A DNA stretch of 64,000 bases from NCBI GenBank assembly GCA_013152945.1, contig JAADFL010000212.1, positions 7,064 through 71,063 on the forward strand, written 5' to 3'. Both the position numbers and the translations under genes were made by a program. Numbering within the stretch: position 1 is the stretch's first letter; every line of letters begins with the position of its first letter. Shown here one piece after another: positions 1 through 64,000 of the stretch. This stretch comes from Deltaproteobacteria bacterium. Its GTDB lineage: Bacteria; Myxococcota_A; JAADFL01. The notes beneath the pieces are model-generated. The model was given only the letters and a program-made list of their open reading frames with translations, did not search any database and was not told where the DNA came from.

Positions 1-27
1 ACCTGCTCAAAGGACAGGAGGTGAGTA

Positions 28-558
28 ATGGATCTTCGAGGCAAGAGCGTGGCGATTCTGGTTGACCAGCAGTACCAGGAGATGGAAGTGTGGTATCCCT
101 ATTACAGGTTGATCGAAGAGGGCGCCGAAGTGCATCTGGTGGGGCCCGACGCCGGTGTGACATATCCTTCAAAGCTGGGTTATCCGGCAACCAGCACCCT
201 GTCGGCCGATCAGGCTGCAAGCCGCGATTTCAACGCAGTGATTGTTCCAGGCGGCTGGAGCCCTGATTTCATGAGGCGGGACGAACGCATGATATCACTG
301 ATACAAAGCATGGCCGGCAAGGACATGGTTTTTGCAGCAATCTGTCATGGCGGCTGGATGTTATGTTGCACAAGCATCTTAAAGGGCAGGAAGGTTACAA
401 GCTTTGTTGCGATCAAATATGACATGATAAATGCCGGGGCAACTTGGGTTGATGAGCCTTGTGTCGTGGACGGTAACATCATAACCAGTCGAAAACCGGA
501 CGACCTGCCCCTTTTTGTAAGCGAGATTATCAAGGCAATCTCAAAACAGGTCATTTAA
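28..558 (+). CDS. DJ-1/PfpI family protein (PfpI-type protease / class I glutamine amidotransferase-like)
   Basis: 176-aa ORF. It has the nucleophile-elbow motif AICHGGWML and the usual PfpI layout (VPGGWSPD ... ITSRKPDDLP). An AGGAGG sits about 6 nt upstream of the ATG at 28. Confidence 0.85.
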   Translation: MDLRGKSVAILVDQQYQEMEVWYPYYRLIEEGAEVHLVGPDAGVTYPSKLGYPATSTLSADQAASRDFNAVIVPGGWSPDFMRRDERMISLIQSMAGKDMVFAAICHGGWMLCCTSILKGRKVTSFVAIKYDMINAGATWVDEPCVVDGNIITSRKPDDLPLFVSEIIKAISKQVI

Positions 559-563
559 AGCCG

Positions 564-1805
564 TTAAAGGTGGTTTTTTTTGGCCTTTGTCTTTCCAGGC
601 TTTGCGCCGGCTTTTTTCGAGATTAGGGCTTCTGCGTCCCGAACGATTTCCCGGGCAAGATTGGAGCTTACCTGCACAAGAGATTCCAGCCTCGGGCTGG
701 AGAGGAAATATTTTATATTATTGATTTTTGATTCACCGGTTGTAGGTTTGTTGTTCTTGGATTCGTCGTTAATGTCAGGCTTAATCTTGTAAAGATGCAA
801 CCTCGTGCCGGTTGTTTTCCCATTGTTGAAATTTATATCCAGCACGTCTTGTCCGTTTGCCGGCATATCTGTCATGGCCCCTTGATATTTTCTTGCTCTG
901 AGCCTGAAGAGCTTGGCAACCCAGTTGGTCGCTTCCTCGCTTTCCTCACCGGGACTCTCCTTGAAGGCCCAGTTATTGGACCTGCTGATTTCCTCTTTCT
1001 CTCCTTTCTTCTTTTTTTGCTTTTCCCTTTGGTCAACGGATTTCATCCTGACCAGGGTTTTGCTCTTTGAGCCAACGGCTATTTGCAAGCTTTCCGCATC
1101 CTTCAACTTCGGGCCGAACGGATCTGTTTCCTTGAGTCTCGTGGCAGCCCACTTCAAACTGGATACAATGTCCGAGTCGGCTACGAATACTTCACCGGTA
1201 TCCTCCAGCATGATGTACCTTCCGGCTGTTCCATAGGTCGGTTTACCGACCCTGATCTTGCGCGTCTTGGACTTGAATCGCACCTCCATGTTTCCCGTCG
1301 GCGGATCGAGACCAAGCGAGATCAATTGCTCTGATTCGGGTTTGCCGAGGGCCCGTTTTGCCTTGAGGGACGAAAAGCCGGCCAATAATTCCAATGCCTT
1401 CTTATTGCCCTTGAAGTGACTCGAAATCTTCTTTTCACTTTTCTTTTCAATGTTTTCCTGCTTGCCGGTTGCCTTGGTATTCCTGGACGGGGTTTTTTCA
1501 CCCGGTTTTACTTTTTGTTGCTGATTGTTGACATTTGCCGCCTTGGCGTTTTTTGGTTCGGGCACAGTCTTTGTCACGAAAATATCGGGGAGGCCGTCCT
1601 GCTTTTTCGCCTTGGAGACAACCACGTTGCGATTGCCTTCTTTGTAGCTGATTTCCGTTACGGGTGAGCTTTCTTTCCATACAGCCACTCTGGCCGTATC
1701 TTCAGGACCAACCTCGTTTTGCCCTGCATATTTCCATGAATAATATGTGGCTCCCAAGGCCAGGATGAGCAAGGCCCCATGGATATACGATCCAAGCCAT
1801 CTCAT
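564..1805 (-). CDS. DUF4340-like secreted/membrane-anchored protein, last gene of the ABC/GldG operon
   Basis: I trimmed the 472-aa track ORF to the internal ATG at 1805 (MRWLGSYIHGALLILALGATYY, an N-terminal TM). This ATG forms an ATGA overlap with the stop of the upstream GldG-like gene at 1802. The function call rests mostly on the typical position of DUF4340 proteins after GldG-like genes. Confidence 0.55.
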   Translation of the reverse strand: MRWLGSYIHGALLILALGATYYSWKYAGQNEVGPEDTARVAVWKESSPVTEISYKEGNRNVVVSKAKKQDGLPDIFVTKTVPEPKNAKAANVNNQQQKVKPGEKTPSRNTKATGKQENIEKKSEKKISSHFKGNKKALELLAGFSSLKAKRALGKPESEQLISLGLDPPTGNMEVRFKSKTRKIRVGKPTYGTAGRYIMLEDTGEVFVADSDIVSSLKWAATRLKETDPFGPKLKDAESLQIAVGSKSKTLVRMKSVDQREKQKKKKGEKEEISRSNNWAFKESPGEESEEATNWVAKLFRLRARKYQGAMTDMPANGQDVLDINFNNGKTTGTRLHLYKIKPDINDESKNNKPTTGESKINNIKYFLSSPRLESLVQVSSNLAREIVRDAEALISKKAGAKPGKTKAKKNHL

Positions 1806-3670
1806 GGCTGCACCCCCTTTCTTCTCCTGCCGGAGTAGATCAGGCCCAAGGCAAGTACCAGGGCCGGTACCAGGAAAACCATGCCATAGAACCAGATCAT
1901 GTCGTCTTGTCTTGTATGTTCTATTGGGATGTCCTCCCCTGATTCCACGGCCCCTGTGACACCCTGTATACCTGCGAGCCATCGAATGGAGTCCGAGGCA
2001 AGATAGAGATTGCCCAGGTTGCCGAGGACCTGGTCGGTCAATGCATCACTATCGGAAAAGATCAAGGCACGGAAACCATGCGATTCCTTCTCCTGTCCAG
2101 CCTTTGTTTTCTCGGTTGTCTTCTTTTCTTGGTTGTCTCTCTTCTTCACGGCAGCCATGAGATTTTGTGCGCCCCTTATTTCATCGAGCTTGCCGTCTAG
2201 TTTGAAATTCCTGTTCTTGTCCTTGAATGTGCCTGAAAGGCTGCGCAATGGAAATCTTATCTCAAGATCTGAACGTGGATTATTTATTTTTGTCAGGCTG
2301 CCGGCATTAAGGAGAAATACAGGAAGCCTCCTGGCCTTGTGCAATGTATCGACCGATGGATGGGAAGAGTAACTCACTGTTGCCAGTAATGCCTTGTCAG
2401 CATCGGTGTGGTAACGTCTCAAGTGGACCCTGTCGTTCACCAACAGGTCATTGTCGAACTTGATGCCAAGGTATTTCAATACCTTGGACAAGCCGGCATC
2501 ATAGCCGGGATCGAGGGCAATAAGCAGTCTGCCGCCTTTGCGAACATAAGCCATTATGGATTCCACTTCCTCGGGAAGGAAAGGATGTCTTGGCCCCAGT
2601 ATGAGCAGCATGCTGCAATCACCCGGAATGCTTCCGCCCAGTCCTTCTTTTATGCCCAAAGTCTTCAGCCGGTATCCTGTTACCTCCAGGATTTGCTCGA
2701 TCCCGCGGATGGTCTGTGTGCCCTCTGCTCCCGAGCCGGCCTCCATGTGCCCTACTGTTCTATATGCCTTTTTAATCGGAGAAGTGGCCTTTGTGAATTT
2801 TTCGGCAAACCTGCGATCAAGTTGTCTCAAGATCCGTCTGGCCTTTTTAATGTTATCACCTATGTACAGCTTTTCGTGTCGCTCGCCACTCTCGAGCACC
2901 ATGGTCCCTTCCTTGCGTACAGTCAGTTTCTTGGCTAAATCCGGTTCTAGAAAACGATCGTGCACCTTTACTTGTATCCTCTGATTGGCGGCCTCGATAG
3001 GCTCCAGGTAGGTCTTGACCTGCTCCAGGACTTCGTTGGCCCTTGGAAAGAAGAGGTGTATCTTAAGATTTCCCTCGAGCCTCTTCACCATTCCCAGGGT
3101 CGCACTGCTTGGCGATGCGGTTCGAAAATAACTGTAATCCAACTGGTAATCATGTTCTGTTGCAAGATAGTCAACTGTGAACAGGAATGCAGCCGCTGCC
3201 GCGAGACTTACTCCTCCTGCCACGGCCTGTGACAGCCTGGACTTCTCGAGCCCCGGCGCTCTTCTCATCGGCCTGTAAGCGACTTCCAAAAACAGAAGCG
3301 GCAAGGCTCCGAGCACAAAGACAACCAGCCAGATCCTTGAAAGTATTACACCTGTATCCGTACCTGAATCCAGGCCGAACAATGAAAGAAATTCATCAGT
3401 GGATAGGCCGTAAAGGAAAAGGGAAAACACCACTACCAGTGTTGTGAAAAGCAATTTTCTTTCAGCCTGTTTTTTTTCGGCGTCAGCCTTCAGCAATAGC
3501 ACTATTCTTGCCGCCAGACTGGATAGAACCAGCGCCGTTCCCACGATGTCGAAGGTGACTCTGGCCACACCTGCACCGGCCACCCTCTCGCCGAGGTACA
3601 AAGCTATACCACCCGTGAACAACGCCCAGGTTGGCAATGTGCCGAGCTTGATATCGGTATTCATGACCAC
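1802..3670 (-). CDS. GldG-like ABC-transporter auxiliary component (ABC_transp_aux type) with an extra N-terminal polytopic region
   Basis: 622 aa. About 5 N-terminal TM helices precede a large extracytoplasmic domain with the GldG-like stretch LLILGPRHPFLPEEVESIMAYVRKGGRLLIALDP. There is a C-terminal TM anchor (MIWFYGMVFLVPALVLALGLIY). It overlaps both neighbouring genes. Confidence 0.65.
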   Translation of the reverse strand: MVMNTDIKLGTLPTWALFTGGIALYLGERVAGAGVARVTFDIVGTALVLSSLAARIVLLLKADAEKKQAERKLLFTTLVVVFSLFLYGLSTDEFLSLFGLDSGTDTGVILSRIWLVVFVLGALPLLFLEVAYRPMRRAPGLEKSRLSQAVAGGVSLAAAAAFLFTVDYLATEHDYQLDYSYFRTASPSSATLGMVKRLEGNLKIHLFFPRANEVLEQVKTYLEPIEAANQRIQVKVHDRFLEPDLAKKLTVRKEGTMVLESGERHEKLYIGDNIKKARRILRQLDRRFAEKFTKATSPIKKAYRTVGHMEAGSGAEGTQTIRGIEQILEVTGYRLKTLGIKEGLGGSIPGDCSMLLILGPRHPFLPEEVESIMAYVRKGGRLLIALDPGYDAGLSKVLKYLGIKFDNDLLVNDRVHLRRYHTDADKALLATVSYSSHPSVDTLHKARRLPVFLLNAGSLTKINNPRSDLEIRFPLRSLSGTFKDKNRNFKLDGKLDEIRGAQNLMAAVKKRDNQEKKTTEKTKAGQEKESHGFRALIFSDSDALTDQVLGNLGNLYLASDSIRWLAGIQGVTGAVESGEDIPIEHTRQDDMIWFYGMVFLVPALVLALGLIYSGRRRKGVQP

Positions 3671-4386
3671 CTCCTGGCCGCCAGGACCCTGACAGACAAT
3701 ATGAGGAACAGGTAGGTGATTGAGGCATAGTACACCAGGTCCCTTGTATGCATCACTCCTTCCATGAATGGCCTGAAATGCAGGTTGTGTAGGCTCAGGT
3801 TTTCAAAGACTCCTGCAAGCGGGGGATCCGCTACTGCCGCGAGCAGCCAGCACACCAGCAGAACCACCAGTATGGCTGCGCCCACAACTCCGGAAACGAC
3901 TTGCGACCTTGAAAGAGAAGAGGCGAACAAACCGATGGAAAGCGAGGCGGAGCTCAAGGCAAGTAACCCTATGTACCCTACGGCCATGTGTCCTATGGAG
4001 ACTTTGCCGTGAACGAATATCAGCAATGGCATGTATATGGTCAAAAGAGTAAGCCCGCCGAGGAAGAGAAAAGCAGAAATGAATTTGCTGAAAACTGTCT
4101 CCCAGTCCGAGATTGGCGCGGTCCTAAGCAAGACCATTGTGCCGGTTTGACGCTCTTCTGCAAACAAACGGATAGACAGGAGAAGAGCTGCAATCATGGT
4201 CGTGCCTGAAGAGAAATAGAAGAACTGTTGCAATACCTCTGTGGAAAGCCTGGCGCCTGCTCCAAGCGCGAATGCATTGAAGAGCAATCCGTCTATCAGA
4301 AGAACCGCTGCACCTATGATGTAACCCATTGGATTTCTCAGGTACGTCGACAATTCGTGCAGAACTATGATCCAGACTCTATGCAT
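3661..4386 (-). CDS. ABC-2 type transporter permease (GldF-like)
   Basis: 241 aa with about 6 hydrophobic helices. It overlaps the upstream ATPase gene by 8 nt and the downstream GldG-like gene by 10 nt. Confidence 0.7.
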   Translation of the reverse strand: MHRVWIIVLHELSTYLRNPMGYIIGAAVLLIDGLLFNAFALGAGARLSTEVLQQFFYFSSGTTMIAALLLSIRLFAEERQTGTMVLLRTAPISDWETVFSKFISAFLFLGGLTLLTIYMPLLIFVHGKVSIGHMAVGYIGLLALSSASLSIGLFASSLSRSQVVSGVVGAAILVVLLVCWLLAAVADPPLAGVFENLSLHNLHFRPFMEGVMHTRDLVYYASITYLFLILSVRVLAARRWS

Positions 4387-5329
4387 GTCCTTGTACCTCC
4401 CCTTGCGTGTCCCTTGTAACCTTTAGAAAGACCTCTTCGAGATCATCTCCGGCCTTTGCAAGGCCCAGGAGATCCAGCCCTGCCCCGACAAGGGCCCGGG
4501 CGGCCTCCGCCCTGATGTCTTTTGAAGTCGATACGTTTATATTTATTTGTTGGCCTTGGCCCTGGTCAAACCGGATATCTTCTATTCCATCGAGCTTTGT
4601 CAATGCTTCTTTGGCTTTTTCCATGCTTCCTTTTACCGTTATGTTTATTGCACCGGCACTTGTGAGGCGCGATGCCAGCTCGTCTTCCGTGCCTTCGGCC
4701 ACGACCGCCCCGTCTTTCAGCAATATGAAACGGCTGCATGTCTCGCGAACTTCAGCCAAGTGATGGCTGGAGAGGAGGATGGTACGATCAGATGCGAGTC
4801 TTTGTATGAGGAACCTCATTTCCACTATTTGGACCGGGTCGAGGCCGGAAGTAGGTTCATCCAGAATTACGAGTTTTGGGCCATGCACGATTGCTTGTGC
4901 TATTCCAAGCCTTTTCTTGAAGCCATGGGACAATGTATCAGCCGTTTGTTCCACCACTTGACTCAAACCGGTCTTTTCGACTGCTCCAAGCACTGCGCTT
5001 TTTGCAGATGACCTGCCGAGGCCTCTCAATCTGCCCAGGTAATATAGATATTCCGATACCTTCATTGCTGGATAAATCGGCGGATTTTCAGGCAGGAAAC
5101 CCACCCAAGTTCCCAGGCGCCTCGGTCTTTCGGCCAGGTCCTGGCCGTCGATTTGTATTCTCCCGCCGCTTGGCAAAAGGTCACCCGCCATCATTCGCAG
5201 AACAGTTGTCTTGCCTGCGCCGTTGAGGCCCAGGAAACCTACTGCCTCTCCCTTTCCGATCTTGAAGTTCACACCCATGACCGCAGGCTTGTCTCCATAG
5301 AACTTGGTGAGATCGCTTGCAATTATCAC
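4379..5329 (-). CDS. ABC transporter ATP-binding protein (GldA-like)
   Basis: Walker A GLNGAGKTT, signature LSHGFKKRL, Walker B LVILDEPTSGLD. The track start is the GTG at 5338, which abuts the AGGAGG at 5343-5338. The in-frame GTG at 5329 has an 8-nt spacing and is preferred. Confidence 0.9.
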   Translation of the reverse strand: MIIASDLTKFYGDKPAVMGVNFKIGKGEAVGFLGLNGAGKTTVLRMMAGDLLPSGGRIQIDGQDLAERPRRLGTWVGFLPENPPIYPAMKVSEYLYYLGRLRGLGRSSAKSAVLGAVEKTGLSQVVEQTADTLSHGFKKRLGIAQAIVHGPKLVILDEPTSGLDPVQIVEMRFLIQRLASDRTILLSSHHLAEVRETCSRFILLKDGAVVAEGTEDELASRLTSAGAINITVKGSMEKAKEALTKLDGIEDIRFDQGQGQQININVSTSKDIRAEAARALVGAGLDLLGLAKAGDDLEEVFLKVTRDTQGEVQGHA

Positions 5330-5602
5330 GTTGTTCACCTCCTGAAAATTAAACCATGATATATCCTTGGCGACACGGGTCGCCGACTATTGTTAAACTA
5401 TCGAGGTAAGTAATCTATTCCCTGTAATTGGCCGGTTCAAGAGAAAAGCATGGTGGCATGGTTGAAGTTACGGGTGCTGTCAGTATGCTGAAATCATGAA
5501 CAAAATTAATCCCTGCAACGCAGAAAGAAAGCCACGGCCGTTCATATGTCGGAAAATCCTTGAGACCTGAAAACAAGTGGACCAAAAGCAAAAAGAAGAA
5601 AA

Positions 5603-7294
5603 TCAGATATCGGTATCTTTGTTTTTCTCGGCATGAGGATGTTTTGCAGGAGCCTTACGGCGTGGCAGATGCCTGCCGCCTTTCTTGTGGCTGTGCCTGG
5701 GCCGCTGACTGTTTCCGTTATCTTCCCGGGGTTTTGGTTTTTCCACATGCTCGTCTTTTTGGATTTTGTCCTTGCTATGTGCCGCTTTTGCCGGGGTTCT
5801 GCCCCTCGTGGGACCACGGGCCTCGGAGCCGGTTTCTATGAATTCGATTTCCTGTTGATCCCTTGTCATTCCCGGACCGAACAGGATGACAATCTGTATG
5901 CCGAACTCGCGTTCGAGTTCCAGTAACGCGGATCTTTCCGCGTTCTGAAGATGCTCGGCCAATTCAGGGTGTAGAGTCACTCTTACCTGCGTGAGCCGTC
6001 CCAGTGCAGCCCTTGCCCGAATTTTTCTTAAAAGATCCAGCGCTGCGGAAGATGGTGATCGAATCCACCCGGAACCCCCGCAGGTCGGACAAATCCTGCT
6101 CGTCTGGCTTCTACCCTCTTTTTTCAATCTCTGCCTCGTGAGCTCCAGGACTCCGAATTCAGATATCCTGCCCACCCTGATTCTTGCGCGATCTTTCTTG
6201 AGCACCTCTTTTACCGCCCGCTCTACAGCCTTTCTGTTCTTGAGAGAGGCCATGTCGATGAAGTCCACTGCAATGATTCCGCCCAGATCTCTTAGCCTTA
6301 GCTGGCGGGCCAGCTCTTCGGCAGCCTCCAGGTTGGTTTTGAACGAATTGGCTTGTGGGTCCGAGGAACGAAAAGACTTGCCTGAATTTACGTCCACTGC
6401 CACGAGTGCTTCCGTGGGATCAATCACGAGCGACCCCCCGGATGGAAGTGGAACCTTGCGCTCGTAAAGTGATGACACCTGCTCCTCGATCTGGTACTTC
6501 ACGAATATGGGTGTCTGTTCTTCGTATAGCTTGAGCCTCCTTCTCAGGTTGGGCATCACTTGTCTGCAATAGGCTTCTGCACGTTGAAACGCCTCATCCG
6601 AAGAGATAAAGACCTCTGTGGTCTCGTTGTCAAAGTAGTCCCTCAATGCCCGAAGGACCAAATCACTTTCTCTGTGCAACAGGCCGGGGCTTTTCCTCTT
6701 CTTGGCCCGGGTCCTAATTCCGGACAATAGCTTGCCCAGCCTGTTGATGTCCCTTTGCAGCTTGGCCTTAGTCTGGGTCGCACCTGCTGTTCTCAATATC
6801 ACGGAAACACCGTCGGGAATCTTCAGTGTATCCAGGATCTTTCTCAACCTTTTACGTTCTTCTTCGTCGACCTTTTTTGATATTCCGCCTTCACCGGGCC
6901 CGATCATAAGGACGGTATACCTGCCGGCCAGTGACAGGTTGCTTGTAAGGCTGCATCCCTTGTTGCCCACGGCATCTTTGACAACCTGGACAATGATCGA
7001 CTGCCCGCGATGGAGCAATGCCTTTATGCCGTCTCTCCTGGACTTGCCGGATGGGTAAATCGAGGGGTTGATATCATCGATCGCCAAGAAACCGTCACGT
7101 TCTTCACCGAAATCCACGAATGCAGCGTTCAAGGAATAAATTATGTCCTTTATTACGCCTTTGTAAATATTCCCCCGCAAGCTGGCGGTTGTCTCGCTCT
7201 CTATTTCCAGTTCCACCAGCTTTTGATTTTCGACCACCGCCACCCGCACCTGGTCGCTGCGGGCCGCATCTATGAGCATCTTCTTTTTGGCCAT
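5603..7294 (-). CDS. rng: Ribonuclease G/E family endoribonuclease
   Basis: S1 domain (GNIYKGVIKDIIYSLNAAFVDFG), catalytic DVNSG and AVDFIDM motifs, and the Zn-link CPTCGGSG. A basic, His-rich C-terminal tail of about 70 aa follows the catalytic core. Confidence 0.85.
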   Translation of the reverse strand: MAKKKMLIDAARSDQVRVAVVENQKLVELEIESETTASLRGNIYKGVIKDIIYSLNAAFVDFGEERDGFLAIDDINPSIYPSGKSRRDGIKALLHRGQSIIVQVVKDAVGNKGCSLTSNLSLAGRYTVLMIGPGEGGISKKVDEEERKRLRKILDTLKIPDGVSVILRTAGATQTKAKLQRDINRLGKLLSGIRTRAKKRKSPGLLHRESDLVLRALRDYFDNETTEVFISSDEAFQRAEAYCRQVMPNLRRRLKLYEEQTPIFVKYQIEEQVSSLYERKVPLPSGGSLVIDPTEALVAVDVNSGKSFRSSDPQANSFKTNLEAAEELARQLRLRDLGGIIAVDFIDMASLKNRKAVERAVKEVLKKDRARIRVGRISEFGVLELTRQRLKKEGRSQTSRICPTCGGSGWIRSPSSAALDLLRKIRARAALGRLTQVRVTLHPELAEHLQNAERSALLELEREFGIQIVILFGPGMTRDQQEIEFIETGSEARGPTRGRTPAKAAHSKDKIQKDEHVEKPKPREDNGNSQRPRHSHKKGGRHLPRRKAPAKHPHAEKNKDTDI

Positions 7295-7492
7295 TTTCTT
7301 CTACTTCAATTTTCCCTTGTTAGAATGTTACATCACGGGAACACGTCCCAGGTTATTTTTATCGCCTATTTTGCCGGAATACAAACCATATTTTGGGACA
7401 TCCTTATTTCTCATGACCCGGAACTTTTTCCACCCAGGTCCGTCTGTAGAGATATGAAGCCCGGATCCATCAATCGGGCAGGGAGGTGGAGA

Positions 7493-10045
7493 ATGTCGAA
7501 GAAGAACAGAAGTCACAGGTATGGTTCCATCGGCGCGGACAGGACAGGGCAGCCTGCGATGGTCCCATTGATGGCCGCGGTTTTCATGTTGATTCTGGTA
7601 GTAGTGTTTTCGGCCATGGTCAGGGCCGGGACAGTGGACGGGGAGAGTCACGGCGAGCAGTTGGCCCGTGCCCTTCAGGCATTGCCCGAAGGTGTCAATG
7701 ACAAGACCCTTTCACCTTTTTTCTTCGTGTTTTCCGAAAATTCGGACACGGATCGCCTTCCACTAAAGAGCACCAACGCAAAGATCAAAATTGCAGGTGT
7801 GGTGGCTGATGTTCATGTGTCCCAGGTGTACAAGAACGAAGGGAGAGACACCCTGGAAGCGGTGTACATCTTTCCCGCATCGACCAGGGCCGCGGTGTAT
7901 TCAATGAGAATGACGGTCGGTGAGCGAATCATCAATGCGAAGATAAAGAAAAACGCCGAGGCCCGAAAAGATTACGAGCAAGCAGTGGCGGAAGGAAGGA
8001 CCGCATCCCTCCTTGAACAAAAAAGGCCGAACGTGTTCCAGATGAGTGTTGGAAACATCTTGCCCGGTGACGAGGTAAAGGTGGAATTATCCTATTTCGA
8101 GGTGTTGGTGCCGAGAGATTCGACTTATCAGTTCGTGTATCCCACGGTAGTGGGCCCAAGATACACGGGTAAAAGCGGTTCCAACGCACGGCCTGAACAG
8201 GGATGGACCCATAACCCATACCTGCACCAAGGCGAAAAGCCCAACTATGCCTTTGGTCTGAACCTCACATTGAGCAGCGCCATGCCGATCGCAGCCGTAT
8301 CAAGCCCGAGCCACAAGATATCGGTCGAGTACCAAGGAAAAAACAAGGTCAAGATCGGGCTTGAAAATGGGGAGCATTCCGGAAACAGGGACTTTGTGCT
8401 CCGTTACAAATTGGCGGAAGACAAGATTGAAAGTGGGCTGCTCCTATTTCATGGAGACAGGGAAAACTTTTTCCTAATGATGATGGAACCCCCGCAAAGG
8501 GTTCATCCCGAACAGGTAGTGCAAAGAGAATATCTTTTCATACAGGATGTTTCAGGTTCAATGAATGGATTTCCCCTTGATACCAGCAAGGAGCTGATGA
8601 AAAACCTCCTGGCCCGCATGGATGAACACGACTACTTCAACGTGCTGACATTTGCAGGCGGAAACGAGGTGCTTTCAAGAGAACCGCTTGAGGCAACAAG
8701 CAAGAACAAGAGACTGGCCGAAAACTGGCTGAACCAGTACAGAGGCGGTGGAGGAACAGAGTTGCTGCCTGCTCTCAAAAGAGCCCTCTCGATGCCCAGG
8801 ACCGAAGGTGTCTCCAGGATAATAGTTGTAATAACAGATGGTTATGTAAATGTAGAAAGTGAGGCTTTCAAGCTGATAAGGAAGAACCTGGGCCGGGCCA
8901 ACTTGTTTGCATTTGGAATAGGAAGCTCTGTGAACCGCCATCTCATCGAGGGTATGGCCAGGGCCGGCATGGGCGAACCATTCGTTATCTTGAAACCTTC
9001 CGAGGCAAGGGCCGAAGCGAAGCACTTCGCAGACTATGTGTCTTCACCACTCATGAGGAAGATAAAAATCGAATTTCGGGATTTCGAGGCTTACGATGTT
9101 CAACCGTCCGCTATACCGGATCTGTTTGCCGAGAGACCTGTTATGGTAATCGGAAAATACAGGGGTGAGGCCGAAGGTTCCATTGTCCTGTCCGGCGAAA
9201 CATCCATGCAGACCATGTATAAGAAGTTGGAAGTCAAACCATACATGGAGTCTCCTGACAATTCCGCTTTGAGATTGCTCTGGGCCAGGAAGAAGATCCG
9301 TGAACTTGCAGACCTCGATGCCCTGGGGGCCAAAGGTGATATTAAAAGCCGGATAACAACCCTTGGACTCGCTTACGGATTACTTACCGCTTACACATCC
9401 TTTGTTGCAGTGGACACGGAAATAAGGGCGGATGGAAGCAAGAGTGTCAGGGTCAGGCAACCTTTACCGATGCCACAGGGTGTATCAGACCTCGCGGTCG
9501 GCGGAATGGCCGGATTCGGTGCAACAAGAGGCGCGGGAAGATACAAGCGGGCTTCCACGGGCTTTTTCGGGAAAATCGTAGGCCTTCTAAATGCGCCTGC
9601 TGCAGCGCCGGAACCGGTTTTGGCGACAGGTATGCCTGATAAGACAACAAGAGAAGACAAAATAAAAGAGAAAAGTATGGATGCCTCCATCAACCAAGTT
9701 GCGATCATGTCCTTGAAAGTAGAAACAAGGAACGCTCATGAAAAAGGAATAGATCGTGTTGCAAGGCATTCAATGGAGCGTGCCTTGAGCAAGGTGAAGA
9801 ATATATTGGCCGGGGATATTTCTTCAAAAGCGAAGTACATCAAGAAAGTAGTGCTTACGGTCAAAATCGAGATTGCAGCTAATGGTGCGATGAGCGGACT
9901 GGATGTCAATATCATGCATCTCAAGGATGTTGGAATATCGAATAAGATAGAAGCTGCATTCAATGAGGCGTTCAAGGCTGCAAGATTTCCCTCTTCATCA
10001 AGCAAGACAGTGGTGATCTGCAAGGTAATCCTTCGGGTTCGATGA
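7493..10045 (+). CDS. VIT domain + von Willebrand factor A domain protein with N-terminal TM/signal anchor and an extra C-terminal domain
   Basis: I trimmed the track ORF 7010-10045 to the ATG at 7493, which follows GGGAGGTGGA. The upstream part is antisense to rng. It has a TM (MVPLMAAVFMLILVVVFSAMV), a VIT-like block (KIAGVVADVHVSQVYKNEG...ILPGDEVKVELSY) and a vWA MIDAS motif (IQDVSGSMNG). Confidence 0.8.
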   Translation: MSKKNRSHRYGSIGADRTGQPAMVPLMAAVFMLILVVVFSAMVRAGTVDGESHGEQLARALQALPEGVNDKTLSPFFFVFSENSDTDRLPLKSTNAKIKIAGVVADVHVSQVYKNEGRDTLEAVYIFPASTRAAVYSMRMTVGERIINAKIKKNAEARKDYEQAVAEGRTASLLEQKRPNVFQMSVGNILPGDEVKVELSYFEVLVPRDSTYQFVYPTVVGPRYTGKSGSNARPEQGWTHNPYLHQGEKPNYAFGLNLTLSSAMPIAAVSSPSHKISVEYQGKNKVKIGLENGEHSGNRDFVLRYKLAEDKIESGLLLFHGDRENFFLMMMEPPQRVHPEQVVQREYLFIQDVSGSMNGFPLDTSKELMKNLLARMDEHDYFNVLTFAGGNEVLSREPLEATSKNKRLAENWLNQYRGGGGTELLPALKRALSMPRTEGVSRIIVVITDGYVNVESEAFKLIRKNLGRANLFAFGIGSSVNRHLIEGMARAGMGEPFVILKPSEARAEAKHFADYVSSPLMRKIKIEFRDFEAYDVQPSAIPDLFAERPVMVIGKYRGEAEGSIVLSGETSMQTMYKKLEVKPYMESPDNSALRLLWARKKIRELADLDALGAKGDIKSRITTLGLAYGLLTAYTSFVAVDTEIRADGSKSVRVRQPLPMPQGVSDLAVGGMAGFGATRGAGRYKRASTGFFGKIVGLLNAPAAAPEPVLATGMPDKTTREDKIKEKSMDASINQVAIMSLKVETRNAHEKGIDRVARHSMERALSKVKNILAGDISSKAKYIKKVVLTVKIEIAANGAMSGLDVNIMHLKDVGISNKIEAAFNEAFKAARFPSSSSKTVVICKVILRVR

Positions 10046-10181
10046 CGGGATATCCCCGGTATAACCAAATGTTGATAGTTAAATTACATGCCGGAGCACG
10101 AATCTCATTGTCACTCTTTGCCGATTGATGATTGACCGGGCAGTGCGAGTCTGCTTATCCTGGCGGTAAAGAGGGACGTAG

Positions 10182-11282
10182 ATGGCGAGTTGCTGGGCAA
10201 TCATTTTTCTGGTGTGTGCGGCGGTCCCTCCCACGGGCCAGGATGAGTCCGGAACCAGGGCCTACTACAAGGCAGTGGGAAGCCAAAGAGCAGGTAAATT
10301 TAAACAAGCCCTCGATGCACTGGACGCTCTGGCCCGGGAACATCCGGAAGACCGGTTTGCGGATGACGCGCTTTTCAGGGGAGCCCAAATATGCGAGCAG
10401 GATCTGCTGGACCTGGACTGCGCCTTGAAGAGGTACAAGAAAATAATTGATTCGTATCAAAGGAGCAGGCTCTTGATCAGGGCCAGGAAGCGTTACAAGT
10501 ACTTGTCTGAAAACCGTTCTTGTGGAGACAAGCTCTTGTTGGAATTCGAAAAGATAATCCGGACAACCCCGCTGTCCGACCCGCAAAGGACCAAGGCGGG
10601 TATGTCGGGAATGCAAAAGATTTTAAGGGATCATCCAACGTTTCCACAGAGAAAAAGGGCCGAATACTGGCTGGCAGAGGCGGATTTCCACTTAGACCAT
10701 GAAAAGAAGGCGATCGAGAGGCTGAATAAACTGACAAGAGCAGGGGGAGAATGGTCGGTCCGTGCCAAGTTGAGACTGGCAGATTTATGGATGGCCCGGC
10801 GGGAATATGCAAAGGCATTGAGAGAATATGAAGACCTGGGTAAGTCAACACTGGGCCTTGCAAAGCGGGCCAGGCTTTTCCTGTGGGAGAAACGAAGTGC
10901 CATGTTCGGTCTTTTGACATATGTCCTGCTTCTTATGGCATTGTCGCTATGGATTATCCGGGCTGACAAAGGAACGGGGAAGTTGTGGCCCATGCCGCAG
11001 GAATTCACCTTTCTTTTGCCCCTGGGCCTGCTAATCGTAATGATGGCCATCTCTGCTTCGAGGCTTCTCTGGATGCCGATATCCATCATCGTATTTGCCG
11101 GGCTGTTCAGCTTATACCTTTCGGGCGCGGCATTCAGGGCAAAGGCGCCGGGAATAAAATCCATTGTCGTGTTTTCTTTACTTGGCCTGGGCGGGTGTTT
11201 CGGCCTGGTCTTCTTTGTCCTGTATCACTTCCAGCTCTTGAGTTCAGTCGTTCATACCTGGATATTCGGAGTCAACGGATGA
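10182..11282 (+). CDS. Signal-peptide TPR/YbgF-like domain protein with C-terminal polytopic membrane region
   Basis: 366 aa. It has an N-terminal hydrophobic leader, helical-repeat sequence (YYKAVGSQRAGKFKQALDALDALAREHPEDRFADDALF...) and then about 4 TM helices. The function is unknown. Confidence 0.5.
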   Translation: MASCWAIIFLVCAAVPPTGQDESGTRAYYKAVGSQRAGKFKQALDALDALAREHPEDRFADDALFRGAQICEQDLLDLDCALKRYKKIIDSYQRSRLLIRARKRYKYLSENRSCGDKLLLEFEKIIRTTPLSDPQRTKAGMSGMQKILRDHPTFPQRKRAEYWLAEADFHLDHEKKAIERLNKLTRAGGEWSVRAKLRLADLWMARREYAKALREYEDLGKSTLGLAKRARLFLWEKRSAMFGLLTYVLLLMALSLWIIRADKGTGKLWPMPQEFTFLLPLGLLIVMMAISASRLLWMPISIIVFAGLFSLYLSGAAFRAKAPGIKSIVVFSLLGLGGCFGLVFFVLYHFQLLSSVVHTWIFGVNG

Positions 11283-11482
11283 GACAAAAAAAAGAAAAAA
11301 CAAGATTTTCACACATCCTATCATTAAAGACAGGGTTGAACCCAAACTCGAGCTCTCTGGGAGCCAATACCACGTGGCTGTTGGTATGGTCGTCGGCATT
11401 GGCGATTTTCGGTCCCGTATTGAGCCTGGCAATTAGAGGAATTGCAGCCGTACGCAAGAAAGACAAGCCGGGAAACACCTGA
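11279..11482 (+). CDS. Small (67 aa) single-pass membrane protein, translationally coupled on both sides
   Basis: The ATG at 11279 overlaps the upstream stop (ATGA). Its own TGA overlaps the ATG of the radical SAM gene (TGATG at 11480-11484). The sequence is MRQKKEKTRF...TTWLLVWSSALAIFGPVLSLAIRGIAAVRKKDKPGNT, with basic ends and one TM. It is not a separate entry in the ORF track because it lies in the frame of ORF 10985-11482. Confidence 0.35.
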   Translation: MRQKKEKTRFSHILSLKTGLNPNSSSLGANTTWLLVWSSALAIFGPVLSLAIRGIAAVRKKDKPGNT

Positions 11483-12702
11483 TGGATTTCAGGCCGGAAC
11501 ATTTCGGCGGACTGCTCCACCTGGCGCATCCCAGGTTGTTGCTCTGGCTGGATGAGAATCTGGCATCTGTTTTCAAGCAGGACCCGGGGCAGGATGTTTG
11601 CCGGCATACGGAATTGACAGAGGGCGGCCCATCTCAAAGAGAAAGTTTACTTGGCGCTCCCATCGAAGTGCACATGAACCTCTCCGAAAGGTGCTGGACG
11701 GGATGCAGCCATTGCTATGTAGATGCAACACCAAGCGGGCCGGTAATGAATCCTGCACGCGCATGCCGCTTGCTCGACCTCATGGCGGATGCACGAGTAT
11801 TCCATGTAGCCCTGGGAGGAGGAGAACCCCTGGACTATCCCGCGCTCCTGGAGGTGGCGCATCATGCCAGGAAGAGAGGAATCGTGCCCAATCTTACGAC
11901 CAGCGGAACAGGTCTGAACGAAAAAACGGCATTTCGACTTACAAGGGTGTTCGGCCAGATCAATGTGAGCTTGGATGTGCCGCCCGGACAGGGTGATTCG
12001 TTCAGGAGTGACTTGCATGTTGCCGAACAGTCCCTTGTAATGTTGAGGAAATATTCGAAAAACGTTGGAATAAACATGGTGTTGTCCAGGAAGACTTTCA
12101 GGCAACTGAACAAGATCATTGCACTTGCCTCAAAACTTGGGCTTGGCGAGGTGGAACTGCTGCGATTGAAACCCGGCGGCAGGGCTTCCTCAATTTACGA
12201 AAAAGAGCGAATTACCGCAAGCCAGGGCATTGAGCTTTTGCCGAGGGTTCTTTCCCTGGCTATCAAGTACAGGACCGCGATTCGAATGGATTGTTCCCTG
12301 GCCCCTTTTATCTATTACCACAGGCCCAATCTTGACGTGCTGTCATTTTTCAATATCCGGGGCTGTGAGGCGGGAAACATGTTGGCGGGTGTCGATGCCT
12401 CTGGAAATTTAAAGGCATGCTCATTTTCGCCGTGGATCGAGGGACCGGCCGAGCACATGCTCGATTTTTTCGGCAACAAGGGGGCGTTCACAATTTTCAA
12501 TGAATTGGAGCAGACCCTCGGCGAACCTTGCGCCTCGTGTGATTACCTCGAACTCTGCCGGGGCGGTTGCAGGGCTGTTGCGTACTTTCTGACAGGTCAG
12601 GCATCTTCGCCGGACCCGGAATGCCCGGTTGTGCTTGGATTACCTTCTCCATATGTTTCCTTGAAGACAGCTATGATCTCCTGGATAGGAAGGTCTGAAT
12701 AG
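11482..12702 (+). CDS. Radical SAM enzyme with C-terminal SPASM-type auxiliary cluster domain
   Basis: CX3CX2C motif (ERCWTGCSHCY), GGGEP motif (ALGGGEPL), and a Cys-rich C-terminus (CEAGN...ACSFSPW...CASCDYLELCRGGCRAVA...PECP). Confidence 0.8.
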   Translation: MDFRPEHFGGLLHLAHPRLLLWLDENLASVFKQDPGQDVCRHTELTEGGPSQRESLLGAPIEVHMNLSERCWTGCSHCYVDATPSGPVMNPARACRLLDLMADARVFHVALGGGEPLDYPALLEVAHHARKRGIVPNLTTSGTGLNEKTAFRLTRVFGQINVSLDVPPGQGDSFRSDLHVAEQSLVMLRKYSKNVGINMVLSRKTFRQLNKIIALASKLGLGEVELLRLKPGGRASSIYEKERITASQGIELLPRVLSLAIKYRTAIRMDCSLAPFIYYHRPNLDVLSFFNIRGCEAGNMLAGVDASGNLKACSFSPWIEGPAEHMLDFFGNKGAFTIFNELEQTLGEPCASCDYLELCRGGCRAVAYFLTGQASSPDPECPVVLGLPSPYVSLKTAMISWIGRSE

Positions 12703-13274
12703 ACTCCGCGGTAATTGACGTATTCAATATGCGGCTGGCCGTACGGATCGACGGGGTGAAACACTGCATCGTGTTCACCATCCAATTCCACGAGCAATGC
12801 CCCTGCTTTCCGGGCTGTTTCTCTGTCAAATGCCGGTGTAGCCTTGATCCATTTATTCTTGATCCAAAATTCAACATAACCATGAAACACGAACAGATTG
12901 GTTCCCATTATTTCCAACAAGGCCGCCGGTGTCTTGTGATTTCTGACATCGGCAAATCCGAGCCTCGTAGGTATTCCTGCGGCCCTGCCGAGGGCTGCAA
13001 GCAGTACGGCTTTTTGAACACAGTATCCCTTCCTGTTTTTCAACACCATCGTGGCTCTGTACATTTCCGGCGGATCCATGGCACAGTATGGATCATACTT
13101 GATATGGTCACGAACGAATTCGAACAGGGCAATGGCCTTTTTTACGGCATCGAGGCCGGAAAAGCCAGAAGCGATCTTGACAATCTGTTTCGCCCTGCTC
13201 TCAATGTAATGTGTTGATTTCAGGTAATCCGCAGGTGGACTATCCTTGCCGGACATTACTACCGGGTCACTCAT
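12597..13274 (-). CDS. Transglutaminase-like cysteine protease superfamily protein
   Basis: Candidate catalytic Cys in [22 protein letters not shown] and His in [10 protein letters not shown]. The ATG at 13274 overlaps the dnaJ stop by 8 nt, and a GTG at 13277 is also possible. The 3' end overlaps the convergent radical SAM gene. Confidence 0.7.
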
Positions 13275-14397
13275 CACCCTGGGCCTCTATTTTGTCCTTG
13301 ATTTTTTGGAAAAAGCCTTTTTTCTTTGCTGAAACTTCGATACCGGCATCTTTTGCGTACTCCCTCAACAATTCTTCCTCATGCTTGGAAAGCGACCTGG
13401 GTATGGCTACATTCAGCTCGACAACCAGGTTTCCCCTGCCGTACCCCCTTATGAAGGGGATGCCGGCCCCTTCCATGACCAGCTTTGCACCCGGCTGGGT
13501 CCCGGGTTCGATATCCAGTTCCTTGTCTCCTTCAAGCGTTGGAACAATGATTGTGGTGCCAAGTATTGCCTGGATAAAAGATATTTCTTTTTCCACGAAG
13601 AGGTCGTTTCCTTCACGGCGCCACCGGTTGTCTGGTTTTACTGTAATAAAAACGTACAGGTCTCCCGGCCGGCCGCCGTTCTCACCTGCCTCTCCCTCAC
13701 CTGTCAGTCTCAACCTTACGCCTGAATCCACTCCTCCGGGTATCTTTACCGAAACGATCTTTGGTTCTTCCACCCGCCCCGAACCATTGCAGTTCTTGCA
13801 TGGATTCTGCACCACTGTGCCGGTGCCGTGACACCTGGGACAAGTCCTTTGCAAGGTGAAGAATCCCTGCTGTTGCACTACAGCACCGGTGCCGTGGCAA
13901 GTAGGGCAAACAATTGGCCGCGTACCGGCTTCGGCGCCGGTGCCATCACAAGAAGGGCATTCGACCATTTTCGTGACTTCAATATCTTTTTCACATCCAA
14001 AGACAGCTTCTTCGAACTCCAGGGTCAGGTCATAGCGAAGGTCGGATCCGCGCAATCCCTGCCTTGCACGGCTGCCTGAAAATCCAAAAGGAGAGCCACC
14101 GAAGATCTCGGAAAAGATGTCTCCAAAATGGGAAAAAATGTCCTCCATTCCGGAAAAACCGGAAAACCCCGAGCCCTTGAGCCCTTCATGTCCATATCGA
14201 TCGTAGATTGCCCTTTTTTCCGGGTCTGACAGGACCTCGTATGCCTCGGAAGCCTCTTTGAACATCTCTTCCGCTTCCTTGTTTCCAGGATTACGGTCTG
14301 GATGGTATTTCAAGGCAAGCCTGCGGTATGCCTTTTTTATTTCCCGTGCTGATGCATTTCTCTGAACATTGAGTATTTCGTAATAGTCTCGTTTCAA
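13267..14397 (-). CDS. dnaJ: Molecular chaperone DnaJ (type I Hsp40)
   Basis: J-domain with HPD ([10 protein letters not shown]), a G/F-rich linker, and four CxxCxGxG zinc-finger repeats ([32 protein letters not shown]). It uses a TTG start at 14397, with GGAGGT 8 nt upstream. Confidence 0.9.
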
Positions 14398-14421
14398 CTC
14401 AAATGACCTCCAAGAACGGTG

Positions 14422-14450
14422 ATGCTCCCTCAGCGACTTTCAAGTGTCAA
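14422..14450 (-). promoter_or_regulatory. Candidate dnaJ promoter (sigma70-like -35 TTGACA overlapping a sigma32-like CTTGAAA)
   Basis: The minus strand reads TTGACA CTTGAAAGTCGCTGAGG GAGCAT. That is a perfect -35, a 17-nt spacer and a weak -10 (A2, A5, T6 conserved), about 25 nt upstream of the TTG start. CTTGAAA matches the sigma32 -35 consensus. Confidence 0.35.
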
Positions 14451-14594
14451 TATGCTGACAAGTGTTAAAAAGCTCACGATCTGAAATGATCTCAAGGATA
14501 ACCGTTTTGATTTTTTTTCGAGATCGATGAAACGGGACTGAAAAAAAGATGATGGGAAAATATTGTGGTCCAAAATCCACACTTACGTAATTTC

Positions 14595-14624
14595 TTGACG
14601 CTCAACCATCCTTGCCAATATAAT
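14595..14624 (+). promoter_or_regulatory. Candidate sigma70-type promoter for the motor/Glt-like array
   Basis: TTGACG (14595-14600), an 18-nt spacer, then TATAAT (14619-14624), about 135 nt upstream of the ATG at 14759. Confidence 0.45.
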
Positions 14625-14758
14625 CTGTATCCCGTATGGAAAGGAAAAGATGATCTTTTGTATTGAAGGTCGGTCTGGTAGCATCTTCGGTATCTGGTGG
14701 AGATTAGTGCGTTGAAGTTGGATGCCTGATTGCTACAGATCTTGTTGAGGAGATTACG

Positions 14759-15406
14759 ATGGAGTTTCTAGCAAAGTTTAATCCTTTTACGATGGGTGGG
14801 ATCTGGATGTTCCTGATACTGCTCGTGTCTGTCTATACCTTCACACTGATTGTGGAGCGAATGTATACCTTATGGTTTCGATACAAGATATCAGCCAACC
14901 AGGTGTTGAATCAGATTCTTTCCTTTGTGGATGCAAACAATTACAGCAGGGCCATAGAGGTATGCAATGCAAGGCAGAACCATCCTCTTGCCGTGGTGTT
15001 GAAAGCGGGTTTAATGAAAGCCAACAAGAATGACATAGAGGTAAAGCGGGCGCTTGAGCAGGCCATGCTGAAGGCTGAAGCACAGATCCAAAAACGCACG
15101 CCCTACCTGGCTACCCTGGCCAATGTAGCAACCCTGCTGGGGTTGCTGGGTACTATTTTTGGACTGATAATGGCATTCGAAGGCGTCGAGATGGCTTCGG
15201 CTGCAAAGAAGCAAGAGGTACTGGCGCGAGGCATTTCAGTTGCAATGGGAACCACGGCATTCGGCCTGATCGTGGCCATTCCGACGACAATTGCGCATGC
15301 CATAATAACGGCGCGTCAGAATTCGATCATTACAACTATCGAGGATGCCGCCATGACCCTGTTCAGCTATATATCTTCAAAGAACAGGAAAGCGGCGAGA
15401 CATTGA
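14759..15406 (+). CDS. MotA/TolQ/ExbB family proton-channel protein (AglR-like)
   Basis: 215 aa with the three-TM layout typical of TolQ/ExbB, including the C-terminal pair TLLGLLGTIFGLIMAF and TTAFGLIVAIPTTIAH. GAGGAG lies 6 nt upstream of the ATG. Confidence 0.85.
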   Translation: MEFLAKFNPFTMGGIWMFLILLVSVYTFTLIVERMYTLWFRYKISANQVLNQILSFVDANNYSRAIEVCNARQNHPLAVVLKAGLMKANKNDIEVKRALEQAMLKAEAQIQKRTPYLATLANVATLLGLLGTIFGLIMAFEGVEMASAAKKQEVLARGISVAMGTTAFGLIVAIPTTIAHAIITARQNSIITTIEDAAMTLFSYISSKNRKAARH

Positions 15407-15447
15407 ATATTGAAGTCGATGCTTGGGATTAGAAAGAGGTTTTTATA

Positions 15448-15963
15448 ATGAAATCCAAAGGGAAGACGAAGGAGGAACCGGTCGATCTCAATATGGTTCC
15501 CATCATGAACCTTTTTCTCGCAATGATTCCCTTTTTGCTTATGTGTGCGGCTTTCTTTCAGGTCTCTGTGATAAATGCTTCTGTTCCGGCCTTGTCCGAG
15601 GGCGGCGATTCATCCCAAGAGCCGAAGAAAGAGCTGCAAAAGGTTACAGTAAATGTACAGATAACCAATTCAGGCTTCGGAATATCAGCGACCGGCGACC
15701 AACCTGATGCAGAACTCAAGGCCTTGGGTGGGGTGATCCCCAAGAATGGCGGTAAATATGATTTCGAGAAATTGGCCCAAAAAATGAAAAGCATAAAGGA
15801 CAAGTACAGAAAGAGTGATACTGTCATTCTCCTGCCTGACAAGGGAATACTTTATGATACTTTGGTTAAAACCATGGATGCTACAAGAGAAAGGATATTG
15901 GACAAGAAGCTTGATACAAGGGAATACCTTTTTACAAATGCAGTGGTTTCGTCCATTTTGTAG
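15448..15963 (+). CDS. ExbD/TolR family protein, paralogue 1
   Basis: 171 aa. The N-terminus is EEPVDLNMVPIMNLFLAMIPFLLM (an ExbD/TolR-type TM), followed by a periplasmic domain. Confidence 0.8.
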   Translation: MKSKGKTKEEPVDLNMVPIMNLFLAMIPFLLMCAAFFQVSVINASVPALSEGGDSSQEPKKELQKVTVNVQITNSGFGISATGDQPDAELKALGGVIPKNGGKYDFEKLAQKMKSIKDKYRKSDTVILLPDKGILYDTLVKTMDATRERILDKKLDTREYLFTNAVVSSIL

Positions 15964-16009
15964 GGAAAACTGAAGGCAAGGGAAAGAATCCGGAAGGGAT
16001 AAATAAAGC

Positions 16010-16495
16010 ATGTCGAGGAAGAGGACCAAAGAAGTAGAGGTCATGTCCTTGAATCTGACATCGATGATGGACATGTTTACGATAATATTGGTCTTCCTGA
16101 TTTTCAGCTTTTCCAGCCAGGACCAAAATTTAAAATTGGACGGGGATCTCACTCTACCCGAGTCGATAGCCGGGCTCGATTTCAAGTGGGCGATAAATGT
16201 CAATATAACGCCTACAGAACTCAAGGTTGAGGGCAATCCGATAGCAAAAGTGAGAAACGGTAAGATATCAGGAGTAAAGATAGACAAAGATAAGAAAAGA
16301 ATACTTCCTCTTTACAACCTGTTGAAAAAATACAAAGAAATAGAAAACCGGGAGAAGGTCAACCCAACTGAAGACGAGACAGTAATAGCCTTCCAGGCCG
16401 ATAAGAATTTGCCTTTTCAGTTGATAGATTTGGTTATGAAGACAGCGGCTCAGGCCGGTTATCCTAATTTTCGTTTTGTGGTCCTGAAAAAGTAG
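16010..16495 (+). CDS. ExbD/TolR family protein, paralogue 2
   Basis: 161 aa with MSLNLTSMMDMFTIILVFLIFSF (an ExbD/TolR-type TM) and a periplasmic domain. Confidence 0.8.
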   Translation: MSRKRTKEVEVMSLNLTSMMDMFTIILVFLIFSFSSQDQNLKLDGDLTLPESIAGLDFKWAINVNITPTELKVEGNPIAKVRNGKISGVKIDKDKKRILPLYNLLKKYKEIENREKVNPTEDETVIAFQADKNLPFQLIDLVMKTAAQAGYPNFRFVVLKK

Positions 16496-16517
16496 CAGGA
16501 AAGATCGAGGAGAAGGC

Positions 16518-19031
16518 ATGGTTCGTCAATCCCCAGTAGTTCAGGTGTTCATCTTCAGGGAAGGACGATTCTGGGGCACTGAACTTTTTGCGCAACAGCA
16601 AATAATAATGGGAAGGAGCCCCGACGTAGACCTGCAACTCGACGACGATGTCGTTTCGCGAACCCATGCGGCAATGTCACTTGAAGCAGGAAAGATGGTC
16701 TTGGAAGACTTAAGTAGCGCCAATGGTACATTTGTTAACGGAGAGCCGGTGGAGCGTTGTTACCTGACTTCCAGGGACGAGGTTTCCATTGGCTGTTACA
16801 CGTTCAAGTTCAAGGTGCTTGGTAAAAAGAAGAGCAGTGTACAGGCTGATGAAACAAAGCTCATTGACCGGGAAAAGGCATTGAAGAGTATCAAGGATGG
16901 TACGGCTCTTCCCCTGGAAGTTGAGGAAGAACCCGAAACCATGGAAAGCGTAACCGTCCCGGGTACACCGAAAGGTCAGGATAAGCAGCCATCCAGGTCC
17001 AAACAGGAGGCTGGGTCCTTGTCATCCAAGCGCCTGGAACAGATGAAACGTAAAACTTCGGTGTACAAGGGAACTCCCTTTGAAGATGAGGTGCCTCTTC
17101 CTGCCAAAAAACCAAAATCAAGGCCCATTAAACAACTGGCGGATCACAGGCAGGAGATCCTGGCCGCCTTGAGACAGGAAACAGGGGGAGGGGCATTCGA
17201 TCGATCAAAAACCGGGGACCAGTCATTGGTGGAGGAAGAAGTTGTTTCCTCCGAGAGCATGATTGAAGACGATGCCTCTCTTGGTGTTTCTGAAGAGGAA
17301 CTCTATTCCTACTCCGGGGAATCCGGCAGAAAAGCGCTGCCCAAAAAGCGGCCATCTGCTGTTGAAGAGATTCATGCTTTCGGGGAAGGCCATAGAGATT
17401 ACAAAGATGAACCCGAACAACCGTTATCCTCCTTTGATGAATCTCTTGACGGGTTGGATAATCGTGACGCTGCTAGGGAAGCGCCGACTTTTGACCAAGA
17501 CGATGTGGGAAACGATCTTGCAGGCACTTTTGCAGGGGAAGAGGCTGGTGCTCTTGAATCAGCCCCGGAAGAATACAGCGATTATGGTGATGAAGACGAT
17601 GAAGATGAAGAAATGGTTCCTCCCGACTTCGTGGAACCGTTTTCACTATTGAACAACTTGATAAAAGAAAACTTCAAGAGGCCCGTGGTCCAGACCGTCC
17701 CGGAACCGGTTGTCGAGATAATAGGTTACACATCCGATCACAGTGTGGTGAGATTCGATCAAATCCGCAAGGGACAAAAATACAAGTTAGGACCCAGGGG
17801 GTTTGTCCTCAGTCATTTTAAGAATCAAGATACATGTAGAGTCAATTTCACTGATGCGTTTTCCGGGAAACTCCTGGCCAGCGGGAAAGCTCTTTCCCTC
17901 GACCAGCTTAAAAATGAAAGTAACATATCGAAGAAAAAGAAAGACGGAAATATCTACTCGTACAACTTGATGGAAGGAGACTACGCCAACCTGAAGCATG
18001 AAGGCGGAGGCTCCTTCCTGAGATTCGTCAAGCCGCCTAAATTGCCGCCTGCAAGGACGTCATTCAAGCTGGATACATTGAACATCAAGATATTTGGTTC
18101 CACTTTCATAGCCCATATTATATTTCTTGGTATACTAGGGTTGTTTTCGAGATCAGTGACTGCCGGTAATGATGTAGACTTGGATCGATTTGCCAAGGTG
18201 GCGGTAAAGTACGTCGAGATGGAAAAACCGGAAGAGGAGGCGGAGGTCCCGCTCGATCAACTCCCACAACCGGATAAGAAAGAAGAAATAAAGCAAGACA
18301 AGACCGAAGAGAAGAAGGCTCCTCCAAAGAAAAGACGAAGGAACAGGCGCAGCAAGAGCAGGCGGCGTGGCAGCGGAGGAGGAGGAGGCGGCGGCGGTGG
18401 AGCCGGAATAATGGCGGCCCTTGGCAACCTCTCGCAGAAAAAGGCCGCGACGAACATTGTTGCGGCTGTTTCCAACCTGGATGCAGTCCGTGTCCCAGGC
18501 GCCAGGTCGCGATTCAAGGTATCCGGACTGGTGACCAAGTTGCCGACCTCGAGCGTAGTGGTTTCAAGGGGGCGTGGTGTCGGAGTCAAGGCCGGAATAG
18601 ATCTTCTACGGGGAGGTAAAGGCCGGGGCGGCAGAGCCGGTATCGGCCCAGGTGCTTTAAGAGGCGGAAAGGCGGGCCGGAGATCGGTAGGCGGAGTTGT
18701 ATTCAAGGCGCCCAAGAGGCGAATAAGGGTAAGGGGACATTTGAGTAAGGCTGCAATTGCAAAAGTGGTGAAACAACACCTTAGGGAAATACAGTATTGT
18801 TACGAAAAAGCGTTGCTGATGAATTCGAATTTACAAGGGAAGGTTCAGATGCAATGGACCATTTCTATTTCAGGGTCGGTAACCATTGTCAAGACCAAGC
18901 AAAACACCTTAGCAACGCCTGCTGTTGCAATGTGCATTTCAGCCAAGATCAAGAGGTGGAAATTCCCGAAACCCAGGGGAGGCATAGTAGTGGTCACCTA
19001 TCCCTTTATTTTCAATACGGTGGGCTTCTAA
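16518..19031 (+). CDS. FHA domain / single TM / TonB_C-like (AgmX-PglI type C-terminal domain) protein, GltG/NfsG/PglI-like
   Basis: N-terminal FHA (GRSPDVDLQLDDDVVSRTHAAM...SANGTFVNGEPV). A long acidic linker leads to the TM IFGSTFIAHIIFLGILGLF, then a KE/RR/Gly8-rich spacer. The C-terminus IAKVVKQHLREIQYCYEKALLMNSNLQGKVQMQWTISISGSVT...CISAKIKRWKFPKPRGGIVVVTYPFIF matches my memory of the AgmX/PglI tail. Confidence 0.75.
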   Translation: MVRQSPVVQVFIFREGRFWGTELFAQQQIIMGRSPDVDLQLDDDVVSRTHAAMSLEAGKMVLEDLSSANGTFVNGEPVERCYLTSRDEVSIGCYTFKFKVLGKKKSSVQADETKLIDREKALKSIKDGTALPLEVEEEPETMESVTVPGTPKGQDKQPSRSKQEAGSLSSKRLEQMKRKTSVYKGTPFEDEVPLPAKKPKSRPIKQLADHRQEILAALRQETGGGAFDRSKTGDQSLVEEEVVSSESMIEDDASLGVSEEELYSYSGESGRKALPKKRPSAVEEIHAFGEGHRDYKDEPEQPLSSFDESLDGLDNRDAAREAPTFDQDDVGNDLAGTFAGEEAGALESAPEEYSDYGDEDDEDEEMVPPDFVEPFSLLNNLIKENFKRPVVQTVPEPVVEIIGYTSDHSVVRFDQIRKGQKYKLGPRGFVLSHFKNQDTCRVNFTDAFSGKLLASGKALSLDQLKNESNISKKKKDGNIYSYNLMEGDYANLKHEGGGSFLRFVKPPKLPPARTSFKLDTLNIKIFGSTFIAHIIFLGILGLFSRSVTAGNDVDLDRFAKVAVKYVEMEKPEEEAEVPLDQLPQPDKKEEIKQDKTEEKKAPPKKRRRNRRSKSRRRGSGGGGGGGGGAGIMAALGNLSQKKAATNIVAAVSNLDAVRVPGARSRFKVSGLVTKLPTSSVVVSRGRGVGVKAGIDLLRGGKGRGGRAGIGPGALRGGKAGRRSVGGVVFKAPKRRIRVRGHLSKAAIAKVVKQHLREIQYCYEKALLMNSNLQGKVQMQWTISISGSVTIVKTKQNTLATPAVAMCISAKIKRWKFPKPRGGIVVVTYPFIFNTVGF

Positions 19032-19756
19032 TGGTCTGCGGAGGGACAAATAAATTGGTACATTCCTCTAGAGGTACGGGCGCGTTGAGGTTTTTCATTG
19101 CTCCCATGCTCTTTGTGATGTTGGCATACTGTCCGGTATCACGCGCTGATGAGGATGAACTCGACTACGGCAAGATTTACGCGGTACAGCCGAGGGAATA
19201 CCGAATGAACCACGAGTTCTCGCTTTCATTGGCCTTTTTGCCTCTTGATGCATTCTACAAATACTTTGCCATAGGTGGTGAGTATGTATTGCATATTGAT
19301 GATTTCTGGGCTTGGCAGGTGATCCACTTTTCTTTCAGCCAGTACATGGACGTTGATACCGGGCTCAAAAAGGAATTGCATAAAAAGTGGGATGCCAGTG
19401 CCACCAGTACCCCTAAACTCAAGTATTTTCTGGATACAAGCGTCATGTTGAAACTGCTCTATGGAAAAGCAGCAATAATGAATGATTACGTGGTGCAAGA
19501 TGAGACATACTTACTTCTTGGAGCCGGTGTTCAACATATAGCAATGTTTTGGTTTCCTGCCGTAAATCTTGGCCTCGGCTTGAGAGTGTTCATCACCAAG
19601 ACAATCTCATTGAGAGGTGAAGTCAGGGAATACATCTATTTCGAGGAGGGAGCGCGCAGCAGTGGCGGAGGTGTACACAGCACTCTATATCTAGGGCTGG
19701 CTTTTTCCTACAATGCTTTTGCAGAGGAACCTCACATTGAGGAAAAGGTGAAATGA
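19031..19756 (+). CDS. Outer-membrane beta-barrel candidate, GltA/NfsA-like (paralogue 1)
   Basis: I trimmed it to the ATG at 19031 (TAATG overlap with the upstream stop). 241 aa with a signal-like ALRFFIAPMLFVMLAYCPVSRA, alternating-hydrophobic strands, and the shared motifs LPLDAFYK and KLLYGK with the next gene. Confidence 0.55.
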   Translation: MVCGGTNKLVHSSRGTGALRFFIAPMLFVMLAYCPVSRADEDELDYGKIYAVQPREYRMNHEFSLSLAFLPLDAFYKYFAIGGEYVLHIDDFWAWQVIHFSFSQYMDVDTGLKKELHKKWDASATSTPKLKYFLDTSVMLKLLYGKAAIMNDYVVQDETYLLLGAGVQHIAMFWFPAVNLGLGLRVFITKTISLRGEVREYIYFEEGARSSGGGVHSTLYLGLAFSYNAFAEEPHIEEKVK

Positions 19757-20478
19757 ATATGGTTACCCGCTTGAAATCTTGCGGTCTGTTTACTCTTTTC
19801 AGTTTAGCCTTGCTCATTGGATCAGCGCCCTGCCGGGCTGCCGACTCGAATAAGTCCGGAGACGAAGAAGTCTTTGTTGAGAAAAGTGCATATGGCCCGG
19901 TTCAAAAGAGAGTGTTCGCCCTGAAGCAGGAACTCTCTCTCGGGTGGGCATACCTCCCACTGGATGCTTATTATAAAGGTTATGGGGCGCAGATTGCCTA
20001 TACCGTACACTTTGACAACACTTTTGCTTTGGAATTATTCAGGGTGGGATGGTCTTATAACAAGGATACAAAACTAAAAACACGGCTCATCGAACAAATG
20101 CCTGACGTTTCTCCCACCGAGTTTCCGGCGATAGTCTTTTTTGAAAACACCGATTTGATAATGAAAATTCTCTATGGGAAACAAAGTTTATTAAACAGCT
20201 TTGTGCTCCACTATGAAATTTTTGTTGCGGCAGGAGTGACATTTGAATATTTGAATTCAGACAATATCACTCATGCGAAATCGGATAAGGATTATAATCG
20301 CCAATCGATGTTTCACTTTGGTATCAACGCCGGGATGGGATTCAGACTATGGTTTTCACCCAAGTGGTCTTTTGTGGTCGATCTAAGAGACAACTTGGCT
20401 CTCTTGAGTTTCACCGAAGATGAATTTCCACTGAAAAATGCGGCGATGCTAGGGATTTCTATTGCGGTAAACCTTTGA
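19753..20478 (+). CDS. Outer-membrane beta-barrel candidate, GltB/NfsB-like (paralogue 2)
   Basis: 241 aa with an ATGA overlap with the previous gene. It has the signal peptide LFTLFSLALLIGSAPCRA and the motifs LPLDAYYK and KILYGK shared with paralogue 1. Confidence 0.55.
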   Translation: MNMVTRLKSCGLFTLFSLALLIGSAPCRAADSNKSGDEEVFVEKSAYGPVQKRVFALKQELSLGWAYLPLDAYYKGYGAQIAYTVHFDNTFALELFRVGWSYNKDTKLKTRLIEQMPDVSPTEFPAIVFFENTDLIMKILYGKQSLLNSFVLHYEIFVAAGVTFEYLNSDNITHAKSDKDYNRQSMFHFGINAGMGFRLWFSPKWSFVVDLRDNLALLSFTEDEFPLKNAAMLGISIAVNL

Positions 20479-20494
20479 GATAAAGGGGCTATCA

Positions 20495-22192
20495 ATGCGA
20501 ATAAGATGGCTTTTTTCTGCTTGTATAGCCATGTCGGTATCGGCATTCATACCGGCAGGCAATACCCGGGAATTAAAGTTGACACATCAGACCGTCCAGG
20601 CAGAAAAGAACGGCGAAGACAAGGATAAGAACGGCGGACAGGACAAGGACAAGAATAAGACCGGGGATAAAACCGGGAAGAAGACAGAGAAGAAGACAGA
20701 GAAGAAGACAGAAAAGAAGACAGAAAAGAAGACAGAAAAAGAGAAAAAAGCAGAAGAGGGATTGAGTGAAGAGGAGTTGAAAGAACTCGAGGGCAAGGTG
20801 GCAAAAGAGGAAAAGAAAGTAGGCCCGGAGGTTTTCGACCAGGGAGTAAAGCTCTACTATGAGAAGAACTATGTCATGTCATGTAAGAAATTATGGGATT
20901 ACATGGCCGGTAACGAGCCGGGTGCGGAAAAATACGGCTATGCTGAGTTCTTTATCGCTAAATCATTGGAAGGTCTTGGCTTTACCCATGCGGCTATGGA
21001 GTATTACTACAATGTCGCCAAGAACAGGACCAAGCCCGAATTGCTGCCTGATGCGCTTCATGCAATAGAAAAAATAACCAGGAATCACCCATTTGACCAG
21101 GGACTTATCCTGTTGGATCTAATCTATGATACTACGTTTGGATATATCCCAAAGGATCTTTTGAATTTCATTCAGTACTACCAAGGTCTCATGGACTACC
21201 GTAATGGTTTCATACGATGGGGAAAGAATCATTTTGCCAAGATCGAGAAAGATTCGTACTACGAGTACAAGGCTAGATATGTTAAGGCCGTGTACGAATT
21301 GGTAAAGTATAACCTTGAGGATGCAATAAAAATATTCAAGAGTATCTTGGCCTCAAACATCAAGCAGGCCGATGTGATCAATAATACGAGGCAAAGCATC
21401 GCACGAATACTCTTCGAGCAGAAAAAATACAAAGAAGCCTATGACATGTACGAAAAAATAAATTCGCCGATAGAAAAACAGGCGAGTGTTTTCATGGAAG
21501 AAGCATGGACCCAGTATTATCTTAAAAATTATCAACGGGCCATGGGCCTGCTCTATTCTTTGCAAGCTCCATCCTTCAGGCATTATTTGAACCCGGAGCG
21601 TTTTATAGTCAAGGCTTTGATTTACAAGAATCTATGCCATTACAATGCAGCCAAGGATGCTGTGGCGGAATTCCGGGAGAAATACAATGATGCCCTTGAA
21701 TCCATATACAACCGAGTGGGTTTGGAACAGGATCCTACTATCATGGATGGGGCTTTACAGGAACCGGAACTCGTGGAACTCAGCAAATTCAGGAATCTCT
21801 TGGATAACGAAGTATATTTGCTTGGTAATTATATCCTGGATTGGTCCGACAACGGCCTTTTGGATCACTTGGCAAAGATCTATGATCTCAAAATTCGTGA
21901 AGTTGACCGTAAGATCAAACAAAAACTTGACAAGGCAATCAAGGCGTTTGCGGAAAAGCTGCTGGAATACCAGGAACAGATGAATCTCATGGATTACGAA
22001 ATCGGCCTGGCCATATACAAGCGCATCAAGGGCACGCCTACTGAAAACAAGGAGCAAAAGGGAGAGAACGAAATCCCGTTTTATGGGGTCAACGTGTACT
22101 ATCCGTTTGATGGCGAATTCTGGAACGACGAGATGCATGATTTCCGCTTCTTCATTGAGGATCGGTGCTATGGCGAGGAGCGGTGGGAGTAA
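20495..22192 (+). CDS. Secreted helical-repeat (TPR-like) protein with Lys/Glu-rich repeat region, GltC/NfsC-like position
   Basis: 565 aa. It has an N-terminal hydrophobic leader, a (KKTE)5 low-complexity tract, then helical-repeat sequence. The family assignment comes from context only. Confidence 0.5.
   Translation: MRIRWLFSACIAMSVSAFIPAGNTRELKLTHQTVQAEKNGEDKDKNGGQDKDKNKTGDKTGKKTEKKTEKKTEKKTEKKTEKEKKAEEGLSEEELKELEGKVAKEEKKVGPEVFDQGVKLYYEKNYVMSCKKLWDYMAGNEPGAEKYGYAEFFIAKSLEGLGFTHAAMEYYYNVAKNRTKPELLPDALHAIEKITRNHPFDQGLILLDLIYDTTFGYIPKDLLNFIQYYQGLMDYRNGFIRWGKNHFAKIEKDSYYEYKARYVKAVYELVKYNLEDAIKIFKSILASNIKQADVINNTRQSIARILFEQKKYKEAYDMYEKINSPIEKQASVFMEEAWTQYYLKNYQRAMGLLYSLQAPSFRHYLNPERFIVKALIYKNLCHYNAAKDAVAEFREKYNDALESIYNRVGLEQDPTIMDGALQEPELVELSKFRNLLDNEVYLLGNYILDWSDNGLLDHLAKIYDLKIREVDRKIKQKLDKAIKAFAEKLLEYQEQMNLMDYEIGLAIYKRIKGTPTENKEQKGENEIPFYGVNVYYPFDGEFWNDEMHDFRFFIEDRCYGEERWE
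20678..20737 (+). repeat. In-frame 12-bp tandem repeat x5 (aagaagacagag/a) encoding (KKTE)5
   Basis: I read it directly from the sequence. There are five consecutive units at 20678, 20690, 20702, 20714 and 20726, differing only at the third position of the Glu codon. Confidence 0.95.
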
Positions 22193-22211
22193 TATCGTGG
22201 TGGTGAGGAAT

Positions 22212-25200
22212 ATGAGAAGGAGCCTACCTGTCCTATATTTGATTCTGATGATGTTTTCAACGCCGTTCTTGTGCGGTTTTTCATTAACCAAGGATGCCGA
22301 GGAGAAGTCTGAATTCATCGAAAGCCTGATGCAGGACATTGTCAAAGTGGATCACTCGATAGGAGTAACCAAGGAGCTGATCAGGAGATCCAAAAATGCC
22401 TCCTTCCTGCCTGATATCATTTTCAGGTTGGCAGAGCTTTACGTGGAAAAATCCAGATTGGTCTATTACCTGGAAGTAGAAACAAAAGGAGCTGATCAAG
22501 CTGTTTCGTCACCAGAGGCCAAGTTGCTGAAAAATGAGGCTATTACAATTTACCGGGATGTCATGCACAGGTTTCCGGAGTACAGGTACAACGACAAGGT
22601 TCTTTTCTTTATGGCACATGAATTTCACGAATTGGGCATGCATGACGATATGCTGGACGCATATAAAAAGTTGGTGGACGATTATCCGAAGAGCCCGCTG
22701 GTTCTCGAGTCGTTATATATAATCGGAGACTACTATTTCAATCGTGACCAACTGGACGATGCAGAAAAATATTACAAGAAAATTCTCGAGTACAGGGAAT
22801 CTCCGATTCATGACATGGCCAGGTACAAATTGGGTTGGATCTCAATAAACAAAGCACGCACAGACAAGAAGTATTGGCGAATAGCCATCAAGCTTTTCGA
22901 AAGCGTTGTCTTGTCAAAGAACACGACGGACAAGGGTATTAAGGTCGATACCAACAAGATGGTCAATATCAAGCTCGAAGCGCTCAACGGGGTGGTATTT
23001 TGTTATACCGAGGTCTACAAACCGAAAAGGGCATTGGAATATTTCGAAAAGCTGGCCAGTTCGAAGCAACTTTATATGCATGCATTGAGCAAACTTGCGA
23101 ATAGGTATTTCATCAAGGAACAGTTCGACAATGCTGCATTGATCTATAGGCGGATAATAGCTCTTTCCAATGATGTGGAAAAGAATCTTGATTATGCACA
23201 ACGAATTTATGACGCATCCAGTTTCTCGAAAAGAAAAGACAAGGTTGACGAAGACGTGAAGGCCATTGTAAAGGCGGCTGAAAATTATACCTATTCCTGG
23301 CGTATTCCGGAAGAAGAGAAAAAACAACTTGCCAAGGAATTCGAGGTGTACGCAAGGGATATCGTAACCAAGCTCCACATGTTGGCCAAAAAGCGTAATG
23401 AGAAGAGAGCCTTCAGAATAGCGGCGCGGGCTTATAAGGAATACCTGGATTTTTTTGATTATTCCCCCAAGTTCATTGAAATGAAATTTAACTATGCTGA
23501 AGCATTGTTTGATTCAAAGCAATATTTAAAGGCAGGTGAAGCGTACGAGGATGTGGCGCGACTGAAAAAGGAGAGCAAGGAAAGAAAGGACGCGCTTTAT
23601 TCCGCCATCCAATCCTACCAGTACGCCCTGGGTGATTTGAAATACTTGACAAGGTTCGAGGTGGTGCAGGCCCGGCAGGGTTTAAAACAACTTGGTGCAT
23701 ATTTCGTAAAAAAATACCCCAAGGACCCAAAGACCCCGACAATAAAATTCAACGTAGCAAGAATGTATTACGACCAGGGCAAGTATAAACAGGCAATCGA
23801 GTCCTTCCTGGAATTCATTAAGCAATATCCAACAGCAAAAGAAGTGACGATTGCAGGCAACCTCGTGTTGGATTGTTATAAGCAACTGGAGGATTACAAG
23901 GGTTTGGCCAAACAGGCCAAAGCCTTTGCCGCGAATCAAAATATAAAGGATGAAAAGTTCAAACATGATGTATTGGCAATAGCGGACCAGGCAGAGGAAA
24001 GGCAACTCGACAAGGCAAGTCTCCAGGTGGCGGCCGAGGGTGGCAATGCCTTGGAGAAGCTTATTGAAATAGCAGACTCCGGGGACAGCGCGCTTAGTGA
24101 AAAGGCCCTTTATCGTTCCTTTGTTATGGCCAAGGAGAAACGAAACATCCAGATGGCTTTTAAGGCCGGTGCCCAGCTTGCGGCAAAATTCAAAAAGTCG
24201 AAGCACCTGCCTGATGTATACGCGACCTTGGGCAATTTTTCCGCCCAGACCGCGGATTTCGAGAGGTCCGCGTCCTTGTATGAGGATTTTTTCAGCCATT
24301 TTCCAAACATGCCCGAGGCAAGGGAAGCCATGTTCGCAGCGGCAACCTTTCATACTTATCTGGGACAGTATAGAGAAGCAATCAAGGACTATCGAAAGCT
24401 GTTGGAAAAGGAGACCGGGCAGAGAAAGGGTGAAATACTGATTTCCATCACAGAGGCCTATGCGAACATGGAAGACTGGCGAATGGTCATTACCATGGCA
24501 AAAAAGGCCTTGGCAGAGATTTCCGACAGCGTCAAGGCACACCTGCTATTGGCAAAGGCTTTGGAGAAAAGGGGTAAAATAGCAAAGGCCAAGGAAGCAT
24601 ACATGATGGCAGCAAGCGTGGGCGGAGGGTCTCCGCAAGAGACGCATCTCGCAGCAGAAGCTCAATTCAGGCTCGGTGACATCATGTTCAGCGAGTACAA
24701 GGATATCAAGTTCGGTGCCGGAGAAGCTGACGATGTAATCTTTCAGAAAAAGATGCAGAAGTTGGGACAGGTAGAACAATTCTATGCCGGTGTGGTCCAG
24801 ATGAAGGATCCTGAATGGGCAATAGCATCCCTTTACCGGCTGTCCAAGCTCTATGAGGATTTTGCTTCTTTTCTGAAAAAAGCTCCGATTCCCAAGGATC
24901 TGAAAGGAGCGCAAAAAAAACAATACAAGCAGATGCTGGCTAATCAAGTGAAAGAGCAAAGCATGACGGCAAAAACATACTTGAGTACTTGTGTTAAGAC
25001 CGTGCGTCAGAAAAAGGTTTTCGGTCCGTTTGCACTGGCTTGTATCAGGAATGAACCTCCGGTAGAGCAGGTGGTGAGACGAAGATCTGCAGGCCGGGCC
25101 AATGTTTCTCGTGTTACGGACTTCAAAAACAAGCTGCTTAAAAATCCGGCTGACTTGGAGGCCATGGATAAGTTGGCCATGGCTTCAATCGAGAGCGGGG

Positions 25201-25526
25201 ACTACTACATGGCCAAGCTTGTGCTTAGCCGGGCACTGGAGACAAGGGAAAGTCATGCCCCCAGCTTAAACCTCATGGGTGTCGTGTCGCTCTATATGGG
25301 GGATGACCAGGACGGTTATAATTATTTCAAGAAGGCCCTGGAATCAGACGTTCAGTTGTTGCCTGCAAGAATGAATTTAGCGGCCCTGTTCGTGAAATAT
25401 CAAGACCTGACAAGGGCCAGGGCTACTGTCAAGATGATTAGAGCGAGACTGAAGACGGCAGATCTGTCGACACCGGACTTTCATCCAATTGTTAGAGATG
25501 CGGTTGAGACACTGAAGTTGAGGTGA
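22212..25526 (+). CDS. Large secreted TPR-repeat protein, GltD/AgmU/NfsD-like
   Basis: I trimmed it to the ATG at 22212, which follows GGTGAGGAA. About 1104 aa with the signal peptide MRRSLPVLYLILMMFSTPFLCG and many TPR-like helical repeats throughout. Size and position resemble AgmU/NfsD. Confidence 0.6.
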   Translation: MRRSLPVLYLILMMFSTPFLCGFSLTKDAEEKSEFIESLMQDIVKVDHSIGVTKELIRRSKNASFLPDIIFRLAELYVEKSRLVYYLEVETKGADQAVSSPEAKLLKNEAITIYRDVMHRFPEYRYNDKVLFFMAHEFHELGMHDDMLDAYKKLVDDYPKSPLVLESLYIIGDYYFNRDQLDDAEKYYKKILEYRESPIHDMARYKLGWISINKARTDKKYWRIAIKLFESVVLSKNTTDKGIKVDTNKMVNIKLEALNGVVFCYTEVYKPKRALEYFEKLASSKQLYMHALSKLANRYFIKEQFDNAALIYRRIIALSNDVEKNLDYAQRIYDASSFSKRKDKVDEDVKAIVKAAENYTYSWRIPEEEKKQLAKEFEVYARDIVTKLHMLAKKRNEKRAFRIAARAYKEYLDFFDYSPKFIEMKFNYAEALFDSKQYLKAGEAYEDVARLKKESKERKDALYSAIQSYQYALGDLKYLTRFEVVQARQGLKQLGAYFVKKYPKDPKTPTIKFNVARMYYDQGKYKQAIESFLEFIKQYPTAKEVTIAGNLVLDCYKQLEDYKGLAKQAKAFAANQNIKDEKFKHDVLAIADQAEERQLDKASLQVAAEGGNALEKLIEIADSGDSALSEKALYRSFVMAKEKRNIQMAFKAGAQLAAKFKKSKHLPDVYATLGNFSAQTADFERSASLYEDFFSHFPNMPEAREAMFAAATFHTYLGQYREAIKDYRKLLEKETGQRKGEILISITEAYANMEDWRMVITMAKKALAEISDSVKAHLLLAKALEKRGKIAKAKEAYMMAASVGGGSPQETHLAAEAQFRLGDIMFSEYKDIKFGAGEADDVIFQKKMQKLGQVEQFYAGVVQMKDPEWAIASLYRLSKLYEDFASFLKKAPIPKDLKGAQKKQYKQMLANQVKEQSMTAKTYLSTCVKTVRQKKVFGPFALACIRNEPPVEQVVRRRSAGRANVSRVTDFKNKLLKNPADLEAMDKLAMASIESGDYYMAKLVLSRALETRESHAPSLNLMGVVSLYMGDDQDGYNYFKKALESDVQLLPARMNLAALFVKYQDLTRARATVKMIRARLKTADLSTPDFHPIVRDAVETLKLR

Positions 25527-26902
25527 ACCCGGTTTCAGGGGCTGGAGGCGATATGATGGCTGACAGGGCTTATTTCGGGAAAATGAAGATGCTCTTACAT
25601 TGTAAGCCATATATTATACCCTTCAGGGCTTATATTGTTGTTGCCCTGGTTTTTCTTGTCTTCGGCCCGGGCTGCGGGCTTAGATATACTGTACCCAAGG
25701 ACTTGATTAGGAGGCTTCCAAAGAGCAGCAGGAAGTCGGTCTTTCAGGCCAGAACGGTTGTAACCATTGCAATTGACAAAAAATCAAGTGTCAGGAGGAA
25801 GATAGCAAGTACCCGACGTGAAATAGAGCGTACAAAAGAGAGAATTGAGGATTTACAGGCAAAAAGGTCCAGGACCCCGGCCAGGAAAAGGGCCAGTTTG
25901 GATTTGGAAATCGCGATGCTGAAAGCCAAGTTGGATTTCCTGGATGAAAAGATTGATTTTTTAGAATTCAAGCTGAAAAAAGCGGCAAAGGAACTCTTGC
26001 TGGCCAAAGCCAGGTTCGAACTTTCCAAGGCCAAGCTGATTAAAAAGCATGCCATCAAATTTTCCGGAGACATTGGAGATTTTGAGGATCAGGTCAAGGA
26101 TCTTGAGGAGGATGCCAGGGATTACAAGAAGGAATTGGACGAAAGACAGAAAGAGCTGAAGGCTGAAGAAAAACAGTGGCTGGCTGTAAAAGAGAAATAT
26201 TATGCATCCGTAGGAGAGACTTCAAGGGGTTGGTGGACCGAACAGGAACAGGAAGGGCCTGCTTCAGAGGGTGAAAAGGTAATAGAAAACAAGGGAAATC
26301 CTCCTAAACAGCCGGGAGGCGTATCAGAGACCGAAAAGCCGGTGGATCGAATTTTGAAAAAGAGGAAGGCAATTATCAGGGATGATTTCAGATTGGCATT
26401 TCGATTCGGTGACAAGGCTTCTTTCTTACTGGATGAAAAAAATCCGAAGATGAGTCTCATGCTCTGGACATTGGATTTGGAGGCGGATTATTTTATTCAT
26501 CCAAACTTTCCTATTTTCATATCCTTTAATCCAGGTATAGGCCAAAGCCTGCGTAAGGGAGAAAAAGACGAGAAAATAACTTTTCTGCCAATCATGATAG
26601 GTATGCGATATCAGGATGCAGAGGGAATAGCTCTTCCCTATGTCGGAGTATGTTTTGGAAGCCAAGTCGTGTTTGGAGACAGGGAAACGAAAACAGGTAT
26701 TGGCTTCAGGACCAAGCTGAATTTCGGCATCGATGTCCGGGTCACTCGAACTTGGTCTATAAACCTGGAAGCCGGAGTATCTTATAGCCAGGTGCAACTT
26801 GAATATCACAAGGAGACCGACTATAGCGAGCCGAAGAGAACCAGAAAAACTTTCAACATGCTGGATGGATACATAACTGCAGGGGCTGCAGTCCGGTTCT
26901 AG
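25523..26902 (+). CDS. Coiled-coil protein with C-terminal beta-barrel-like region
   Basis: The GTG at 25523 forms a GTGA overlap with the upstream stop, and ATGs at 25552-25557 are alternatives. It has a hydrophobic leader (IVVALVFLVFGPGCG), a charged coiled coil of about 180 aa, then alternating-strand sequence ending ...ITAGAAVRF with a terminal aromatic residue. Confidence 0.45.
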   Translation: MNPVSGAGGDMMADRAYFGKMKMLLHCKPYIIPFRAYIVVALVFLVFGPGCGLRYTVPKDLIRRLPKSSRKSVFQARTVVTIAIDKKSSVRRKIASTRREIERTKERIEDLQAKRSRTPARKRASLDLEIAMLKAKLDFLDEKIDFLEFKLKKAAKELLLAKARFELSKAKLIKKHAIKFSGDIGDFEDQVKDLEEDARDYKKELDERQKELKAEEKQWLAVKEKYYASVGETSRGWWTEQEQEGPASEGEKVIENKGNPPKQPGGVSETEKPVDRILKKRKAIIRDDFRLAFRFGDKASFLLDEKNPKMSLMLWTLDLEADYFIHPNFPIFISFNPGIGQSLRKGEKDEKITFLPIMIGMRYQDAEGIALPYVGVCFGSQVVFGDRETKTGIGFRTKLNFGIDVRVTRTWSINLEAGVSYSQVQLEYHKETDYSEPKRTRKTFNMLDGYITAGAAVRF

Positions 26903-26921
26903 TGATAATGGAGTCTTGAAT

Positions 26922-29069
26922 ATGTGGCGGCGCCTATTAGTAACAAGTTGTCTGTTTTGGGCTATTGTCCTGTCGGCTTATATTGTTCCGCGTGTTGCTG
27001 GGGCAGAGGAAAAGCAGGGCGCCAAGACCGACTTCAAAACAGAGAAAAAAACCAAAAAGGCGGACGTGATAATAAAAGGCAAGGCCAGGATCGGTGACAC
27101 GCCAATGATGGAGGTGATTAAAGATTATTCGAACCAACTCAAGGAAGATCCAAACGACTCGGATGCTTGTTTCAATCTTGGCCTGGCGTATCATAGTTTA
27201 GGCAAGCTGAAAGAAGCTCGTAAATATTATGAAAAGGCGATTTCCCTGAATCCCCGGGACCAGGATGCCAGGATGAATCTTGCTGCTGTTCTTACAAGGA
27301 CCGGTAGGTTGCCGGATGCGGTTAAATTATATGAAGAAGTGATTGCAAGAGTCCCGGATATGGCGGAGGCCTATTTCAATCTTGGCGTGGTGTACACAAA
27401 GATGGGCAGGTTGGGCTTGGCCATCGGAGCTTATCAAACCGCAGTGGCAGTCAATCCCAAGATGGCTCTTGCCTTCTTTCAACTGGGGGAACTCTATCAC
27501 AGCAAGCTCGATTTCCAGAGCGCCGAAGAAGCATATTTGGATGCGTTGAAGGTGGAACCCGGATTGGCGGATGCTAGAAACAATCTTGGGAATATTTATT
27601 ATGAGCAGGGAGATCCCAAGGATGCCATTGAGCAGTACAAGAAGGCTATAGAAATTACGCCTAACGACCCTGAATTCCATTATAATATGGGGTTGGCCTT
27701 AGTTAAATTAGGTAAAATTGATGAGGCGATCAAAGAATACAAACAGGCTATCAAGCTTGCCCCTGATTATGCCGAGGCTTATAACAATCTTGGTGTAGCC
27801 CTGGGCCAAGCCGGTAAATTGAAAGAGATGATCAATGCATACAAGCAAGCGGCAAAATTGGCGCCCAAATATGCTGAAGCACATTTTAATCTTGGCTTGG
27901 CCTATTTCGCCCAGGGAAAATATGACAAGGCAATAGCCAAGTTCAATGATACCTTACTTGTAAATAAGAATTATGCCGATGCCCATGCTTATCTCGGAGA
28001 AGCATACTACCGAAAGGGTGATATCGGCAGGGCCCTGAGACATTTCAAGGAGGCCATTGCCATTAATCCGACCAAGGCCGAGTTTAGAAGCAAAATGGGT
28101 ATTGTTTACATAGAGGAGGGAAACCTGGACCAGGCGGAGTTGGCTTTGAAACAAGCATTGGCCATGAGCCCGAACGATCCGTCCATTAGGGTCTTTTTGG
28201 CCAGGGCATATATGGAAAAAGGTAAAAAGAATGAAGCATTAAGGGAATATGAAAAGGCAGTGAGCCTCGATCCGAACAAAGCTGATGCTCACGAGGCCTT
28301 GGCGGATATCTATGCAGAAAGAAAAAATTTTGCCAAAGCGATAGCACATGCCAAGGCGGTTGTAAGAGTCAAGCCCAAGGATCCGGCCTCCCATGTCTTA
28401 CTTGCAAAAATGTACATTGCACAGGATTTGCTCGACCTGGCTGCAGCCGAACTAAAGCGTGCACTTGAATTAGATCCCAAGTTTGCACTTGCATATTTTC
28501 AAATGGCTGAATTGTTCTATCGCAAGGGTGATGTGAAGGAACAAATCAGGTACTATAAAGAGGCATTGAAGCTCAATCCAAAGTTGTCCAGCGCCCGGCG
28601 TTCGCTTGGGGTTGCATATTATCATCAGAACCAATTGGACAAGGCAATAGCAGAGTTGATACGATCTTTGAAGAACGATCCGCGATCAGCCAAGGCCCAT
28701 TATTATCTCGGTGTGTTGTACTTTGATAATGCCTTCAAAAAAAACGGGCAGAAACAGAAATATTTAAAGAAATCAATAGATGCATTCAAGAAAGCACTTG
28801 AATGTAACCCAAAGATGGCTATTGCAAGGCATCGCTTGGGAAAGGTTTACGAGGAACTGGGAAACAAATCTCTTGCATTGAAGCAATATAACGCGGCTCT
28901 TCAGATGGACCCTAAACTAATGGATGCGAAACTTGATGCAGAAAGGCTGGAGTCAGAGCTTGGGGGCAGTAAAACCAAAACAGGTAAAGATCTTCAGCCA
29001 AAAGCGAAAATCCAGGATGCATCATCAGGCAAAGGAACCAATGAAAGCAAAGATGCAAAAAAGAAGTAA
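26922..29069 (+). CDS. Secreted tetratricopeptide-repeat protein (about 17 canonical TPRs), GltE/AglT/NfsE-like position
   Basis: Signal peptide MWRRLLVTSCLFWAIVLSAYIVPRVAGA. It carries repeated canonical TPR units (A..NLG..Y...G....A...Y..A....P). I prefer the ATG at 26922 over the track's TTG at 26916. Confidence 0.85.
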   Translation: MWRRLLVTSCLFWAIVLSAYIVPRVAGAEEKQGAKTDFKTEKKTKKADVIIKGKARIGDTPMMEVIKDYSNQLKEDPNDSDACFNLGLAYHSLGKLKEARKYYEKAISLNPRDQDARMNLAAVLTRTGRLPDAVKLYEEVIARVPDMAEAYFNLGVVYTKMGRLGLAIGAYQTAVAVNPKMALAFFQLGELYHSKLDFQSAEEAYLDALKVEPGLADARNNLGNIYYEQGDPKDAIEQYKKAIEITPNDPEFHYNMGLALVKLGKIDEAIKEYKQAIKLAPDYAEAYNNLGVALGQAGKLKEMINAYKQAAKLAPKYAEAHFNLGLAYFAQGKYDKAIAKFNDTLLVNKNYADAHAYLGEAYYRKGDIGRALRHFKEAIAINPTKAEFRSKMGIVYIEEGNLDQAELALKQALAMSPNDPSIRVFLARAYMEKGKKNEALREYEKAVSLDPNKADAHEALADIYAERKNFAKAIAHAKAVVRVKPKDPASHVLLAKMYIAQDLLDLAAAELKRALELDPKFALAYFQMAELFYRKGDVKEQIRYYKEALKLNPKLSSARRSLGVAYYHQNQLDKAIAELIRSLKNDPRSAKAHYYLGVLYFDNAFKKNGQKQKYLKKSIDAFKKALECNPKMAIARHRLGKVYEELGNKSLALKQYNAALQMDPKLMDAKLDAERLESELGGSKTKTGKDLQPKAKIQDASSGKGTNESKDAKKK

Positions 29070-29123
29070 ATGACCGGAGTTGTTTATTAGTGCTTGTTTT
29101 TTTTTAACAGGAGGAAAGGGAAC

Positions 29124-30263
29124 ATGGATAGGCGGGTAATGCTCGTGGGAGGGTCCTTGGCCCTGTTTTTTTCGTTCCTGGCAGGTTGTGAGGGGGGTAA
29201 ATACGAACGCCTTCCAAAGGCAACGGAAAAAGAAAAAGATGCACTTACCGAGAGATACAGGGCATTGATAGAGGAGGCCAAGGGGCTCAAGCCCGGCGAA
29301 GAGATCAAGCTCACACATCACTTCAGCGAACCCATTTTAAGCGATACGTCGCTGGAAGACTTTAAAAAGAAGATGGGATCATTTGTGAGTGAAGCTGCGG
29401 CCGGCAAGTGGGACAATGTCAAAATCATGGGAGCCAGGGCTCCGGGCAAGGTAAGGCTGCTTCTCATCGAGCTTGGTAAAAAATCAGGGGCAATTCCTTT
29501 TGTTCAAAGTGCTGACGGGTGGAAGCTGGATGACATTGATGCGGCTTCTGGAAATTTCGATAAAGATATCAATCTCAAGGGCAATGTGCCGAAGAGTCCT
29601 GCTTCCATCTTGCTTTCGGTTGCAATTCTACAAGATCCACAAGCCGGTTCAACGGAAAAGGTAACAAGTGCACTTCAGCTTGCGAAAATAAAAGATGAAG
29701 CCTTGGCTCGCCGTTTCCTGGCTCATGAGATCAGCCCCTGGCCAAAGGCTGCTTTGCTATATGCTGCATGGAAGGGCGGGGCGGCTTGCGAACCGTTTGC
29801 AAAATCATTTCCCTTACCGGCAGATGAACAGAAAGACCTGTATGAGGATGACACGGATAGTTTCAGGACCCTATTGAAAGGCCTGATTAATTGTGCTGTT
29901 TCATCAAAGTCCCTGGAACCCACAAATGTGGTTTACAAGGGCTGTCATGATGCTTCAGGTGGTCCCAGGAGCGAGTATGTAGATCCAGTGGTGGAATTGG
30001 CAAACAAGAAACCGGAATATATTCTAAAGGCAGCTATCAAGGCAGGCTATCCTTATAACGAGGATCCGGTGGCCAACATAGTTGTAGGAGCATTGCACGG
30101 CGAACAAAAGAGCCCATTTTGGCAATACCTGAATACCCGGGCCGTAAGGGCAAGGGGTGAACTTGGCAAGTTGGCCAGGTTCTGGGTCGAAAAAATGGTT
30201 GAACGTGACAAGCTGGAACCACCTGGCTCGGAGAAACAACAACAAGGGCAACCGAAAAAATAG
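29124..30263 (+). CDS. Lipoprotein of unknown function (last gene of the array)
   Basis: AGGAGG precedes the ATG at 29124. There is a canonical lipobox in LALFFSFLAGCEGG. I recognised no family. Confidence 0.6.
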   Translation: MDRRVMLVGGSLALFFSFLAGCEGGKYERLPKATEKEKDALTERYRALIEEAKGLKPGEEIKLTHHFSEPILSDTSLEDFKKKMGSFVSEAAAGKWDNVKIMGARAPGKVRLLLIELGKKSGAIPFVQSADGWKLDDIDAASGNFDKDINLKGNVPKSPASILLSVAILQDPQAGSTEKVTSALQLAKIKDEALARRFLAHEISPWPKAALLYAAWKGGAACEPFAKSFPLPADEQKDLYEDDTDSFRTLLKGLINCAVSSKSLEPTNVVYKGCHDASGGPRSEYVDPVVELANKKPEYILKAAIKAGYPYNEDPVANIVVGALHGEQKSPFWQYLNTRAVRARGELGKLARFWVEKMVERDKLEPPGSEKQQQGQPKK

Positions 30264-30455
30264 AGAAGCAAGAAAAAAGATCACAAATAGTGGTTCCGGT
30301 TACTTGGTTCGTTCTTGACTCGCTTTTATCGGCGATGACTGTTTGTTGTTCCAGTTTCTGTTTTTCCGGCTCCTAGCTTTCTTCTTGGCATGAGCCTCCA
30401 TTCATCCTAGATTAAAAAGAGCAACACGAGGGCCGCAAGGCAAGGGTATTTGCAT

Positions 30456-31583
30456 ATGGAGAGCCAGGTAACGGGCACTCATGAAAAAAGCCATGCTTTA
30501 AGGCTTGCAAAACCTGTGGTAGGGCCAAGGGCCAGGCAGTGGATTGAACAGATCATTTCTTCAGGCCGGCTTATCCAGGGACCGTTCTGTGAAAGGTTCG
30601 AAGAAGCCCTTGGAAACATTGTTTCAAGTGCTCATGCAATTGCAATGAACTCCGGCACTTCTGCCTTGTATGCTTGTCTCAAGGCATGCGATATAGGTCC
30701 CGGCATGAGGGTCGGCATTTCCGATCTCGGGTTTGCAGCCACGATAAATGCGGTCGAGCTTGCGGGCGCAAGGCCGGTCTTCCTTGATGTGGAAGAGGAA
30801 ACTTTGGATATTTCCTTGAAGTGCATCGAGGATACCGGGCCTGGCCTGGATGCACTTATTGTCGTACACCAGCTTGGACTTCCGGCCGGCCGAGGTATTT
30901 TTCACAAGGCCCACGACGACAAGGTCATGATTGTCGAAGATGCTGCCTGTGGGCTCGGCTCTAAACTCGGTTCCAGATCGTGCGGCACACTGGGCATTGC
31001 AGGGACCTTCAGCTTCCACCCAAGAAAGATCGTGACGACCGGCGAGGGGGGGGCTATCGTGACCGACAATGAGCATATTGCACGCCGGGCCATGGCATTT
31101 CGAAACCACGGATTTTCAGGAAATGAAAAGAACGATATCATTGAACCTGGAATGAATTTGCGGCTGTCAGAGATTTCCTGTGCCATAGGCCTCGAACAGC
31201 TCGAAAATCTGGAAAGTACGCTGGAAAAGAGAAGGAGCCTGCTTGCAGTCTACAAGGCAATGCTGGATCGTGTGCCTGGGATCAGGATACTGTCCAACAA
31301 TGAAAATGATACCTGGAATGTGCAGACCCTGGCCATCATGTTTGAAGACAGCAGGGACAGGGACAGGGCCATGACCATTCTGAACGCCGATCAAATAGAA
31401 GCTAACCCGCCCGTGGCATCTTTGAGCGCCATTCCGTACTATGCTAAAAAATACAAGATTCCTTTAAGGCAAGTGGAGACATCCAGGAAATGCACATCCT
31501 TGATACTGGCGATTCCCTGCTACGAAGGAATGGATGAATCCGATATCGAAAGGGTGTGCATGGTATTGAAAAGTTGTTTTTAA
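30456..31583 (+). CDS. DegT/DnrJ/EryC1/StrS family PLP-dependent sugar aminotransferase
   Basis: It has NSGTSALYACL and the PLP-lysine region FSFHPRKIVTTGEGGAIVTD typical of this family. I prefer the ATG at 30456 over the TTG at 30450. Confidence 0.85.
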   Translation: MESQVTGTHEKSHALRLAKPVVGPRARQWIEQIISSGRLIQGPFCERFEEALGNIVSSAHAIAMNSGTSALYACLKACDIGPGMRVGISDLGFAATINAVELAGARPVFLDVEEETLDISLKCIEDTGPGLDALIVVHQLGLPAGRGIFHKAHDDKVMIVEDAACGLGSKLGSRSCGTLGIAGTFSFHPRKIVTTGEGGAIVTDNEHIARRAMAFRNHGFSGNEKNDIIEPGMNLRLSEISCAIGLEQLENLESTLEKRRSLLAVYKAMLDRVPGIRILSNNENDTWNVQTLAIMFEDSRDRDRAMTILNADQIEANPPVASLSAIPYYAKKYKIPLRQVETSRKCTSLILAIPCYEGMDESDIERVCMVLKSCF

Positions 31584-31595
31584 CTAAAAAGAGGT

Positions 31596-32870
31596 ATGAA
31601 ACTGGGGACACGGCAAGATAAGAAAAAGCCTGTAAACAAAGGCTCGGACAAAAGGACACCGGTACAGGCGGGGAAAAAGAACGCGAAACGTTCTTCGAGC
31701 AGGATTAGCTTCAAACTGCGGGCACGTAATGTCGAGCGGCAATTGGCGGACCTGGCAAGGGATGGTTACCTCCAGATGTTCGGAAGCGACACCGCCAGAT
31801 TGGGCAGGTTCACACTGAATATTGAACTTGGCCTGGAGCCGGGCCGAGCCGGTTGGAAAATTTTCGGGCAGCCCCTGGATACCCAGTTACGAACGGTCCT
31901 CAAACAGGTAGAGGCAAAGACAGGCGCGTTCAGGCATGGTAGGGTATATTGCTACAAGTGCATGTCCGGAGATTGCGATCACTCGATTCCCGGGGACCCG
32001 ACAAAGGTCTTTGCCGGTTATTCCTCAACCGGCAAACCCAACTGGATTTCCTTCGGCCAGATGTTGCTGGACCGCGGGGATCACAGGGTAGACGAATTGT
32101 ATGCGGAAAATCCATCCCTGCTTACCTGCCTGTTGTCGAAAGACCAACTCCACAGGGAACAACTGAATGCATTCGGCCGGCAGAGCCTGGATTATATAGT
32201 GCTGTCCCAGGTGGCTGCGGGCTATTTTCTGTTGCCGGGAAAAGGCGGCAGCCGGGAAAAAGCGGCGCTGACGTTCCAGGCCGTACAAACCATGGGTCCA
32301 AAGAAAACTTTGATGGTCGACCTGAATGTCATAGGCCAGACCAATGAACACATACCAATAACAGACCTGCTCGACCAGAGGTTTTCCCGTTTACAGCAAC
32401 GACTGGTGAAGACTAGAGATAGATTGAGAAACCTGAAACCATCATGGACCGGACGGGGAAATTACCGGCGCACCGGCCCGGCAAGTGAGACAAGGGGGCG
32501 GGTCGAGTTTGCAGAAATGGTATTATCAGAGTTGGCACGAGGTATAGAGCAGCTTTCAAGGCAGGCCGCCAGGAGGACAATGCATGCCGAAAGACGAGCC
32601 GTGAAAAGGCCGGTTTCAAAGGCCCTCCAGGAGGCAAGGGCTGCAGGAGATGAAAAACTTTTGTGGGATAAAAAACAAGAGACAATAGTGGTTCTCGGCG
32701 CAAAGCAAAGGATCCATGTATTCTCGCCCGAGGCCAGGCTTGTGACTACCCTGGTAATGGAATCCGATGGTGTCGAGAGGCGCAGGAAAAAGGGAAGGTG
32801 GATTACGCCGGAAGCGGAACGAATTGAAACCTTCAGGAACAGCCTTGGGAAAAAAAACAAAAGCCAGTGA
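31596..32870 (+). CDS. Hypothetical basic protein with Cys/His cluster
   Basis: 424-aa ORF with a Lys/Arg-rich N-terminus, the cluster CYKCMSGDCDH and an Arg-rich helical C-terminal half. It has no TM segment, and I recognised no family. Confidence 0.55.
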   Translation: MKLGTRQDKKKPVNKGSDKRTPVQAGKKNAKRSSSRISFKLRARNVERQLADLARDGYLQMFGSDTARLGRFTLNIELGLEPGRAGWKIFGQPLDTQLRTVLKQVEAKTGAFRHGRVYCYKCMSGDCDHSIPGDPTKVFAGYSSTGKPNWISFGQMLLDRGDHRVDELYAENPSLLTCLLSKDQLHREQLNAFGRQSLDYIVLSQVAAGYFLLPGKGGSREKAALTFQAVQTMGPKKTLMVDLNVIGQTNEHIPITDLLDQRFSRLQQRLVKTRDRLRNLKPSWTGRGNYRRTGPASETRGRVEFAEMVLSELARGIEQLSRQAARRTMHAERRAVKRPVSKALQEARAAGDEKLLWDKKQETIVVLGAKQRIHVFSPEARLVTTLVMESDGVERRRKKGRWITPEAERIETFRNSLGKKNKSQ

Positions 32871-34998
32871 CCATGGTCCAAAATCAGGACTCTTGGTTAT
32901 CCTTATTTTCCTGGCTGCGGGGGTATATGCCATGTGGCCCTTACCCCTGCATTTCAGAACCGATCTTGCAGGCACCTATGGAGATAGTTTTCAAAACCTG
33001 TTCAACTTCTGGTGGATTGCAAAGGCGTTTCTAACGGGCCAAAATCCGTATTTCACTCCTTACATGTTCCACCCCTTTGGCGTGTCCCTTTTATTGCATA
33101 CTTTGAGCCCTTATAACTCGTTCCCCGGAGCATTACTCTCATTCATTATTGGTTTGCCGGGCGCGTACAATATGATGATACTTGTACATTATGTGCTGGC
33201 CGGGTACTTCTGCCACCTGCTGGTATTGGAACTTATACCGGAAGATGTACCGAAGACCTGGACCAGGATTACAGCGGTGTGGGCCGGGCTTGTCTTTACA
33301 CTGTCACCTTTTCATTTCTTTCAGGCAAGGGAACACTTGCAGCTCACTGCTGTAGAGGGTGTGCCCCTTACGCTTTTGTTCCTGGTAAAAATACTTAAGA
33401 CACCAAACCGGAAGAACGCCGTGCTGCTCGGCCTCTCTACGGCCCTGGTAACTTTCAGCGACATGTACCTGCTTGTGTACACGTTCATTACTTTCCTGTT
33501 TTTCCTCGCCGGTTCATCGCTGAGGAGGCCTGGGAAGGATTTGCTCAAGGCCCGGGCAAAGGGCCTGTTAATGGCGGGACTAGTCTACAGCCTTGTATGC
33601 GGTCCCTTGCTGATTGCCATGGCCTGGAAATATTCCACGACCGGTTACGTATCCGGACATGACCCGGCAAAGTTCTCATCCGACCTGCAAAGCCTGTTCG
33701 TTCCAGGGCCCGGGTCGGCTTGGGCCGGATGGTTCCATGGGCTTTACGGAAAGTGGAAGGGAAATCCGACCGAGCAGACAGGATACCTTGGATACATTCT
33801 GTTGTTCCTTGCACTTCTCGGACTCTTGAAGAAAAGAAATATGCCCTTTTCAAAAACCATTGCATCGCTTGGACTCACAGCGGTTGTTTTATCCCTTGGA
33901 CCTGTGTTGCATTGGGGTGGAGAGTCCAGTGACATGATCCTGCCCTACAAGTGGTTTGCAAGTGCGTTTCCCTTGATCTTCTCGTTTACCGGAACACCTG
34001 CGAGGTTTTCTTTCCTGGTCAATCTCTCTCTGGTCCTTCTTGCCGCATCCGGGTTTGCATGGCTCGCACAGGAAGTATCAGCAAGGCACGGGTTGGGCTT
34101 CTTACTGCTTGTACCGGTCTTGCCGGCTGTCGCCCTGGTGGAGATGGCGCCCGGGCCGCAAGAGATTGTACATATCGATCCCCCGAAGATCTTTGAACAA
34201 TGGGCACATGACAAACAGAATTACGCGGTCTTGGACACCAGGAGATGGGCACAAATGTACTTGGGTCTGGTGACACACGAAAAGCCGCTTGTGAACGGAC
34301 ACGTATCAAGGGATCCCCTGGACAGGCTTAAGCACCTCAAGGATGTGCCCGTGCTTGACACCCTGGTGTTCGGTTACAAGTGTTTCGCCCCTGACTTCGA
34401 GCCGCGGGTTTCTTCGACAATAGGCAGGCTCGAACTGTCTCCAGGTGACGGCCCGCTTATGCCCGGAGTTCCTGCGGAATTCTTTGGCGCAACGATAGAA
34501 GGCCGGATACTTATAAAAGATCGTGGGCCAACGAGGTTTTTGTTCGAAACCAGTGACAGGATTAAATTCGATTTCGACAAAGTTAACCGGCTTGATTCCG
34601 GTGGTAAGCGCGGCCCTTCCAGGTTCGAGACAGGTCCATTGCCCATAGAGCCGGGCTGGCACGATTTCAGGATCGAAACGTACGCAGGGACAGGCAAGTT
34701 TTTTTTCAAGATGCATATTGCACAAGGCAATGACAATTTCATGATTCCGGGCTTGGACCGGCTGAAGACCCTTGATGGAAAGCCGGGGGCAAAATTGACA
34801 TCCGGCCCCAGGGTCCCGCTGATATCGGGACAAGACCAGATAAGACAAGCTTTCGATGATCTCGAAAAACACGATATCAAGTATATAATCAGGTGGCCCT
34901 GGCAAAACCGGCTCCTGGAAGAACATGTCCTGAAACTCGAAAAAGTTTATGAAGACGATATCACCGTGGTGTACAAGGTACCCGGGAGCCTGCGTTGA
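32767..34998 (+). CDS. Large polytopic membrane protein, GT-C-fold glycosyltransferase-like, with C-terminal soluble domain
   Basis: About 12 TM helices (LLVILIFLAAGVYAMWPLPLHF...) precede a soluble region of about 280 aa. The start is uncertain. The ATG at 32767 overlaps the upstream gene by 104 nt, and in-frame TTGs occur at 32824, 32845 and 32893. The function is inferred from topology and context only. Confidence 0.4.
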   Translation: MVSRGAGKREGGLRRKRNELKPSGTALGKKTKASDHGPKSGLLVILIFLAAGVYAMWPLPLHFRTDLAGTYGDSFQNLFNFWWIAKAFLTGQNPYFTPYMFHPFGVSLLLHTLSPYNSFPGALLSFIIGLPGAYNMMILVHYVLAGYFCHLLVLELIPEDVPKTWTRITAVWAGLVFTLSPFHFFQAREHLQLTAVEGVPLTLLFLVKILKTPNRKNAVLLGLSTALVTFSDMYLLVYTFITFLFFLAGSSLRRPGKDLLKARAKGLLMAGLVYSLVCGPLLIAMAWKYSTTGYVSGHDPAKFSSDLQSLFVPGPGSAWAGWFHGLYGKWKGNPTEQTGYLGYILLFLALLGLLKKRNMPFSKTIASLGLTAVVLSLGPVLHWGGESSDMILPYKWFASAFPLIFSFTGTPARFSFLVNLSLVLLAASGFAWLAQEVSARHGLGFLLLVPVLPAVALVEMAPGPQEIVHIDPPKIFEQWAHDKQNYAVLDTRRWAQMYLGLVTHEKPLVNGHVSRDPLDRLKHLKDVPVLDTLVFGYKCFAPDFEPRVSSTIGRLELSPGDGPLMPGVPAEFFGATIEGRILIKDRGPTRFLFETSDRIKFDFDKVNRLDSGGKRGPSRFETGPLPIEPGWHDFRIETYAGTGKFFFKMHIAQGNDNFMIPGLDRLKTLDGKPGAKLTSGPRVPLISGQDQIRQAFDDLEKHDIKYIIRWPWQNRLLEEHVLKLEKVYEDDITVVYKVPGSLR

Positions 34999-36176
34999 AG
35001 CAATCATCCAGCCGAAGAGCCGGGACCTTTATCAAGGCAGGCCTGGTCAGCGCGGTGCTCCTGGCCCTGCTCATTTTCAAGTTTACGGATATTCAAACCG
35101 TGGAGTCCGTATTTAGGACATTGAACTGGCGGGAGATCATGTTCGCGGCCTTTATGTACACCCTGGCACCTGTTGGAAGGACCCTGCGATTCGCCGTCCT
35201 GTTGCAAGTGAAGCCACATGCCTTGGGCCGCCTGTTCTGGGCGGTTTGCCTGCACCAGGCAGGTTTGAGACTGCTACCCGTTAGGACGGGAGAGGCAATC
35301 TTTCCCTACTTGTATTACAAGGCACTGGGTGAGCAGGCAGGACAGGGCGTGGTAGGGCTCATTTACTCGAGGCTTCTCGATTTTGCAGGTTTGGCCTGCA
35401 TCTTTCTCGCTTTCCTGGCAGTCACGGGCATGTCGGGCAGGGTGCCGTGGACCTGGCCTGCATGGGCAGTGCTCTTGTTCCTGGTAATGTCTATCATAGC
35501 AATCAGACTGCCATGGCTTCTCGGCGTGATATCGAAAATCCTGGGTCGCATGGGATCGAACAGGAAAAGCAGGACAAGATTCGTTTCCAAAATAATGTCC
35601 CTTTTGGACGAAAGCAGATCCGCTTCTCTGAAGATCAGGTCATGGCCGAGGCTTATGGGCGCATCGCTTGCTACCTTGCTCGTTTGGGCCGGTATCTTCG
35701 GCTGTTTCTGGTTCCTCATGAGGCCTTATCATGTCTCTGTTCAGAACGTGGTGTTCGGCGGCACGGCTGCATCCATTGCCGGTTCTGTGCCTGCGGGTGG
35801 AATCGGCAATTTCGGAACCCAGGAAGCAGGATGGACACTGGGTTTTTCCCTGGCCGGTATCTTGCCGGGCCTGGCCTTGGCCACTGGCTTGATGGTCAAC
35901 CTCTTTACTCTGGCCGTAACTCTCGTACTGGCCGTTTTATGTCTTGCAGTAGTCCGTTCATCGTGGAGACAGTGGAAAGAATCACCTCTTGGAAGCGAGA
36001 ATCAAGATCCAGGGGATCACGAGCCTGATATCTTGGGGCTCGAAGAACGTCTTGAGAATACCGAGGATCCGGCCGGGGGTGAAATGCTGCACGTGACCGG
36101 GGGTGTTTCCAAGGTCGAAGACGTACCTGCCCCTAAGGACATTGCCGATTCTCCAGATAGGCTCGAACGGGACTGA
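34995..36176 (+). CDS. Lysylphosphatidylglycerol-synthase-TM-like (flippase-like, UPF0104) membrane protein
   Basis: TTG start in a TTGA overlap with the upstream stop. The N-terminal pattern FIKAGLVSAVLLALLIFKF...TLAPVGRTLRFAVLL and about 8 TM helices fit the family. The acidic C-terminal tail runs antisense into the convergent methyltransferase gene. Confidence 0.55.
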   Translation: MKQSSSRRAGTFIKAGLVSAVLLALLIFKFTDIQTVESVFRTLNWREIMFAAFMYTLAPVGRTLRFAVLLQVKPHALGRLFWAVCLHQAGLRLLPVRTGEAIFPYLYYKALGEQAGQGVVGLIYSRLLDFAGLACIFLAFLAVTGMSGRVPWTWPAWAVLLFLVMSIIAIRLPWLLGVISKILGRMGSNRKSRTRFVSKIMSLLDESRSASLKIRSWPRLMGASLATLLVWAGIFGCFWFLMRPYHVSVQNVVFGGTAASIAGSVPAGGIGNFGTQEAGWTLGFSLAGILPGLALATGLMVNLFTLAVTLVLAVLCLAVVRSSWRQWKESPLGSENQDPGDHEPDILGLEERLENTEDPAGGEMLHVTGGVSKVEDVPAPKDIADSPDRLERD

Positions 36177-36620
36177 AATCAGCAGGTGACCCCTGCTTAT
36201 CCTAAAAGCCTCCTTTAGGGCCAGGCTCGGCTTTTCAAGGTGTTCCAAGACTTCGCAGGCCAGGACCAAATCGAAAGACTGATCTTTCAGCGCCAGCCTG
36301 GTCGCATCCATTGCAGCCCATTGAATTCCAGGCATGGCCCTTCCCGGTTTTAAGTCGGTGGCCAGGAACAATCCCGTGCGATCAGGCAGGAACTCAACCA
36401 TCCGCGCGGCAAGATATCCCTCTCCTGCGCCCAACTCCACTATGGACTCGGGCTTAAAACCTGTGCACATTTCTTTCAAGGCGCCAAGGTATCTCTTGAC
36501 CATGAACCGTTCAAGGGGAGAGCCTGCATTGTACTTGTCGTAGATATTCCCGAAAGGGATCGAATTTGGAGCTTTCAAATCATAATCCCCCTGAAGCAAG
36601 CATGGTGAAGAACAATGCAA
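35982..36620 (-). CDS. Class I SAM-dependent methyltransferase
   Basis: Motif I VELGAGEGYLAARM, post-I FLATDL, and a later ACEVLEHL motif. It uses a TTG start. Confidence 0.8.
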   Translation of the reverse strand: MHCSSPCLLQGDYDLKAPNSIPFGNIYDKYNAGSPLERFMVKRYLGALKEMCTGFKPESIVELGAGEGYLAARMVEFLPDRTGLFLATDLKPGRAMPGIQWAAMDATRLALKDQSFDLVLACEVLEHLEKPSLALKEAFRISRGHLLISVPFEPIWRIGNVLRGRYVFDLGNTPGHVQHFTPGRILGILKTFFEPQDIRLVIPWILILASKR

Positions 36621-36726
36621 TTATAATATCATGCTAATCGGCCGGCCTGATTTACTCAAGTATTTTTATGGACTGCGGGGATTGAAAAATCCGGCATAGC
36701 AGAATAATAACATGTAACCCGTTGTC

Positions 36727-37728
36727 ATGAACGCCTCTACTGGTTTACTCTGCAAAGGGAAAGGAGCGTCCATATTGCCCGGCCGTAAAATCACGTATGG
36801 AAAAGATATCGGACTTTCAGCCGCCAAGTGGCTGGTCCCGGTGTTTTTCCTGGTGTGGCTGTATTGCACAATCTCGTACCCGGCCAGGCTGAACGGCCTA
36901 CCTGAAGCTGTTGACTATAAAGAACTCGAGCAAGTCTTGAGAAAAGAATTCAAGCCCGGAGACTGCGTATCACTGGCGCCTTTTTGGGCCGAGAGGGCAA
37001 GGCTTTACATTGGTGACATGAACATTCTCGGCCTTAGAAATACCACAAGACAAGACTTGCTTGCTTGCAAGCGGATTTTCCTGGTCGGAGTTTTCAAGGA
37101 TGATGCATCAAGGGAACGAAAAAAGATCGAATCCATGTCTTTTGCAAAAAGAAAATGGAGCCGGCCCGTGGGCAGGTTATCGCTTGACCTTTTCGACCTT
37201 TCTTCAAGGAGCACCCAGACGGTTTTTGACTTCAGGAAACACATTAAAGATGCCGGTGTGTGGATAGAAAAGGGATCCGGCAAAACAGCATGTGACAGGT
37301 ACGAAAACAGGCAGTGGAAATGCCCCGGTCCGGAGTGGAACTATGTCGGCGATCTGACAACAGACATGGATAGAAATCCAAGGCGCTGCATATGGGCTCA
37401 TCCTGTCCAGGGAGGAACACTCAAGATAAGGTTCGACAACGTGCCCATGGGGGAGTCCATCCAGGGAAGGCACGGCATTGCTCTTTCAGGACTCGGGCAA
37501 AATCCCTCGGATGTTATCTTAAGAATCTCGATAGACGGAGAAAGGCAGGCCGAGTTCGCAGCTCATGACGTGCTTGGGTACTTTTCATTCAAGCTGGATA
37601 CGGGGCGATTCAAAGGGAGCCTGCACCAGGTTGAATTCTCTGTGTCAACCAAGAACAATGGTGCAAGGCATTACTGTTTCGAGGCCTACACAATCGAGAA
37701 GAAAATCAGTCCGGGAGCCGGGTCATGA
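36727..37728 (+). CDS. Membrane-anchored extracytoplasmic protein of unknown function, coupled to the GT39 gene
   Basis: 333 aa with one TM (WLVPVFFLVWLYCTISY) and a Cys-containing soluble domain (CDRYENRQWKCPGPEW...RRCIWAHP). Its stop overlaps the next ATG (ATGA at 37725-37728). Confidence 0.55.
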   Translation: MNASTGLLCKGKGASILPGRKITYGKDIGLSAAKWLVPVFFLVWLYCTISYPARLNGLPEAVDYKELEQVLRKEFKPGDCVSLAPFWAERARLYIGDMNILGLRNTTRQDLLACKRIFLVGVFKDDASRERKKIESMSFAKRKWSRPVGRLSLDLFDLSSRSTQTVFDFRKHIKDAGVWIEKGSGKTACDRYENRQWKCPGPEWNYVGDLTTDMDRNPRRCIWAHPVQGGTLKIRFDNVPMGESIQGRHGIALSGLGQNPSDVILRISIDGERQAEFAAHDVLGYFSFKLDTGRFKGSLHQVEFSVSTKNNGARHYCFEAYTIEKKISPGAGS

Positions 37729-39431
37729 ATCCAAATGGAAAAAGTTTTCATCATATTTTTTTCAAAAAACAGGTGATTGCCGGTTCTGTTCTATCGATTG
37801 TTTTGCTCTTTGCCCTGGTCCTCACAAGCCGCGACATAGGCTTTGTCCGCGACGAAGGGTATTATTTCAAGGCGTCCGGGGATTACCTTGCATGGTTTTC
37901 GAGCATAGCCGATCTCATGGGCACCAAGAGATGGAAGCAACCCTTTTCAGACCAGGAGATAACAAGGCAATGGAGTTACAACTCCGAGCATCCTGCCCTG
38001 GTCAAGGAGATGCAGGCATTAACGTTCTGGCTGTTCAAGCGCAAGCTGAACCTGTTCAACAACAGCACATCTTTCAGGCTTGGAAGTATGTTGTTCTCCA
38101 TCGTATTGTGCCTCGCCCTGTTCGGACTCGGCAGCCGCATATACAACACCAGGGTGGGTATAATGGCTGTCATCCTGCTCTTTACAATGCCCAGGGTCTT
38201 TTTTCATGCCCATCTTGCCTGTTTCGATGTGCCGATTACTGCAATGACCGTGCTCGTGGCATATGCGTATTACAGGGCAAGGAAGGAACCGAGGTGGGTA
38301 CTGTACACAGGCATCTTCTTCGGCCTGGCAGTGGCAACCAAACATAATGGGTGGTTCCTGTTACCCACGTTGGCCCTTTGGTGGCTTATCGAGGGGGGGA
38401 TAATACAAAGAAAAGGAACCGGCCGTTTCAGCCTGCCGCCTGTGCCGCTTGCGCTCATCTCGATGGCGCTGCTCGGTCCAATCATCTTCCTGGCCCATTG
38501 GCCCTGGCTCTGGCATCATACGTGGGAAAGGATAGTTGGATATTTTTCTTTTCACCTCCACCATGTAAGCTACCCCGTGGAGTACTTCGGCAAGATATTA
38601 TCCAAACCGCCTTTTCCGTTTTCGTTTCCTTTTGTAATGAGCGCCCTTACGGTTCCGGCCCTTACGTTGTTCCTGGCCTTGCTTGGAGTGTTGTTCGTGT
38701 GCATTCGCTTTTTCGAGCATTTCAGTCCAAGACCGCATGCCACGTATTTAATGCGGGAGCAGGAAAGCAAAGAACTCGCCGGCGGTTTTTTTATTATACT
38801 AAACTGTATAGTGCCTTTCCTGATAATCGCTGTTCCGTCCATTCCAATCTTCGGCGGAGTCAAGCACTGGCTGCCTGCAATGCCATTCCTCGCCCTGCTT
38901 GCGGCAAAAGGTATGGACATGTTGTTTCGCGCGGCCATGGCAATGCTCTCAAGGCCCGGAAAAAAAATGATGGCATCCGCATATATCCTGATGGGGGGGC
39001 TGGCCGCCATGCCTGCTGTGATCGGCACATGGTTGTACCTGGACAACGGCACAGCCTTCTACAATGAAATCGCAGGTGGCGCCAAGGGAGGGGCCGAGCT
39101 TGGAATGATGAGGCAATTCTGGGGTTATGCATCCATGCAGGCCATGCCGTGGCTCAACAGGAATGCAACCAAGGGTGCGAGGGTGCACTTTCACAATACG
39201 AACTGGGACAGCGTGAGAATGTATAAAAGAGACAACCTGCTGCGAAAGGACATCAAACAAGCGGACAAGCTGGAAAACGCGGACTACTTCCTGTTTCACA
39301 ACCAAGCGCCTATGTTGGCGGATGAGTACCACTGCTGGTCGAGTTTCAGGACGGAAAAACCGGTCTTTGGCGTATACAAAGAAGAAGCGCCTATACTTGT
39401 GGTATACAAGAGGACCGAAAAACCAAACTAG
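37725..39431 (+). CDS. Glycosyltransferase family 39 (ArnT/PMT-like, GT-C) membrane protein
   Basis: 568 aa and polytopic. It has the first-loop acidic motif RDEGYYFKA characteristic of PMT/ArnT-type GT-C enzymes, and a soluble C-terminal domain. Confidence 0.75.
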   Translation: MNPNGKSFHHIFFKKQVIAGSVLSIVLLFALVLTSRDIGFVRDEGYYFKASGDYLAWFSSIADLMGTKRWKQPFSDQEITRQWSYNSEHPALVKEMQALTFWLFKRKLNLFNNSTSFRLGSMLFSIVLCLALFGLGSRIYNTRVGIMAVILLFTMPRVFFHAHLACFDVPITAMTVLVAYAYYRARKEPRWVLYTGIFFGLAVATKHNGWFLLPTLALWWLIEGGIIQRKGTGRFSLPPVPLALISMALLGPIIFLAHWPWLWHHTWERIVGYFSFHLHHVSYPVEYFGKILSKPPFPFSFPFVMSALTVPALTLFLALLGVLFVCIRFFEHFSPRPHATYLMREQESKELAGGFFIILNCIVPFLIIAVPSIPIFGGVKHWLPAMPFLALLAAKGMDMLFRAAMAMLSRPGKKMMASAYILMGGLAAMPAVIGTWLYLDNGTAFYNEIAGGAKGGAELGMMRQFWGYASMQAMPWLNRNATKGARVHFHNTNWDSVRMYKRDNLLRKDIKQADKLENADYFLFHNQAPMLADEYHCWSSFRTEKPVFGVYKEEAPILVVYKRTEKPN

Positions 39432-40165
39432 TTTCGGGCTTTATTTACAGATATAACGGCAAAAACAATAAAAAGCGGAGCTAATCCAGCCAGTATCAGG
39501 TAGTTGCCGGCCTCCGGCATTACGCCGAAGGCTGATGCCCGGATAGCGTCGGATGCATGGGTGAGTGGTAGAAACCAGAGAATTTTTTGAGCCCATTCTG
39601 GAAGGTGCTCAACAGGGAAAAAGGTTCCGCCCAAAAATGCCATGGGTGTAATGACGAAACTGGTCATCATTGCTTGGTCTGCATGGGACTTTATGAGCAT
39701 CGCAAGACCTACTGCCAGGGCTGCGAAAACCAGGCTGTTTAGCAGGAAGGCCAGCCAAAAAAGAGGGTTGTACGAGAGAACCACGCCGAACAGTGCGCCC
39801 AGTACGAGAATTACGCAGCCAGCAAGAAGGGCACGGGTCATTCCGGCCAGCACCTCTCCAAAAACATAGGCTGTATTGCTGATGGGTGCAGCCTGAAACT
39901 CTTCGAAGATATGCCAGTAGAACCGGGCGATGTTGATCTCACTGCCGATGGCAAAGGACTGGGTCATGCTGGTCATGGCTACAAGCCCGGGAATAAGAAA
40001 CTCTAAATAGGTATGCCCTTGAACGACAACCCCCTTTCCCATCGCATAGCCGAATGCAATGAGATAAAGCAGTGGTGAAACAGACCAAGCGCTTATCAGC
40101 TTGAAAAAGCGCCGCCGCAATATCAGCATTTCCCGGAAATAAATTGCAGACCAACCACGTATCAT
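39428..40165 (-). CDS. ABC-2 type transporter permease
   Basis: 245 aa with 6 TM helices. It overlaps the upstream ATPase gene by 4 nt. Confidence 0.75.
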   Translation of the reverse strand: MIRGWSAIYFREMLILRRRFFKLISAWSVSPLLYLIAFGYAMGKGVVVQGHTYLEFLIPGLVAMTSMTQSFAIGSEINIARFYWHIFEEFQAAPISNTAYVFGEVLAGMTRALLAGCVILVLGALFGVVLSYNPLFWLAFLLNSLVFAALAVGLAMLIKSHADQAMMTSFVITPMAFLGGTFFPVEHLPEWAQKILWFLPLTHASDAIRASAFGVMPEAGNYLILAGLAPLFIVFAVISVNKARN

Positions 40166-41007
40166 CCGACTTTTTTCCCTGTTTTGGCAAGAAATGCATC
40201 CTCCAGGTTCACCCTGCGCAATGTAAACTCACCCTCATGGACAGAGGCCCATTTCTCGGCCTCCAGCCGTGTTTGAAAATAGAAAGACCGTATATGCTTT
40301 GATTGAAGGGTGTCTATGGCCCATTCACCGATTTGGGACATTAGATGGGCCGGCTTATCCTCGGTCACAATACTTCCTGCATCCAGGAAGGCTACCCGAT
40401 CCGCCAAGAATTCAGCCTCCTCGATGTAATGGGTAGTAAGGAAGACCGTGGCTCCTTCACCCTTGACCTTCTTAATAACGCCCCAAAGGCTCCTCCGAAT
40501 GGCAGGGTCGAGTCCCACACTCGGTTCGTCCAGGAAAAGGACCTTTGGCCGGTGTAAAAGCGCTCTTGCGATAAGGAGCCTCCGTTTCTGCCCGCCCGAG
40601 AGTCTTTTCACTAAAGTCTTGCGCCGGTCGATCAGCCCTATGTAGTCGAGCAATTCATCGATCCGGAGCTTAATCTCTTGCCTTGCCATGCCATACAGCC
40701 ATCCGTGGATAACAAGGTTTTCTTGCACGGAAAGATCTGCATCCAGATTCGTGTGTTGTGGCACAAGGCCGAATTGGGCCTTGTATTCCAAGGGATTGTC
40801 ATTAATAGAATAACCGTTCAGCCGTGCGATTCCATCATCGCTCCGGGTGAGACCGGTTAGTATTCGTATGGTGGTGGTCTTGCCGGCGCCGTTTGGGCCA
40901 AGATAACTGTAAATTTCGCCCGGTTCGACCCTAAAGGAGACACCAGCCAAGGCGGTATGACTGTTGAATTTCTTTTGCAGGTTGGCTACCTCAATCATGT
41001 ATGTCAT
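40162..41007 (-). CDS. ABC transporter ATP-binding protein (ABC-2/DrrA-like)
   Basis: Walker A GPNGAGKTT, signature LSGGQKRRL, Walker B VLFLDEPSVGLD. Confidence 0.9.
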   Translation of the reverse strand: MTYMIEVANLQKKFNSHTALAGVSFRVEPGEIYSYLGPNGAGKTTTIRILTGLTRSDDGIARLNGYSINDNPLEYKAQFGLVPQHTNLDADLSVQENLVIHGWLYGMARQEIKLRIDELLDYIGLIDRRKTLVKRLSGGQKRRLLIARALLHRPKVLFLDEPSVGLDPAIRRSLWGVIKKVKGEGATVFLTTHYIEEAEFLADRVAFLDAGSIVTEDKPAHLMSQIGEWAIDTLQSKHIRSFYFQTRLEAEKWASVHEGEFTLRRVNLEDAFLAKTGKKVG

Positions 41008-41021
41008 CTCTTAAGTCCGGT

Positions 41022-42071
41022 TCATTCTGCTTCCCGCCTGAATTCCTTGATCTTTTTAGCATTGTCACCGATCTCCATCAGAGGCCTGCGACGCATTCTG
41101 TGGGGCAGGGCCATTTCGGCCGCGGTTTCTATGTCGCTCTTTTCCACCTTTTCGCGTTGAGAGAAAGCGGCCAGGGCCTTGGCCGCCTTCATCATGATAA
41201 TGTCTCCACGGTGGCCGTCCACGCCGACCTCGAGGCAAAAGTCAGCAATATTAAAAAGCTGGTCCCGTTCGATCACCACCTTTGGATAGAGTCTGCGGGC
41301 AATCTCGATCCTGTCCGATAGTTCCCTGGATTTTTTGGCCCATCGGGCTGCGAAACCAGTCGAATCCTCATCAAAGGCCACGCGCCTCTCCATGACCTCA
41401 ACCCTGTCATTTCGATCCATGATGCCCTCAACATGAACGGAAAGGCCGAACCGATCAAGAAGCTGGGGCCTAAGCTCTCCCTCCTCCGGGTTCATGGTGC
41501 CTACCAGTACGAAGCGTGCCGGGTGCGAGAATGAAACGCCTTCCCGTTCTATGGTATTGAATCCCATGGCAGCGGCATCGAGAAGGATATCTACGACATG
41601 GTCGTCAAGAAGATTCACCTCATCCACGTACAGGATTCCCCTATGGGCTGCGGCCAAAAGCCCCGGTTCGATTTGTTTTTCTCCTTTCTTTATTGCATGC
41701 TCCAGGTTTAATGTGCCTACTACACGGTCTTCAGTAGCGCCGACAGGCAGTTCCACCACCCGAATATGACGACGAAATATACCCTCTGTTTTGTCGCCGC
41801 CAAGCCGTTTTTCCCGGCAATCAAGCCGGAAGCATTCCCGGCAGAGGCCGACACCGTCATCCGGGGCCAACTGGAAGGGGCAGCCCTCGATCACTTCGAT
41901 CTCAGGCAGTATATCGGCAAGGGCCCGTACAGCAGTGGATTTCGCTGTCCCTTTTTCCCCTCGAATCAGTACTCCTGAAATGGTGGGATTAATCAGGTTG
42001 AGATATAAAGCCAGTTTCATTTTCTCTTGACCCACGATGGCTGCAAACGGATAAATGCTTTGATGGCTCAT
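41022..42071 (-). CDS. ChlI/BchI-like AAA+ chelatase ATPase subunit
   Basis: N-terminus [40 protein letters not shown], Walker [11 protein letters not shown], and a Cys-rich insertion (EGCPFQL...[10 protein letters not shown]). Confidence 0.85.
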
Positions 42072-42089
42072 GTTAATCTCCTTGAAAGA

Positions 42090-44111
42090 TTACTCTTGTT
42101 TGACCAGCCCCACCAGGGTATCCGCCTTCAGCCCTTCTGTCTGAAAGTAACGGGCGCCCAGTGCCTCGGCTATCTTTCCGGCCATGCCGAAACGGACGAG
42201 TCCCTGTTCCTCGGTGTCCACAACAATGAAACGGACCCGCTTATCCGGGCCCAGGTGATGTGCAATTTCTATACACTCGTCCATAGGTTTGCCTCTGTTG
42301 AGGGAAACATTGCTCCGGCCGTCGGTAATGAGTACCACGATGGGCCTTGATGTTGGATCACGGACGAACTGGGAACGCAAAAGGTCGCCGGTCTTGACCA
42401 GAGCGGAATTGAGCGGGGTCCGGCCGCCAACCGGCAGTTCGGTGAGCATGCGGGCAGCTATGTCGATGGACGAGGTTGGCGGAAGAGCAAGTTTGGCCTC
42501 TGCCTTGTTAAAAGAGATCATAGCCACCTTGTCCCTTTTCTGGTACGCGTCAAGAAGAAGAGACATGATCGCCCCTTTGGTGGCTACCATTCTCCCGCGT
42601 GCTCCCATGGAGCCGCTGGCATCCACTACAAAAAGCAGAAAATTACCCAACCGCCTCTCACGGATCTTTATCCGGATATCCTGGGGCTCGATGGCAATGG
42701 CACAGGCGCTTCGGCGCCCACGCTGATGAGGAGCCGCAGCCCTAAGGGTGGCGTCCAGGGCCACATCTGTTGAACCCCGGGGCAAGGTGCTCATGACATA
42801 GCGTCCATTAAGGCCGTTTACACGGCTGCGGGAACGACGGCCCGAACCGCGGCGGAAAACCCGGTCCTTGGTCATCGAAAAGGGTTTAACCCTGAAGGTG
42901 GCTCCTACCTCGAAAATCTTTTGCAGTGTCTCGGGATTGACCGGAGTTTCAGACTCTTTGTTTTTTTCCGGATTTTCAACCGGCTTTTCACAGGTGTTGT
43001 TGCCCTCATTTTCTCGGGATTTGGGGGCAGGAGCTGGTCCTGACTTTTGCTCCGGCTTTTTATTTTTTTCTTGGTCAGTTTCTTCCGGCCGGTTCCGATC
43101 ATGGGGCCGGCCGTGATTCTCCTCTTCTTCTTTGTCCTGCGCTTGAGGGGGCGAAGCTTCCCGTTGCCTGTGGAGCAGGACCATATGCGCCACCCGTAGA
43201 ATATCCTCCTTTGTCACCTCGGTCCGTTCCGAAAAGGCTGTAAGTGCCCGGGCCGCCTGCTCCATGACAAGATCGGCCCGGTGGCCGGCCACCCGGGCTT
43301 CAGCGCATACCTCGCCTATCAAAACCCGCAGGTGGCCCGAGATTAGCACCTTGGACAAAAGTAGGCGGGCGCGCAATATGCGTTCTCTCAAAGTACGTAC
43401 CTCACTATCGAACCGATTGACATAATCTGAAGGATTTTCATCAAAGGCATCACGCCGTTCCATGGTAATAACCCGCGCTCTGCGATCTTTTTCCGCCTTT
43501 ACCTCAACACAGAGTCCGAACCGGTCCAGGAACTGCGGACGAATTTCTCCTTCCTCGGGATTCATGGTGCCGATGAGAATAAAATGTGCAGGATGGGAAA
43601 AGGATACCCCCTCGCGCTCGATAGTGTTGACACCGGATGCAGCCGCCGAAAGTATAATATCCACTATGTGATCGTCCAAAAGGTTGACCTCATCCACGTA
43701 AAGTATGCCATGGTTGCAACGGGCAAGGAGTCCGGGAAGGATTTTTCGTTGGCCCGTGCGAATGGTCTTTTCAAAATCGATCCCTCCAACCACGCGATCC
43801 TCGGTGGCGTTCAGGGGCAAGGTCACTACCTGCACAGGCCGTCGAACCGCAGGTCTTCTTCCTTCACAAAGCCTGCAGCCCTTGCAGAATCCATCCGTTT
43901 CTTCAGTCCCCAGGGAGAAGAAACATCCTTCAAGGACTTCGATCTCCGGTAACAAGGCGGCCAGGGCCCGCACTGCAGTGGACTTGGCCGTGCCCTTTTC
44001 CCCACGAATCAACACTCCCTCCACCCGAGGATTAACGGCATTCAAGAGCAGCGCAAGTTTCAGTTCTTCCTGGCCGACGATTGCAGGGAAGGGGAATGTA
44101 TCAATGCTCAT
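42090..44111 (-). CDS. ChlD/BchD-like chelatase subunit (AAA+ N-domain, acidic/Pro linker, C-terminal vWA)
   Basis: The N-terminus parallels the ChlI-like protein (FPFPAIVGQEELKLALLLNAVNP...[10 protein letters not shown]). The C-terminal vWA domain has the MIDAS motif FVVDASGSMG. Confidence 0.8.
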   Translation of the reverse strand: MSIDTFPFPAIVGQEELKLALLLNAVNPRVEGVLIRGEKGTAKSTAVRALAALLPEIEVLEGCFFSLGTEETDGFCKGCRLCEGRRPAVRRPVQVVTLPLNATEDRVVGGIDFEKTIRTGQRKILPGLLARCNHGILYVDEVNLLDDHIVDIILSAAASGVNTIEREGVSFSHPAHFILIGTMNPEEGEIRPQFLDRFGLCVEVKAEKDRRARVITMERRDAFDENPSDYVNRFDSEVRTLRERILRARLLLSKVLISGHLRVLIGEVCAEARVAGHRADLVMEQAARALTAFSERTEVTKEDILRVAHMVLLHRQREASPPQAQDKEEEENHGRPHDRNRPEETDQEKNKKPEQKSGPAPAPKSRENEGNNTCEKPVENPEKNKESETPVNPETLQKIFEVGATFRVKPFSMTKDRVFRRGSGRRSRSRVNGLNGRYVMSTLPRGSTDVALDATLRAAAPHQRGRRSACAIAIEPQDIRIKIRERRLGNFLLFVVDASGSMGARGRMVATKGAIMSLLLDAYQKRDKVAMISFNKAEAKLALPPTSSIDIAARMLTELPVGGRTPLNSALVKTGDLLRSQFVRDPTSRPIVVLITDGRSNVSLNRGKPMDECIEIAHHLGPDKRVRFIVVDTEEQGLVRFGMAGKIAEALGARYFQTEGLKADTLVGLVKQE

Positions 44112-47100
44112 GTTTCAACCCCAACCCGCCCAGTACCTTTCCTATCTCTACCTTCCAGTCCTCAATGTCATCTGCGGTCATGACATCCACGCTGCCGCCC
44201 TGGAACTCACCGGTGACCTCACCCATGGTGTCTTCTATGGAACCTTCCACCTCCAGGTAGGCTTCTTTCAATTGTTCCAGGCGTTCCTCGTCCGGTTGCC
44301 AGATGCCCCGGCTTGCGGCCTCCAGAAGTCTCCGGCCAATCTCCTCCAGTGCCCAGGGATTGACCTTCTTGAACCACCTTCTCATCTCTTCGTTCAATAC
44401 AAAGGTTTCCGTGATCTCATCGAGTATCCAATTGTCCACTTCTCCCGTGGTTGCAGCAAAGCCGTATACCCGGCCGATTCGCTTGGAAAGATCGCCGGCA
44501 CCTTTATACCCGTGCTCTTTCATCCCCTTGATGTATTTGGGGTTGAGCAGTTTTGCCCGGACAACCCGCCGCATCTCATCAGCAAAGTCAGTGACACCGA
44601 CCCGGGCAGGGTCACGGGTGTCACCATAATAATTGCGGGGTCTTTTGCCGGAAAGGGTCTTGGCCGCTACGCTCATCCCGCCGTAATTACTGAAGTAACC
44701 GCAACAACTAAGAAAATCTCCTTCGTCGGATATATGCTTGTCGAAAATCGCCTCCACGCGCCGCAGATTCGCCACCAATTCCTTGTGGGCTTGAACGCCG
44801 TAAGCTGCATCTCCTGCACCCCCACCGTATGCATACCCGTTCCAGAAAAAGTATACATCGGAGATGTCGGCCTCTGTCTTCCATGCAGATGCATAGACCG
44901 CAAGATCTACGCCGGCCCTGTAGACACCTGGTTGTGCGCAGAAGATCCTGAAGGAAAGCCTCCTGAATGTTTCGGGATCGGATAATTTCGCGTTTTCCTC
45001 GCGGGCCTGTTCCAGTATATGCTTCCGGATGAAATTTTCCTCTGGTTTCTCCTCCAGCACGGCTACAGCTTGGATAGCCTGATCAACGTATTTCACAGAG
45101 CCGGGAAAGCAATCGCGGGTTATGCCTGATACCCGGATATTCACGTCGATTCGGGGTCTGCCAAGATCGACAGGCGGGATTATCTCTATACCGTCCACCT
45201 GGCCGTTACCCTTCCATCGCGGACGCACACCGAGAAGATGGAGAATCTGGCCGATCTGCTCTCCATCGGCCCGCATGATGTCGGATGCCAGCCAGACCAT
45301 GCCGACGCTCTCGGGATATTGTTCCTCATCCTTTAGAAAGCGTTCCAGCAGGGCTTCAGCCAATCGAACGCCTACCCGGTAGGCGGCCCTGGTGGGAATG
45401 CGGGTGGGATCCACATTGTAGAAGTTTCGGCCGGTAGGCAGGATATCGTACCGGCCACGGGAGAGATACCCGGAAGGACCGGCCGGCACGTAGCCGCCGT
45501 CCATTGCACTCAAAAGAGAATCTATCTCCCGGGATTCGGTAAGCCGCTGATCAATCTCCGTGACAAGGCCGGCAAAGCGCTCAAAACGTTCCCTTGTGCA
45601 AGCCGGTTCCAGGTGGCCCCGGGCCAGCCCCCTGAAGAGATTGTCATGTGAAAATCCTCGTATCAGGCTGTGGATGAGATCCACGGCCTGCCGGTCGGCT
45701 AAAAAGAGCAGATCACTGTACGTCTTTCCGTTTTTGCCCCGGTCGGCTGGATAATCCAGGGCCTTGTCCATGTCCTCTCCCCAGAGGTCGAACACAAGGC
45801 GCCTGGTATTGAGTTCATTGTTGCTGTCGAATCGAAGGATGGTGTTGATGGTCTCGGCGCGGTTCATGTCCTCCGGCACCTCGCCGAAGACATGCATACC
45901 AATCCGGGTTTGGCTGTTCTTGATCCCTGAAATAATTTGGTGGCATTGCTTGACCACATCGCTGAAATTCGCCGGATTATTGGCTTCCACCTCCCCGGTG
46001 AGATGTGTTTTTTCCATGACCTCGCGAATCAGGTGCTCCAACTGATGGGCCCTTGCAGGGTCTGTATTCGATGCCCGGTTGTACTCCTCCAGGAGTTCTT
46101 CAAGCTCTTCAAAACCGCCATAGGTGTCGGCGGTATTCATCACGGCCTGAAGGTGGTCCACCAGGACTGCGTAACTGCGCCGCTTCGCTATCACTCCCTC
46201 GGCAGGATTATCTGCATTATAGATATAGAGGTGAGGCACGGCGCCGATGGCGATATCGGGCCAGCAGTCGGATGAAAGCCCTGCTCCTTTACCCGGGAGC
46301 CACTCCAGGTTACCGTGGGTGCCAACGTGAATAATGACGTCAGCGCCGAAAACCTTGTCCATGTACATGTACGTAGCGATGTACTGATGCGGCGGGGGGA
46401 TGTCCGGATCATGCAGAATTTTGCACACACGGCCGTCGCAGCGGGCCCCGGCGCAGCCGCGCTTGGGTTGCATAATAATATTAATGTTGCCGAAATTCAG
46501 GCCTGTGATGACAAGCTTCCCATCATAGACCATGCTCGGCGGCACACCATTCATCTTCCTGCCCGGAGGCTCTCCCCAGGCATGAACGATCTGTCTCTTG
46601 GCTTTTTGGGGCAAGGAATCAAACCACTCCCGGTAAATAGCGTTGTCCAGCAATGCAAGGTGACCCCCCTTGCTGACAATCTCGTCCACAGTGGTCCAGC
46701 GGAACTCGGCTATGGCCTTTCTCGAAAGAATGGTCTGCATCAGAGACTCCCCGGACACTGGGAGTCTCTCGACCCGGTAACCGGCTTCCTTCATGCTCCT
46801 CATGATTTGCACTATCGACTCGCCGGAATCAAGGCCTGCCGCCCCTCCGACCCCGGCCTCGAGGCCTGCGCACTCGTTTTTATGTAATACAAAGACTGCC
46901 TTGCGGTCGCAAATCGGCTTTTCCGCCAAGCGGACGAAGCGCGCAATGCGTTCAGCAATGTGTTCCACCCGATCCTTGATCACTTCCCGCAACTCAAAGA
47001 TTGATCCGGTCTTTTCGTCCGTGAGTTTCCTGCTGCAGGCCATGAGGATCGGTTCGATGTTGCCCTCGAACTCGGGCATGGCGATGCCGAATGTCACGTC

Positions 47101-48021
47101 CATGGTAAGACCCTGCGGATCCTCCTCCCACTCGTCCACGGTCTTGGAATAGGAAACGACGGGTTTGAACACCGGCACGTTGAGTTCCCTGAAAAAGTTC
47201 ACTGACTGGGCTGCTACTCCCGTCTCTGAGATGTCGGACCGGGCCTCTCGCCCGAGAAAGAAAAATTGGAGATTGACCAATGCATCGATTCCAACAGTTC
47301 CATCCGGACGGATGAAGAACCTGCGACAACTCTCGATTGGCCCAAGAGACCCTGCCTCCTGATCGGGCGTCCCGTGGGAAAATACGGGAAGCACGTCGAA
47401 ACCCCTGGCCTCAAGCGCCTCAATGAGGGAGCGTTCCAAAGAAGCGTCGGTATTGGTAAAACTATGGCGCGAAAATAGAAGCCCTACCGTGTGGGCCCGC
47501 CCGGACGGATGCGCCTTGCGGTATTCTTCCACAGATGCGTACACCTTCTGATCCGGCGGGTGCAATATCCCCTGCCACGGCATGGGCAGGGGGTCCTGCA
47601 CCGGGATTTCCGGATCCACTTGGTGGGCTAGGAATTCAAGCAGCCTCCGGTAGTTCTCTTTTCCGCCCTCTGCAAGATACGTGTAAGCCCTGGCGCAGAT
47701 GGAAATATCTACAGTGGAATTTCGTCCCCAGTCGCTCGGGTCAAAAGACGTGGTGACGATAACCTTGTCCGGTGCGATCTCATCCAGGCGGGCACTGACC
47801 TCGGGCCAGAAACCATCCGAGGTCCGGTAAAGTAAAATGATATGGGCCTTTTCCGCAGCAACCAGGAAGTCGTCCACCAGATCCATATCGTTTTCCAGCT
47901 CTTTTTGGGAGAAAATATCAAGTTTGATATCAAAGCTTTCCCGGGTCGCCTCCAAAAAAACCGGTACATATGAGCCCCACATGATAGATGCTATTCGGAT
48001 TGGACGATTAACTTTGATCAA
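44101..48021 (-). CDS. cobN: CobN/Mg-chelatase H family large chelatase subunit
   Basis: 1306 aa. The size and sequence character are those of CobN, and it lies directly upstream of the ChlD/ChlI-like genes with an 11-nt overlap. Confidence 0.85.
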   Translation of the reverse strand: MIKVNRPIRIASIMWGSYVPVFLEATRESFDIKLDIFSQKELENDMDLVDDFLVAAEKAHIILLYRTSDGFWPEVSARLDEIAPDKVIVTTSFDPSDWGRNSTVDISICARAYTYLAEGGKENYRRLLEFLAHQVDPEIPVQDPLPMPWQGILHPPDQKVYASVEEYRKAHPSGRAHTVGLLFSRHSFTNTDASLERSLIEALEARGFDVLPVFSHGTPDQEAGSLGPIESCRRFFIRPDGTVGIDALVNLQFFFLGREARSDISETGVAAQSVNFFRELNVPVFKPVVSYSKTVDEWEEDPQGLTMDVTFGIAMPEFEGNIEPILMACSRKLTDEKTGSIFELREVIKDRVEHIAERIARFVRLAEKPICDRKAVFVLHKNECAGLEAGVGGAAGLDSGESIVQIMRSMKEAGYRVERLPVSGESLMQTILSRKAIAEFRWTTVDEIVSKGGHLALLDNAIYREWFDSLPQKAKRQIVHAWGEPPGRKMNGVPPSMVYDGKLVITGLNFGNINIIMQPKRGCAGARCDGRVCKILHDPDIPPPHQYIATYMYMDKVFGADVIIHVGTHGNLEWLPGKGAGLSSDCWPDIAIGAVPHLYIYNADNPAEGVIAKRRSYAVLVDHLQAVMNTADTYGGFEELEELLEEYNRASNTDPARAHQLEHLIREVMEKTHLTGEVEANNPANFSDVVKQCHQIISGIKNSQTRIGMHVFGEVPEDMNRAETINTILRFDSNNELNTRRLVFDLWGEDMDKALDYPADRGKNGKTYSDLLFLADRQAVDLIHSLIRGFSHDNLFRGLARGHLEPACTRERFERFAGLVTEIDQRLTESREIDSLLSAMDGGYVPAGPSGYLSRGRYDILPTGRNFYNVDPTRIPTRAAYRVGVRLAEALLERFLKDEEQYPESVGMVWLASDIMRADGEQIGQILHLLGVRPRWKGNGQVDGIEIIPPVDLGRPRIDVNIRVSGITRDCFPGSVKYVDQAIQAVAVLEEKPEENFIRKHILEQAREENAKLSDPETFRRLSFRIFCAQPGVYRAGVDLAVYASAWKTEADISDVYFFWNGYAYGGGAGDAAYGVQAHKELVANLRRVEAIFDKHISDEGDFLSCCGYFSNYGGMSVAAKTLSGKRPRNYYGDTRDPARVGVTDFADEMRRVVRAKLLNPKYIKGMKEHGYKGAGDLSKRIGRVYGFAATTGEVDNWILDEITETFVLNEEMRRWFKKVNPWALEEIGRRLLEAASRGIWQPDEERLEQLKEAYLEVEGSIEDTMGEVTGEFQGGSVDVMTADDIEDWKVEIGKVLGGLGLKHEH

Positions 48022-48848
48022 TTTTTCCTCCCGGACGCGCTTAAACGGTTCGGCAGCCGGCCTGGTTTATCCAGTTCTTGTTCCCCGGAACAACACAGGA
48101 CTTGAACGTTGAGATATCCGTTGTCCCGGGTGACAATGGATTCCACGCCGTACACGTCACGAATCTTCGCCGGGGTTACAATCTCGGCCGGCACACCTGC
48201 GCTGAAAATTTTTCCGTGGTGAAGTAAAATAATTCTGTCCGAAAACCTTGCGGCCAGATTCAGGTCATGCATAGCCATCATCACGCCTATCCCCTTGCCT
48301 TTCGCCAGTGCGGCTACAGTTTCCAGGAGTTCCATTTGATGGCGTAAATCAAGGCCGGAATTAGGCTCATCGAGCAAGAGATAACGTGTATCCTGGATCA
48401 TGGTTCTGGCAAGCAGAACCTTCTGCACCTGACCGGAGCTCAACTGATCCATATCCCTCATGGACAACTCGGACAGTTCCATCTCTTCGATTATTGTTTC
48501 CACCTTTTCCAGATCCTTCAGGGACGGTCTCCAGGCAAAATAAGGTCTTCGCCCGGAAAGGATTGTATCAAACACAGTGCCCGGAAAGCGGAAAAACATG
48601 GATTGCGGCATATAGGCCAATTGCTTTGCGATTTCTCTCCGCGGCATGCCAAGAGCGTCTCTGCCGTCCAAGTGTACAGTTCCAAGTGTAGGCTTGAGTA
48701 TACCGGAGATACATTTCAGCAATGTGGTCTTTCCGGCCCCATTGGGCCCGACTATACTTACAACTCCGCCCTTTTCCACGCTTGCCCTGACAGCGGCCAG
48801 CACCTTGTTGCCGTTATATTCGAAAAAGATTCCCCTTGCCTCAAGCAT
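48018..48848 (-). CDS. ABC importer ATP-binding protein (FecE/FepC/BtuD type)
   Basis: I trimmed it to the ATG at 48848 (TGATG overlap with the permease stop). Walker A GPNGAGKTT, signature LSSGQVQKV, Walker B LLLDEPNSGLD. Confidence 0.85.
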   Translation of the reverse strand: MLEARGIFFEYNGNKVLAAVRASVEKGGVVSIVGPNGAGKTTLLKCISGILKPTLGTVHLDGRDALGMPRREIAKQLAYMPQSMFFRFPGTVFDTILSGRRPYFAWRPSLKDLEKVETIIEEMELSELSMRDMDQLSSGQVQKVLLARTMIQDTRYLLLDEPNSGLDLRHQMELLETVAALAKGKGIGVMMAMHDLNLAARFSDRIILLHHGKIFSAGVPAEIVTPAKIRDVYGVESIVTRDNGYLNVQVLCCSGEQELDKPGRLPNRLSASGRKN

Positions 48849-49882
48849 CACCAATACTCCCTGGTTCGTTTCATTAAAAGGAAAACAAAGAACGGCACGC
48901 CGATAAAAGAAGTCACGATTCCGATGGGTATCACCAGGGGCGTCCAGAGGGTCCTGCCTGCCGTGTCCGCAGCCACAAGAATAATCCCTCCCACCAGCCC
49001 GGAACCTGCCAGCAGGAACCTGTGGTCGTTTCCAATGATCATGCGCGTAATGTGTGGGGCTACAAGCCCAATGAACCCGATGACCCCGGTGAAGCTGATA
49101 CAGCCGGCGGTTATCAGAGACGCCGCCGCCACACTCCATATCCTCAATCGATCAGGGTTGACCCCCAATGCCATGGCAGACTCGTCGCCGTAGGCCAGGA
49201 GATTAAAATCCCACGCACTACGTAGAAGCAGCGGAAATGGAGCAAGAATCATGACGGCAGCCAATCCGATTTCAGGCCATCCTACCCTGGAAAGACTGCC
49301 GAAAAACCAAAATACGATTTCATAAACCTGTTGCATGGTTCCTGTGTATTGGAAAAGGGAAGTAAGTGATGAAAACAGAAACATCAATGCTATACCCGAC
49401 AGGATCATGGTCTCGGATGAGGCCTTTTTCAACTTGGCTATTAGAATCATGACAGCCGCTGATAACAGGGAAAAAAGAAATGCACCGCCGGCCACTCCAT
49501 AGAGGAGACTTCCAGTGCCCAAAAAAATAATGGCAGTTACGGCTCCGAACCCTGCGGCCGATCCCACGCCAAGCGTAAAAGGTGAAGCGAGCGGGTTGCA
49601 AAGAACGACTTGAAATATCGTACCGGCCACCCCAAGCCCGAAGCCCACAAGTACGGCCATTAGAATACGGGGAAATCTCAGCATCCAGATGATACCAAAG
49701 CTGCGGCCCGTATCTTTGAATAAAGATGCAAGCACTGTCCCAAGCCCAATGCCGGACGCACCCACACATAGACCGATTGCCATGACAGTAAGAAGCACGA
49801 GGCACAGGGAGACCAGAAAAAAAATTTTTCTTTTGATGTCGGCTTCATAGCTTATAAAGACGGCTTCAACACCAGTACTCAT
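48848..49882 (-). CDS. FecCD/BtuC family ABC importer permease
   Basis: I trimmed it to the ATG at 49882 (ATGA overlap with the binding-protein stop). It is polytopic, with the typical C-terminus IPIGIVTSFIGVPFFVFLL. Confidence 0.85.
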   Translation of the reverse strand: MSTGVEAVFISYEADIKRKIFFLVSLCLVLLTVMAIGLCVGASGIGLGTVLASLFKDTGRSFGIIWMLRFPRILMAVLVGFGLGVAGTIFQVVLCNPLASPFTLGVGSAAGFGAVTAIIFLGTGSLLYGVAGGAFLFSLLSAAVMILIAKLKKASSETMILSGIALMFLFSSLTSLFQYTGTMQQVYEIVFWFFGSLSRVGWPEIGLAAVMILAPFPLLLRSAWDFNLLAYGDESAMALGVNPDRLRIWSVAAASLITAGCISFTGVIGFIGLVAPHITRMIIGNDHRFLLAGSGLVGGIILVAADTAGRTLWTPLVIPIGIVTSFIGVPFFVFLLMKRTREYW

Positions 49883-50943
49883 TTGCCGGTCTCCTGAAAA
49901 CCGCTTGATACATAAACACCGCGGTAGGATATACCCTGAAAAATCTCGATGTATTCCCTGTGCCATGCCTTTGGATCCAGGTCGGGAAAAAGTTTTGGAT
50001 AAAACCACCGTGCCAGGTAAGCCATGCCGATGATAGCACGTGGCCCGGTCCAAATGGCGCTGTCCATTACATGGACCCTTCCGTAAGCTACGGCCGCTAT
50101 GTGTTGCCAGGCCGGGCGCTTCATGATTTCCTCTTTTTGCCTGTTGAAAACCGCAGGGGTCTTGAGGGAGTACCCGCCACCCCAGGCTGCCGCTTTTACT
50201 ATTACGTCCGGGTTTTGGGAAACCACCCACTCAGGTGTTACCCGGGGGTACGGGATAGAAAATCCGGAGGCGATATTTCTCCCACCAGCGAGCGTGCACA
50301 TATCGTGGCCCCCGGATCCCGGCGCTACTGTGTGGTAGTCCGTATAGTTTTCGATATAGACTGAAGTCCTTTTTTTCACCAGCCCAAGCCTTTTTATTAG
50401 TTTGTCCAAGTGAAGTTTGTGCCAATCACAAAAACGCCTGGCCTCCTTTTCCCGCCCCAGAAGACGCCCCATGGTCATGACCTCGCGTTCCAGCGTGTCC
50501 TCCTTGTAGAAATCGAGGCGAAGGACCTTGACACCGAACGGGGCCATCTTTTTCTCCAGTTCCGGTCCGGGGTTGCGGCTGTATGCAACGACTATGTCGG
50601 GATGCAGGGCGACAATGGCCTCGATGTTTGCCTCACGCCAACTGCCTACCCTGGATTTTTGGGCCAGGTCGCCCCAGAAATCCCGGTTCCGCACGATCTC
50701 GGAAAAGACCCCGACAACCAGATCCTGGGCCTTCAGGGTTCGAAGAACCTCCAGAACATCCGAGTTCAGAGCCACTATCCGCTTGATGGGTAGAGAGACC
50801 TCGATTTTTCTACCCATGGAGTCCAAAACTGTTATGGAAGTACCAAGTGCGGTTTTTCCCTGCAACAGGATAGACATTGCAACCAGCATCCGACAAAAGT
50901 GTAAAAGTCTTTTCTGGGAAACAATAGTGTGCATGTCAATCAT
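49879..50943 (-). CDS. Periplasmic substrate-binding protein, BtuF/FepB (cluster A, class 8) type
   Basis: 354 aa with a signal peptide. The pattern RIVALNSDVLEVLRTLKA...DIVVAY is typical of siderophore/cobalamin binding proteins. Confidence 0.8.
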   Translation of the reverse strand: MIDMHTIVSQKRLLHFCRMLVAMSILLQGKTALGTSITVLDSMGRKIEVSLPIKRIVALNSDVLEVLRTLKAQDLVVGVFSEIVRNRDFWGDLAQKSRVGSWREANIEAIVALHPDIVVAYSRNPGPELEKKMAPFGVKVLRLDFYKEDTLEREVMTMGRLLGREKEARRFCDWHKLHLDKLIKRLGLVKKRTSVYIENYTDYHTVAPGSGGHDMCTLAGGRNIASGFSIPYPRVTPEWVVSQNPDVIVKAAAWGGGYSLKTPAVFNRQKEEIMKRPAWQHIAAVAYGRVHVMDSAIWTGPRAIIGMAYLARWFYPKLFPDLDPKAWHREYIEIFQGISYRGVYVSSGFQETGK

Positions 50944-50957
50944 GTTGCATGGGCTTC

Positions 50958-53231
50958 CTAGTACCTCGCCATGGCGTTTAGATACACTGCACGACCCGGC
51001 GAGCGATAGTACGAGTAGTAATGTTTGTCGAGAATATTATTTGCCAGCACGCCGACCCTGAAATGTTTGCCTATTTGGTAATGCAATGCGGCGTCCAGCA
51101 GGAAATGCTCGTCGAAACTTCCGTACACCCCGCTGTAAGTATCCCTGTTCTCGTCGTCGCGGTATGCCTTACCTATCCAACTTCCCCGCAGCCTAAAAGT
51201 CAGGCCTTCAAATTTCATTCCCAACCAGCCGAAATATATATTTTTGGGCATATAAGTGGTGATTTTTCCTTCTGTTTGCGGCCTTGCGGAATTCGATGTA
51301 ATTCGAGGATACTGATAGGTAAGCCCGGCTCCAAGTTCAAGCCATTTTGTAACTCGTTCGCTCAATTTCAGTTCCAGGCCTTCCACCCTTGCCTCTGCGG
51401 CATTTAATTTCTGTTTTGTCTTTTCGTCGATGCTGGCGGTGTAAATCATGTTGTCAACAAAGCTCATGAACCAAACGATATTTGACTTGAAGCCGATTTG
51501 TCTGATCCTGGATACCAGGCCTGCTTCCCAGCTCCATGTCCTCTCCGGTTTGAGTTTTGGGTTCGGCTTGTACGTGGTGCCGTAAAATGACCAGGTTTTG
51601 TAAAGTTCGTAAACGGTCGGCGGTCTGAAAGCTCTGCCTGCAGCAAAATTAAAACCGAGGAATTTCCATGGGTGGTAACTAACTCCGATCCTGGGATTGA
51701 TGGCTGTTTCATTGTTTGCAGGATAGGTATCCTTAAGCCCGGCCTGGACATCTTCGCTTTTGCCATCATAGTTCCTCCATATGTCCAACCTGGCTCCTGC
51801 CGAGACAATGATCTTGTCATGCAGGATGCTCCATTGATCGAGCAGGAACAGGCCCCCATTGAATGCCTTGCCCTGGGTGGATGTGAGCATACCGTTCCTG
51901 GTACCTGTATCCCGCCAGTTTCCAAGTGATTCAGACACACTCGCGGCTGCTGGGAAAAAAAGGGAAAGCCCTCCTGCCAGATTGTTTCCGGCAAACAGGG
52001 CGGCATTAAGCTGCAACTCGGAATATACATTGAGGGACTGCGTGAAGTTGTACTTGCCCGGACCTCCGAAATTATCAGCTCCGCTTTTCGGCATTGAGTA
52101 CCATCCCTCACGGTGCACGGCTCCCAACTTTGCAGACAGTGAAAGCCAGTTTGTGATTGTTGCTTTTGTTCGAATCCTTGCAATTCTGCATATGTTTTCT
52201 GAAAAGTTCTCCATCATGTTATAAGGACTAAGACTGAAATAATGCGTATCATCGGCCGTAATTTTTCCCGAGTATATGGGTTCTCCGGAATCTGTAAAAA
52301 GGTATGTATGGGCATCGGAATAACCATAGTTGAAACGGCCCTCCGTGTATCCTATATTCAGGTCCAGGAATTTCCATGGATGAAAGTACAGGTCTATGTT
52401 CGCCCCCCAGACATTGTCGTGATTATTTCCCTTATCTCCCACCAGATAGGCGGGATCCCCTTTGCTGGTAGTAGTCTTGTTCCATCCCGAGGCTGCAATT
52501 TCACCTGAACCTGTTTTCTCGGTTCTTACAACTTCTGCAGTCGGGTAACCACCGATGTACGTCCAATGGGCGGAAACCTTGAGGGAGAACCAATCCGTGA
52601 GCTTTTCACCATAGCTTCCGGCTAATCGCCCGGTAGAAAAGCTCCCGGCCGTTGTATCAAGTTCGATCTTCCTCTTTACAGGCTCGAACGAGCGAATATT
52701 TATCACCCCGCCCATGGCATATCCGCCGTAAGCCGGGGATGCGGGCCCGCTTAACAATTCAATCCTGTCCGCCATATCAGGTGAAATAGCCCACCATGGT
52801 ACGCCTCCGCTGTAGCCGCCGTTCATGGGTATGCCATTTATCATGACCAGATTCTGTTTATTCGAGCCAAAGCCCCTGATGAATACACCTGCCAGTGAAT
52901 CCATGGGCTTTGCGTGCCTTACCCATACTCCTGTCAAATTCGAGAAGGCCTCGTCCAGAGTCTGCACATTCCAGTCTTGCCAATCCCGTTTATTAAGGAC
53001 CTGAACCTCGAAAGGTATCTTTTCAGGGTCGCTGTTGATCCGTGTCGCCATAACCCTGGTTTCATAAATCAAAGCCTTAGGTTTTTTTTTCTTTTTATCA
53101 GTTCTCGCTTTTTCATTATTGGTTTTCCCTCGATTTTCCGATGTATCCTTCTCATGAGCCCACACCGGTTGCGACAGCGAAATCAACGCTATGGAACACA
53201 GCAGTAAGACCAACTTGATTGAACCAGGCAT
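50958..53231 (-). CDS. TonB-dependent outer-membrane receptor
   Basis: Signal peptide, plug-domain motif VFIRGFGSNKQNLVMINGIPMN, a long beta-barrel and a terminal aromatic residue (..AMARY). GGAGG precedes the ATG. Confidence 0.85.
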   Translation of the reverse strand: MPGSIKLVLLLCSIALISLSQPVWAHEKDTSENRGKTNNEKARTDKKKKKPKALIYETRVMATRINSDPEKIPFEVQVLNKRDWQDWNVQTLDEAFSNLTGVWVRHAKPMDSLAGVFIRGFGSNKQNLVMINGIPMNGGYSGGVPWWAISPDMADRIELLSGPASPAYGGYAMGGVINIRSFEPVKRKIELDTTAGSFSTGRLAGSYGEKLTDWFSLKVSAHWTYIGGYPTAEVVRTEKTGSGEIAASGWNKTTTSKGDPAYLVGDKGNNHDNVWGANIDLYFHPWKFLDLNIGYTEGRFNYGYSDAHTYLFTDSGEPIYSGKITADDTHYFSLSPYNMMENFSENICRIARIRTKATITNWLSLSAKLGAVHREGWYSMPKSGADNFGGPGKYNFTQSLNVYSELQLNAALFAGNNLAGGLSLFFPAAASVSESLGNWRDTGTRNGMLTSTQGKAFNGGLFLLDQWSILHDKIIVSAGARLDIWRNYDGKSEDVQAGLKDTYPANNETAINPRIGVSYHPWKFLGFNFAAGRAFRPPTVYELYKTWSFYGTTYKPNPKLKPERTWSWEAGLVSRIRQIGFKSNIVWFMSFVDNMIYTASIDEKTKQKLNAAEARVEGLELKLSERVTKWLELGAGLTYQYPRITSNSARPQTEGKITTYMPKNIYFGWLGMKFEGLTFRLRGSWIGKAYRDDENRDTYSGVYGSFDEHFLLDAALHYQIGKHFRVGVLANNILDKHYYSYYRSPGRAVYLNAMARY

Positions 53232-53495
53232 CGTTTACCTCCTTTGGACTGGACACTAGGTAGCACTAATATCCAAAAAGTAATCGCACAGTAGCATATT
53301 TTTAAATATCGTGGCAACAATATTTTTGGCCGGGCCAAGGCCGGCTTTTTTTTAAGGCCTTTGCCGAGAGGCATTTTGAACCCGCATGCTTTGGTAAAGC
53401 TTGCACGGGGATGAAGGCAGGGGCAATCTTTCAAACAAAAAATATTATGGGTAAGGACTCTAGAGAGCCGGGAACCTTATCCGTTCCAGGTAATC

Positions 53496-54146
53496 TTACT
53501 TTTTCTCATTCCCTTGTTCCATGCCTTGATCCAATAAATCCACCTGTGGATCCGGTGGCTCGGGAAGAAACGTCAAGCCCTTGACCAGGACATAGGCTGC
53601 CTGGAGATAGGAGGTGGGGCAAAGAGGAAAACATTCCTTGCAGCTCTCACACTCCCTGGCTGCAATCTCCGGTATGAAGCTGATTTCTTTCCTTATTCCC
53701 CTGTCTATGAATCCGATGGCGTTCTTTTTTTTCACTTCTGCACAATACCGCACGCACAGACCGCAATGAACGCAAAAAGACGCCTGTTGCTGAAACCTGT
53801 CCTTTTCAGCTCCGTATTCCCTTGCCATGTCCTGAATTATCGGTGCATCCGGAGCACGGGCGAGTAATAATTCCAGGAGAGTCTTGCGAATTTTATCTAT
53901 CTTCTTGGATCTGGTCCTTACCTTGAGGTTTTTTTCAGCCTGATACACGCATGATACCACGAGCTTGGTCCGGCCGTTCTTTTCCGCCTCGACAAGGCAG
54001 AGCCTGCATGCGCCGTATGGTTTGAGCTTCTCATGGTAACAAAGTGTAGGTATGGATATGTCGGCCCTTTTCGCCGCCTCCAAGAGAGTATCACCTTTCT
54101 TTGCAATGACTTCCTTTCCATCGATCTGCATGTGGATGTCACTCAT
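53496..54146 (-). CDS. bamI: [2Fe-2S]/[4Fe-4S] NuoG-N-terminal-like protein, BamI-like
   Basis: CYHEKLKPYGACRLCLVE ([2Fe-2S], NuoG type) and CVHCGLCVRYC ([4Fe-4S]). 216 aa, last gene of the eight-gene array. The symbol is assigned from synteny. Confidence 0.6.
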   Translation of the reverse strand: MSDIHMQIDGKEVIAKKGDTLLEAAKRADISIPTLCYHEKLKPYGACRLCLVEAEKNGRTKLVVSCVYQAEKNLKVRTRSKKIDKIRKTLLELLLARAPDAPIIQDMAREYGAEKDRFQQQASFCVHCGLCVRYCAEVKKKNAIGFIDRGIRKEISFIPEIAARECESCKECFPLCPTSYLQAAYVLVKGLTFLPEPPDPQVDLLDQGMEQGNEKK

Positions 54147-56067
54147 CGACCGTCACCTTTTTTATGCTTCTTTGTTCCTCTGGCAAAGGCGGTGGAACAG
54201 GCTCGCCTGAAATCTTTTTCACAGCGCTGAAACGGGCCGGACAGACCTCGGAGCATACCCCGCAGGCCGTGCACTTGTCCTGGTTGATGACGTGTATCAC
54301 TTGTTTGCCGCCCTCTATCGCCTGGGAAGGACAATTCCTAAGGCAGATCATGCATCCCTTGCACTTTTCCGGATCAATGTAATACGAGACCAGTGATCTG
54401 CATGACATCGCCGGGCACCGCTTCTCCTTGATATGCGCCTCGTATTCGTCCCTGAAGTAACGCAGGGTGCTCAAGAATGGGTTGCCTGCGCTTTTTCCAA
54501 GTGCGCAAAGTGAAGCTTCTTTCAGGGCCTCGGACAAGTCCTCCAGGGTTTCAATGTCGCCCTCTTTTCCCCTTCCCTCACATATGTCGGTCAGGATCCT
54601 TTCCATGTGTCTCAAACCTTCACGGCAGGGCAGACACTTGCCGCAGGATTCGTCGGCCAGAAAAGAAGTGAAGTACCTTGCCACATCAACCATGCAGGTA
54701 TCTTCGTCCATTACTATCATGCCGCCCGACCCCATCATGGATCCGGCTTTAGTGAGCTCGTCGAAACCTACCGGCAGGTCCAATTTTTCTTCAGGAAGGC
54801 ATCCGCCCGATGGTCCGCCTGTCTGCACGGCCTTGAACTTCTTACCCCCGGGTATGCCTCCGCCGATCTTGTAGATGATGTCCCGGAGCGTCATGCCCAT
54901 CGGAACCTCGACAAGACCGGTGTTGGTTATCTTGCCAACGAGGGAAAAGATCTTTGTGCCCTTGCTTCCTTGTGTGCCTATCTTCGTGAACCAATCCGCG
55001 CCATGGTTTATAATGAGCGGCACATTGGCCCATGTCTCTACATTGTTCAATACGCTCGGCTTGTCCCACAGGCCCCGGACATTCGAGCGGATGTACTTGG
55101 GCCTTGGCTCACCAACGCGGCCTTCCAGGGCTGCCATTAGGGCCGTGGATTCGCCGCATACGAAAGCGCCTGCGCCCCTATGAACCTCGACAGAGAAGTC
55201 GAAACCCGACCCAAGGATGTTCTTGCCCAGCAATCCGTATTCCTTTGCCTTTTCGATGGCGATGGTGATGTTCTCCACGGCAAGGGGATACTCCTGCCTT
55301 ACGTATACGTAACCCTGGTGGGCTCCGATTGCATATCCCCCAATAATGAGTCCTTCCAGTACAGAGTGTGGATTGCCTTCCAGCAAGGCACGGTCCATGA
55401 AGGCTCCGGGATCGCCTTCGTCAGCGTTCACGATTACATACTTGGTTTCGTCAGGTGCATTGCGGGAGCCTTCCCATTTCCTGCCTGTGGGGAAACCTGC
55501 GCCTCCCCTTCCGCGCAGGTTGGATTTCTTTACCTCTTCGATGACCTGTTCCGGGCCCATATCCGTAAGGACCCTTAAGAGAGCCGAATAACCGCCGATC
55601 GCCAGGTAGTCTTCGATTTTCTTGGGATCGATCTTTATATTGTGGTCTATCAAACGTCGTTCCTGATTTGCATAAAAAGGAATATCTGATTCATGAACCG
55701 ATCTTTCACCGGTCACAGTGTCGAGATATGCCAGGCGCTCAATCACCTCCTTGTCCCTGACGGTGCGTGACAAGATCTCGGGAACGTCCTCTGGTTTGAC
55801 CTGGAGATAACACGTTCCTTCCGGGTATATCACCACCACGGGGCCCCTTTCACAGAAACCCGGGCAACCAGTCCCCTTGGTTTCCACAGATGCACTAAGC
55901 CCCTGCTTTTCGATCTCTGTCTCAAAGGCGTTTATGACATCACGCGCTCCAAGGGCCAGGCAACCCGAACCTGCACATACGGAAATACGCGGCGTGGAAT
56001 TATCCCGGTCTTCCATGACTTGTTGTCTGAATTTCTCCAGCTCTTTCGATGAAGTAAAACGCGCCAT
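54139..56067 (-). CDS. bamH: NuoF-like FMN/NAD(H)-binding subunit with N-terminal thioredoxin-like and C-terminal 2x[4Fe-4S] domains, BamH-like
   Basis: GRGGAGFPTGRKW (FMN/NADH site), ESCGKCLPCREG (N3 cluster), and C-terminal CKGCMICLRNCP / CTACGVCSEVCP. Confidence 0.7.
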   Translation of the reverse strand: MARFTSSKELEKFRQQVMEDRDNSTPRISVCAGSGCLALGARDVINAFETEIEKQGLSASVETKGTGCPGFCERGPVVVIYPEGTCYLQVKPEDVPEILSRTVRDKEVIERLAYLDTVTGERSVHESDIPFYANQERRLIDHNIKIDPKKIEDYLAIGGYSALLRVLTDMGPEQVIEEVKKSNLRGRGGAGFPTGRKWEGSRNAPDETKYVIVNADEGDPGAFMDRALLEGNPHSVLEGLIIGGYAIGAHQGYVYVRQEYPLAVENITIAIEKAKEYGLLGKNILGSGFDFSVEVHRGAGAFVCGESTALMAALEGRVGEPRPKYIRSNVRGLWDKPSVLNNVETWANVPLIINHGADWFTKIGTQGSKGTKIFSLVGKITNTGLVEVPMGMTLRDIIYKIGGGIPGGKKFKAVQTGGPSGGCLPEEKLDLPVGFDELTKAGSMMGSGGMIVMDEDTCMVDVARYFTSFLADESCGKCLPCREGLRHMERILTDICEGRGKEGDIETLEDLSEALKEASLCALGKSAGNPFLSTLRYFRDEYEAHIKEKRCPAMSCRSLVSYYIDPEKCKGCMICLRNCPSQAIEGGKQVIHVINQDKCTACGVCSEVCPARFSAVKKISGEPVPPPLPEEQRSIKKVTVDE

Positions 56068-56076
56068 GATCTCCCT

Positions 56077-56529
56077 CTACTCGTAGCTTTTCAGCAAGTT
56101 TGGAACATCGGCGGACGACAACTTGCCATGGGCCTTTCCATCGATTTCAACCACTGGGCCGAGTGCACAGCATCCAAGGCAATTTACTGTCTCGAGGCTG
56201 AACTTGAGATCAGAGTCGGTCTCTCCGGCCTTTATTCCGGTTTCTTCCTGTATCGTTTCAAGGATACGCGGCGCACCACGCACATGGCAGGCCGTTCCCA
56301 TGCACACGTTTATTTCATGGCGGCCCTTCGGAACCAGGCTGAAGGCCTTGTAAAAAGTAGAAATATTACGGATGCGCGTCATGGGAACATTCAGCTTTTC
56401 AGCAACCCTCTCCAGGGCCTTGCCCGGAAGCCAATGGTTCTTTGATTGAATTTCCAGCATAACCTGTATCAGGGCGCTTGCCTCGCCATGGTGTCTGTCA
56501 ATGATTTGATTGATTTCTTCGATATCCAT
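56077..56529 (-). CDS. bamG: NuoE-like [2Fe-2S] thioredoxin-fold subunit, BamG-like
   Basis: 150 aa with the cluster ligands CMGTACHVRG ... CLGCCALGP. Confidence 0.7.
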   Translation of the reverse strand: MDIEEINQIIDRHHGEASALIQVMLEIQSKNHWLPGKALERVAEKLNVPMTRIRNISTFYKAFSLVPKGRHEINVCMGTACHVRGAPRILETIQEETGIKAGETDSDLKFSLETVNCLGCCALGPVVEIDGKAHGKLSSADVPNLLKSYE

Positions 56530-56584
56530 TTCCAGTTTACCGGTCCCATCCTTTCTTCAAACACACATCGCCGGGCCGGACAAT

Positions 56585-57346
56585 TCAAGCAAGGGCATAG
56601 TTTCCAAGCTCTTGATCATACCTGACAAGGCCCAGCCTCGATGAGTCGTTCATGTACTTTGCCACAGAAGACGGGCTTATTCCCAACTTCTCGGATATTT
56701 CCTTTTGTGAAAGGCGCACGTTCTTCAAGAGCAGCATGATTTGGCTCATAACAATCTTTACTGCAATCGAATCTTGAAAGAACCTTTCGAATTCATCACT
56801 GTCGAAGAATTCGTAGTACGCCTTTTCCGTTCTTTCCAGGGTGTTCAACCTGTGTGTCAACACCAGCTTAACGTAGGGCGCTATACTTTTTACCGCAGTG
56901 AGCCTGAACCGCAGTGTATCATCATCCAGACCTTCTGTTTTTCCGAGAGGTCCTGTTTCCTCAATCTCTCTGCCGAACTCGTTCATGAACTTGGAAAATT
57001 CGATTCCCTCGCCGGCAGATACCCATTCAAGTCTCAATCTTTTGGGATTGAGACCGATGTAATCTAAAATTTTCCTAGCAACATGAAATAGACCATATGC
57101 ATTGAAATTTCCGCTGCTCACATAATGGCAGTCGCCAAGGTGACAGCCGCCGATGAACATCCCGTCATGTCCATCCGAAAAGGCCCGCAGGATGTGTAAC
57201 AGGTCCACCCTGCCGGAGCACATGACTCTCATGAGCCTTATGTACGGCGGATATTGAAACCTGGAGACTCCGCACAGATCCGCCCCTGCATAGCAACACC
57301 AATTACATACGATCCCGATTATCTTGGGCTGAAATTCACTACTCAT
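56585..57346 (-). CDS. bamF: MvhD/FlpD-like iron-sulfur subunit with C-terminal extension, BamF-like
   Basis: The MvhD-type block is PKIIGIVCNWCCYAGADLCG...VMCSGRVD...GCHLGDCHY. I prefer the ATG at 57346 (GAGG 5 nt upstream, 8-nt overlap with the bamE-like stop) over the ATG at 57373. Confidence 0.65.
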   Translation of the reverse strand: MSSEFQPKIIGIVCNWCCYAGADLCGVSRFQYPPYIRLMRVMCSGRVDLLHILRAFSDGHDGMFIGGCHLGDCHYVSSGNFNAYGLFHVARKILDYIGLNPKRLRLEWVSAGEGIEFSKFMNEFGREIEETGPLGKTEGLDDDTLRFRLTAVKSIAPYVKLVLTHRLNTLERTEKAYYEFFDSDEFERFFQDSIAVKIVMSQIMLLLKNVRLSQKEISEKLGISPSSVAKYMNDSSRLGLVRYDQELGNYALA

Positions 57347-60300
57347 GGGCGCCTCTTTCCTCGCTTGCCGCATCGATCTGGGCGAAAATTTCCTCGTCGG
57401 TATAATGCTTCAAGGAAATAGCCGAAGTCGGACACACCGAGTTACATACGCCGCAGCCTTTGCACAAGATGGAATTGACCGTGGCTTTCCTGCCTGACTC
57501 TGTCTCGTGAAAACTTATTGCACCGTATGCACAAACGGAAATACATGCTCCGCATGACACGCAGGCATCTTCGTTTACATCGCACACGGCACCTGTGGCG
57601 GTCACGGTATCATGTGATAACAGGGTGACCGCCCTGCCGGCTGCGCCGTATGCCTGGCTTATTGCTTCGGAAATGTGTTTTGGATAGTGAGCGGTTCCAC
57701 ACAGGAATATGCCTTCAGCCGCGAAATCGACAGGTCTTAATTTTACGTGAGCCTCCTGGAAGAAACCGTCCGGGTTCAAGGTCAACTTGAATTGGCGTGA
57801 AATCTTAAGCGTGTCTGCTGTGGGTACTACACCGGTCGACAAAATCACATGATCTGCATCCAGCGCAAGGCGCTGCCCAAGTATGGGATCCGGCACTGTA
57901 ACTCTAAGAACAGGCTTGCCTTCCTCGTCCTCGGCCGGCTCCACTTCCGGCTTGCCACTTGGTTCAAAGCGAACGAATCTAACACCCTGTTCACTGGCCT
58001 TGCGATAATAATCCTCCTTGAATCCGTAAGTACGCATATCCCGGAACAGGATGTATACATCCATTTCGGGCCGTTTCTTCTTCAGGTCCAGTGCATTCTT
58101 TATGGCTTGGCTGCAACACACGCGGGAGCAATAGTTTCTATCCTCCTGCCTGGAGCCCACACATTGTATCATTACCACGGCCCTGGATCCCAGGAGCTCA
58201 TCATCTTCCCGCTCTATTCGCTCCTCTACTTCGAGTTGTGTCAATACCCGGCTGTCTTGGCCGTACAGGTATTCGACCGGCTTGTATTCCTCTGCGCCTG
58301 TGGCAATTATGACAGCGCCGTGGTGGATGGTCTTGGTCCTGCCTTCGGACTCCACGGTAGTCACGAAGTTGCCCACAAAGCCGGTGGCGTCTCTTATTAT
58401 CGCCCCGTGTGATACCTGGACCAGGGGATGCCGGTATACCTTGTCAATCAACTCGTCAAGGTATTCCTGTACATCCATTCCTTCCAAAGTGGTCTTGATC
58501 CTCCGGGCCATGCCGCCCAGCTCCGGGTTCTTTTCCACCAGGTGGACCTCGTAACCCTGGTCGGCCAGGCTCAATGCAGCGACCATCCCGGCAATGCCTC
58601 CTCCTATCACCAGGGTCTTCTTGTTCACCGTTAAATCGAATTCCTCCAGGGGCTCCAGGAGCCTTGCCCTGGCAACCGACATCCTCACGAGGTCCTTGGC
58701 CTTGTTTGTGGCTTCCTCCTTTTGCTTGGAATGAACCCAGGAGCAGTGCTCTCGGATGTTGGCCATGTCGTAGAAGTACTGGTTGATGCCTCCCTCGCGT
58801 AGGGTGTCGCGAAAGAGCGGTTCATGGGTCCTTGGCGTACATGCGGCGACCACCACGCGATTCAAGCCCTTGTCCCGTATCGTGTTTGCTATCTCTTGAG
58901 CCGCGTCGGTGGAACATATGAACAGGCCCTCTTCGGCGTGAACCACGTTGGGCAATGACTTTGCATAATCCACCACGGAAGGCACGTTCACTATGCGGCC
59001 GATATTTGCTCCACAGTGACACACAAACACGCCTACCTTTGCTTCTTCGCCAGATGCATCCCGCTCCGGAGGATATATACGCTCCTTGGAAAGCTTGCCC
59101 CTCCTGTTCTTGAGGAGCGCGCCTATTTGGGCGTTTGTGCCGCTGGCGCTTACGACCGACTCGGGGATGTCCATCGGTCCCTGGAATGCACCGCTTACGA
59201 ATATACCGGGACGGGTCGTCTCCATCGGGTTTTGCGGATTGGTCTTGCAGAATCCATGAGCATTGAGTTCGATACCGAACCTGTTTGCAAGGTCACCGGC
59301 CTTGTTTGGCGGAGCCAGGCCCACTCCCAGTACCACGAGATCAAATTCTTCTTCCTTTACACCTTCGTTGTCTGTTGCATACCGGATGGTTACGTTCTTT
59401 GTATCCGGGTCCTCTACTCCGACAGATACATAACTCCTGATGAAATGCACTCCCGGCAGGTCCGCGGCCCTCTTGTAGAACCTTTCGAAATCCTTGCCAT
59501 AGGACCGGATATCGTTGTGGAATATGAATGCCTCCGCATCGGGGTCGTGATCCTTGGCCAGTATCACCTGTTTTTGTATATACGAGCAGCAGACCGCCGA
59601 GCAAAAGTTGTTTCCTCCCGCAAGCACTTGCCTGGAACCCACACAGTGAATCCAAGCAATCTTGTGCGGATGCCTCTTGTCAGAGGGGCGCAGGATCTCG
59701 CCTTCATGCGGCCCGGTCGAGCAGAGGAGACGCTCGAAATCCAGGCTTGTCACAACGTTTTCATAGGCCCCGTAACCATAATCGCCCCTTGGACCGGGAT
59801 CGAATGCTCCGTATCCCGGAGACATGACGATTGCGCCTACCTTAATGACCACCTTTTCAGGTTTTTGATTTAAGTCTACTGCATTGTTCGGACAGACACT
59901 GGCGCAAATGGAACATTTCTTATCTTTGATGAACAAGCAGTTGTCATCGATGTATGGCACGAGCGGAACTGCTTGAGAAAAATATATATGAATGGCCTTG
60001 TTGCTCGACAACTTCTGGTTGAACGGATCCGGAACCTGTACCGGGCAATACTCTGTGCACGTAGTACAGCCGGTGCATAGTTCTTCTTTAATGTACCTTG
60101 GTTTCTTGATAAGGGTAATTTCGAAGTCCCCTTTTTGCCCCTCCACGCTCTCGACCTCGGTATAGGTCAGGATTTCGATATTGGGATGCCTGTCACACTC
60201 AATGAACTTGGGGGATTCGATGCACATGGAGCAGTCATTGGTTGGGAAAGTCTTATCCAGTTGGGCCATGTGCCCACCCACGGTCGGCGACTTTTCGACC

Positions 60301-60407
60301 AGGTAGACCTTGTAACCAGAGTTTGCAAGATCCAGGGCCGCTTGAATGCCGCTGATCCCTGCGCCTACAACCAGGACATCTCCGAAGTTGCTTTTATCTC
60401 CCATCAT
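57339..60407 (-). CDS. bamE: Large HdrA-like flavo-iron-sulfur protein with two dinucleotide-binding sites, BamE-like
   Basis: 1022 aa with two GxGxxG sites (VVGAGISGIQAALDLA and VIGGGIAGMVAALSLA) and several CxxCxxCxxxCP ferredoxin motifs. The frame is uninterrupted, with no internal TGA. Confidence 0.7.
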   Translation of the reverse strand: MMGDKSNFGDVLVVGAGISGIQAALDLANSGYKVYLVEKSPTVGGHMAQLDKTFPTNDCSMCIESPKFIECDRHPNIEILTYTEVESVEGQKGDFEITLIKKPRYIKEELCTGCTTCTEYCPVQVPDPFNQKLSSNKAIHIYFSQAVPLVPYIDDNCLFIKDKKCSICASVCPNNAVDLNQKPEKVVIKVGAIVMSPGYGAFDPGPRGDYGYGAYENVVTSLDFERLLCSTGPHEGEILRPSDKRHPHKIAWIHCVGSRQVLAGGNNFCSAVCCSYIQKQVILAKDHDPDAEAFIFHNDIRSYGKDFERFYKRAADLPGVHFIRSYVSVGVEDPDTKNVTIRYATDNEGVKEEEFDLVVLGVGLAPPNKAGDLANRFGIELNAHGFCKTNPQNPMETTRPGIFVSGAFQGPMDIPESVVSASGTNAQIGALLKNRRGKLSKERIYPPERDASGEEAKVGVFVCHCGANIGRIVNVPSVVDYAKSLPNVVHAEEGLFICSTDAAQEIANTIRDKGLNRVVVAACTPRTHEPLFRDTLREGGINQYFYDMANIREHCSWVHSKQKEEATNKAKDLVRMSVARARLLEPLEEFDLTVNKKTLVIGGGIAGMVAALSLADQGYEVHLVEKNPELGGMARRIKTTLEGMDVQEYLDELIDKVYRHPLVQVSHGAIIRDATGFVGNFVTTVESEGRTKTIHHGAVIIATGAEEYKPVEYLYGQDSRVLTQLEVEERIEREDDELLGSRAVVMIQCVGSRQEDRNYCSRVCCSQAIKNALDLKKKRPEMDVYILFRDMRTYGFKEDYYRKASEQGVRFVRFEPSGKPEVEPAEDEEGKPVLRVTVPDPILGQRLALDADHVILSTGVVPTADTLKISRQFKLTLNPDGFFQEAHVKLRPVDFAAEGIFLCGTAHYPKHISEAISQAYGAAGRAVTLLSHDTVTATGAVCDVNEDACVSCGACISVCAYGAISFHETESGRKATVNSILCKGCGVCNSVCPTSAISLKHYTDEEIFAQIDAASEERGAHE

Positions 60408-61585
60408 GGTGTCTCTTCGCTTTCCTTCAACGATGCCCAGACGATTTCAGTAATATCCTTGATTTCCAATGTCTCTTCGTCTCCCAGGGCGAGCCTGCTC
60501 TCCTCGAAATTGCTGATGCAATAGGGGCAAGCTGTAACCAACATTTCTGCGCCTGCTTCCTTGGCCTGGGCCAATCGAAGGTCTGCGAACCTCTGGCCCT
60601 TGGGCGTATCCATCCATATCCTGCCGCCGCCTCCACCGCAGCACAGGCTGTTTTGTCTGTTGTTCCGCATTTCCACGAGTTCCAAACCGGGTATATTTTT
60701 TAGTACATCCCTTGGCTGGTCGAAGATCCCGTTGTGCCGCCCAAGGTAGCATGGATCATGATAGGTTATTTTCTTTTTGACTTCCCCGGTAAGCTCGATT
60801 CTTCCCTGTTCGATCAACTCCAACAGGAATTGCGAGATGTGAACAACGTCGAAGTGCACCATGAATTCGGAATATTCATTCTTGAAGGTATGATAACAGT
60901 GCGGGGAAGACACAAGGATTCTTTTAACTCCGTTATCGATGAAAGTCTTGATATTGTCCTTGGCCAGGGCTTTGAATACATCCTCGTTTCCTGTTTTTCG
61001 AATACTCTCGCCGCAACAGCTTTCCTTGTTTCCCAGAATTCCGAATTTCACCCCCGCCTTTTTCAGTATGCCGACAGTGGCGGCCGCGGCCTTTCTCATT
61101 CTTGGGTCGTAGCTGTAGTAGCAGCCTACAAAATATAGAATCTCCATCCCCTCGGCAAAGGGCTTGATCGAAAGATCTTTTGTCCAGGCATCTCTCTTGT
61201 TCCTGTCCTCTCCGAGTGGATTGCCGTCTGTTGTGAGGCTCCCCCTGACTGTCCTGATTGCCCGGACAGAGCCCGGGAACACACCATAGTTCGATGCAAT
61301 CCTGCGTATGGCAACTCCAACTTCGATTTGTTCGACACCTCTTGGACACTGGGACGGACACAGACCGCACGTGGTGCAGCGCCAGAGGTCTTCGATCTCT
61401 ATTTCAGGCAAACCAAGCGTGGCCTGCCTGACTATTTTCCTGATACTGAAATCGGTAACCAGATTCCAGGGGCAAACAGTGTCACACTTGCCGCATTGGT
61501 AGCAGTACTTGAAGGCCTCGCCTCCACTTTTCTTGATCTCATCAATAATTTCAGTAATCGGGGAGACTGTCTCCACTGCGCTCAT
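60404..61585 (-). CDS. bamD: HdrD-like protein (2x[4Fe-4S] + two CCG domains), BamD-like
   Basis: CYQCGKCDTVCP and CTTCGLCPSQCP, plus CCG-type motifs (VGCYYSYDP, HDPCYLGRH, CCGGGGG). It has an ATGA overlap with the bamE-like start. Confidence 0.7.
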   Translation of the reverse strand: MSAVETVSPITEIIDEIKKSGGEAFKYCYQCGKCDTVCPWNLVTDFSIRKIVRQATLGLPEIEIEDLWRCTTCGLCPSQCPRGVEQIEVGVAIRRIASNYGVFPGSVRAIRTVRGSLTTDGNPLGEDRNKRDAWTKDLSIKPFAEGMEILYFVGCYYSYDPRMRKAAAATVGILKKAGVKFGILGNKESCCGESIRKTGNEDVFKALAKDNIKTFIDNGVKRILVSSPHCYHTFKNEYSEFMVHFDVVHISQFLLELIEQGRIELTGEVKKKITYHDPCYLGRHNGIFDQPRDVLKNIPGLELVEMRNNRQNSLCCGGGGGRIWMDTPKGQRFADLRLAQAKEAGAEMLVTACPYCISNFEESRLALGDEETLEIKDITEIVWASLKESEETP

Positions 61586-61604
61586 CCTTCCTAAAAAACA
61601 GGCT

Positions 61605-62147
61605 TTAAACCTTCTTGGACATTTTGTTTACAGCGTCGATCACCTTTTGCAGGCCATGCTTATCCACCAGTGCCTCGATCCCTTCATCCAGCTCGTCAAT
61701 AACCGGCTCTTCTTCCACTTCCTCTTCCCTTTCCTCATAGGTCAGGGCATCCGCCAGGCACCATTGCACGCACAAGGGCTCTTTGATCGAGGGATCGGAT
61801 TCGCACATGTCGCACTTTAAGGGAAGCCCGGAGTCAGGTTCCTTGAAAATATCCCTTGAAGGACAAGAGGCCCGGCAAAATGCGCATTCATCGTATTCCT
61901 TGCCGTTGATCGTGTACTTGTCCCTGCCAGCACACTCCGCCGCCGTGTACTCGCCGGCGAAAACCGGAATGTATATATCTGACAACGGATCGCGAATCAC
62001 GCGAACACGGGACCTCGCCGGGTTGCTGCTGCTGTATTGCGGTATGGCATGAAAGGCCGAACAAATAGCCTCACACGCACGACAGCCGTTGCACTTGTCT
62101 ACATCGATATTGATTGTCTTTATTACCTTCTTTTTCGTGCCCATCAC
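61605..62147 (-). CDS. bamC: Poly-ferredoxin-like [4Fe-4S] subunit, BamC-like
   Basis: 180 aa with CNGCRACEAICS, CAFCRASCP and CDMCE... motifs. It overlaps the stop of the AOR-family gene by 4 nt. Confidence 0.65.
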   Translation of the reverse strand: MMGTKKKVIKTINIDVDKCNGCRACEAICSAFHAIPQYSSSNPARSRVRVIRDPLSDIYIPVFAGEYTAAECAGRDKYTINGKEYDECAFCRASCPSRDIFKEPDSGLPLKCDMCESDPSIKEPLCVQWCLADALTYEEREEEVEEEPVIDELDEGIEALVDKHGLQKVIDAVNKMSKKV

Positions 62148-64000
62148 GATTCTATTCCTTTACTCGGGGCTTCCCGGGGCTGGCTATCTCCCTCCTCGCT
62201 CAAGATTCCCCGCCTGACAAAATCTTCAGCCACATAGTCCAGGCCCAATTCATGCAATGTCTCGATAGTGGGGACACCATCAAGGTTCCATCCCTTGAAC
62301 TTGTAGTATTCATCCATGAGGTTCTTCTCGAACTCTGGAAACCTCTTCTTCCAATGGTCTTCCGGCGGCTTCTCATCCTTTCTCCTCATGCCCCTGCGTA
62401 TGTTGTTGGCCCTGACCAGGTTCCGGTTTCTCCTGGTAAGGCGAACCAGTCCGGGCTCATCCAGGTCCAGTCCCACGCCGGAAGAGATGAGTTCAGGCAA
62501 ATTGTGTATGTGAAAAGGCGGCTTGTACGGGAAAGATGAAAGTCCTGCGCACATACCGGTGCAGTCGTCGATGTAATGTTGCTGTTCCTGCCAATTCACG
62601 ATTTCACAAACCGCATCCACTGGCGGATAGTTTGGGATCGAGTGCTCTCCGCGAAGTTCCCAGTCCACGAACCATTGCTTGAATCTCTCATCCGGAACAT
62701 GCACCCAATCCTTGACAAACTCTTCGCGTTCTTCCCTTGTCGGAAACGGCATTTGAGGAAAGTTGCCTTCAATTTGCGTGATATTTACCTTTTCGCCGGT
62801 AATGTACATTATAAAGTAGATAGGGTTCAGCATCCCGAGCTTGAGCGGCAGTTGCTCGGTTTTCTTTATCGTGTTGTGAGCATACTCTTCCGCGCCCTTG
62901 CCGATTTCTCTGGACGCCCAATACGTGCCGTTTGCAAGGACATCACCAATTCCCTCACGCCGGACGATCTTGTCGAGCAGGTAATAGAACCTTCCCTCGT
63001 TGTCGGATGGAAATTCCGGCATGTCCTTGTCCGTAAGGATGCCTGCCTCGTATAGTTCAACGGCAAAGGCCATGGTCTGAGGTGCAGAGAATGCATCGAC
63101 CCCGTGTTCAGTTGCTTTTTGTGCGATTTTCAGGCCGAATTCCAGGTCTGAAAATGCTCCCATGGTGTACGTGAGCTTGGAGTAGCATTTCATCATGTAC
63201 GAGCACATCCTTGTGTCGACGGAAATGGCTGCGCCGCACTTCATGGGGCAATTGTAACAACTCAGCAACCTGGTCCGCCTGCTCTCCAGGGTTTCTTTCC
63301 ACTGCTTCGCGACATCCTCTGTCCAAAACCCTTTTCTGCGAACACGCGCATTGCCCCAGGCAAAGTTCTCTGTATGCCACTGCTCGTCATGAATGGCCAT
63401 CTCCTGCGGCGAGCCGATACCGCTCAAAATCGGAGGAACTCCCTTTATGGGATGTTCGTTTCGTACCTTGATGTATTCCAGGGATTGATTGCATAGCTTC
63501 ATGAAATCCGCCGGCTTGGCGACATTGATGTCCTTGCTCGTTCCTCGGACTGCCACGGCTTTTAGGTTTTTATCTCCCATGACAGCACCCAGCCCGAGAC
63601 GGCTCGCACTTGACCTGCCCTGCTCTATGGATGCAAAGTACACCCTGTTTTCACCAGCCAGGCCGATCGAGGCTACTGCGGCATTCGGTTCGTTCAACTC
63701 CTGGCGAATGATTTCCGCTGTCTCAAGCGACCCCAGTCCTTTTAGATGTGATGCATCGCGAATCTCAACCTTGTCGTTTTTGATCCACAAATAGACGAGC
63801 TTTGGGGACTTGCCGTTGATTATCACCTTGTCGTAACCGGCAAACTTCAATTCCGGGGCAAAGAAACCTCCCATCATTGCGTACCCGAACAGCCGAGTCT
63901 GAGGAGAGATTGCAGAAACAATAGTACGGTTGCAGCCCGGAGCAGGCGTGCCAACAAGAACTCCGGCACCGAATATTAGCAAGTTTTCCGGAGAAAACGG
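62144..64000 (-). CDS. bamB: Aldehyde:ferredoxin oxidoreductase family tungstopterin enzyme, BamB-like (5' end outside the window)
   Basis: The frame stays open to the window edge (...PFSPENLLIFGAGVLVGTPAPG, the AOR-family N-domain motif). The track's M at 63982 is an internal TTG. Position and partners match bamB. Confidence 0.65.
   Translation of the reverse strand, partial: PFSPENLLIFGAGVLVGTPAPGCNRTIVSAISPQTRLFGYAMMGGFFAPELKFAGYDKVIINGKSPKLVYLWIKNDKVEIRDASHLKGLGSLETAEIIRQELNEPNAAVASIGLAGENRVYFASIEQGRSSASRLGLGAVMGDKNLKAVAVRGTSKDINVAKPADFMKLCNQSLEYIKVRNEHPIKGVPPILSGIGSPQEMAIHDEQWHTENFAWGNARVRRKGFWTEDVAKQWKETLESRRTRLLSCYNCPMKCGAAISVDTRMCSYMMKCYSKLTYTMGAFSDLEFGLKIAQKATEHGVDAFSAPQTMAFAVELYEAGILTDKDMPEFPSDNEGRFYYLLDKIVRREGIGDVLANGTYWASREIGKGAEEYAHNTIKKTEQLPLKLGMLNPIYFIMYITGEKVNITQIEGNFPQMPFPTREEREEFVKDWVHVPDERFKQWFVDWELRGEHSIPNYPPVDAVCEIVNWQEQQHYIDDCTGMCAGLSSFPYKPPFHIHNLPELISSGVGLDLDEPGLVRLTRRNRNLVRANNIRRGMRRKDEKPPEDHWKKRFPEFEKNLMDEYYKFKGWNLDGVPTIETLHELGLDYVAEDFVRRGILSEEGDSQPREAPSKGIES

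Follow-up and report, generated by a model that had tools for sequence, protein, structure and literature searches.

Layout of the gene cluster

Eleven tightly packed open reading frames lie on the plus strand between positions 14759 and 30263 of the window, the 64,000-nucleotide stretch of DNA that was analyzed (Table 1). The sequence and the list of open reading frames confirmed the co-directional arrangement described in the original prediction, and with its start codons the intergenic spacing ranged from -4 to +46 nt. A gap of 361 nt precedes gene 1, and a gap of 186 nt follows the cluster downstream. The upstream gap contains a promoter-like site that, as a consensus match only, was the top site of the region (11/12 consensus positions). 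TM helices were predicted in P1 to P4 and signal peptides or lipoboxes on P5 to P11.

The letters TAATG (19029-19033) and GTGA (25523-25526), previously read as overlaps between genes, are both present in the sequence. For P9, however, ATG 25553, which has GGAGG 4 nt upstream, is a more likely start than GTG 25523, so the 4-nt overlap with P8 is doubtful. P11 probably starts at ATG 29124, and its database copy has 379 aa. The coiled-coil/barrel protein, originally placed among the last two gene products, is encoded by gene 9, between the genes for the 1104-aa and 715-aa proteins. GC content dips across the cluster, but horizontal transfer was rejected as the reading of this dip, which is mostly due to second codon positions and Lys-rich proteins; GC3 is only slightly lower. 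The Bam-like neighborhood (class II benzoyl-CoA reductase) described for the locus is plausible from domain layout.

Table 1. Features of the cluster and its upstream gap
Feature	Position	Strand	Length	Description
Promoter-like site	14595..14624	+		TTGACG + 18-nt spacer + TATAAT; upstream gap of gene 1
P1	14759..15406	+	215 aa	AglR/TolQ/ExbB-type proton-channel subunit, 3 TM segments
P2	15448..15963	+	171 aa	ExbD/TolR paralogue 1 (AglQ/AglS-like)
P3	16010..16495	+	161 aa	ExbD/TolR paralogue 2
P4	16518..19031	+	837 aa	GltG-like transducer
P5	19031..19756	+	241 aa	GltA/B-type outer-membrane barrel candidate, signal peptide
P6	19753..20478	+	241 aa	Barrel candidate paralogous to P5, signal peptide
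P7	20495..22192	+	565 aa	GltC-like secreted protein
P8	22212..25526	+	1104 aa	GltD-like secreted TPR protein
P9	25553..26902	+		Coiled-coil lipoprotein with C-terminal barrel-like domain
P10	26922..29069	+	715 aa	Secreted TPR protein at GltE position
P11	29124..30263	+		Lipoprotein (LAGC lipobox), HEAT-like helical repeat fold

Motor, transducer, and envelope proteins

P1 matched Pfam MotA_ExbB (E 1.6e-26), and P2 and P3 matched Pfam ExbD (E 8.4e-16 and 1.7e-14), which bears out the predicted MotA/TolQ/ExbB channel with two ExbD/TolR paralogues. A TolQ-like channel together with two different TolR/ExbD-like subunits is the composition (AglR with AglQ/AglS) of the Agl-Glt/Nfs family in the broad sense, which takes in the G4/G5 paralogues and the core complexes. 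P1 retains the GLLGT and TTAFG motifs and is 35-41% identical to Glt-linked homologues, against 21-23% to E. coli TolQ/ExbB. In alignments, P3 keeps the TM Asp, its SMMDMF lining up with TolR D23 and ExbD D25, whereas P2 has PIMNLF, with Asn at the proton-binding position that is Asp in E. coli TolR and ExbD. Because P2 lacks this Asp, the motor chemistry may differ. In M. xanthus, AglR binds GltG and NfsG, and the motor is halted by AglQ D28N (PMC3858216). The motor stays linked to a GltG-like gene in several lineages.

P4 is a bitopic protein of the GltG type. From its N terminus, it comprises an FHA domain (aa 1-104; E 2e-16), a disordered acidic linker, a second beta domain (aa 395-505), a TM helix (aa 520-542 or, in the topology prediction, aa 525-543), a Pro/Lys/Gly-rich periplasmic linker, and an AgmX/PglI (TonB_C-like) domain (aa 740-835). 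Its best NCBIfam match was GltG (E 1.5e-51, 175.7 bits; cutoff 650), and the AgmX/PglI C-terminal domain model myxo_SS_tail scored 115.5 bits (cutoff 40). The GltJ model matched P4 within the shared C-terminal domain, not as a full-length GltJ. In the AlphaFold2 model, domain confidence was 85-93, with the second beta domain beside the TM helix and an alpha/beta domain at the C terminus. The same layout has been described for GltG (FHA, second beta domain, TM, C-terminal domain; PMC11761067). Foldseek with the full-length model returned FHA matches only (TM-score > 0.8). Of the FHA-TM-TonB_C-like description given earlier, the FHA and TM parts stood and an AgmX/PglI domain was found, but the TonB_C assignment itself was weak (PF03544, 15.2 bits, E 0.031; Pfam gathering score 24.6 bits). 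TonB_C was matched by 9/12 members of the P4 family, with a best E of 4.4e-5, and the predicted C-terminal secondary structure is helix-helix-strand-strand-helix-strand. When the C-terminal domain was compared with the PDB, TonB chains made up four of the five matches and headed the list, but with weak E values of 0.4-1.3.

P5 and P6 are paralogous, as predicted (26% identity, E 2e-21). The barrel model TIGR04565 (cutoff 60) gave 69.5 bits for P5 and 57.7 bits, just under the cutoff, for P6; it also matched both barrels of L091, a cluster with Glt/Nfs gene order. By these profile scores, the pair corresponds to the paired GltA/GltB-type outer-membrane barrels of the Group A genes.

The sole NCBIfam match of P7 was GltC (E 1e-19, 70.8 bits; cutoff 450), and P7 was 31-36% identical to its syntenic homologues. 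Its N terminus carries a low-complexity (KKTE)n stretch, encoded by a tandem repeat at 20678-20739. P8 matched Pfam TPR families, and its length falls within the 987-1237 aa of the listed GltD homologues. Within NCBIfam, no GltD model matched any of the cluster proteins. In a BLAST comparison, P8 and the protein at the GltD position in L091 aligned over 975 aa (25% identity, E 8e-48), and a profile of the P8 family retrieved the same protein at E 5.7e-99; the metagenome matches of this profile were unnamed or called "TPR protein", none being labelled GltD or NfsD. P7 and P8 are secreted neighbors of the GltC-like and GltD-like kind (the latter TPR proteins of about 1000-1200 aa), and their adjacency is conserved. 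P10 carries many TPR repeats by Pfam and scored 193.1 bits against GltE (cutoff 225). This match is not diagnostic, because Tgl, MamA, and PilW exceeded their own cutoffs on P10; it is position alone, conserved after the GltD-like gene, that supports a GltE assignment. The GltG, GltC, and TIGR04565 matches, the alignment of P8 with L091, and synteny together sustain the claim that the parts list mirrors Agl-Glt/Nfs.

P9 combines a conserved coiled-coil module (aa 50-240, numbered from GTG 25523) with a barrel-like domain at its C terminus (about aa 300-459, last residues AAVRF) that is specific to this lineage. In L002, L003, L005, L008, L011-13, and L087, the space between the GltD-like and TPR genes is occupied by homologues of about 215-225 aa, in which a Cys is conserved. 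Among the compared loci, the long form is restricted to the window and L086; in a search of 1.84 billion representatives, 66 of 68 relatives covered the N-terminal module only. P9 matched Pfam OMP_b-brl weakly (E 0.006). Membership of its C-terminal domain in the P5/P6 barrel family was tried and rejected: at an hhalign probability of 10%, the domain is not demonstrably related to these barrels.

P11 had no match in Pfam or NCBIfam. Its AlphaFold2 model was confident (pLDDT 91.8), and a structure search gave generic HEAT-like repeats only, with no PDB match at E < 0.02.

Conservation and related systems

Genes 1-10 (14759-29069) are conserved as a block among related MAGs. Nearest to the window are uncultured MAGs that carry the labels Myxococcales, Myxococcota, or Deltaproteobacteria, which speaks against the foreign host implied earlier. 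The same gene order was found in L002, L003, L005, L086, and L087, with the order of genes 1-10 kept in L002, L005, L086, and L087, and with variations in L006-L009, L011-L013, and L090; the Myxococcaceae-labelled MAG loci L011-13 keep the order G-barrel-C-D-P9-TPR. Given this recurrence, the genes are not together by chance. The original prediction treated eleven genes as the unit. This stood for genes 1-10 but not for gene 11: its homologue adjoins the cluster only in the window and L081, lies at unrelated loci in three relatives (L082, L084, and L085), and the cluster of L087 stops after gene 10. P11 is a neighbor, not a conserved cluster member. A cargo pathway encoded by the DegT/GT-C/flippase genes downstream was also weighed, but in L081 and L087 these genes do not accompany the cluster, and we claim no link.

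Reports of such clusters go back to 2011, and the single-locus arrangement, originally regarded as special, is not new. M. xanthus G5 (MXAN_1327-1331) comes closest in gene order and sizes, a link drawn by setting Myxococcaceae-labelled MAGs, rather than a labelled M. xanthus sequence, against Table S3 of PMC3169522. G5 shares the order of an FHA GltG-like protein, a barrel, a GltC-like protein, and a GltD-like protein, with 749/246/538/1089 aa for MXAN_1330/1329/1328/1327 (PMC3169522, Table S3) against 837/241(+241)/565/1104 aa in the window. Unlike G5, the window has two barrels, an adjoining AglRQS-type motor, and a P9 with an extra C-terminal domain, and it lacks a small gene like MXAN_1331. 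L011-13, with the G5 layout, gene sizes that agree with MXAN_1330/1329/1328/1327, and in addition P9-like and P10-like genes, are intermediates; their assignment to G4, which lies beside mglBA, was rejected, as no MglA is found there and Table S3 shows the G5 match. Identity to the G5-like MAG proteins was only 31-35%. In NJ trees the window grouped with these loci, far from one Glt/Nfs-ordered locus; L091, of this order, was only 20-24% identical to the window proteins.

Single-locus clusters of motor and Glt genes are also listed for Bdellovibrio (Bd0828-0838, Bd0413-0420, Bd1474-1481, and Bd2369-2377; PMC3169522, Table S3). They likewise unite the motor with GltG-like, barrel, GltC-like, GltD-like, and sometimes GltE-like genes, but in another gene order (the motor is last in Bd0828-0838), with no P9-like gene listed and in another phylum; sequence comparison was with L022 alone, a partial Bdellovibrionota locus. 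The ancestral "core complex" of GltC, D, E, and G with AglRQS (Geobacter, gammaproteobacteria, and Fibrobacter) is a single locus in non-gliders too, listed for Geobacter by Luciano et al. 2011 (PMC3169522). It is without GltA/B-type barrels, whereas the window has two, plus P9. The M. xanthus Nfs system (NfsA-H with AglRQS) is a spore-coat machine in which the FHA/TonB-like NfsG binds AglR; it moves surface glycan and does not drive gliding. The barrel-barrel-C-D-E run of the window matches nfsA-E, but counterparts of NfsF and NfsH are absent, G stands in first instead of seventh place, and P9 separates D from E.

The Agl-Glt gliding machine, whose genes are divided among the G1, G2, and M1 loci in M. 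xanthus, raises the possibility that the cluster encodes a working motility apparatus, with surface movement driven by a single-locus set as may occur in Bdellovibrio. Every step of the proposed force path, which leads from the motor to GltG, GltD, GltC, and finally GltA/B, has its counterpart here, and Bdellovibrio glides and has single-locus clusters of nearly the same parts, such as Bd0828-0838. However, the equivalog cutoffs of the M. xanthus gliding proteins (GltG 650, GltC 450, and GltE 225) were not reached, and the GltG and GltC scores lie so far under them that P4 and P7 are paralogues, not orthologues, of gliding proteins. Nor is the machine "complete", as had been proposed: the CglF (GltF) and CglE (GltH) models matched no cluster protein, though both matched L091, and no counterpart of GltK, GltI, GltJ, CglB (the adhesin), AglZ, or MglA was found in the cluster or window. 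For GltI, GltJ, AglZ, and MglA, this agrees with the original prediction; a P-loop motif search likewise found no MglA in the window or beside the G5-like loci. G5, the most similar in organization, is not needed for gliding, as an insertion mutant in its GltD-like gene MXAN_1327 glides normally (PMC3169522), and related anaerobic Myxococcota MAGs are reported to be without A-motility-specific genes. Gliding is therefore an unlikely function.

It is far less probable that the locus encodes the Tol-Pal or TonB system that the cell uses for housekeeping and that the TPR and barrel genes are unrelated neighbors. P1 to P3 do belong to the TolQ/ExbB and TolR/ExbD superfamilies, and like Tol-Pal/TonB-ExbBD the cluster has a predicted 5:2-type PMF motor, a single-pass transducer, a long periplasmic linker, and a TonB_C-like end. 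P8 also gave partial YbgF/CpoB-like TPR matches (78 bits; cutoff 90), and a TonB-dependent receptor is encoded at 50958-53231. However, P1 scored far under the NCBIfam equivalogs TolQ (78 bits; cutoff 221) and ExbB (46 bits; cutoff 206). Two divergent ExbD paralogues are present instead of one (17.7-21.6 bits against the ExbD equivalog; cutoff 216) and would make a heteromeric plug. No TolA, TolB, or Pal gene occurs in the block; its transducer is the 837-aa protein with a cytoplasmic FHA domain and a best match to GltG, and its partners are TPR proteins and barrels, not TolB-Pal or TonB-dependent receptors. In addition, many MAGs keep the entire block together as a unit.

Least credible of all is a chance neighborhood of unrelated transcription units, or a MotA-like anti-phage system such as Zorya: there are weak promoter-like matches within the block and weak ZorA matches to P1 (E 2e-4 to 7e-3), but internal promoter and terminator matches are at shuffled (chance) expectation, the spacing is tight, the gene order persists down to 31-37% protein identity, P1 has 215 aa against 461-692 aa for the ZorA models, and PADLOC otherwise gave only coiled-coil noise on P9.

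Proposed complex and its possible role

In general, the findings are best explained if genes 1-10 encode one PMF-driven, envelope-spanning complex of the Agl-Glt/Nfs family, belonging to the G5 paralogue class and carrying its own AglRQS-type motor. We give this reading a probability of about 80%. Gene content, family membership, conserved order, and predicted topology come from the analysis, and the mechanism below is derived by analogy with the published Agl-Glt model, from which all contacts, stoichiometry, and output are inferred.

By this analogy, P1 would form a pentameric channel surrounding a P2/P3 heterodimer plug, with the proton-binding Asp supplied by P3. The motor would act on the TM helix of P4, whose long periplasmic linker and TonB_C-like end may engage a pillar formed by the TPR protein P8. 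P7 would join P8 to the outer-membrane barrels P5 and P6, and P10 would bind P8. P9 may be an additional lipid-anchored coiled-coil component typical of the G5 paralogue class, and the cytoplasmic FHA domain of P4 could serve as an input for a phosphothreonine-bearing or scaffold partner. As output, we consider it most likely that the machine would exert force on, or move, an outer-membrane complex concerned with a component of the envelope or surface; gliding by focal adhesions is a less likely outcome. The original prediction had left cargo and function open, which we consider fair.

What the non-gliding Agl-Glt family members (the core complexes and M. xanthus G4, G5, and M2) do has been a standing question since 2011. 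The present locus is a new member, not a new kind of machine, and with its host uncultured, the question is not directly testable by the locus itself. Here, the G5-type set is seen to travel with its own motor as a compact unit in uncultured anaerobic lineages, and it supplies a minimal set of parts from which to attempt reconstitution or predict the complex. Its lineage-specific details are the barrel-like domain added to the coiled-coil lipoprotein P9 and the Asn in place of the proton-binding Asp in P2. Tentatively, the motor-linked ten-gene cluster of the G5 type might be a self-contained ancestral form of Agl-Glt, kept in strictly anaerobic, non-social relatives of the myxobacteria for a role outside gliding and spore coating, for example to move or anchor a polymer of the envelope or surface. 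To this form, the present lineage would have added the barrel-like fusion of P9 and a plug with one proton-binding ExbD paralogue.

Gene array and encoded components

As the original prediction stated, eleven tightly spaced ORFs occupied the + strand, with gaps of -4 to +46 nt when the start codons of the first reading were used, and the two quoted junctions, TAATG and GTGA, were both present. The array was separated by 361 nt from a divergent dnaJ gene upstream and by 186 nt from the next gene downstream. The best promoter-like match of the region lay in the upstream gap, and promoter-like and terminator-like matches inside the array did not occur more often than in shuffled sequence. The layout looks like that of an operon. 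GC content was 0.42 to 0.49 across the cluster versus 0.50 to 0.55 in the flanks. The drop occurred mainly at second codon positions because the cluster proteins are Lys-rich, and GC3 was just slightly lower; the dip does not clearly indicate recent transfer.

Features in and around the gene array and in homologous loci (positions in nucleotides of the window unless another locus or amino acids [aa] are indicated)
Feature	Position	Strand	Remark
VIT+VWA protein (1011 aa), TPR protein (366 aa)	7010-11282	+	
Lower-GC region	14000-30000		
Promoter-like site	14595-14624		TTGACG, 18-nt spacer, TATAAT
Eleven-gene array	14759-30263	+	
P2	15448-15963	+	ExbD/TolR paralogue
P3	16010-16495	+	ExbD/TolR paralogue
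Junction TAATG	19029-19033	+	
Imperfect 24-nt repeat	20606-20655		P7 gene region
12-nt tandem repeat	20678-20739		5.2 copies
Junction GTGA	25523-25526	+	
Gene 9 start, more likely	25553	+	ATG; GGAGG four bases upstream
Gene 9 start, alternative	25523	+	GTG
P9 C-terminal part	26420-26899	+	
Gene 11 start, more likely	29124	+	ATG
DegT-family sugar aminotransferase, 424-aa unknown, 743-aa protein with at least 7 TM segments, LPG_synthase_TM flippase-like, 333-aa unknown, PMT_2 GT-C glycosyltransferase	30450-39431	+	
CobN/Mg-chelatase large subunit (1306 aa), ChlI/VWA-type subunit, ABC ATPase, TonB-dependent receptor	41022-53231	-	
AOR family (tungsten type), ferredoxin, HdrD-like CCG, HdrA-like (1022 aa), MvhD/FlpD-like with HTH, NuoF-like, 2Fe-2S	53496-63982	-	AOR gene cut by window end
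P4 FHA domain	aa 1-104		AlphaFold2 model
P4 second beta domain	aa 395-505		AlphaFold2 model; directly before TM helix
P4 TM helix	aa 520-542		AlphaFold2 model
P4 alpha/beta domain	aa 740-835		AlphaFold2 model
Extra 138-aa gene	L087, 2244-2660		
Solitary P4 homologue	L001, 9965-12001		
Solitary P4 homologue	L004, 5193-7418		

The expected channel and two ExbD/TolR paralogues were recovered among the products of genes 1 to 3: P1, with three TM segments, belongs to the MotA/TolQ/ExbB type, and P2 and P3 are ExbD/TolR proteins. P1 stayed far below the cutoffs of the TolQ and ExbB equivalogs (78 bits versus 221 and 46 bits versus 206, respectively), and it was 21 to 23% identical to Escherichia coli TolQ and ExbB. 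It shared 35 to 41% identity with channel proteins adjoining the GltG-like genes of other lineages, among them a Bdellovibrionota locus, and it keeps the channel motifs with both conserved Thr residues. The cluster has two divergent ExbD paralogues, as with AglQ and AglS, rather than one, and no tolA, tolB, or pal gene adjoined the motor genes. At the sequence level, grouping of the motor genes with canonical TolQR/ExbBD is disfavored. At the TM position of E. coli TolR D23 and ExbD D25, P2 carries Asn (PIMNLF) and P3 keeps Asp (SMMDMF). This split, which suggests a motor plug in which only one of the two ExbD-type subunits is able to bind a proton, was also present in the homologous metagenomic loci L086, L087, and L006; both paralogues carried Asp in L002 and L008.

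P4 was originally described as an FHA-TM-TonB_C-like protein. The N-terminal FHA domain and the single TM helix were confirmed, and the C-terminal domain scored 115.5 bits on the NCBIfam AgmX/PglI model, above its cutoff of 40, while the TonB_C likeness was only weakly supported (Pfam E value of 0.031; 9 of 12 family members matching, at best with 4.4e-5; TonB chains as four of five PDB sequence matches, at E values of 0.4 to 1.3). The best whole-protein match was GltG (E = 1.5e-51), at 175.7 bits, far under the equivalog cutoff of 650. In the AlphaFold2 model, four confident elements were joined by disordered linkers; a 2025 structural study gives GltG the same arrangement, with an FHA-like domain beside the TM helix (PMC11761067). 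All of the approximately 36 close relatives of P4 (local identity, ~42 to 83%) came from metagenome assemblies labeled Deltaproteobacteria, Myxococcota, or Myxococcales. Two solitary homologues, one of them from a Zodletone-spring MAG, were 53 to 59% identical over ~500 aa, and their flanks on either side (10 kb in L001; ~5 to 6 kb in L004, on a contig of 13.5 kb) lacked motor, barrel, and TPR genes.

P5 and P6, the 241-aa barrel candidates, proved to be paralogues as proposed (26% identity, E = 2e-21), scoring 69.5 and 57.7 bits, respectively, on barrel model TIGR04565 (cutoff, 60). The sole NCBIfam match of P7 was GltC (E = 1e-19). Near its N terminus, the tandem repeat AAGAAGACAGAA encodes (KKTE)n. 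For P8, a secreted TPR protein of 1104 aa, and for all of its homologues, no GltD model in NCBIfam gave a score. The TPR protein P10 scored 193 bits on GltE (cutoff, 225), which means little because P10 also exceeded the cutoffs of unrelated TPR equivalogs.

Extent and conservation of the cluster

Genes 1 to 10 were found in the same order in four homologous loci (L002, L005, L086, and L087). In L003, which begins inside the GltG-like gene, genes 4 to 10 followed this order. The Glt part was kept in L007, L008, and L009, with the motor after the TPR gene in L008, and reduced versions occurred in L006 and L090. L087 carries an extra gene after its second ExbD gene and before its GltG-like gene, an interval of only 22 nt in the window; this gene may be the counterpart of the small MXAN_1331/GltF-like gene of the Myxococcus xanthus paralogue cluster G5.

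The eleven members originally counted were reduced to ten. Only the window and its nearest relative (L081/L086) had gene 11 after the cluster; three further assemblies, among them the MAG of L003, had its homologues next to MshEN or glutamine-synthetase genes, and in L087 the cluster ended after gene 10. Its product, P11 (379 aa in the database copy), has a canonical lipobox and a predicted model (pLDDT, 91.8) with a small beta domain and HEAT-like repeats; no family match was found, nor any significant PDB match for the model. Gene 11 was treated as a neighbor of the cluster and not as a member.

The coiled-coil/barrel protein, placed by the original prediction among the last two genes, is in fact encoded by gene 9. 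Residues 50 to 240 of P9 (counted from the GTG start) matched proteins of ~215 to 225 aa with a conserved lipobox Cys, whose genes are flanked by the GltD-like and TPR genes in every variant having them, including the Myxococcaceae-labeled loci. The C-terminal part is a barrel-like domain of ~160 to 200 aa that ends in AAVRF and gave only weak OMP barrel matches; hhalign revealed no demonstrable relation to the P5 and P6 barrels. Only the window and L086 had the long form. An exhaustive search across 1.84 billion representatives gave 68 P9 relatives, 66 of which covered the N-terminal module only, and besides the window's own protein, a single 147-aa fragment matched the C-terminal part. P9 is therefore a coiled-coil lipoprotein that is conserved in clusters of this class and here carries a rare additional domain.

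Relation to known Agl-Glt and Nfs clusters

A profile search with the P8 family yielded 157 proteins at E <= 1e-10, one of them in L091, a locus with the order barrel, barrel, GltC-like, GltD-position, GltE-like, 90-aa gene, FHA gene, and 277-aa gene, which is the nfs A-to-H order. Model scores in L091 were much above those of the window (GltG, 373.6 bits over the full length; GltC, 204 bits), with CglF (GltF) at 68.9 bits and CglE (GltH) at 82.9 bits, over the cutoff of 70. Both L091 barrels matched TIGR04565 (84.8 and 104.5 bits), and the model therefore marks GltA/B-position barrels. P8 aligned to the GltD-position protein with 25% identity over 975 residues (E = 8e-48), which identifies it as a GltD-family protein. 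Together with the GltG and GltC matches, this homology supported the proposed Agl-Glt/Nfs family membership; TIGR04565 and the P8 alignment speak against barrels and repeat proteins unrelated to GltA-E/NfsA-E.

Luciano et al. (2011) described a Group B (GltC, D, E, and G plus AglRQS), which in Geobacter, gammaproteobacteria, and Fibrobacter forms a single-locus "core complex" with no assigned function, and a Group A, including GltA/B, found in Myxococcales and Bdellovibrionales (PMC3169522). In Bdellovibrio, Bd0828-0838 combines two barrels, GltC-, GltD-, GltE-, and GltG-like proteins, AglR, AglQ, and AglS in one locus, and three more motor-linked clusters occur in the same genome (Table S3, PMC3169522). 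The single-locus arrangement, originally set against the split loci of M. xanthus, is therefore not new.

The M. xanthus paralogues are G4 (MXAN_1919-1923), G5 (MXAN_1327-1331), and M2 (MXAN_3003-3005) (Table S3, PMC3169522); G5 encodes an FHA protein of 749 aa, a barrel of 246, a GltC-like protein of 538, and a GltD-like protein of 1089 (PMC3169522). The Myxococcaceae-labeled loci L011-13 share the G5 layout, additionally carry P9-like and P10-like genes, and had GltG and GltC scores as low as the window's (199 and 84 bits, respectively). Neighbor-joining trees built for P8 and P7 placed the window clade with L011-13 (31 to 37% identity), a long branch separating it from L091 (20 to 24%). Given this layout, these scores, and this grouping, the window cluster is best described as a G5-type Agl-Glt paralogue that, unlike M. 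xanthus G5, has its own adjoining motor. It has two modest lineage-specific features, the domain added to P9 and the Asn of P2.

Genomic setting and possible function

The closest relatives of the cluster were labeled Myxococcales or Myxococcota. Anaerobic members of the Myxococcota are known from uncultured lineages and reportedly have no A-motility-specific genes (bioRxiv 10.1101/2021.07.06.451402). The VIT+VWA protein upstream of the array reached 428 bits on a marine sortase-target model, under the cutoff of 551. The M. xanthus gliding adhesin CglB is a VWA protein too. The minus-strand genes from 53.5 to 64 kb have a layout that we take to be that of class II benzoyl-CoA reductase (BamB-I), as in the Geobacter Bam cluster; the suggested anaerobe-type neighborhood, and with it an anaerobic lifestyle of the host, is plausible from this domain layout. 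The genes downstream of the array look like a glycan or lipid modification set, in which the 743-aa protein had no family match, and this set did not accompany the cluster in L081 or L087. The chelatase and transport genes that follow are probably a metal-chelatase and uptake set.

AglR binds GltG and NfsG, and AglQ D28N stops the motor (PMC3858216). In the predicted Agl-Glt architecture, AglR5-AglQ-AglS-GltG is linked to GltD, which is wrapped by GltG and bound by GltE, and GltA/B are scaffolded by GltC (PMC11761067). Each link of this force path has a counterpart in the window. By analogy, the P1-P3 motor would drive P4, and the path would run from P4 through P8 and P7 to P5/P6, with P10 on P8.

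The original description of the machine as "complete" was not supported, since no counterpart of GltF, GltH, GltK, CglB, GltI, GltJ, AglZ, or MglA was found in the window. A role in gliding is unlikely, though it keeps some probability because Bdellovibrio, whose gliding machinery is still to be identified, glides with similar clusters. Insertion mutants of MXAN_1327, the G5 GltD-like gene, and of MXAN_1922 showed normal gliding, and no function has been assigned to G4, G5, or M2 (PMC3169522). Nfs is a machine of the Agl-Glt family able to move surface glycan. Considering the dispensability of MXAN_1327 for gliding, the activity of Nfs, and the missing gliding partners, we favor a role for the G5-type cluster in the envelope or on a surface component over gliding.

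G5-type clusters including a TIGR04565-like barrel were also observed in L006 and L090, from MAGs labeled Desulfobacterales and Nitrospinota, respectively. If these labels are right, GltA/B-type barrels would extend beyond the Myxococcales and Bdellovibrionales of the 2011 report.

Follow-up and report, generated by a model that had tools for sequence, protein, structure and literature searches.

The eight genes at one end of the window (the whole 64,000-nucleotide stretch of DNA that was analysed) very probably form a complete operon for a class II benzoyl-CoA reductase, the tungsten-containing, ATP-independent and electron-bifurcating type, in a selenium-free form and in a deep-branching, Myxococcota-like uncultured bacterium. 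For strict anaerobes this is the key enzyme in breaking down aromatic compounds, and its mechanism has been structurally resolved only recently. A cryo-EM preprint draws attention to BamF Sec19 and to the BamE pair Cys59-Cys62 as an open link between one-electron and two-electron chemistry (bioRxiv 10.64898/2026.04.10.717634). The operon described here belongs to a familiar enzyme system, and it would extend bam capacity to a deep Myxococcota-like lineage; what is new is a conflict between the trees of BamB and BamF. A literature search, in which subscription journals were thinly covered, returned nothing specific on a Cys-type BamF or on bam genes in Myxococcota.

Organization of the bam locus

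The original prediction, made from the sequence alone, had placed eight reading frames on the minus strand in the order and with the domains of a bam array, and all eight were found. The co-directional genes occupy positions 53496-64000, and their domains, sizes and order were those of BamBCDEFGHI as judged from the list of open reading frames and from Pfam and NCBIfam matches. The features, with their predicted roles, are as follows.

bamB, 62144-64000 (cut by the window end), minus strand: AFOR_N/AFOR_C; tungsten bis-pterin catalytic subunit, AOR family
bamC, 61605-62147, minus strand: 180-aa polyferredoxin partner of BamB; Fer4 matches
bamD, 60404-61585, minus strand: 393 aa; HdrD-like, 2x[4Fe-4S] plus a pair of CCG domains; matched by Pfam Fer4_8 and, in two stretches, by CCG
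bamE, 57339-60407, minus strand: 1022 aa; fused double HdrA, double-FAD flavoprotein
BamE codons 59-62 (C-S-M-C), 60222-60233, minus strand: redox-active pair; position 62 is a Sec site in some lineages
bamF, 56585-57346, minus strand: 253-aa long MvhD/FlpD adaptor with C-terminal winged helix, Cys type
BamF codons 17-18, TGT TGC (Cys-Cys), 57293-57298, minus strand: codon 17 lies at the selenocysteine position; read directly
bamG, 56077-56529, minus strand: 150 aa; NuoE/HydC-like [2Fe-2S] protein; Pfam 2Fe-2S_thioredx, E 1e-49; HoxE and NuoE models
bamH, 54139-56067, minus strand: 642 aa; NuoF/HydB-like FMN and NADH subunit
bamI, 53496-54146, minus strand: 216 aa; NuoG-N/HydA-N-like Fe-S protein; Pfam Fer2_4, Fer4_7 and Fer4_Nqo3
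tetR, 64156-64791, beyond the window (L013:2220-2855): TetR-family regulator, adjoining bamB upstream and overlapping the bamB start by 1 nt

The full bamB reading frame encodes 670 aa and extends to 64156 in window numbering (L013:208-2220), 156 nt beyond the window. Spacing at the junctions was -4 nt for B/C, +19 for C/D, -4 for D/E, -8 for E/F, +55 for F/G, +9 for G/H and -8 for H/I, so that four of the seven overlap by 4-8 nt, which bears out the earlier statement that most do. None of the eight genes contains an in-frame stop, and the HdrA-like and MvhD-like frames are thus uninterrupted, as had been claimed. The start of BamF was placed at the ATG at 57346, giving 253 rather than 262 aa and the ATGAGTAG overlap with the bamE stop.

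A tetR gene directly upstream of bamB was also present in 15 related loci (65-80% identity), and the BCDEFGHI order recurred in dozens of related loci at 63-81% identity per subunit. With tetR counted, the operon comprises nine genes, tetR-bamBCDEFGHI. Unrelated genes flank it: downstream a TonB receptor, an ABC transporter and a CobN chelatase cluster, upstream sigma/anti-sigma genes. A hairpin at 53324-53347 was considered as a terminator after bamI and was found unconvincing for a minus-strand operon, its T-run being on the plus strand only.

Subunit identity and proposed mechanism

BamB matched the crystal chain of G. metallireducens BamB (4Z3W_A) with 999.5 bits (E 5e-300) over its residues 53-651, against 203 bits (E 6e-59) for the best match among true aldehyde oxidoreductases, 1AOR. 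In the alignment to 4Z3W_A (4Z3W numbering), His260, Cys299/302/306 and Cys322 are all conserved, lying in the motifs W-H-T-E-N, S-C-Y-N-C-P-M-K-C-G and Y-M-M-K-C. In the BamB structure, Cys322 is the tungsten ligand and Cys299/302/306 form the [4Fe-4S] motif. The question raised in the original prediction, whether the AOR-family protein is a BamB rather than an aldehyde oxidoreductase, was therefore answered in favour of BamB by the two scores and by the kept cluster and ligand cysteines. It is the single BamB in the genome, where the other AOR-family genes are 26-30% identical.

BamC matched 4Z3W_E over residues 4-179 (E 9.5e-80). In BamD, cysteines for the 4Fe-4S sites were located at C28/31/34/38 and C70/73/76/80, and the CCG cysteines at C155-CC190/191-C230, where the fifth Cys is missing (Thr233), and at C279-CC315/316-C353xxC356. 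In BamE, Pfam located FAD/Rossmann sites at residues ~10-48 and at ~597-640 as well as Fer4 domains; the protein scored 979 bits against the HdrA2 model (NCBIfam) and matched the HdrA structures 8RVU and 5ODC with E ~1e-200 in three stretches. For BamF, FlpD was matched at 18-141 and HTH_24 at 214-243 (Pfam, in the numbering of the 262-aa frame), and the N-domain matched MvhD structures with E 2e-45; methanogen HdrA and MvhD were the only structure matches of BamE and BamF in a PDB search. BamH contains 2Fe-2S_thioredx (25-101), Complex1_51K, SLBB, NADH_4Fe-4S and Fer4 (562-619) domains (Pfam) and scored 485 bits against nuoF_fam; residues 562-619 hold two Fer4 motifs, a C-terminal 2x[4Fe-4S] ferredoxin-type domain. 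BamI also matched NuoG, HoxU and FeFe-hydrogenase N-terminal models (NCBIfam).

By homology with G. metallireducens, BamGHI would take electrons from NADH and reduced ferredoxin and deliver them through BamI to the [2Fe-2S] cluster of BamF, from which they would reach the bifurcating FAD of BamE. From there, the low-potential electron would travel over the clusters of BamE and BamC to the tungsten-pterin of BamB, which would reduce benzoyl-CoA to cyclohexa-1,5-diene-1-carbonyl-CoA, while the high-potential electron would exit via BamD. Had and Oah, encoded elsewhere, would take the product onward to ring cleavage. ETF is the proposed high-potential acceptor in Geobacter.

Pathway genes elsewhere in the genome

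Curated models were searched against the genome. Had (BamQ) was found by TIGR03201 at 502 bits (cut-off 339) and Oah (BamA) by TIGR03200 at 591 bits (cut-off 464), the two genes being adjacent on contig C29 beside a thiolase, and a benzoate-CoA ligase was found on C65 by TIGR02262 at 663 bits (cut-off 375). The best TIGR03189 match, the candidate for Dch (BamR), scored 143 bits, the cut-off being 292.5, and did equally well on generic enoyl-CoA hydratase models. Of the pathway genes named for a check in the original prediction, Had, Oah and the ligase were recovered, and for Dch there is only a generic crotonase as a candidate. Together with the 4Z3W matches, these three genes support the earlier reading of a class II benzoyl-CoA reductase in an organism that degrades aromatic compounds anaerobically.

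Neither ETF model (PF00766, PF01012) gave a match in the 94%-complete assembly; both matched in 10 of 14 control genomes. With 11 acyl-CoA dehydrogenase genes in a genome of this completeness, an assembly gap is the likely reason for the missing ETF; the lineage may also use another high-potential acceptor. Two further candidates were rejected: a 675-aa and 184-aa gene pair on C29, tried as a second bamBC, proved to be ThrS and IF-3, and a three-subunit molybdoenzyme beside the ligases on C65, tried as 4-hydroxybenzoyl-CoA reductase, scored 371/108/124 bits against cut-offs of 995/258/405. Nine MYXO-CTERM matches above cut-off were present in the genome and none in the controls, and EspA/EspC-like kinase matches were also seen. 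These features favour a Myxococcota-like host, and a Bacteroidota host, which the labels of the BamF relatives had suggested, was rejected on their account. Out of 40 genomes sampled from this phylum, just one carries bamB.

Two other functions for the operon were weighed. A dearomatizing reductase of the BamB type might act on another aryl-CoA (hydroxy-, methyl- or halo-substituted benzoyl-CoA) as a paralogue with altered specificity, and several bamB paralogues without known specificity do occur, for instance in Geobacter (G. daltonii bamB1/3/4); moreover, the benzoate-CoA ligase was identified with a model of 'subfamily' type and adjoins a second acyl-CoA ligase. This was judged improbable, given that the protein is the only BamB in the genome and scores 999 bits to a crystallized BamB that reduces benzoyl-CoA, that the full BamDEFGHI set stands in canonical order, and that Had and Oah of the unsubstituted pathway were above cut-off. 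Still harder to credit is that the operon encodes some general redox complex of the Hdr/Nuo type, or is a relic in decay, without a role in aromatic catabolism. The unrelated neighbours named above, and Dch and ETF not being identified, would fit such a reading; however, all eight genes are intact and of full length by comparison with related genes, their cofactor motifs are preserved and their junctions are translationally coupled, a dedicated and conserved tetR is attached, and Had, Oah and the ligase are present.

Cysteine at the selenocysteine positions

BamF reads C-N-W-C17-C18-Y in the window and C-x-W-TGA in 27 related loci. The residue after column 17 was Cys in all 76 Cys-type loci and A, G or V after U in the Sec-type loci. 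BamE has Cys62 here, while TGA occupies position 62 in nine related loci. Sec19 in BamF, a winged helix in the same subunit and a Cys59-Cys62 disulfide in BamE have been described for Geobacter, the selenocysteine in G. metallireducens and the disulfide by cryo-EM (bioRxiv 10.64898/2026.04.10.717634), and BamE of Desulfococcus multivorans is a selenoprotein (PMC5109826). Cys17 is equated with Geobacter Sec19 from residue numbering and from where TGA falls in related loci. The earlier statement that some Geobacter Bam subunits are selenoproteins was essentially correct, and the proposal of a Cys-only variant was upheld by Cys at both BamF 17 and BamE 62.

The genome keeps tRNA-Sec, SelA, SelB and a Sec-containing SelD (C-A-G-U-A-A-K), which rules out that the Cys form came about through loss of the Sec machinery. 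The best 120 database relatives of BamF (58-67% identity) all read CNWCCY, and the CC pair was also found in dozens of metagenomic bam operons. By sequence, the selenium-free Cys type makes up a large natural class of bam operons, neither rare nor a one-off; since the metagenome loci were gathered with a Cys-type query, the proportions of Cys and Sec among them are biased. Many Cys-type BamF relatives are labelled Bacteroidota. Surveys are subject to a further bias, in that Sec-type bamF is truncated by gene callers and Cys-type bamF is not. If the Cys-Cys form is functional as its sequence suggests, selenium would not be obligatory for the class II enzyme class, which is often termed W/Se-containing. 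The adjacent Cys18 may act as a thiol partner and compensate in this way for the absent selenol, and the widespread natural Cys-Cys form, set against Sec-Ala, offers a ready-made experiment on how one-electron chemistry is linked to two-electron chemistry.

Probable exchange of bamF between operon lineages

The tree of BamB and that of BamF are in strong conflict: the backbone of the operon belongs to a mostly Sec-type clade, while BamF is Cys-type over its first ~180 residues. In the BamB tree, the window falls within a clade of 19 sequences (support 100), 16 of them Sec-type, and the Cys label takes at least 5-6 changes. In the BamF tree it falls within a Cys-type clade (support 99) and the Cys/Sec state takes 1-2 changes; both trees were 'quick' searches, and the end branch of the window BamF is long (0.45-0.51). 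Congruence was rejected by AU tests with the BamB data (delta lnL 438, p 4e-55, and p 9e-5) and with the BamF data (p 2e-51), for groups that were named only after the trees had been viewed. The conserved upstream tetR follows the BamB clade. The conflict suggests that bamF was exchanged between operons.

Sliding identity placed residues 1-180 of BamF 12-30 points nearer to Cys-type operons than to the Sec-type members of its own BamB clade, and showed no such excess in residues 181-253, the winged-helix part. When the motif columns were left out, the window BamF remained in the Cys-type clade (support 99) and its grouping with the BamB clade was rejected (AU test, p 1.5e-7). On balance, it is probable that a Cys-type bamF segment of approximately the first 180 codons was gained by recombination from another bam lineage, and not by a TGA-to-TGY change in place. 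An origin in place, by TGA-to-TGT in a Sec-type bamF followed by rapid compensatory evolution toward the Cys-type and no exchange, was considered unlikely. Point conversions of Sec to Cys are frequent among selenoprotein families, and this counts for it, as do the long end branch of the window BamF and a winged-helix part that is no nearer to the Cys-type than to the Sec-type. However, the excess of Cys-type identity spans residues 1-180 and not just the surroundings of the site, the placement withstands removal of the motif columns, and the BamF tree needs fewer Cys/Sec changes than the BamB tree.

Beyond recombination at this one locus, a broader scheme is put forward tentatively, as somewhat short of an even chance. 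A portable segment, made up of the 3' end of bamE and ~180 codons of bamF, might set selenium dependence and might exist in two ancient forms (C-x-W-U-A and C-N-W-C-C) that have been swapped repeatedly between operons of different phyla. The invariant second Cys would then be the stand-in for selenium, and the Cys form would have been taken up by a maker of selenoproteins for selenium economy or redox tuning.

Comparison with known systems

The class II enzyme of G. metallireducens is Bam[(BC)2DEFGHI]2, known from BamBC crystals (4Z3W-4Z40) and cryo-EM (bioRxiv 10.64898/2026.04.10.717634). The window operon resembles it in its eight subunits and their gene order, in BamB and BamC (E 5e-300 and 1e-79), in BamE as a double-HdrA fusion that carries the C59-x-x-C62 pair, in a long MvhD-type BamF with winged-helix tail, in the C-terminal ferredoxin-type domain of BamH and in the Cys missing from one CCG domain of BamD, as reported for most BamD homologues. 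It differs in having BamF Cys17-Cys18 in place of Sec19-Ala, in being headed by tetR with its downstream pathway genes unclustered, in the lack of ETF matches in its assembly and in its Myxococcota-like host.

The double-selenoprotein bam operons (D. multivorans, PMC5109826; Syntrophus buswellii L051) share the BamB-F core and the redox positions BamE 62 and BamF 17, both of which are TGA in those operons and Cys in the window. The genes bamGHI, retained in the window, are missing from many such operons, L051 included. The Cys-type bam operons from metagenomes and MAGs (L075, L078, L085, L086/L087) are alike in CNWCCY, in BamF (58-67% identity) and in the full BCDEFGHI order. Most of their BamB/C/D backbones, however, belong to other BamB clades, unlike the window backbone and tetR with their mostly Sec-type clade, and BamH of L086/L087 is without the C-terminal ferredoxin domain that the window BamH keeps. 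Methanogen Mvh-Hdr (5ODC, 8RVU) is similar in the BamF N-domain (MvhD, E 2e-45), in BamE (HdrA, ~1e-200) and in the MvhD Cys at C-N-W-C. MvhD is nevertheless shorter (~140 aa), lacks both the extra domain and the winged helix, and has Thr or Ser after this Cys where the window BamF has a second Cys, and the role of the methanogen proteins is heterodisulfide reduction and not ring reduction.

Identity and layout of the bam operon

Eight open reading frames without interruption were called on the minus strand of the window (G000:C212:7064-71063), from position 53496 to the window end, and their Pfam and NCBIfam matches reproduced exactly the array and gene order listed in the original prediction:

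bamB product, minus strand: AFOR_N/AFOR_C (AOR-family catalytic subunit)
bamC product, minus strand: 180-aa polyferredoxin
bamD product, minus strand: 393 aa, two [4Fe-4S] motifs and two CCG domains
bamE product, minus strand: 1022 aa, two FAD/Rossmann sites, HdrA2-like sequence
bamF product, minus strand: MvhD (FlpD) domain and C-terminal winged helix
bamG, bamH and bamI products, minus strand: NuoE-, NuoF- and NuoG-N-like, respectively

The bamB gene is clipped by the window end, its complete reading frame encoding 670 aa (L013:208-2220, in a stretch of the host genome itself), and the start codon of bamF is the ATG at 57346, so that its product has 253 aa and its reading frame overlaps the bamE stop by 8 nt. 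Junctions B/C to H/I measure -4, +19, -4, -8, +55, +9 and -8 nt, and the prediction that most of them overlap was borne out at four of seven. A TetR-family gene just beyond the window shares 1 base with the bamB start and is preceded by ECF sigma factor and anti-sigma genes, while a 264-nt gap on the 3' side separates the bam genes from a gene for a TonB-dependent receptor and a cluster encoding CobN/ChlID chelatase and ABC transporter components. Because of these flanks, the bam genes form an isolated unit. Since 15 loci in the BamB clade to which the window belongs keep tetR directly before bamB (65-80% identity), the transcription unit is probably tetR-bamBCDEFGHI. Besides the TonB-dependent receptor, the metal-uptake/chelatase cluster directly downstream of bamI (39428-53231, minus strand) encodes a 1306-aa chelatase of the CobN type, two AAA+ subunits resembling ChlI/ChlD, a periplasmic binding protein, and ABC-type ATPases and permease.

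The AOR-family protein had been taken for BamB of a class II benzoyl-CoA reductase, and this assignment was upheld by a match of 999.5 bits (E 5e-300, residues 53-651) to chain A of the Geobacter metallireducens BamBC crystal structure 4Z3W, versus 203 bits for the best true aldehyde:ferredoxin oxidoreductase. Alignment to 4Z3W showed that His260, the tungsten ligand Cys322 and the cluster motif Cys299/302/306 are all kept. BamC matched 4Z3W chain E (E 9.5e-80), three stretches of BamE matched HdrA of methanogens (~1e-200) and the N-domain of BamF matched MvhD (2e-45). This BamB is the only one in the genome, the remaining AOR-family genes being 26-30% identical. A BamB scan of species-representative genomes returned 48 loci (52-81% identity), with the same BCDEF(GHI) order wherever the flank was long enough. 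Judged by sequence, the array is a Bam system.

Short-form operons were also seen (L019, L020, L031, L040, L043, L045, L051, L057, L059, L136 and L140-L153). These lack bamGHI and carry a BamF of ~190 aa followed directly by a stretch whose sole match is the ferredoxin domain at the BamH C-terminus (residues ~557-637), and they occur with Sec-type as well as Cys-type BamF.

Host and downstream pathway genes

Among 40 relative genomes, all related at phylum level only, bamB was found in one (G039). The host genome encodes kinases with EspA/EspC as best matches and nine MYXO-CTERM domains above cut-off (none in controls), and these features point to a deep-branching, Myxococcota-like organism. 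Its sole haem-copper oxidase family gene (G000:C111:7467-8699, a 782-aa ORF) is of a size that would fit either an oxygen reductase or a quinol NO reductase.

The original prediction had also called for dienoyl-CoA pathway genes and a benzoate-CoA ligase in the genome. This held for Had, at 502 bits over a cut-off of 339, and for Oah/BamA, at 591 bits over one of 464, which are neighbours on contig C29 with a thiolase alongside, and for a benzoate-CoA ligase family protein on contig C65 (663 bits, cut-off 375) beside a second acyl-CoA ligase, so the genome is not devoid of the dienoyl-CoA pathway. It did not hold for Dch, the best TIGR03189 match reaching 143 bits versus a cut-off of 292.5 and resembling a generic crotonase. 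The ligase neighbourhood is as follows:

G000:C65:2834-17475 (L015): second acyl-CoA ligase, ADP-forming acyl-CoA synthetase, BcrA/D-family activase ATPase, three-subunit xanthine-dehydrogenase-family molybdoenzyme

The molybdoenzyme was considered as a 4-hydroxybenzoyl-CoA reductase and rejected, being similar yet far under curated cut-offs. Searches for ETF alpha/beta (PF00766, PF01012), positive in 10 of the 14 control genomes, gave no match in the 94%-complete assembly, which holds 11 acyl-CoA dehydrogenase genes. This would be explained most simply by an assembly gap; the alternative would be an unusual electron acceptor for the acyl-CoA dehydrogenases and BamD. A second NuoE/NuoF/NuoG-N-like trio lies at the contig start just upstream of the window (G000:C212:44-4645, L016), with identities of 42% to BamG, 46% to BamH and 32% to BamI and adjoined by an acyl-CoA dehydrogenase gene, and more BamGHI-like sets occur on contigs C187, C121 and C110.

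Selenocysteine sites and the cysteine form

A 2026 cryo-EM preprint places Sec19 of Geobacter BamF beside its [2Fe-2S] cluster, describes the Cys59-Cys62 pair of BamE as redox-active and docks the BamF winged helix on BamI (bioRxiv 10.64898/2026.04.10.717634); BamE of D. multivorans is annotated as a selenoprotein (PMC5109826). When in-frame stops were mapped in every subunit of 133 related loci, recurrent TGA was found at two columns only, BamF 17 (27 loci) and BamE 62 (9 loci, Syntrophus buswellii among them). At these columns the window has cysteine, in C-N-W-C17-C18-Y of BamF (codons TGT TGC at 57298-57293) and C59-S-M-C62 of BamE, and the array was therefore correctly described as all-cysteine. 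In-frame TGA at the column of window BamH Cys551 was also seen in two metagenome contigs with Cys-type operons (L132 and L133), which could be a third Sec site of the complex or a sequencing/strain artefact common to two near-identical contigs.

Operons fell into three classes, with Sec in BamF alone at 17 loci (E-Cys/F-Sec, the Geobacter type), Sec in both subunits at 9 (E-Sec/F-Sec) and Cys in both at 39 (E-Cys/F-Cys), counts that are biased by the fishing of the metagenome set (L074-L153) with a Cys-type query; E-Sec/F-Cys was not seen among the related loci mapped. Of the genome loci fished with BamB in which the BamF start could be read, 25 were Sec-type and one genuine bam locus only was Cys-type (L056, Dehalococcoidia). 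The Cys form is not rare: the best 120 BamF database relatives (58-67% identity, ~255 aa) all have CNWCCY, as do complete bamBCDEFGHI operons on many metagenomic contigs. The second cysteine, position 18, is present in 76/76 Cys-type and 0/27 Sec-type loci, the latter having A, G or V, and at residue 25 the Cys-type loci divide into 47 with Cys and 29 with Ala.

Origin of the cysteine-type bamF

Loss of Sec decoding was ruled out as the source of the Cys form by tRNA-Sec (contig C32), SelA, SelB and a SelD that is itself a selenoprotein (TGA in C-A-G-U-A-A-K, G000:C94:11143-12075, L068). The window BamF is 40-53% identical to BamFs of the BamB-fished genome loci, the other subunits being 59-81% identical. 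In the BamF tree one branch separates Cys and Sec types (support 93; 82 on a 45-row set), with the window inside a Cys-type clade of support 99. In the BamB tree it lies in a 19-row clade of support 100 that holds 16 Sec-type rows, L086/L087 being the only Cys-type ones, and the Cys label takes at least 5-6 changes.

In-place conversion with convergence is the weaker explanation. With 16 motif columns removed from the BamF data the Cys/Sec state took two changes and a single split was not rejected (p-AU 0.42), and the window remained in its Cys-type clade (support 99). AU tests on BamB data rejected both the grouping of all Cys-type operons (delta lnL 438, p 4e-55) and the BamF-clade set (p 9e-5), and BamF data rejected the BamB-clade set (p 2e-51; 1.5e-7 without motif columns), p-values that are indicative, as groups were named after the trees were seen and tree searches were quick, although likelihood gaps are large. 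Congruence of the BamB and BamF trees was rejected both ways. A sliding comparison placed the switch in residues 1-180 of the window BamF, where identity was 0.81/0.64/0.66/0.52 to Cys-type operons and 0.51/0.52/0.48/0.38 to the Sec-type members of the BamB clade that includes the window; window BamB, C, D and H were nearer the Sec-type clade and the winged-helix tail was neutral. The most economical explanation is that operon lineages exchanged a segment of bamF.

Proposed electron route and comparison with known systems

By homology with the Geobacter complex, NADH and reduced ferredoxin would deliver electrons at BamGH, from where they would pass through BamI and the BamF [2Fe-2S] cluster to the bifurcating FAD of BamE. 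The low-potential branch would then lead via BamC to the tungsten-pterin of BamB and the high-potential branch would exit via BamD. Window Lys279 and Gln767 are offset by one residue from the published Lys280 and Gln768. The first CCG domain of window BamD (60404-61585) is without the last Cys of C...CC...CxxC (C230-Y-H-T233) and the second has all five cysteines, an arrangement in line with the statement that most BamDs have a disrupted distal cluster (bioRxiv 10.64898/2026.04.10.717634). We propose that Cys17 may take the role of Sec19, with Cys18 as an adjacent thiol for a disulfide instead of a selenenylsulfide.

The Cys-type operons nearest the window by BamB (L086 and L087, 81%) differ in a divergent BamG, 49% identical to the window's, and in a BamH whose alignment stops at residue 548, which leaves it without the C-terminal ferredoxin domain present in the window BamH. 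No description of a Cys-type BamF class or CC pair was found in the literature searched, which mostly excluded subscription journals. The enzyme system itself is already well known; added here are the mapping of both Sec sites, the invariance of the CC pair, Sec machinery beside a Cys enzyme and evidence of bamF exchange.
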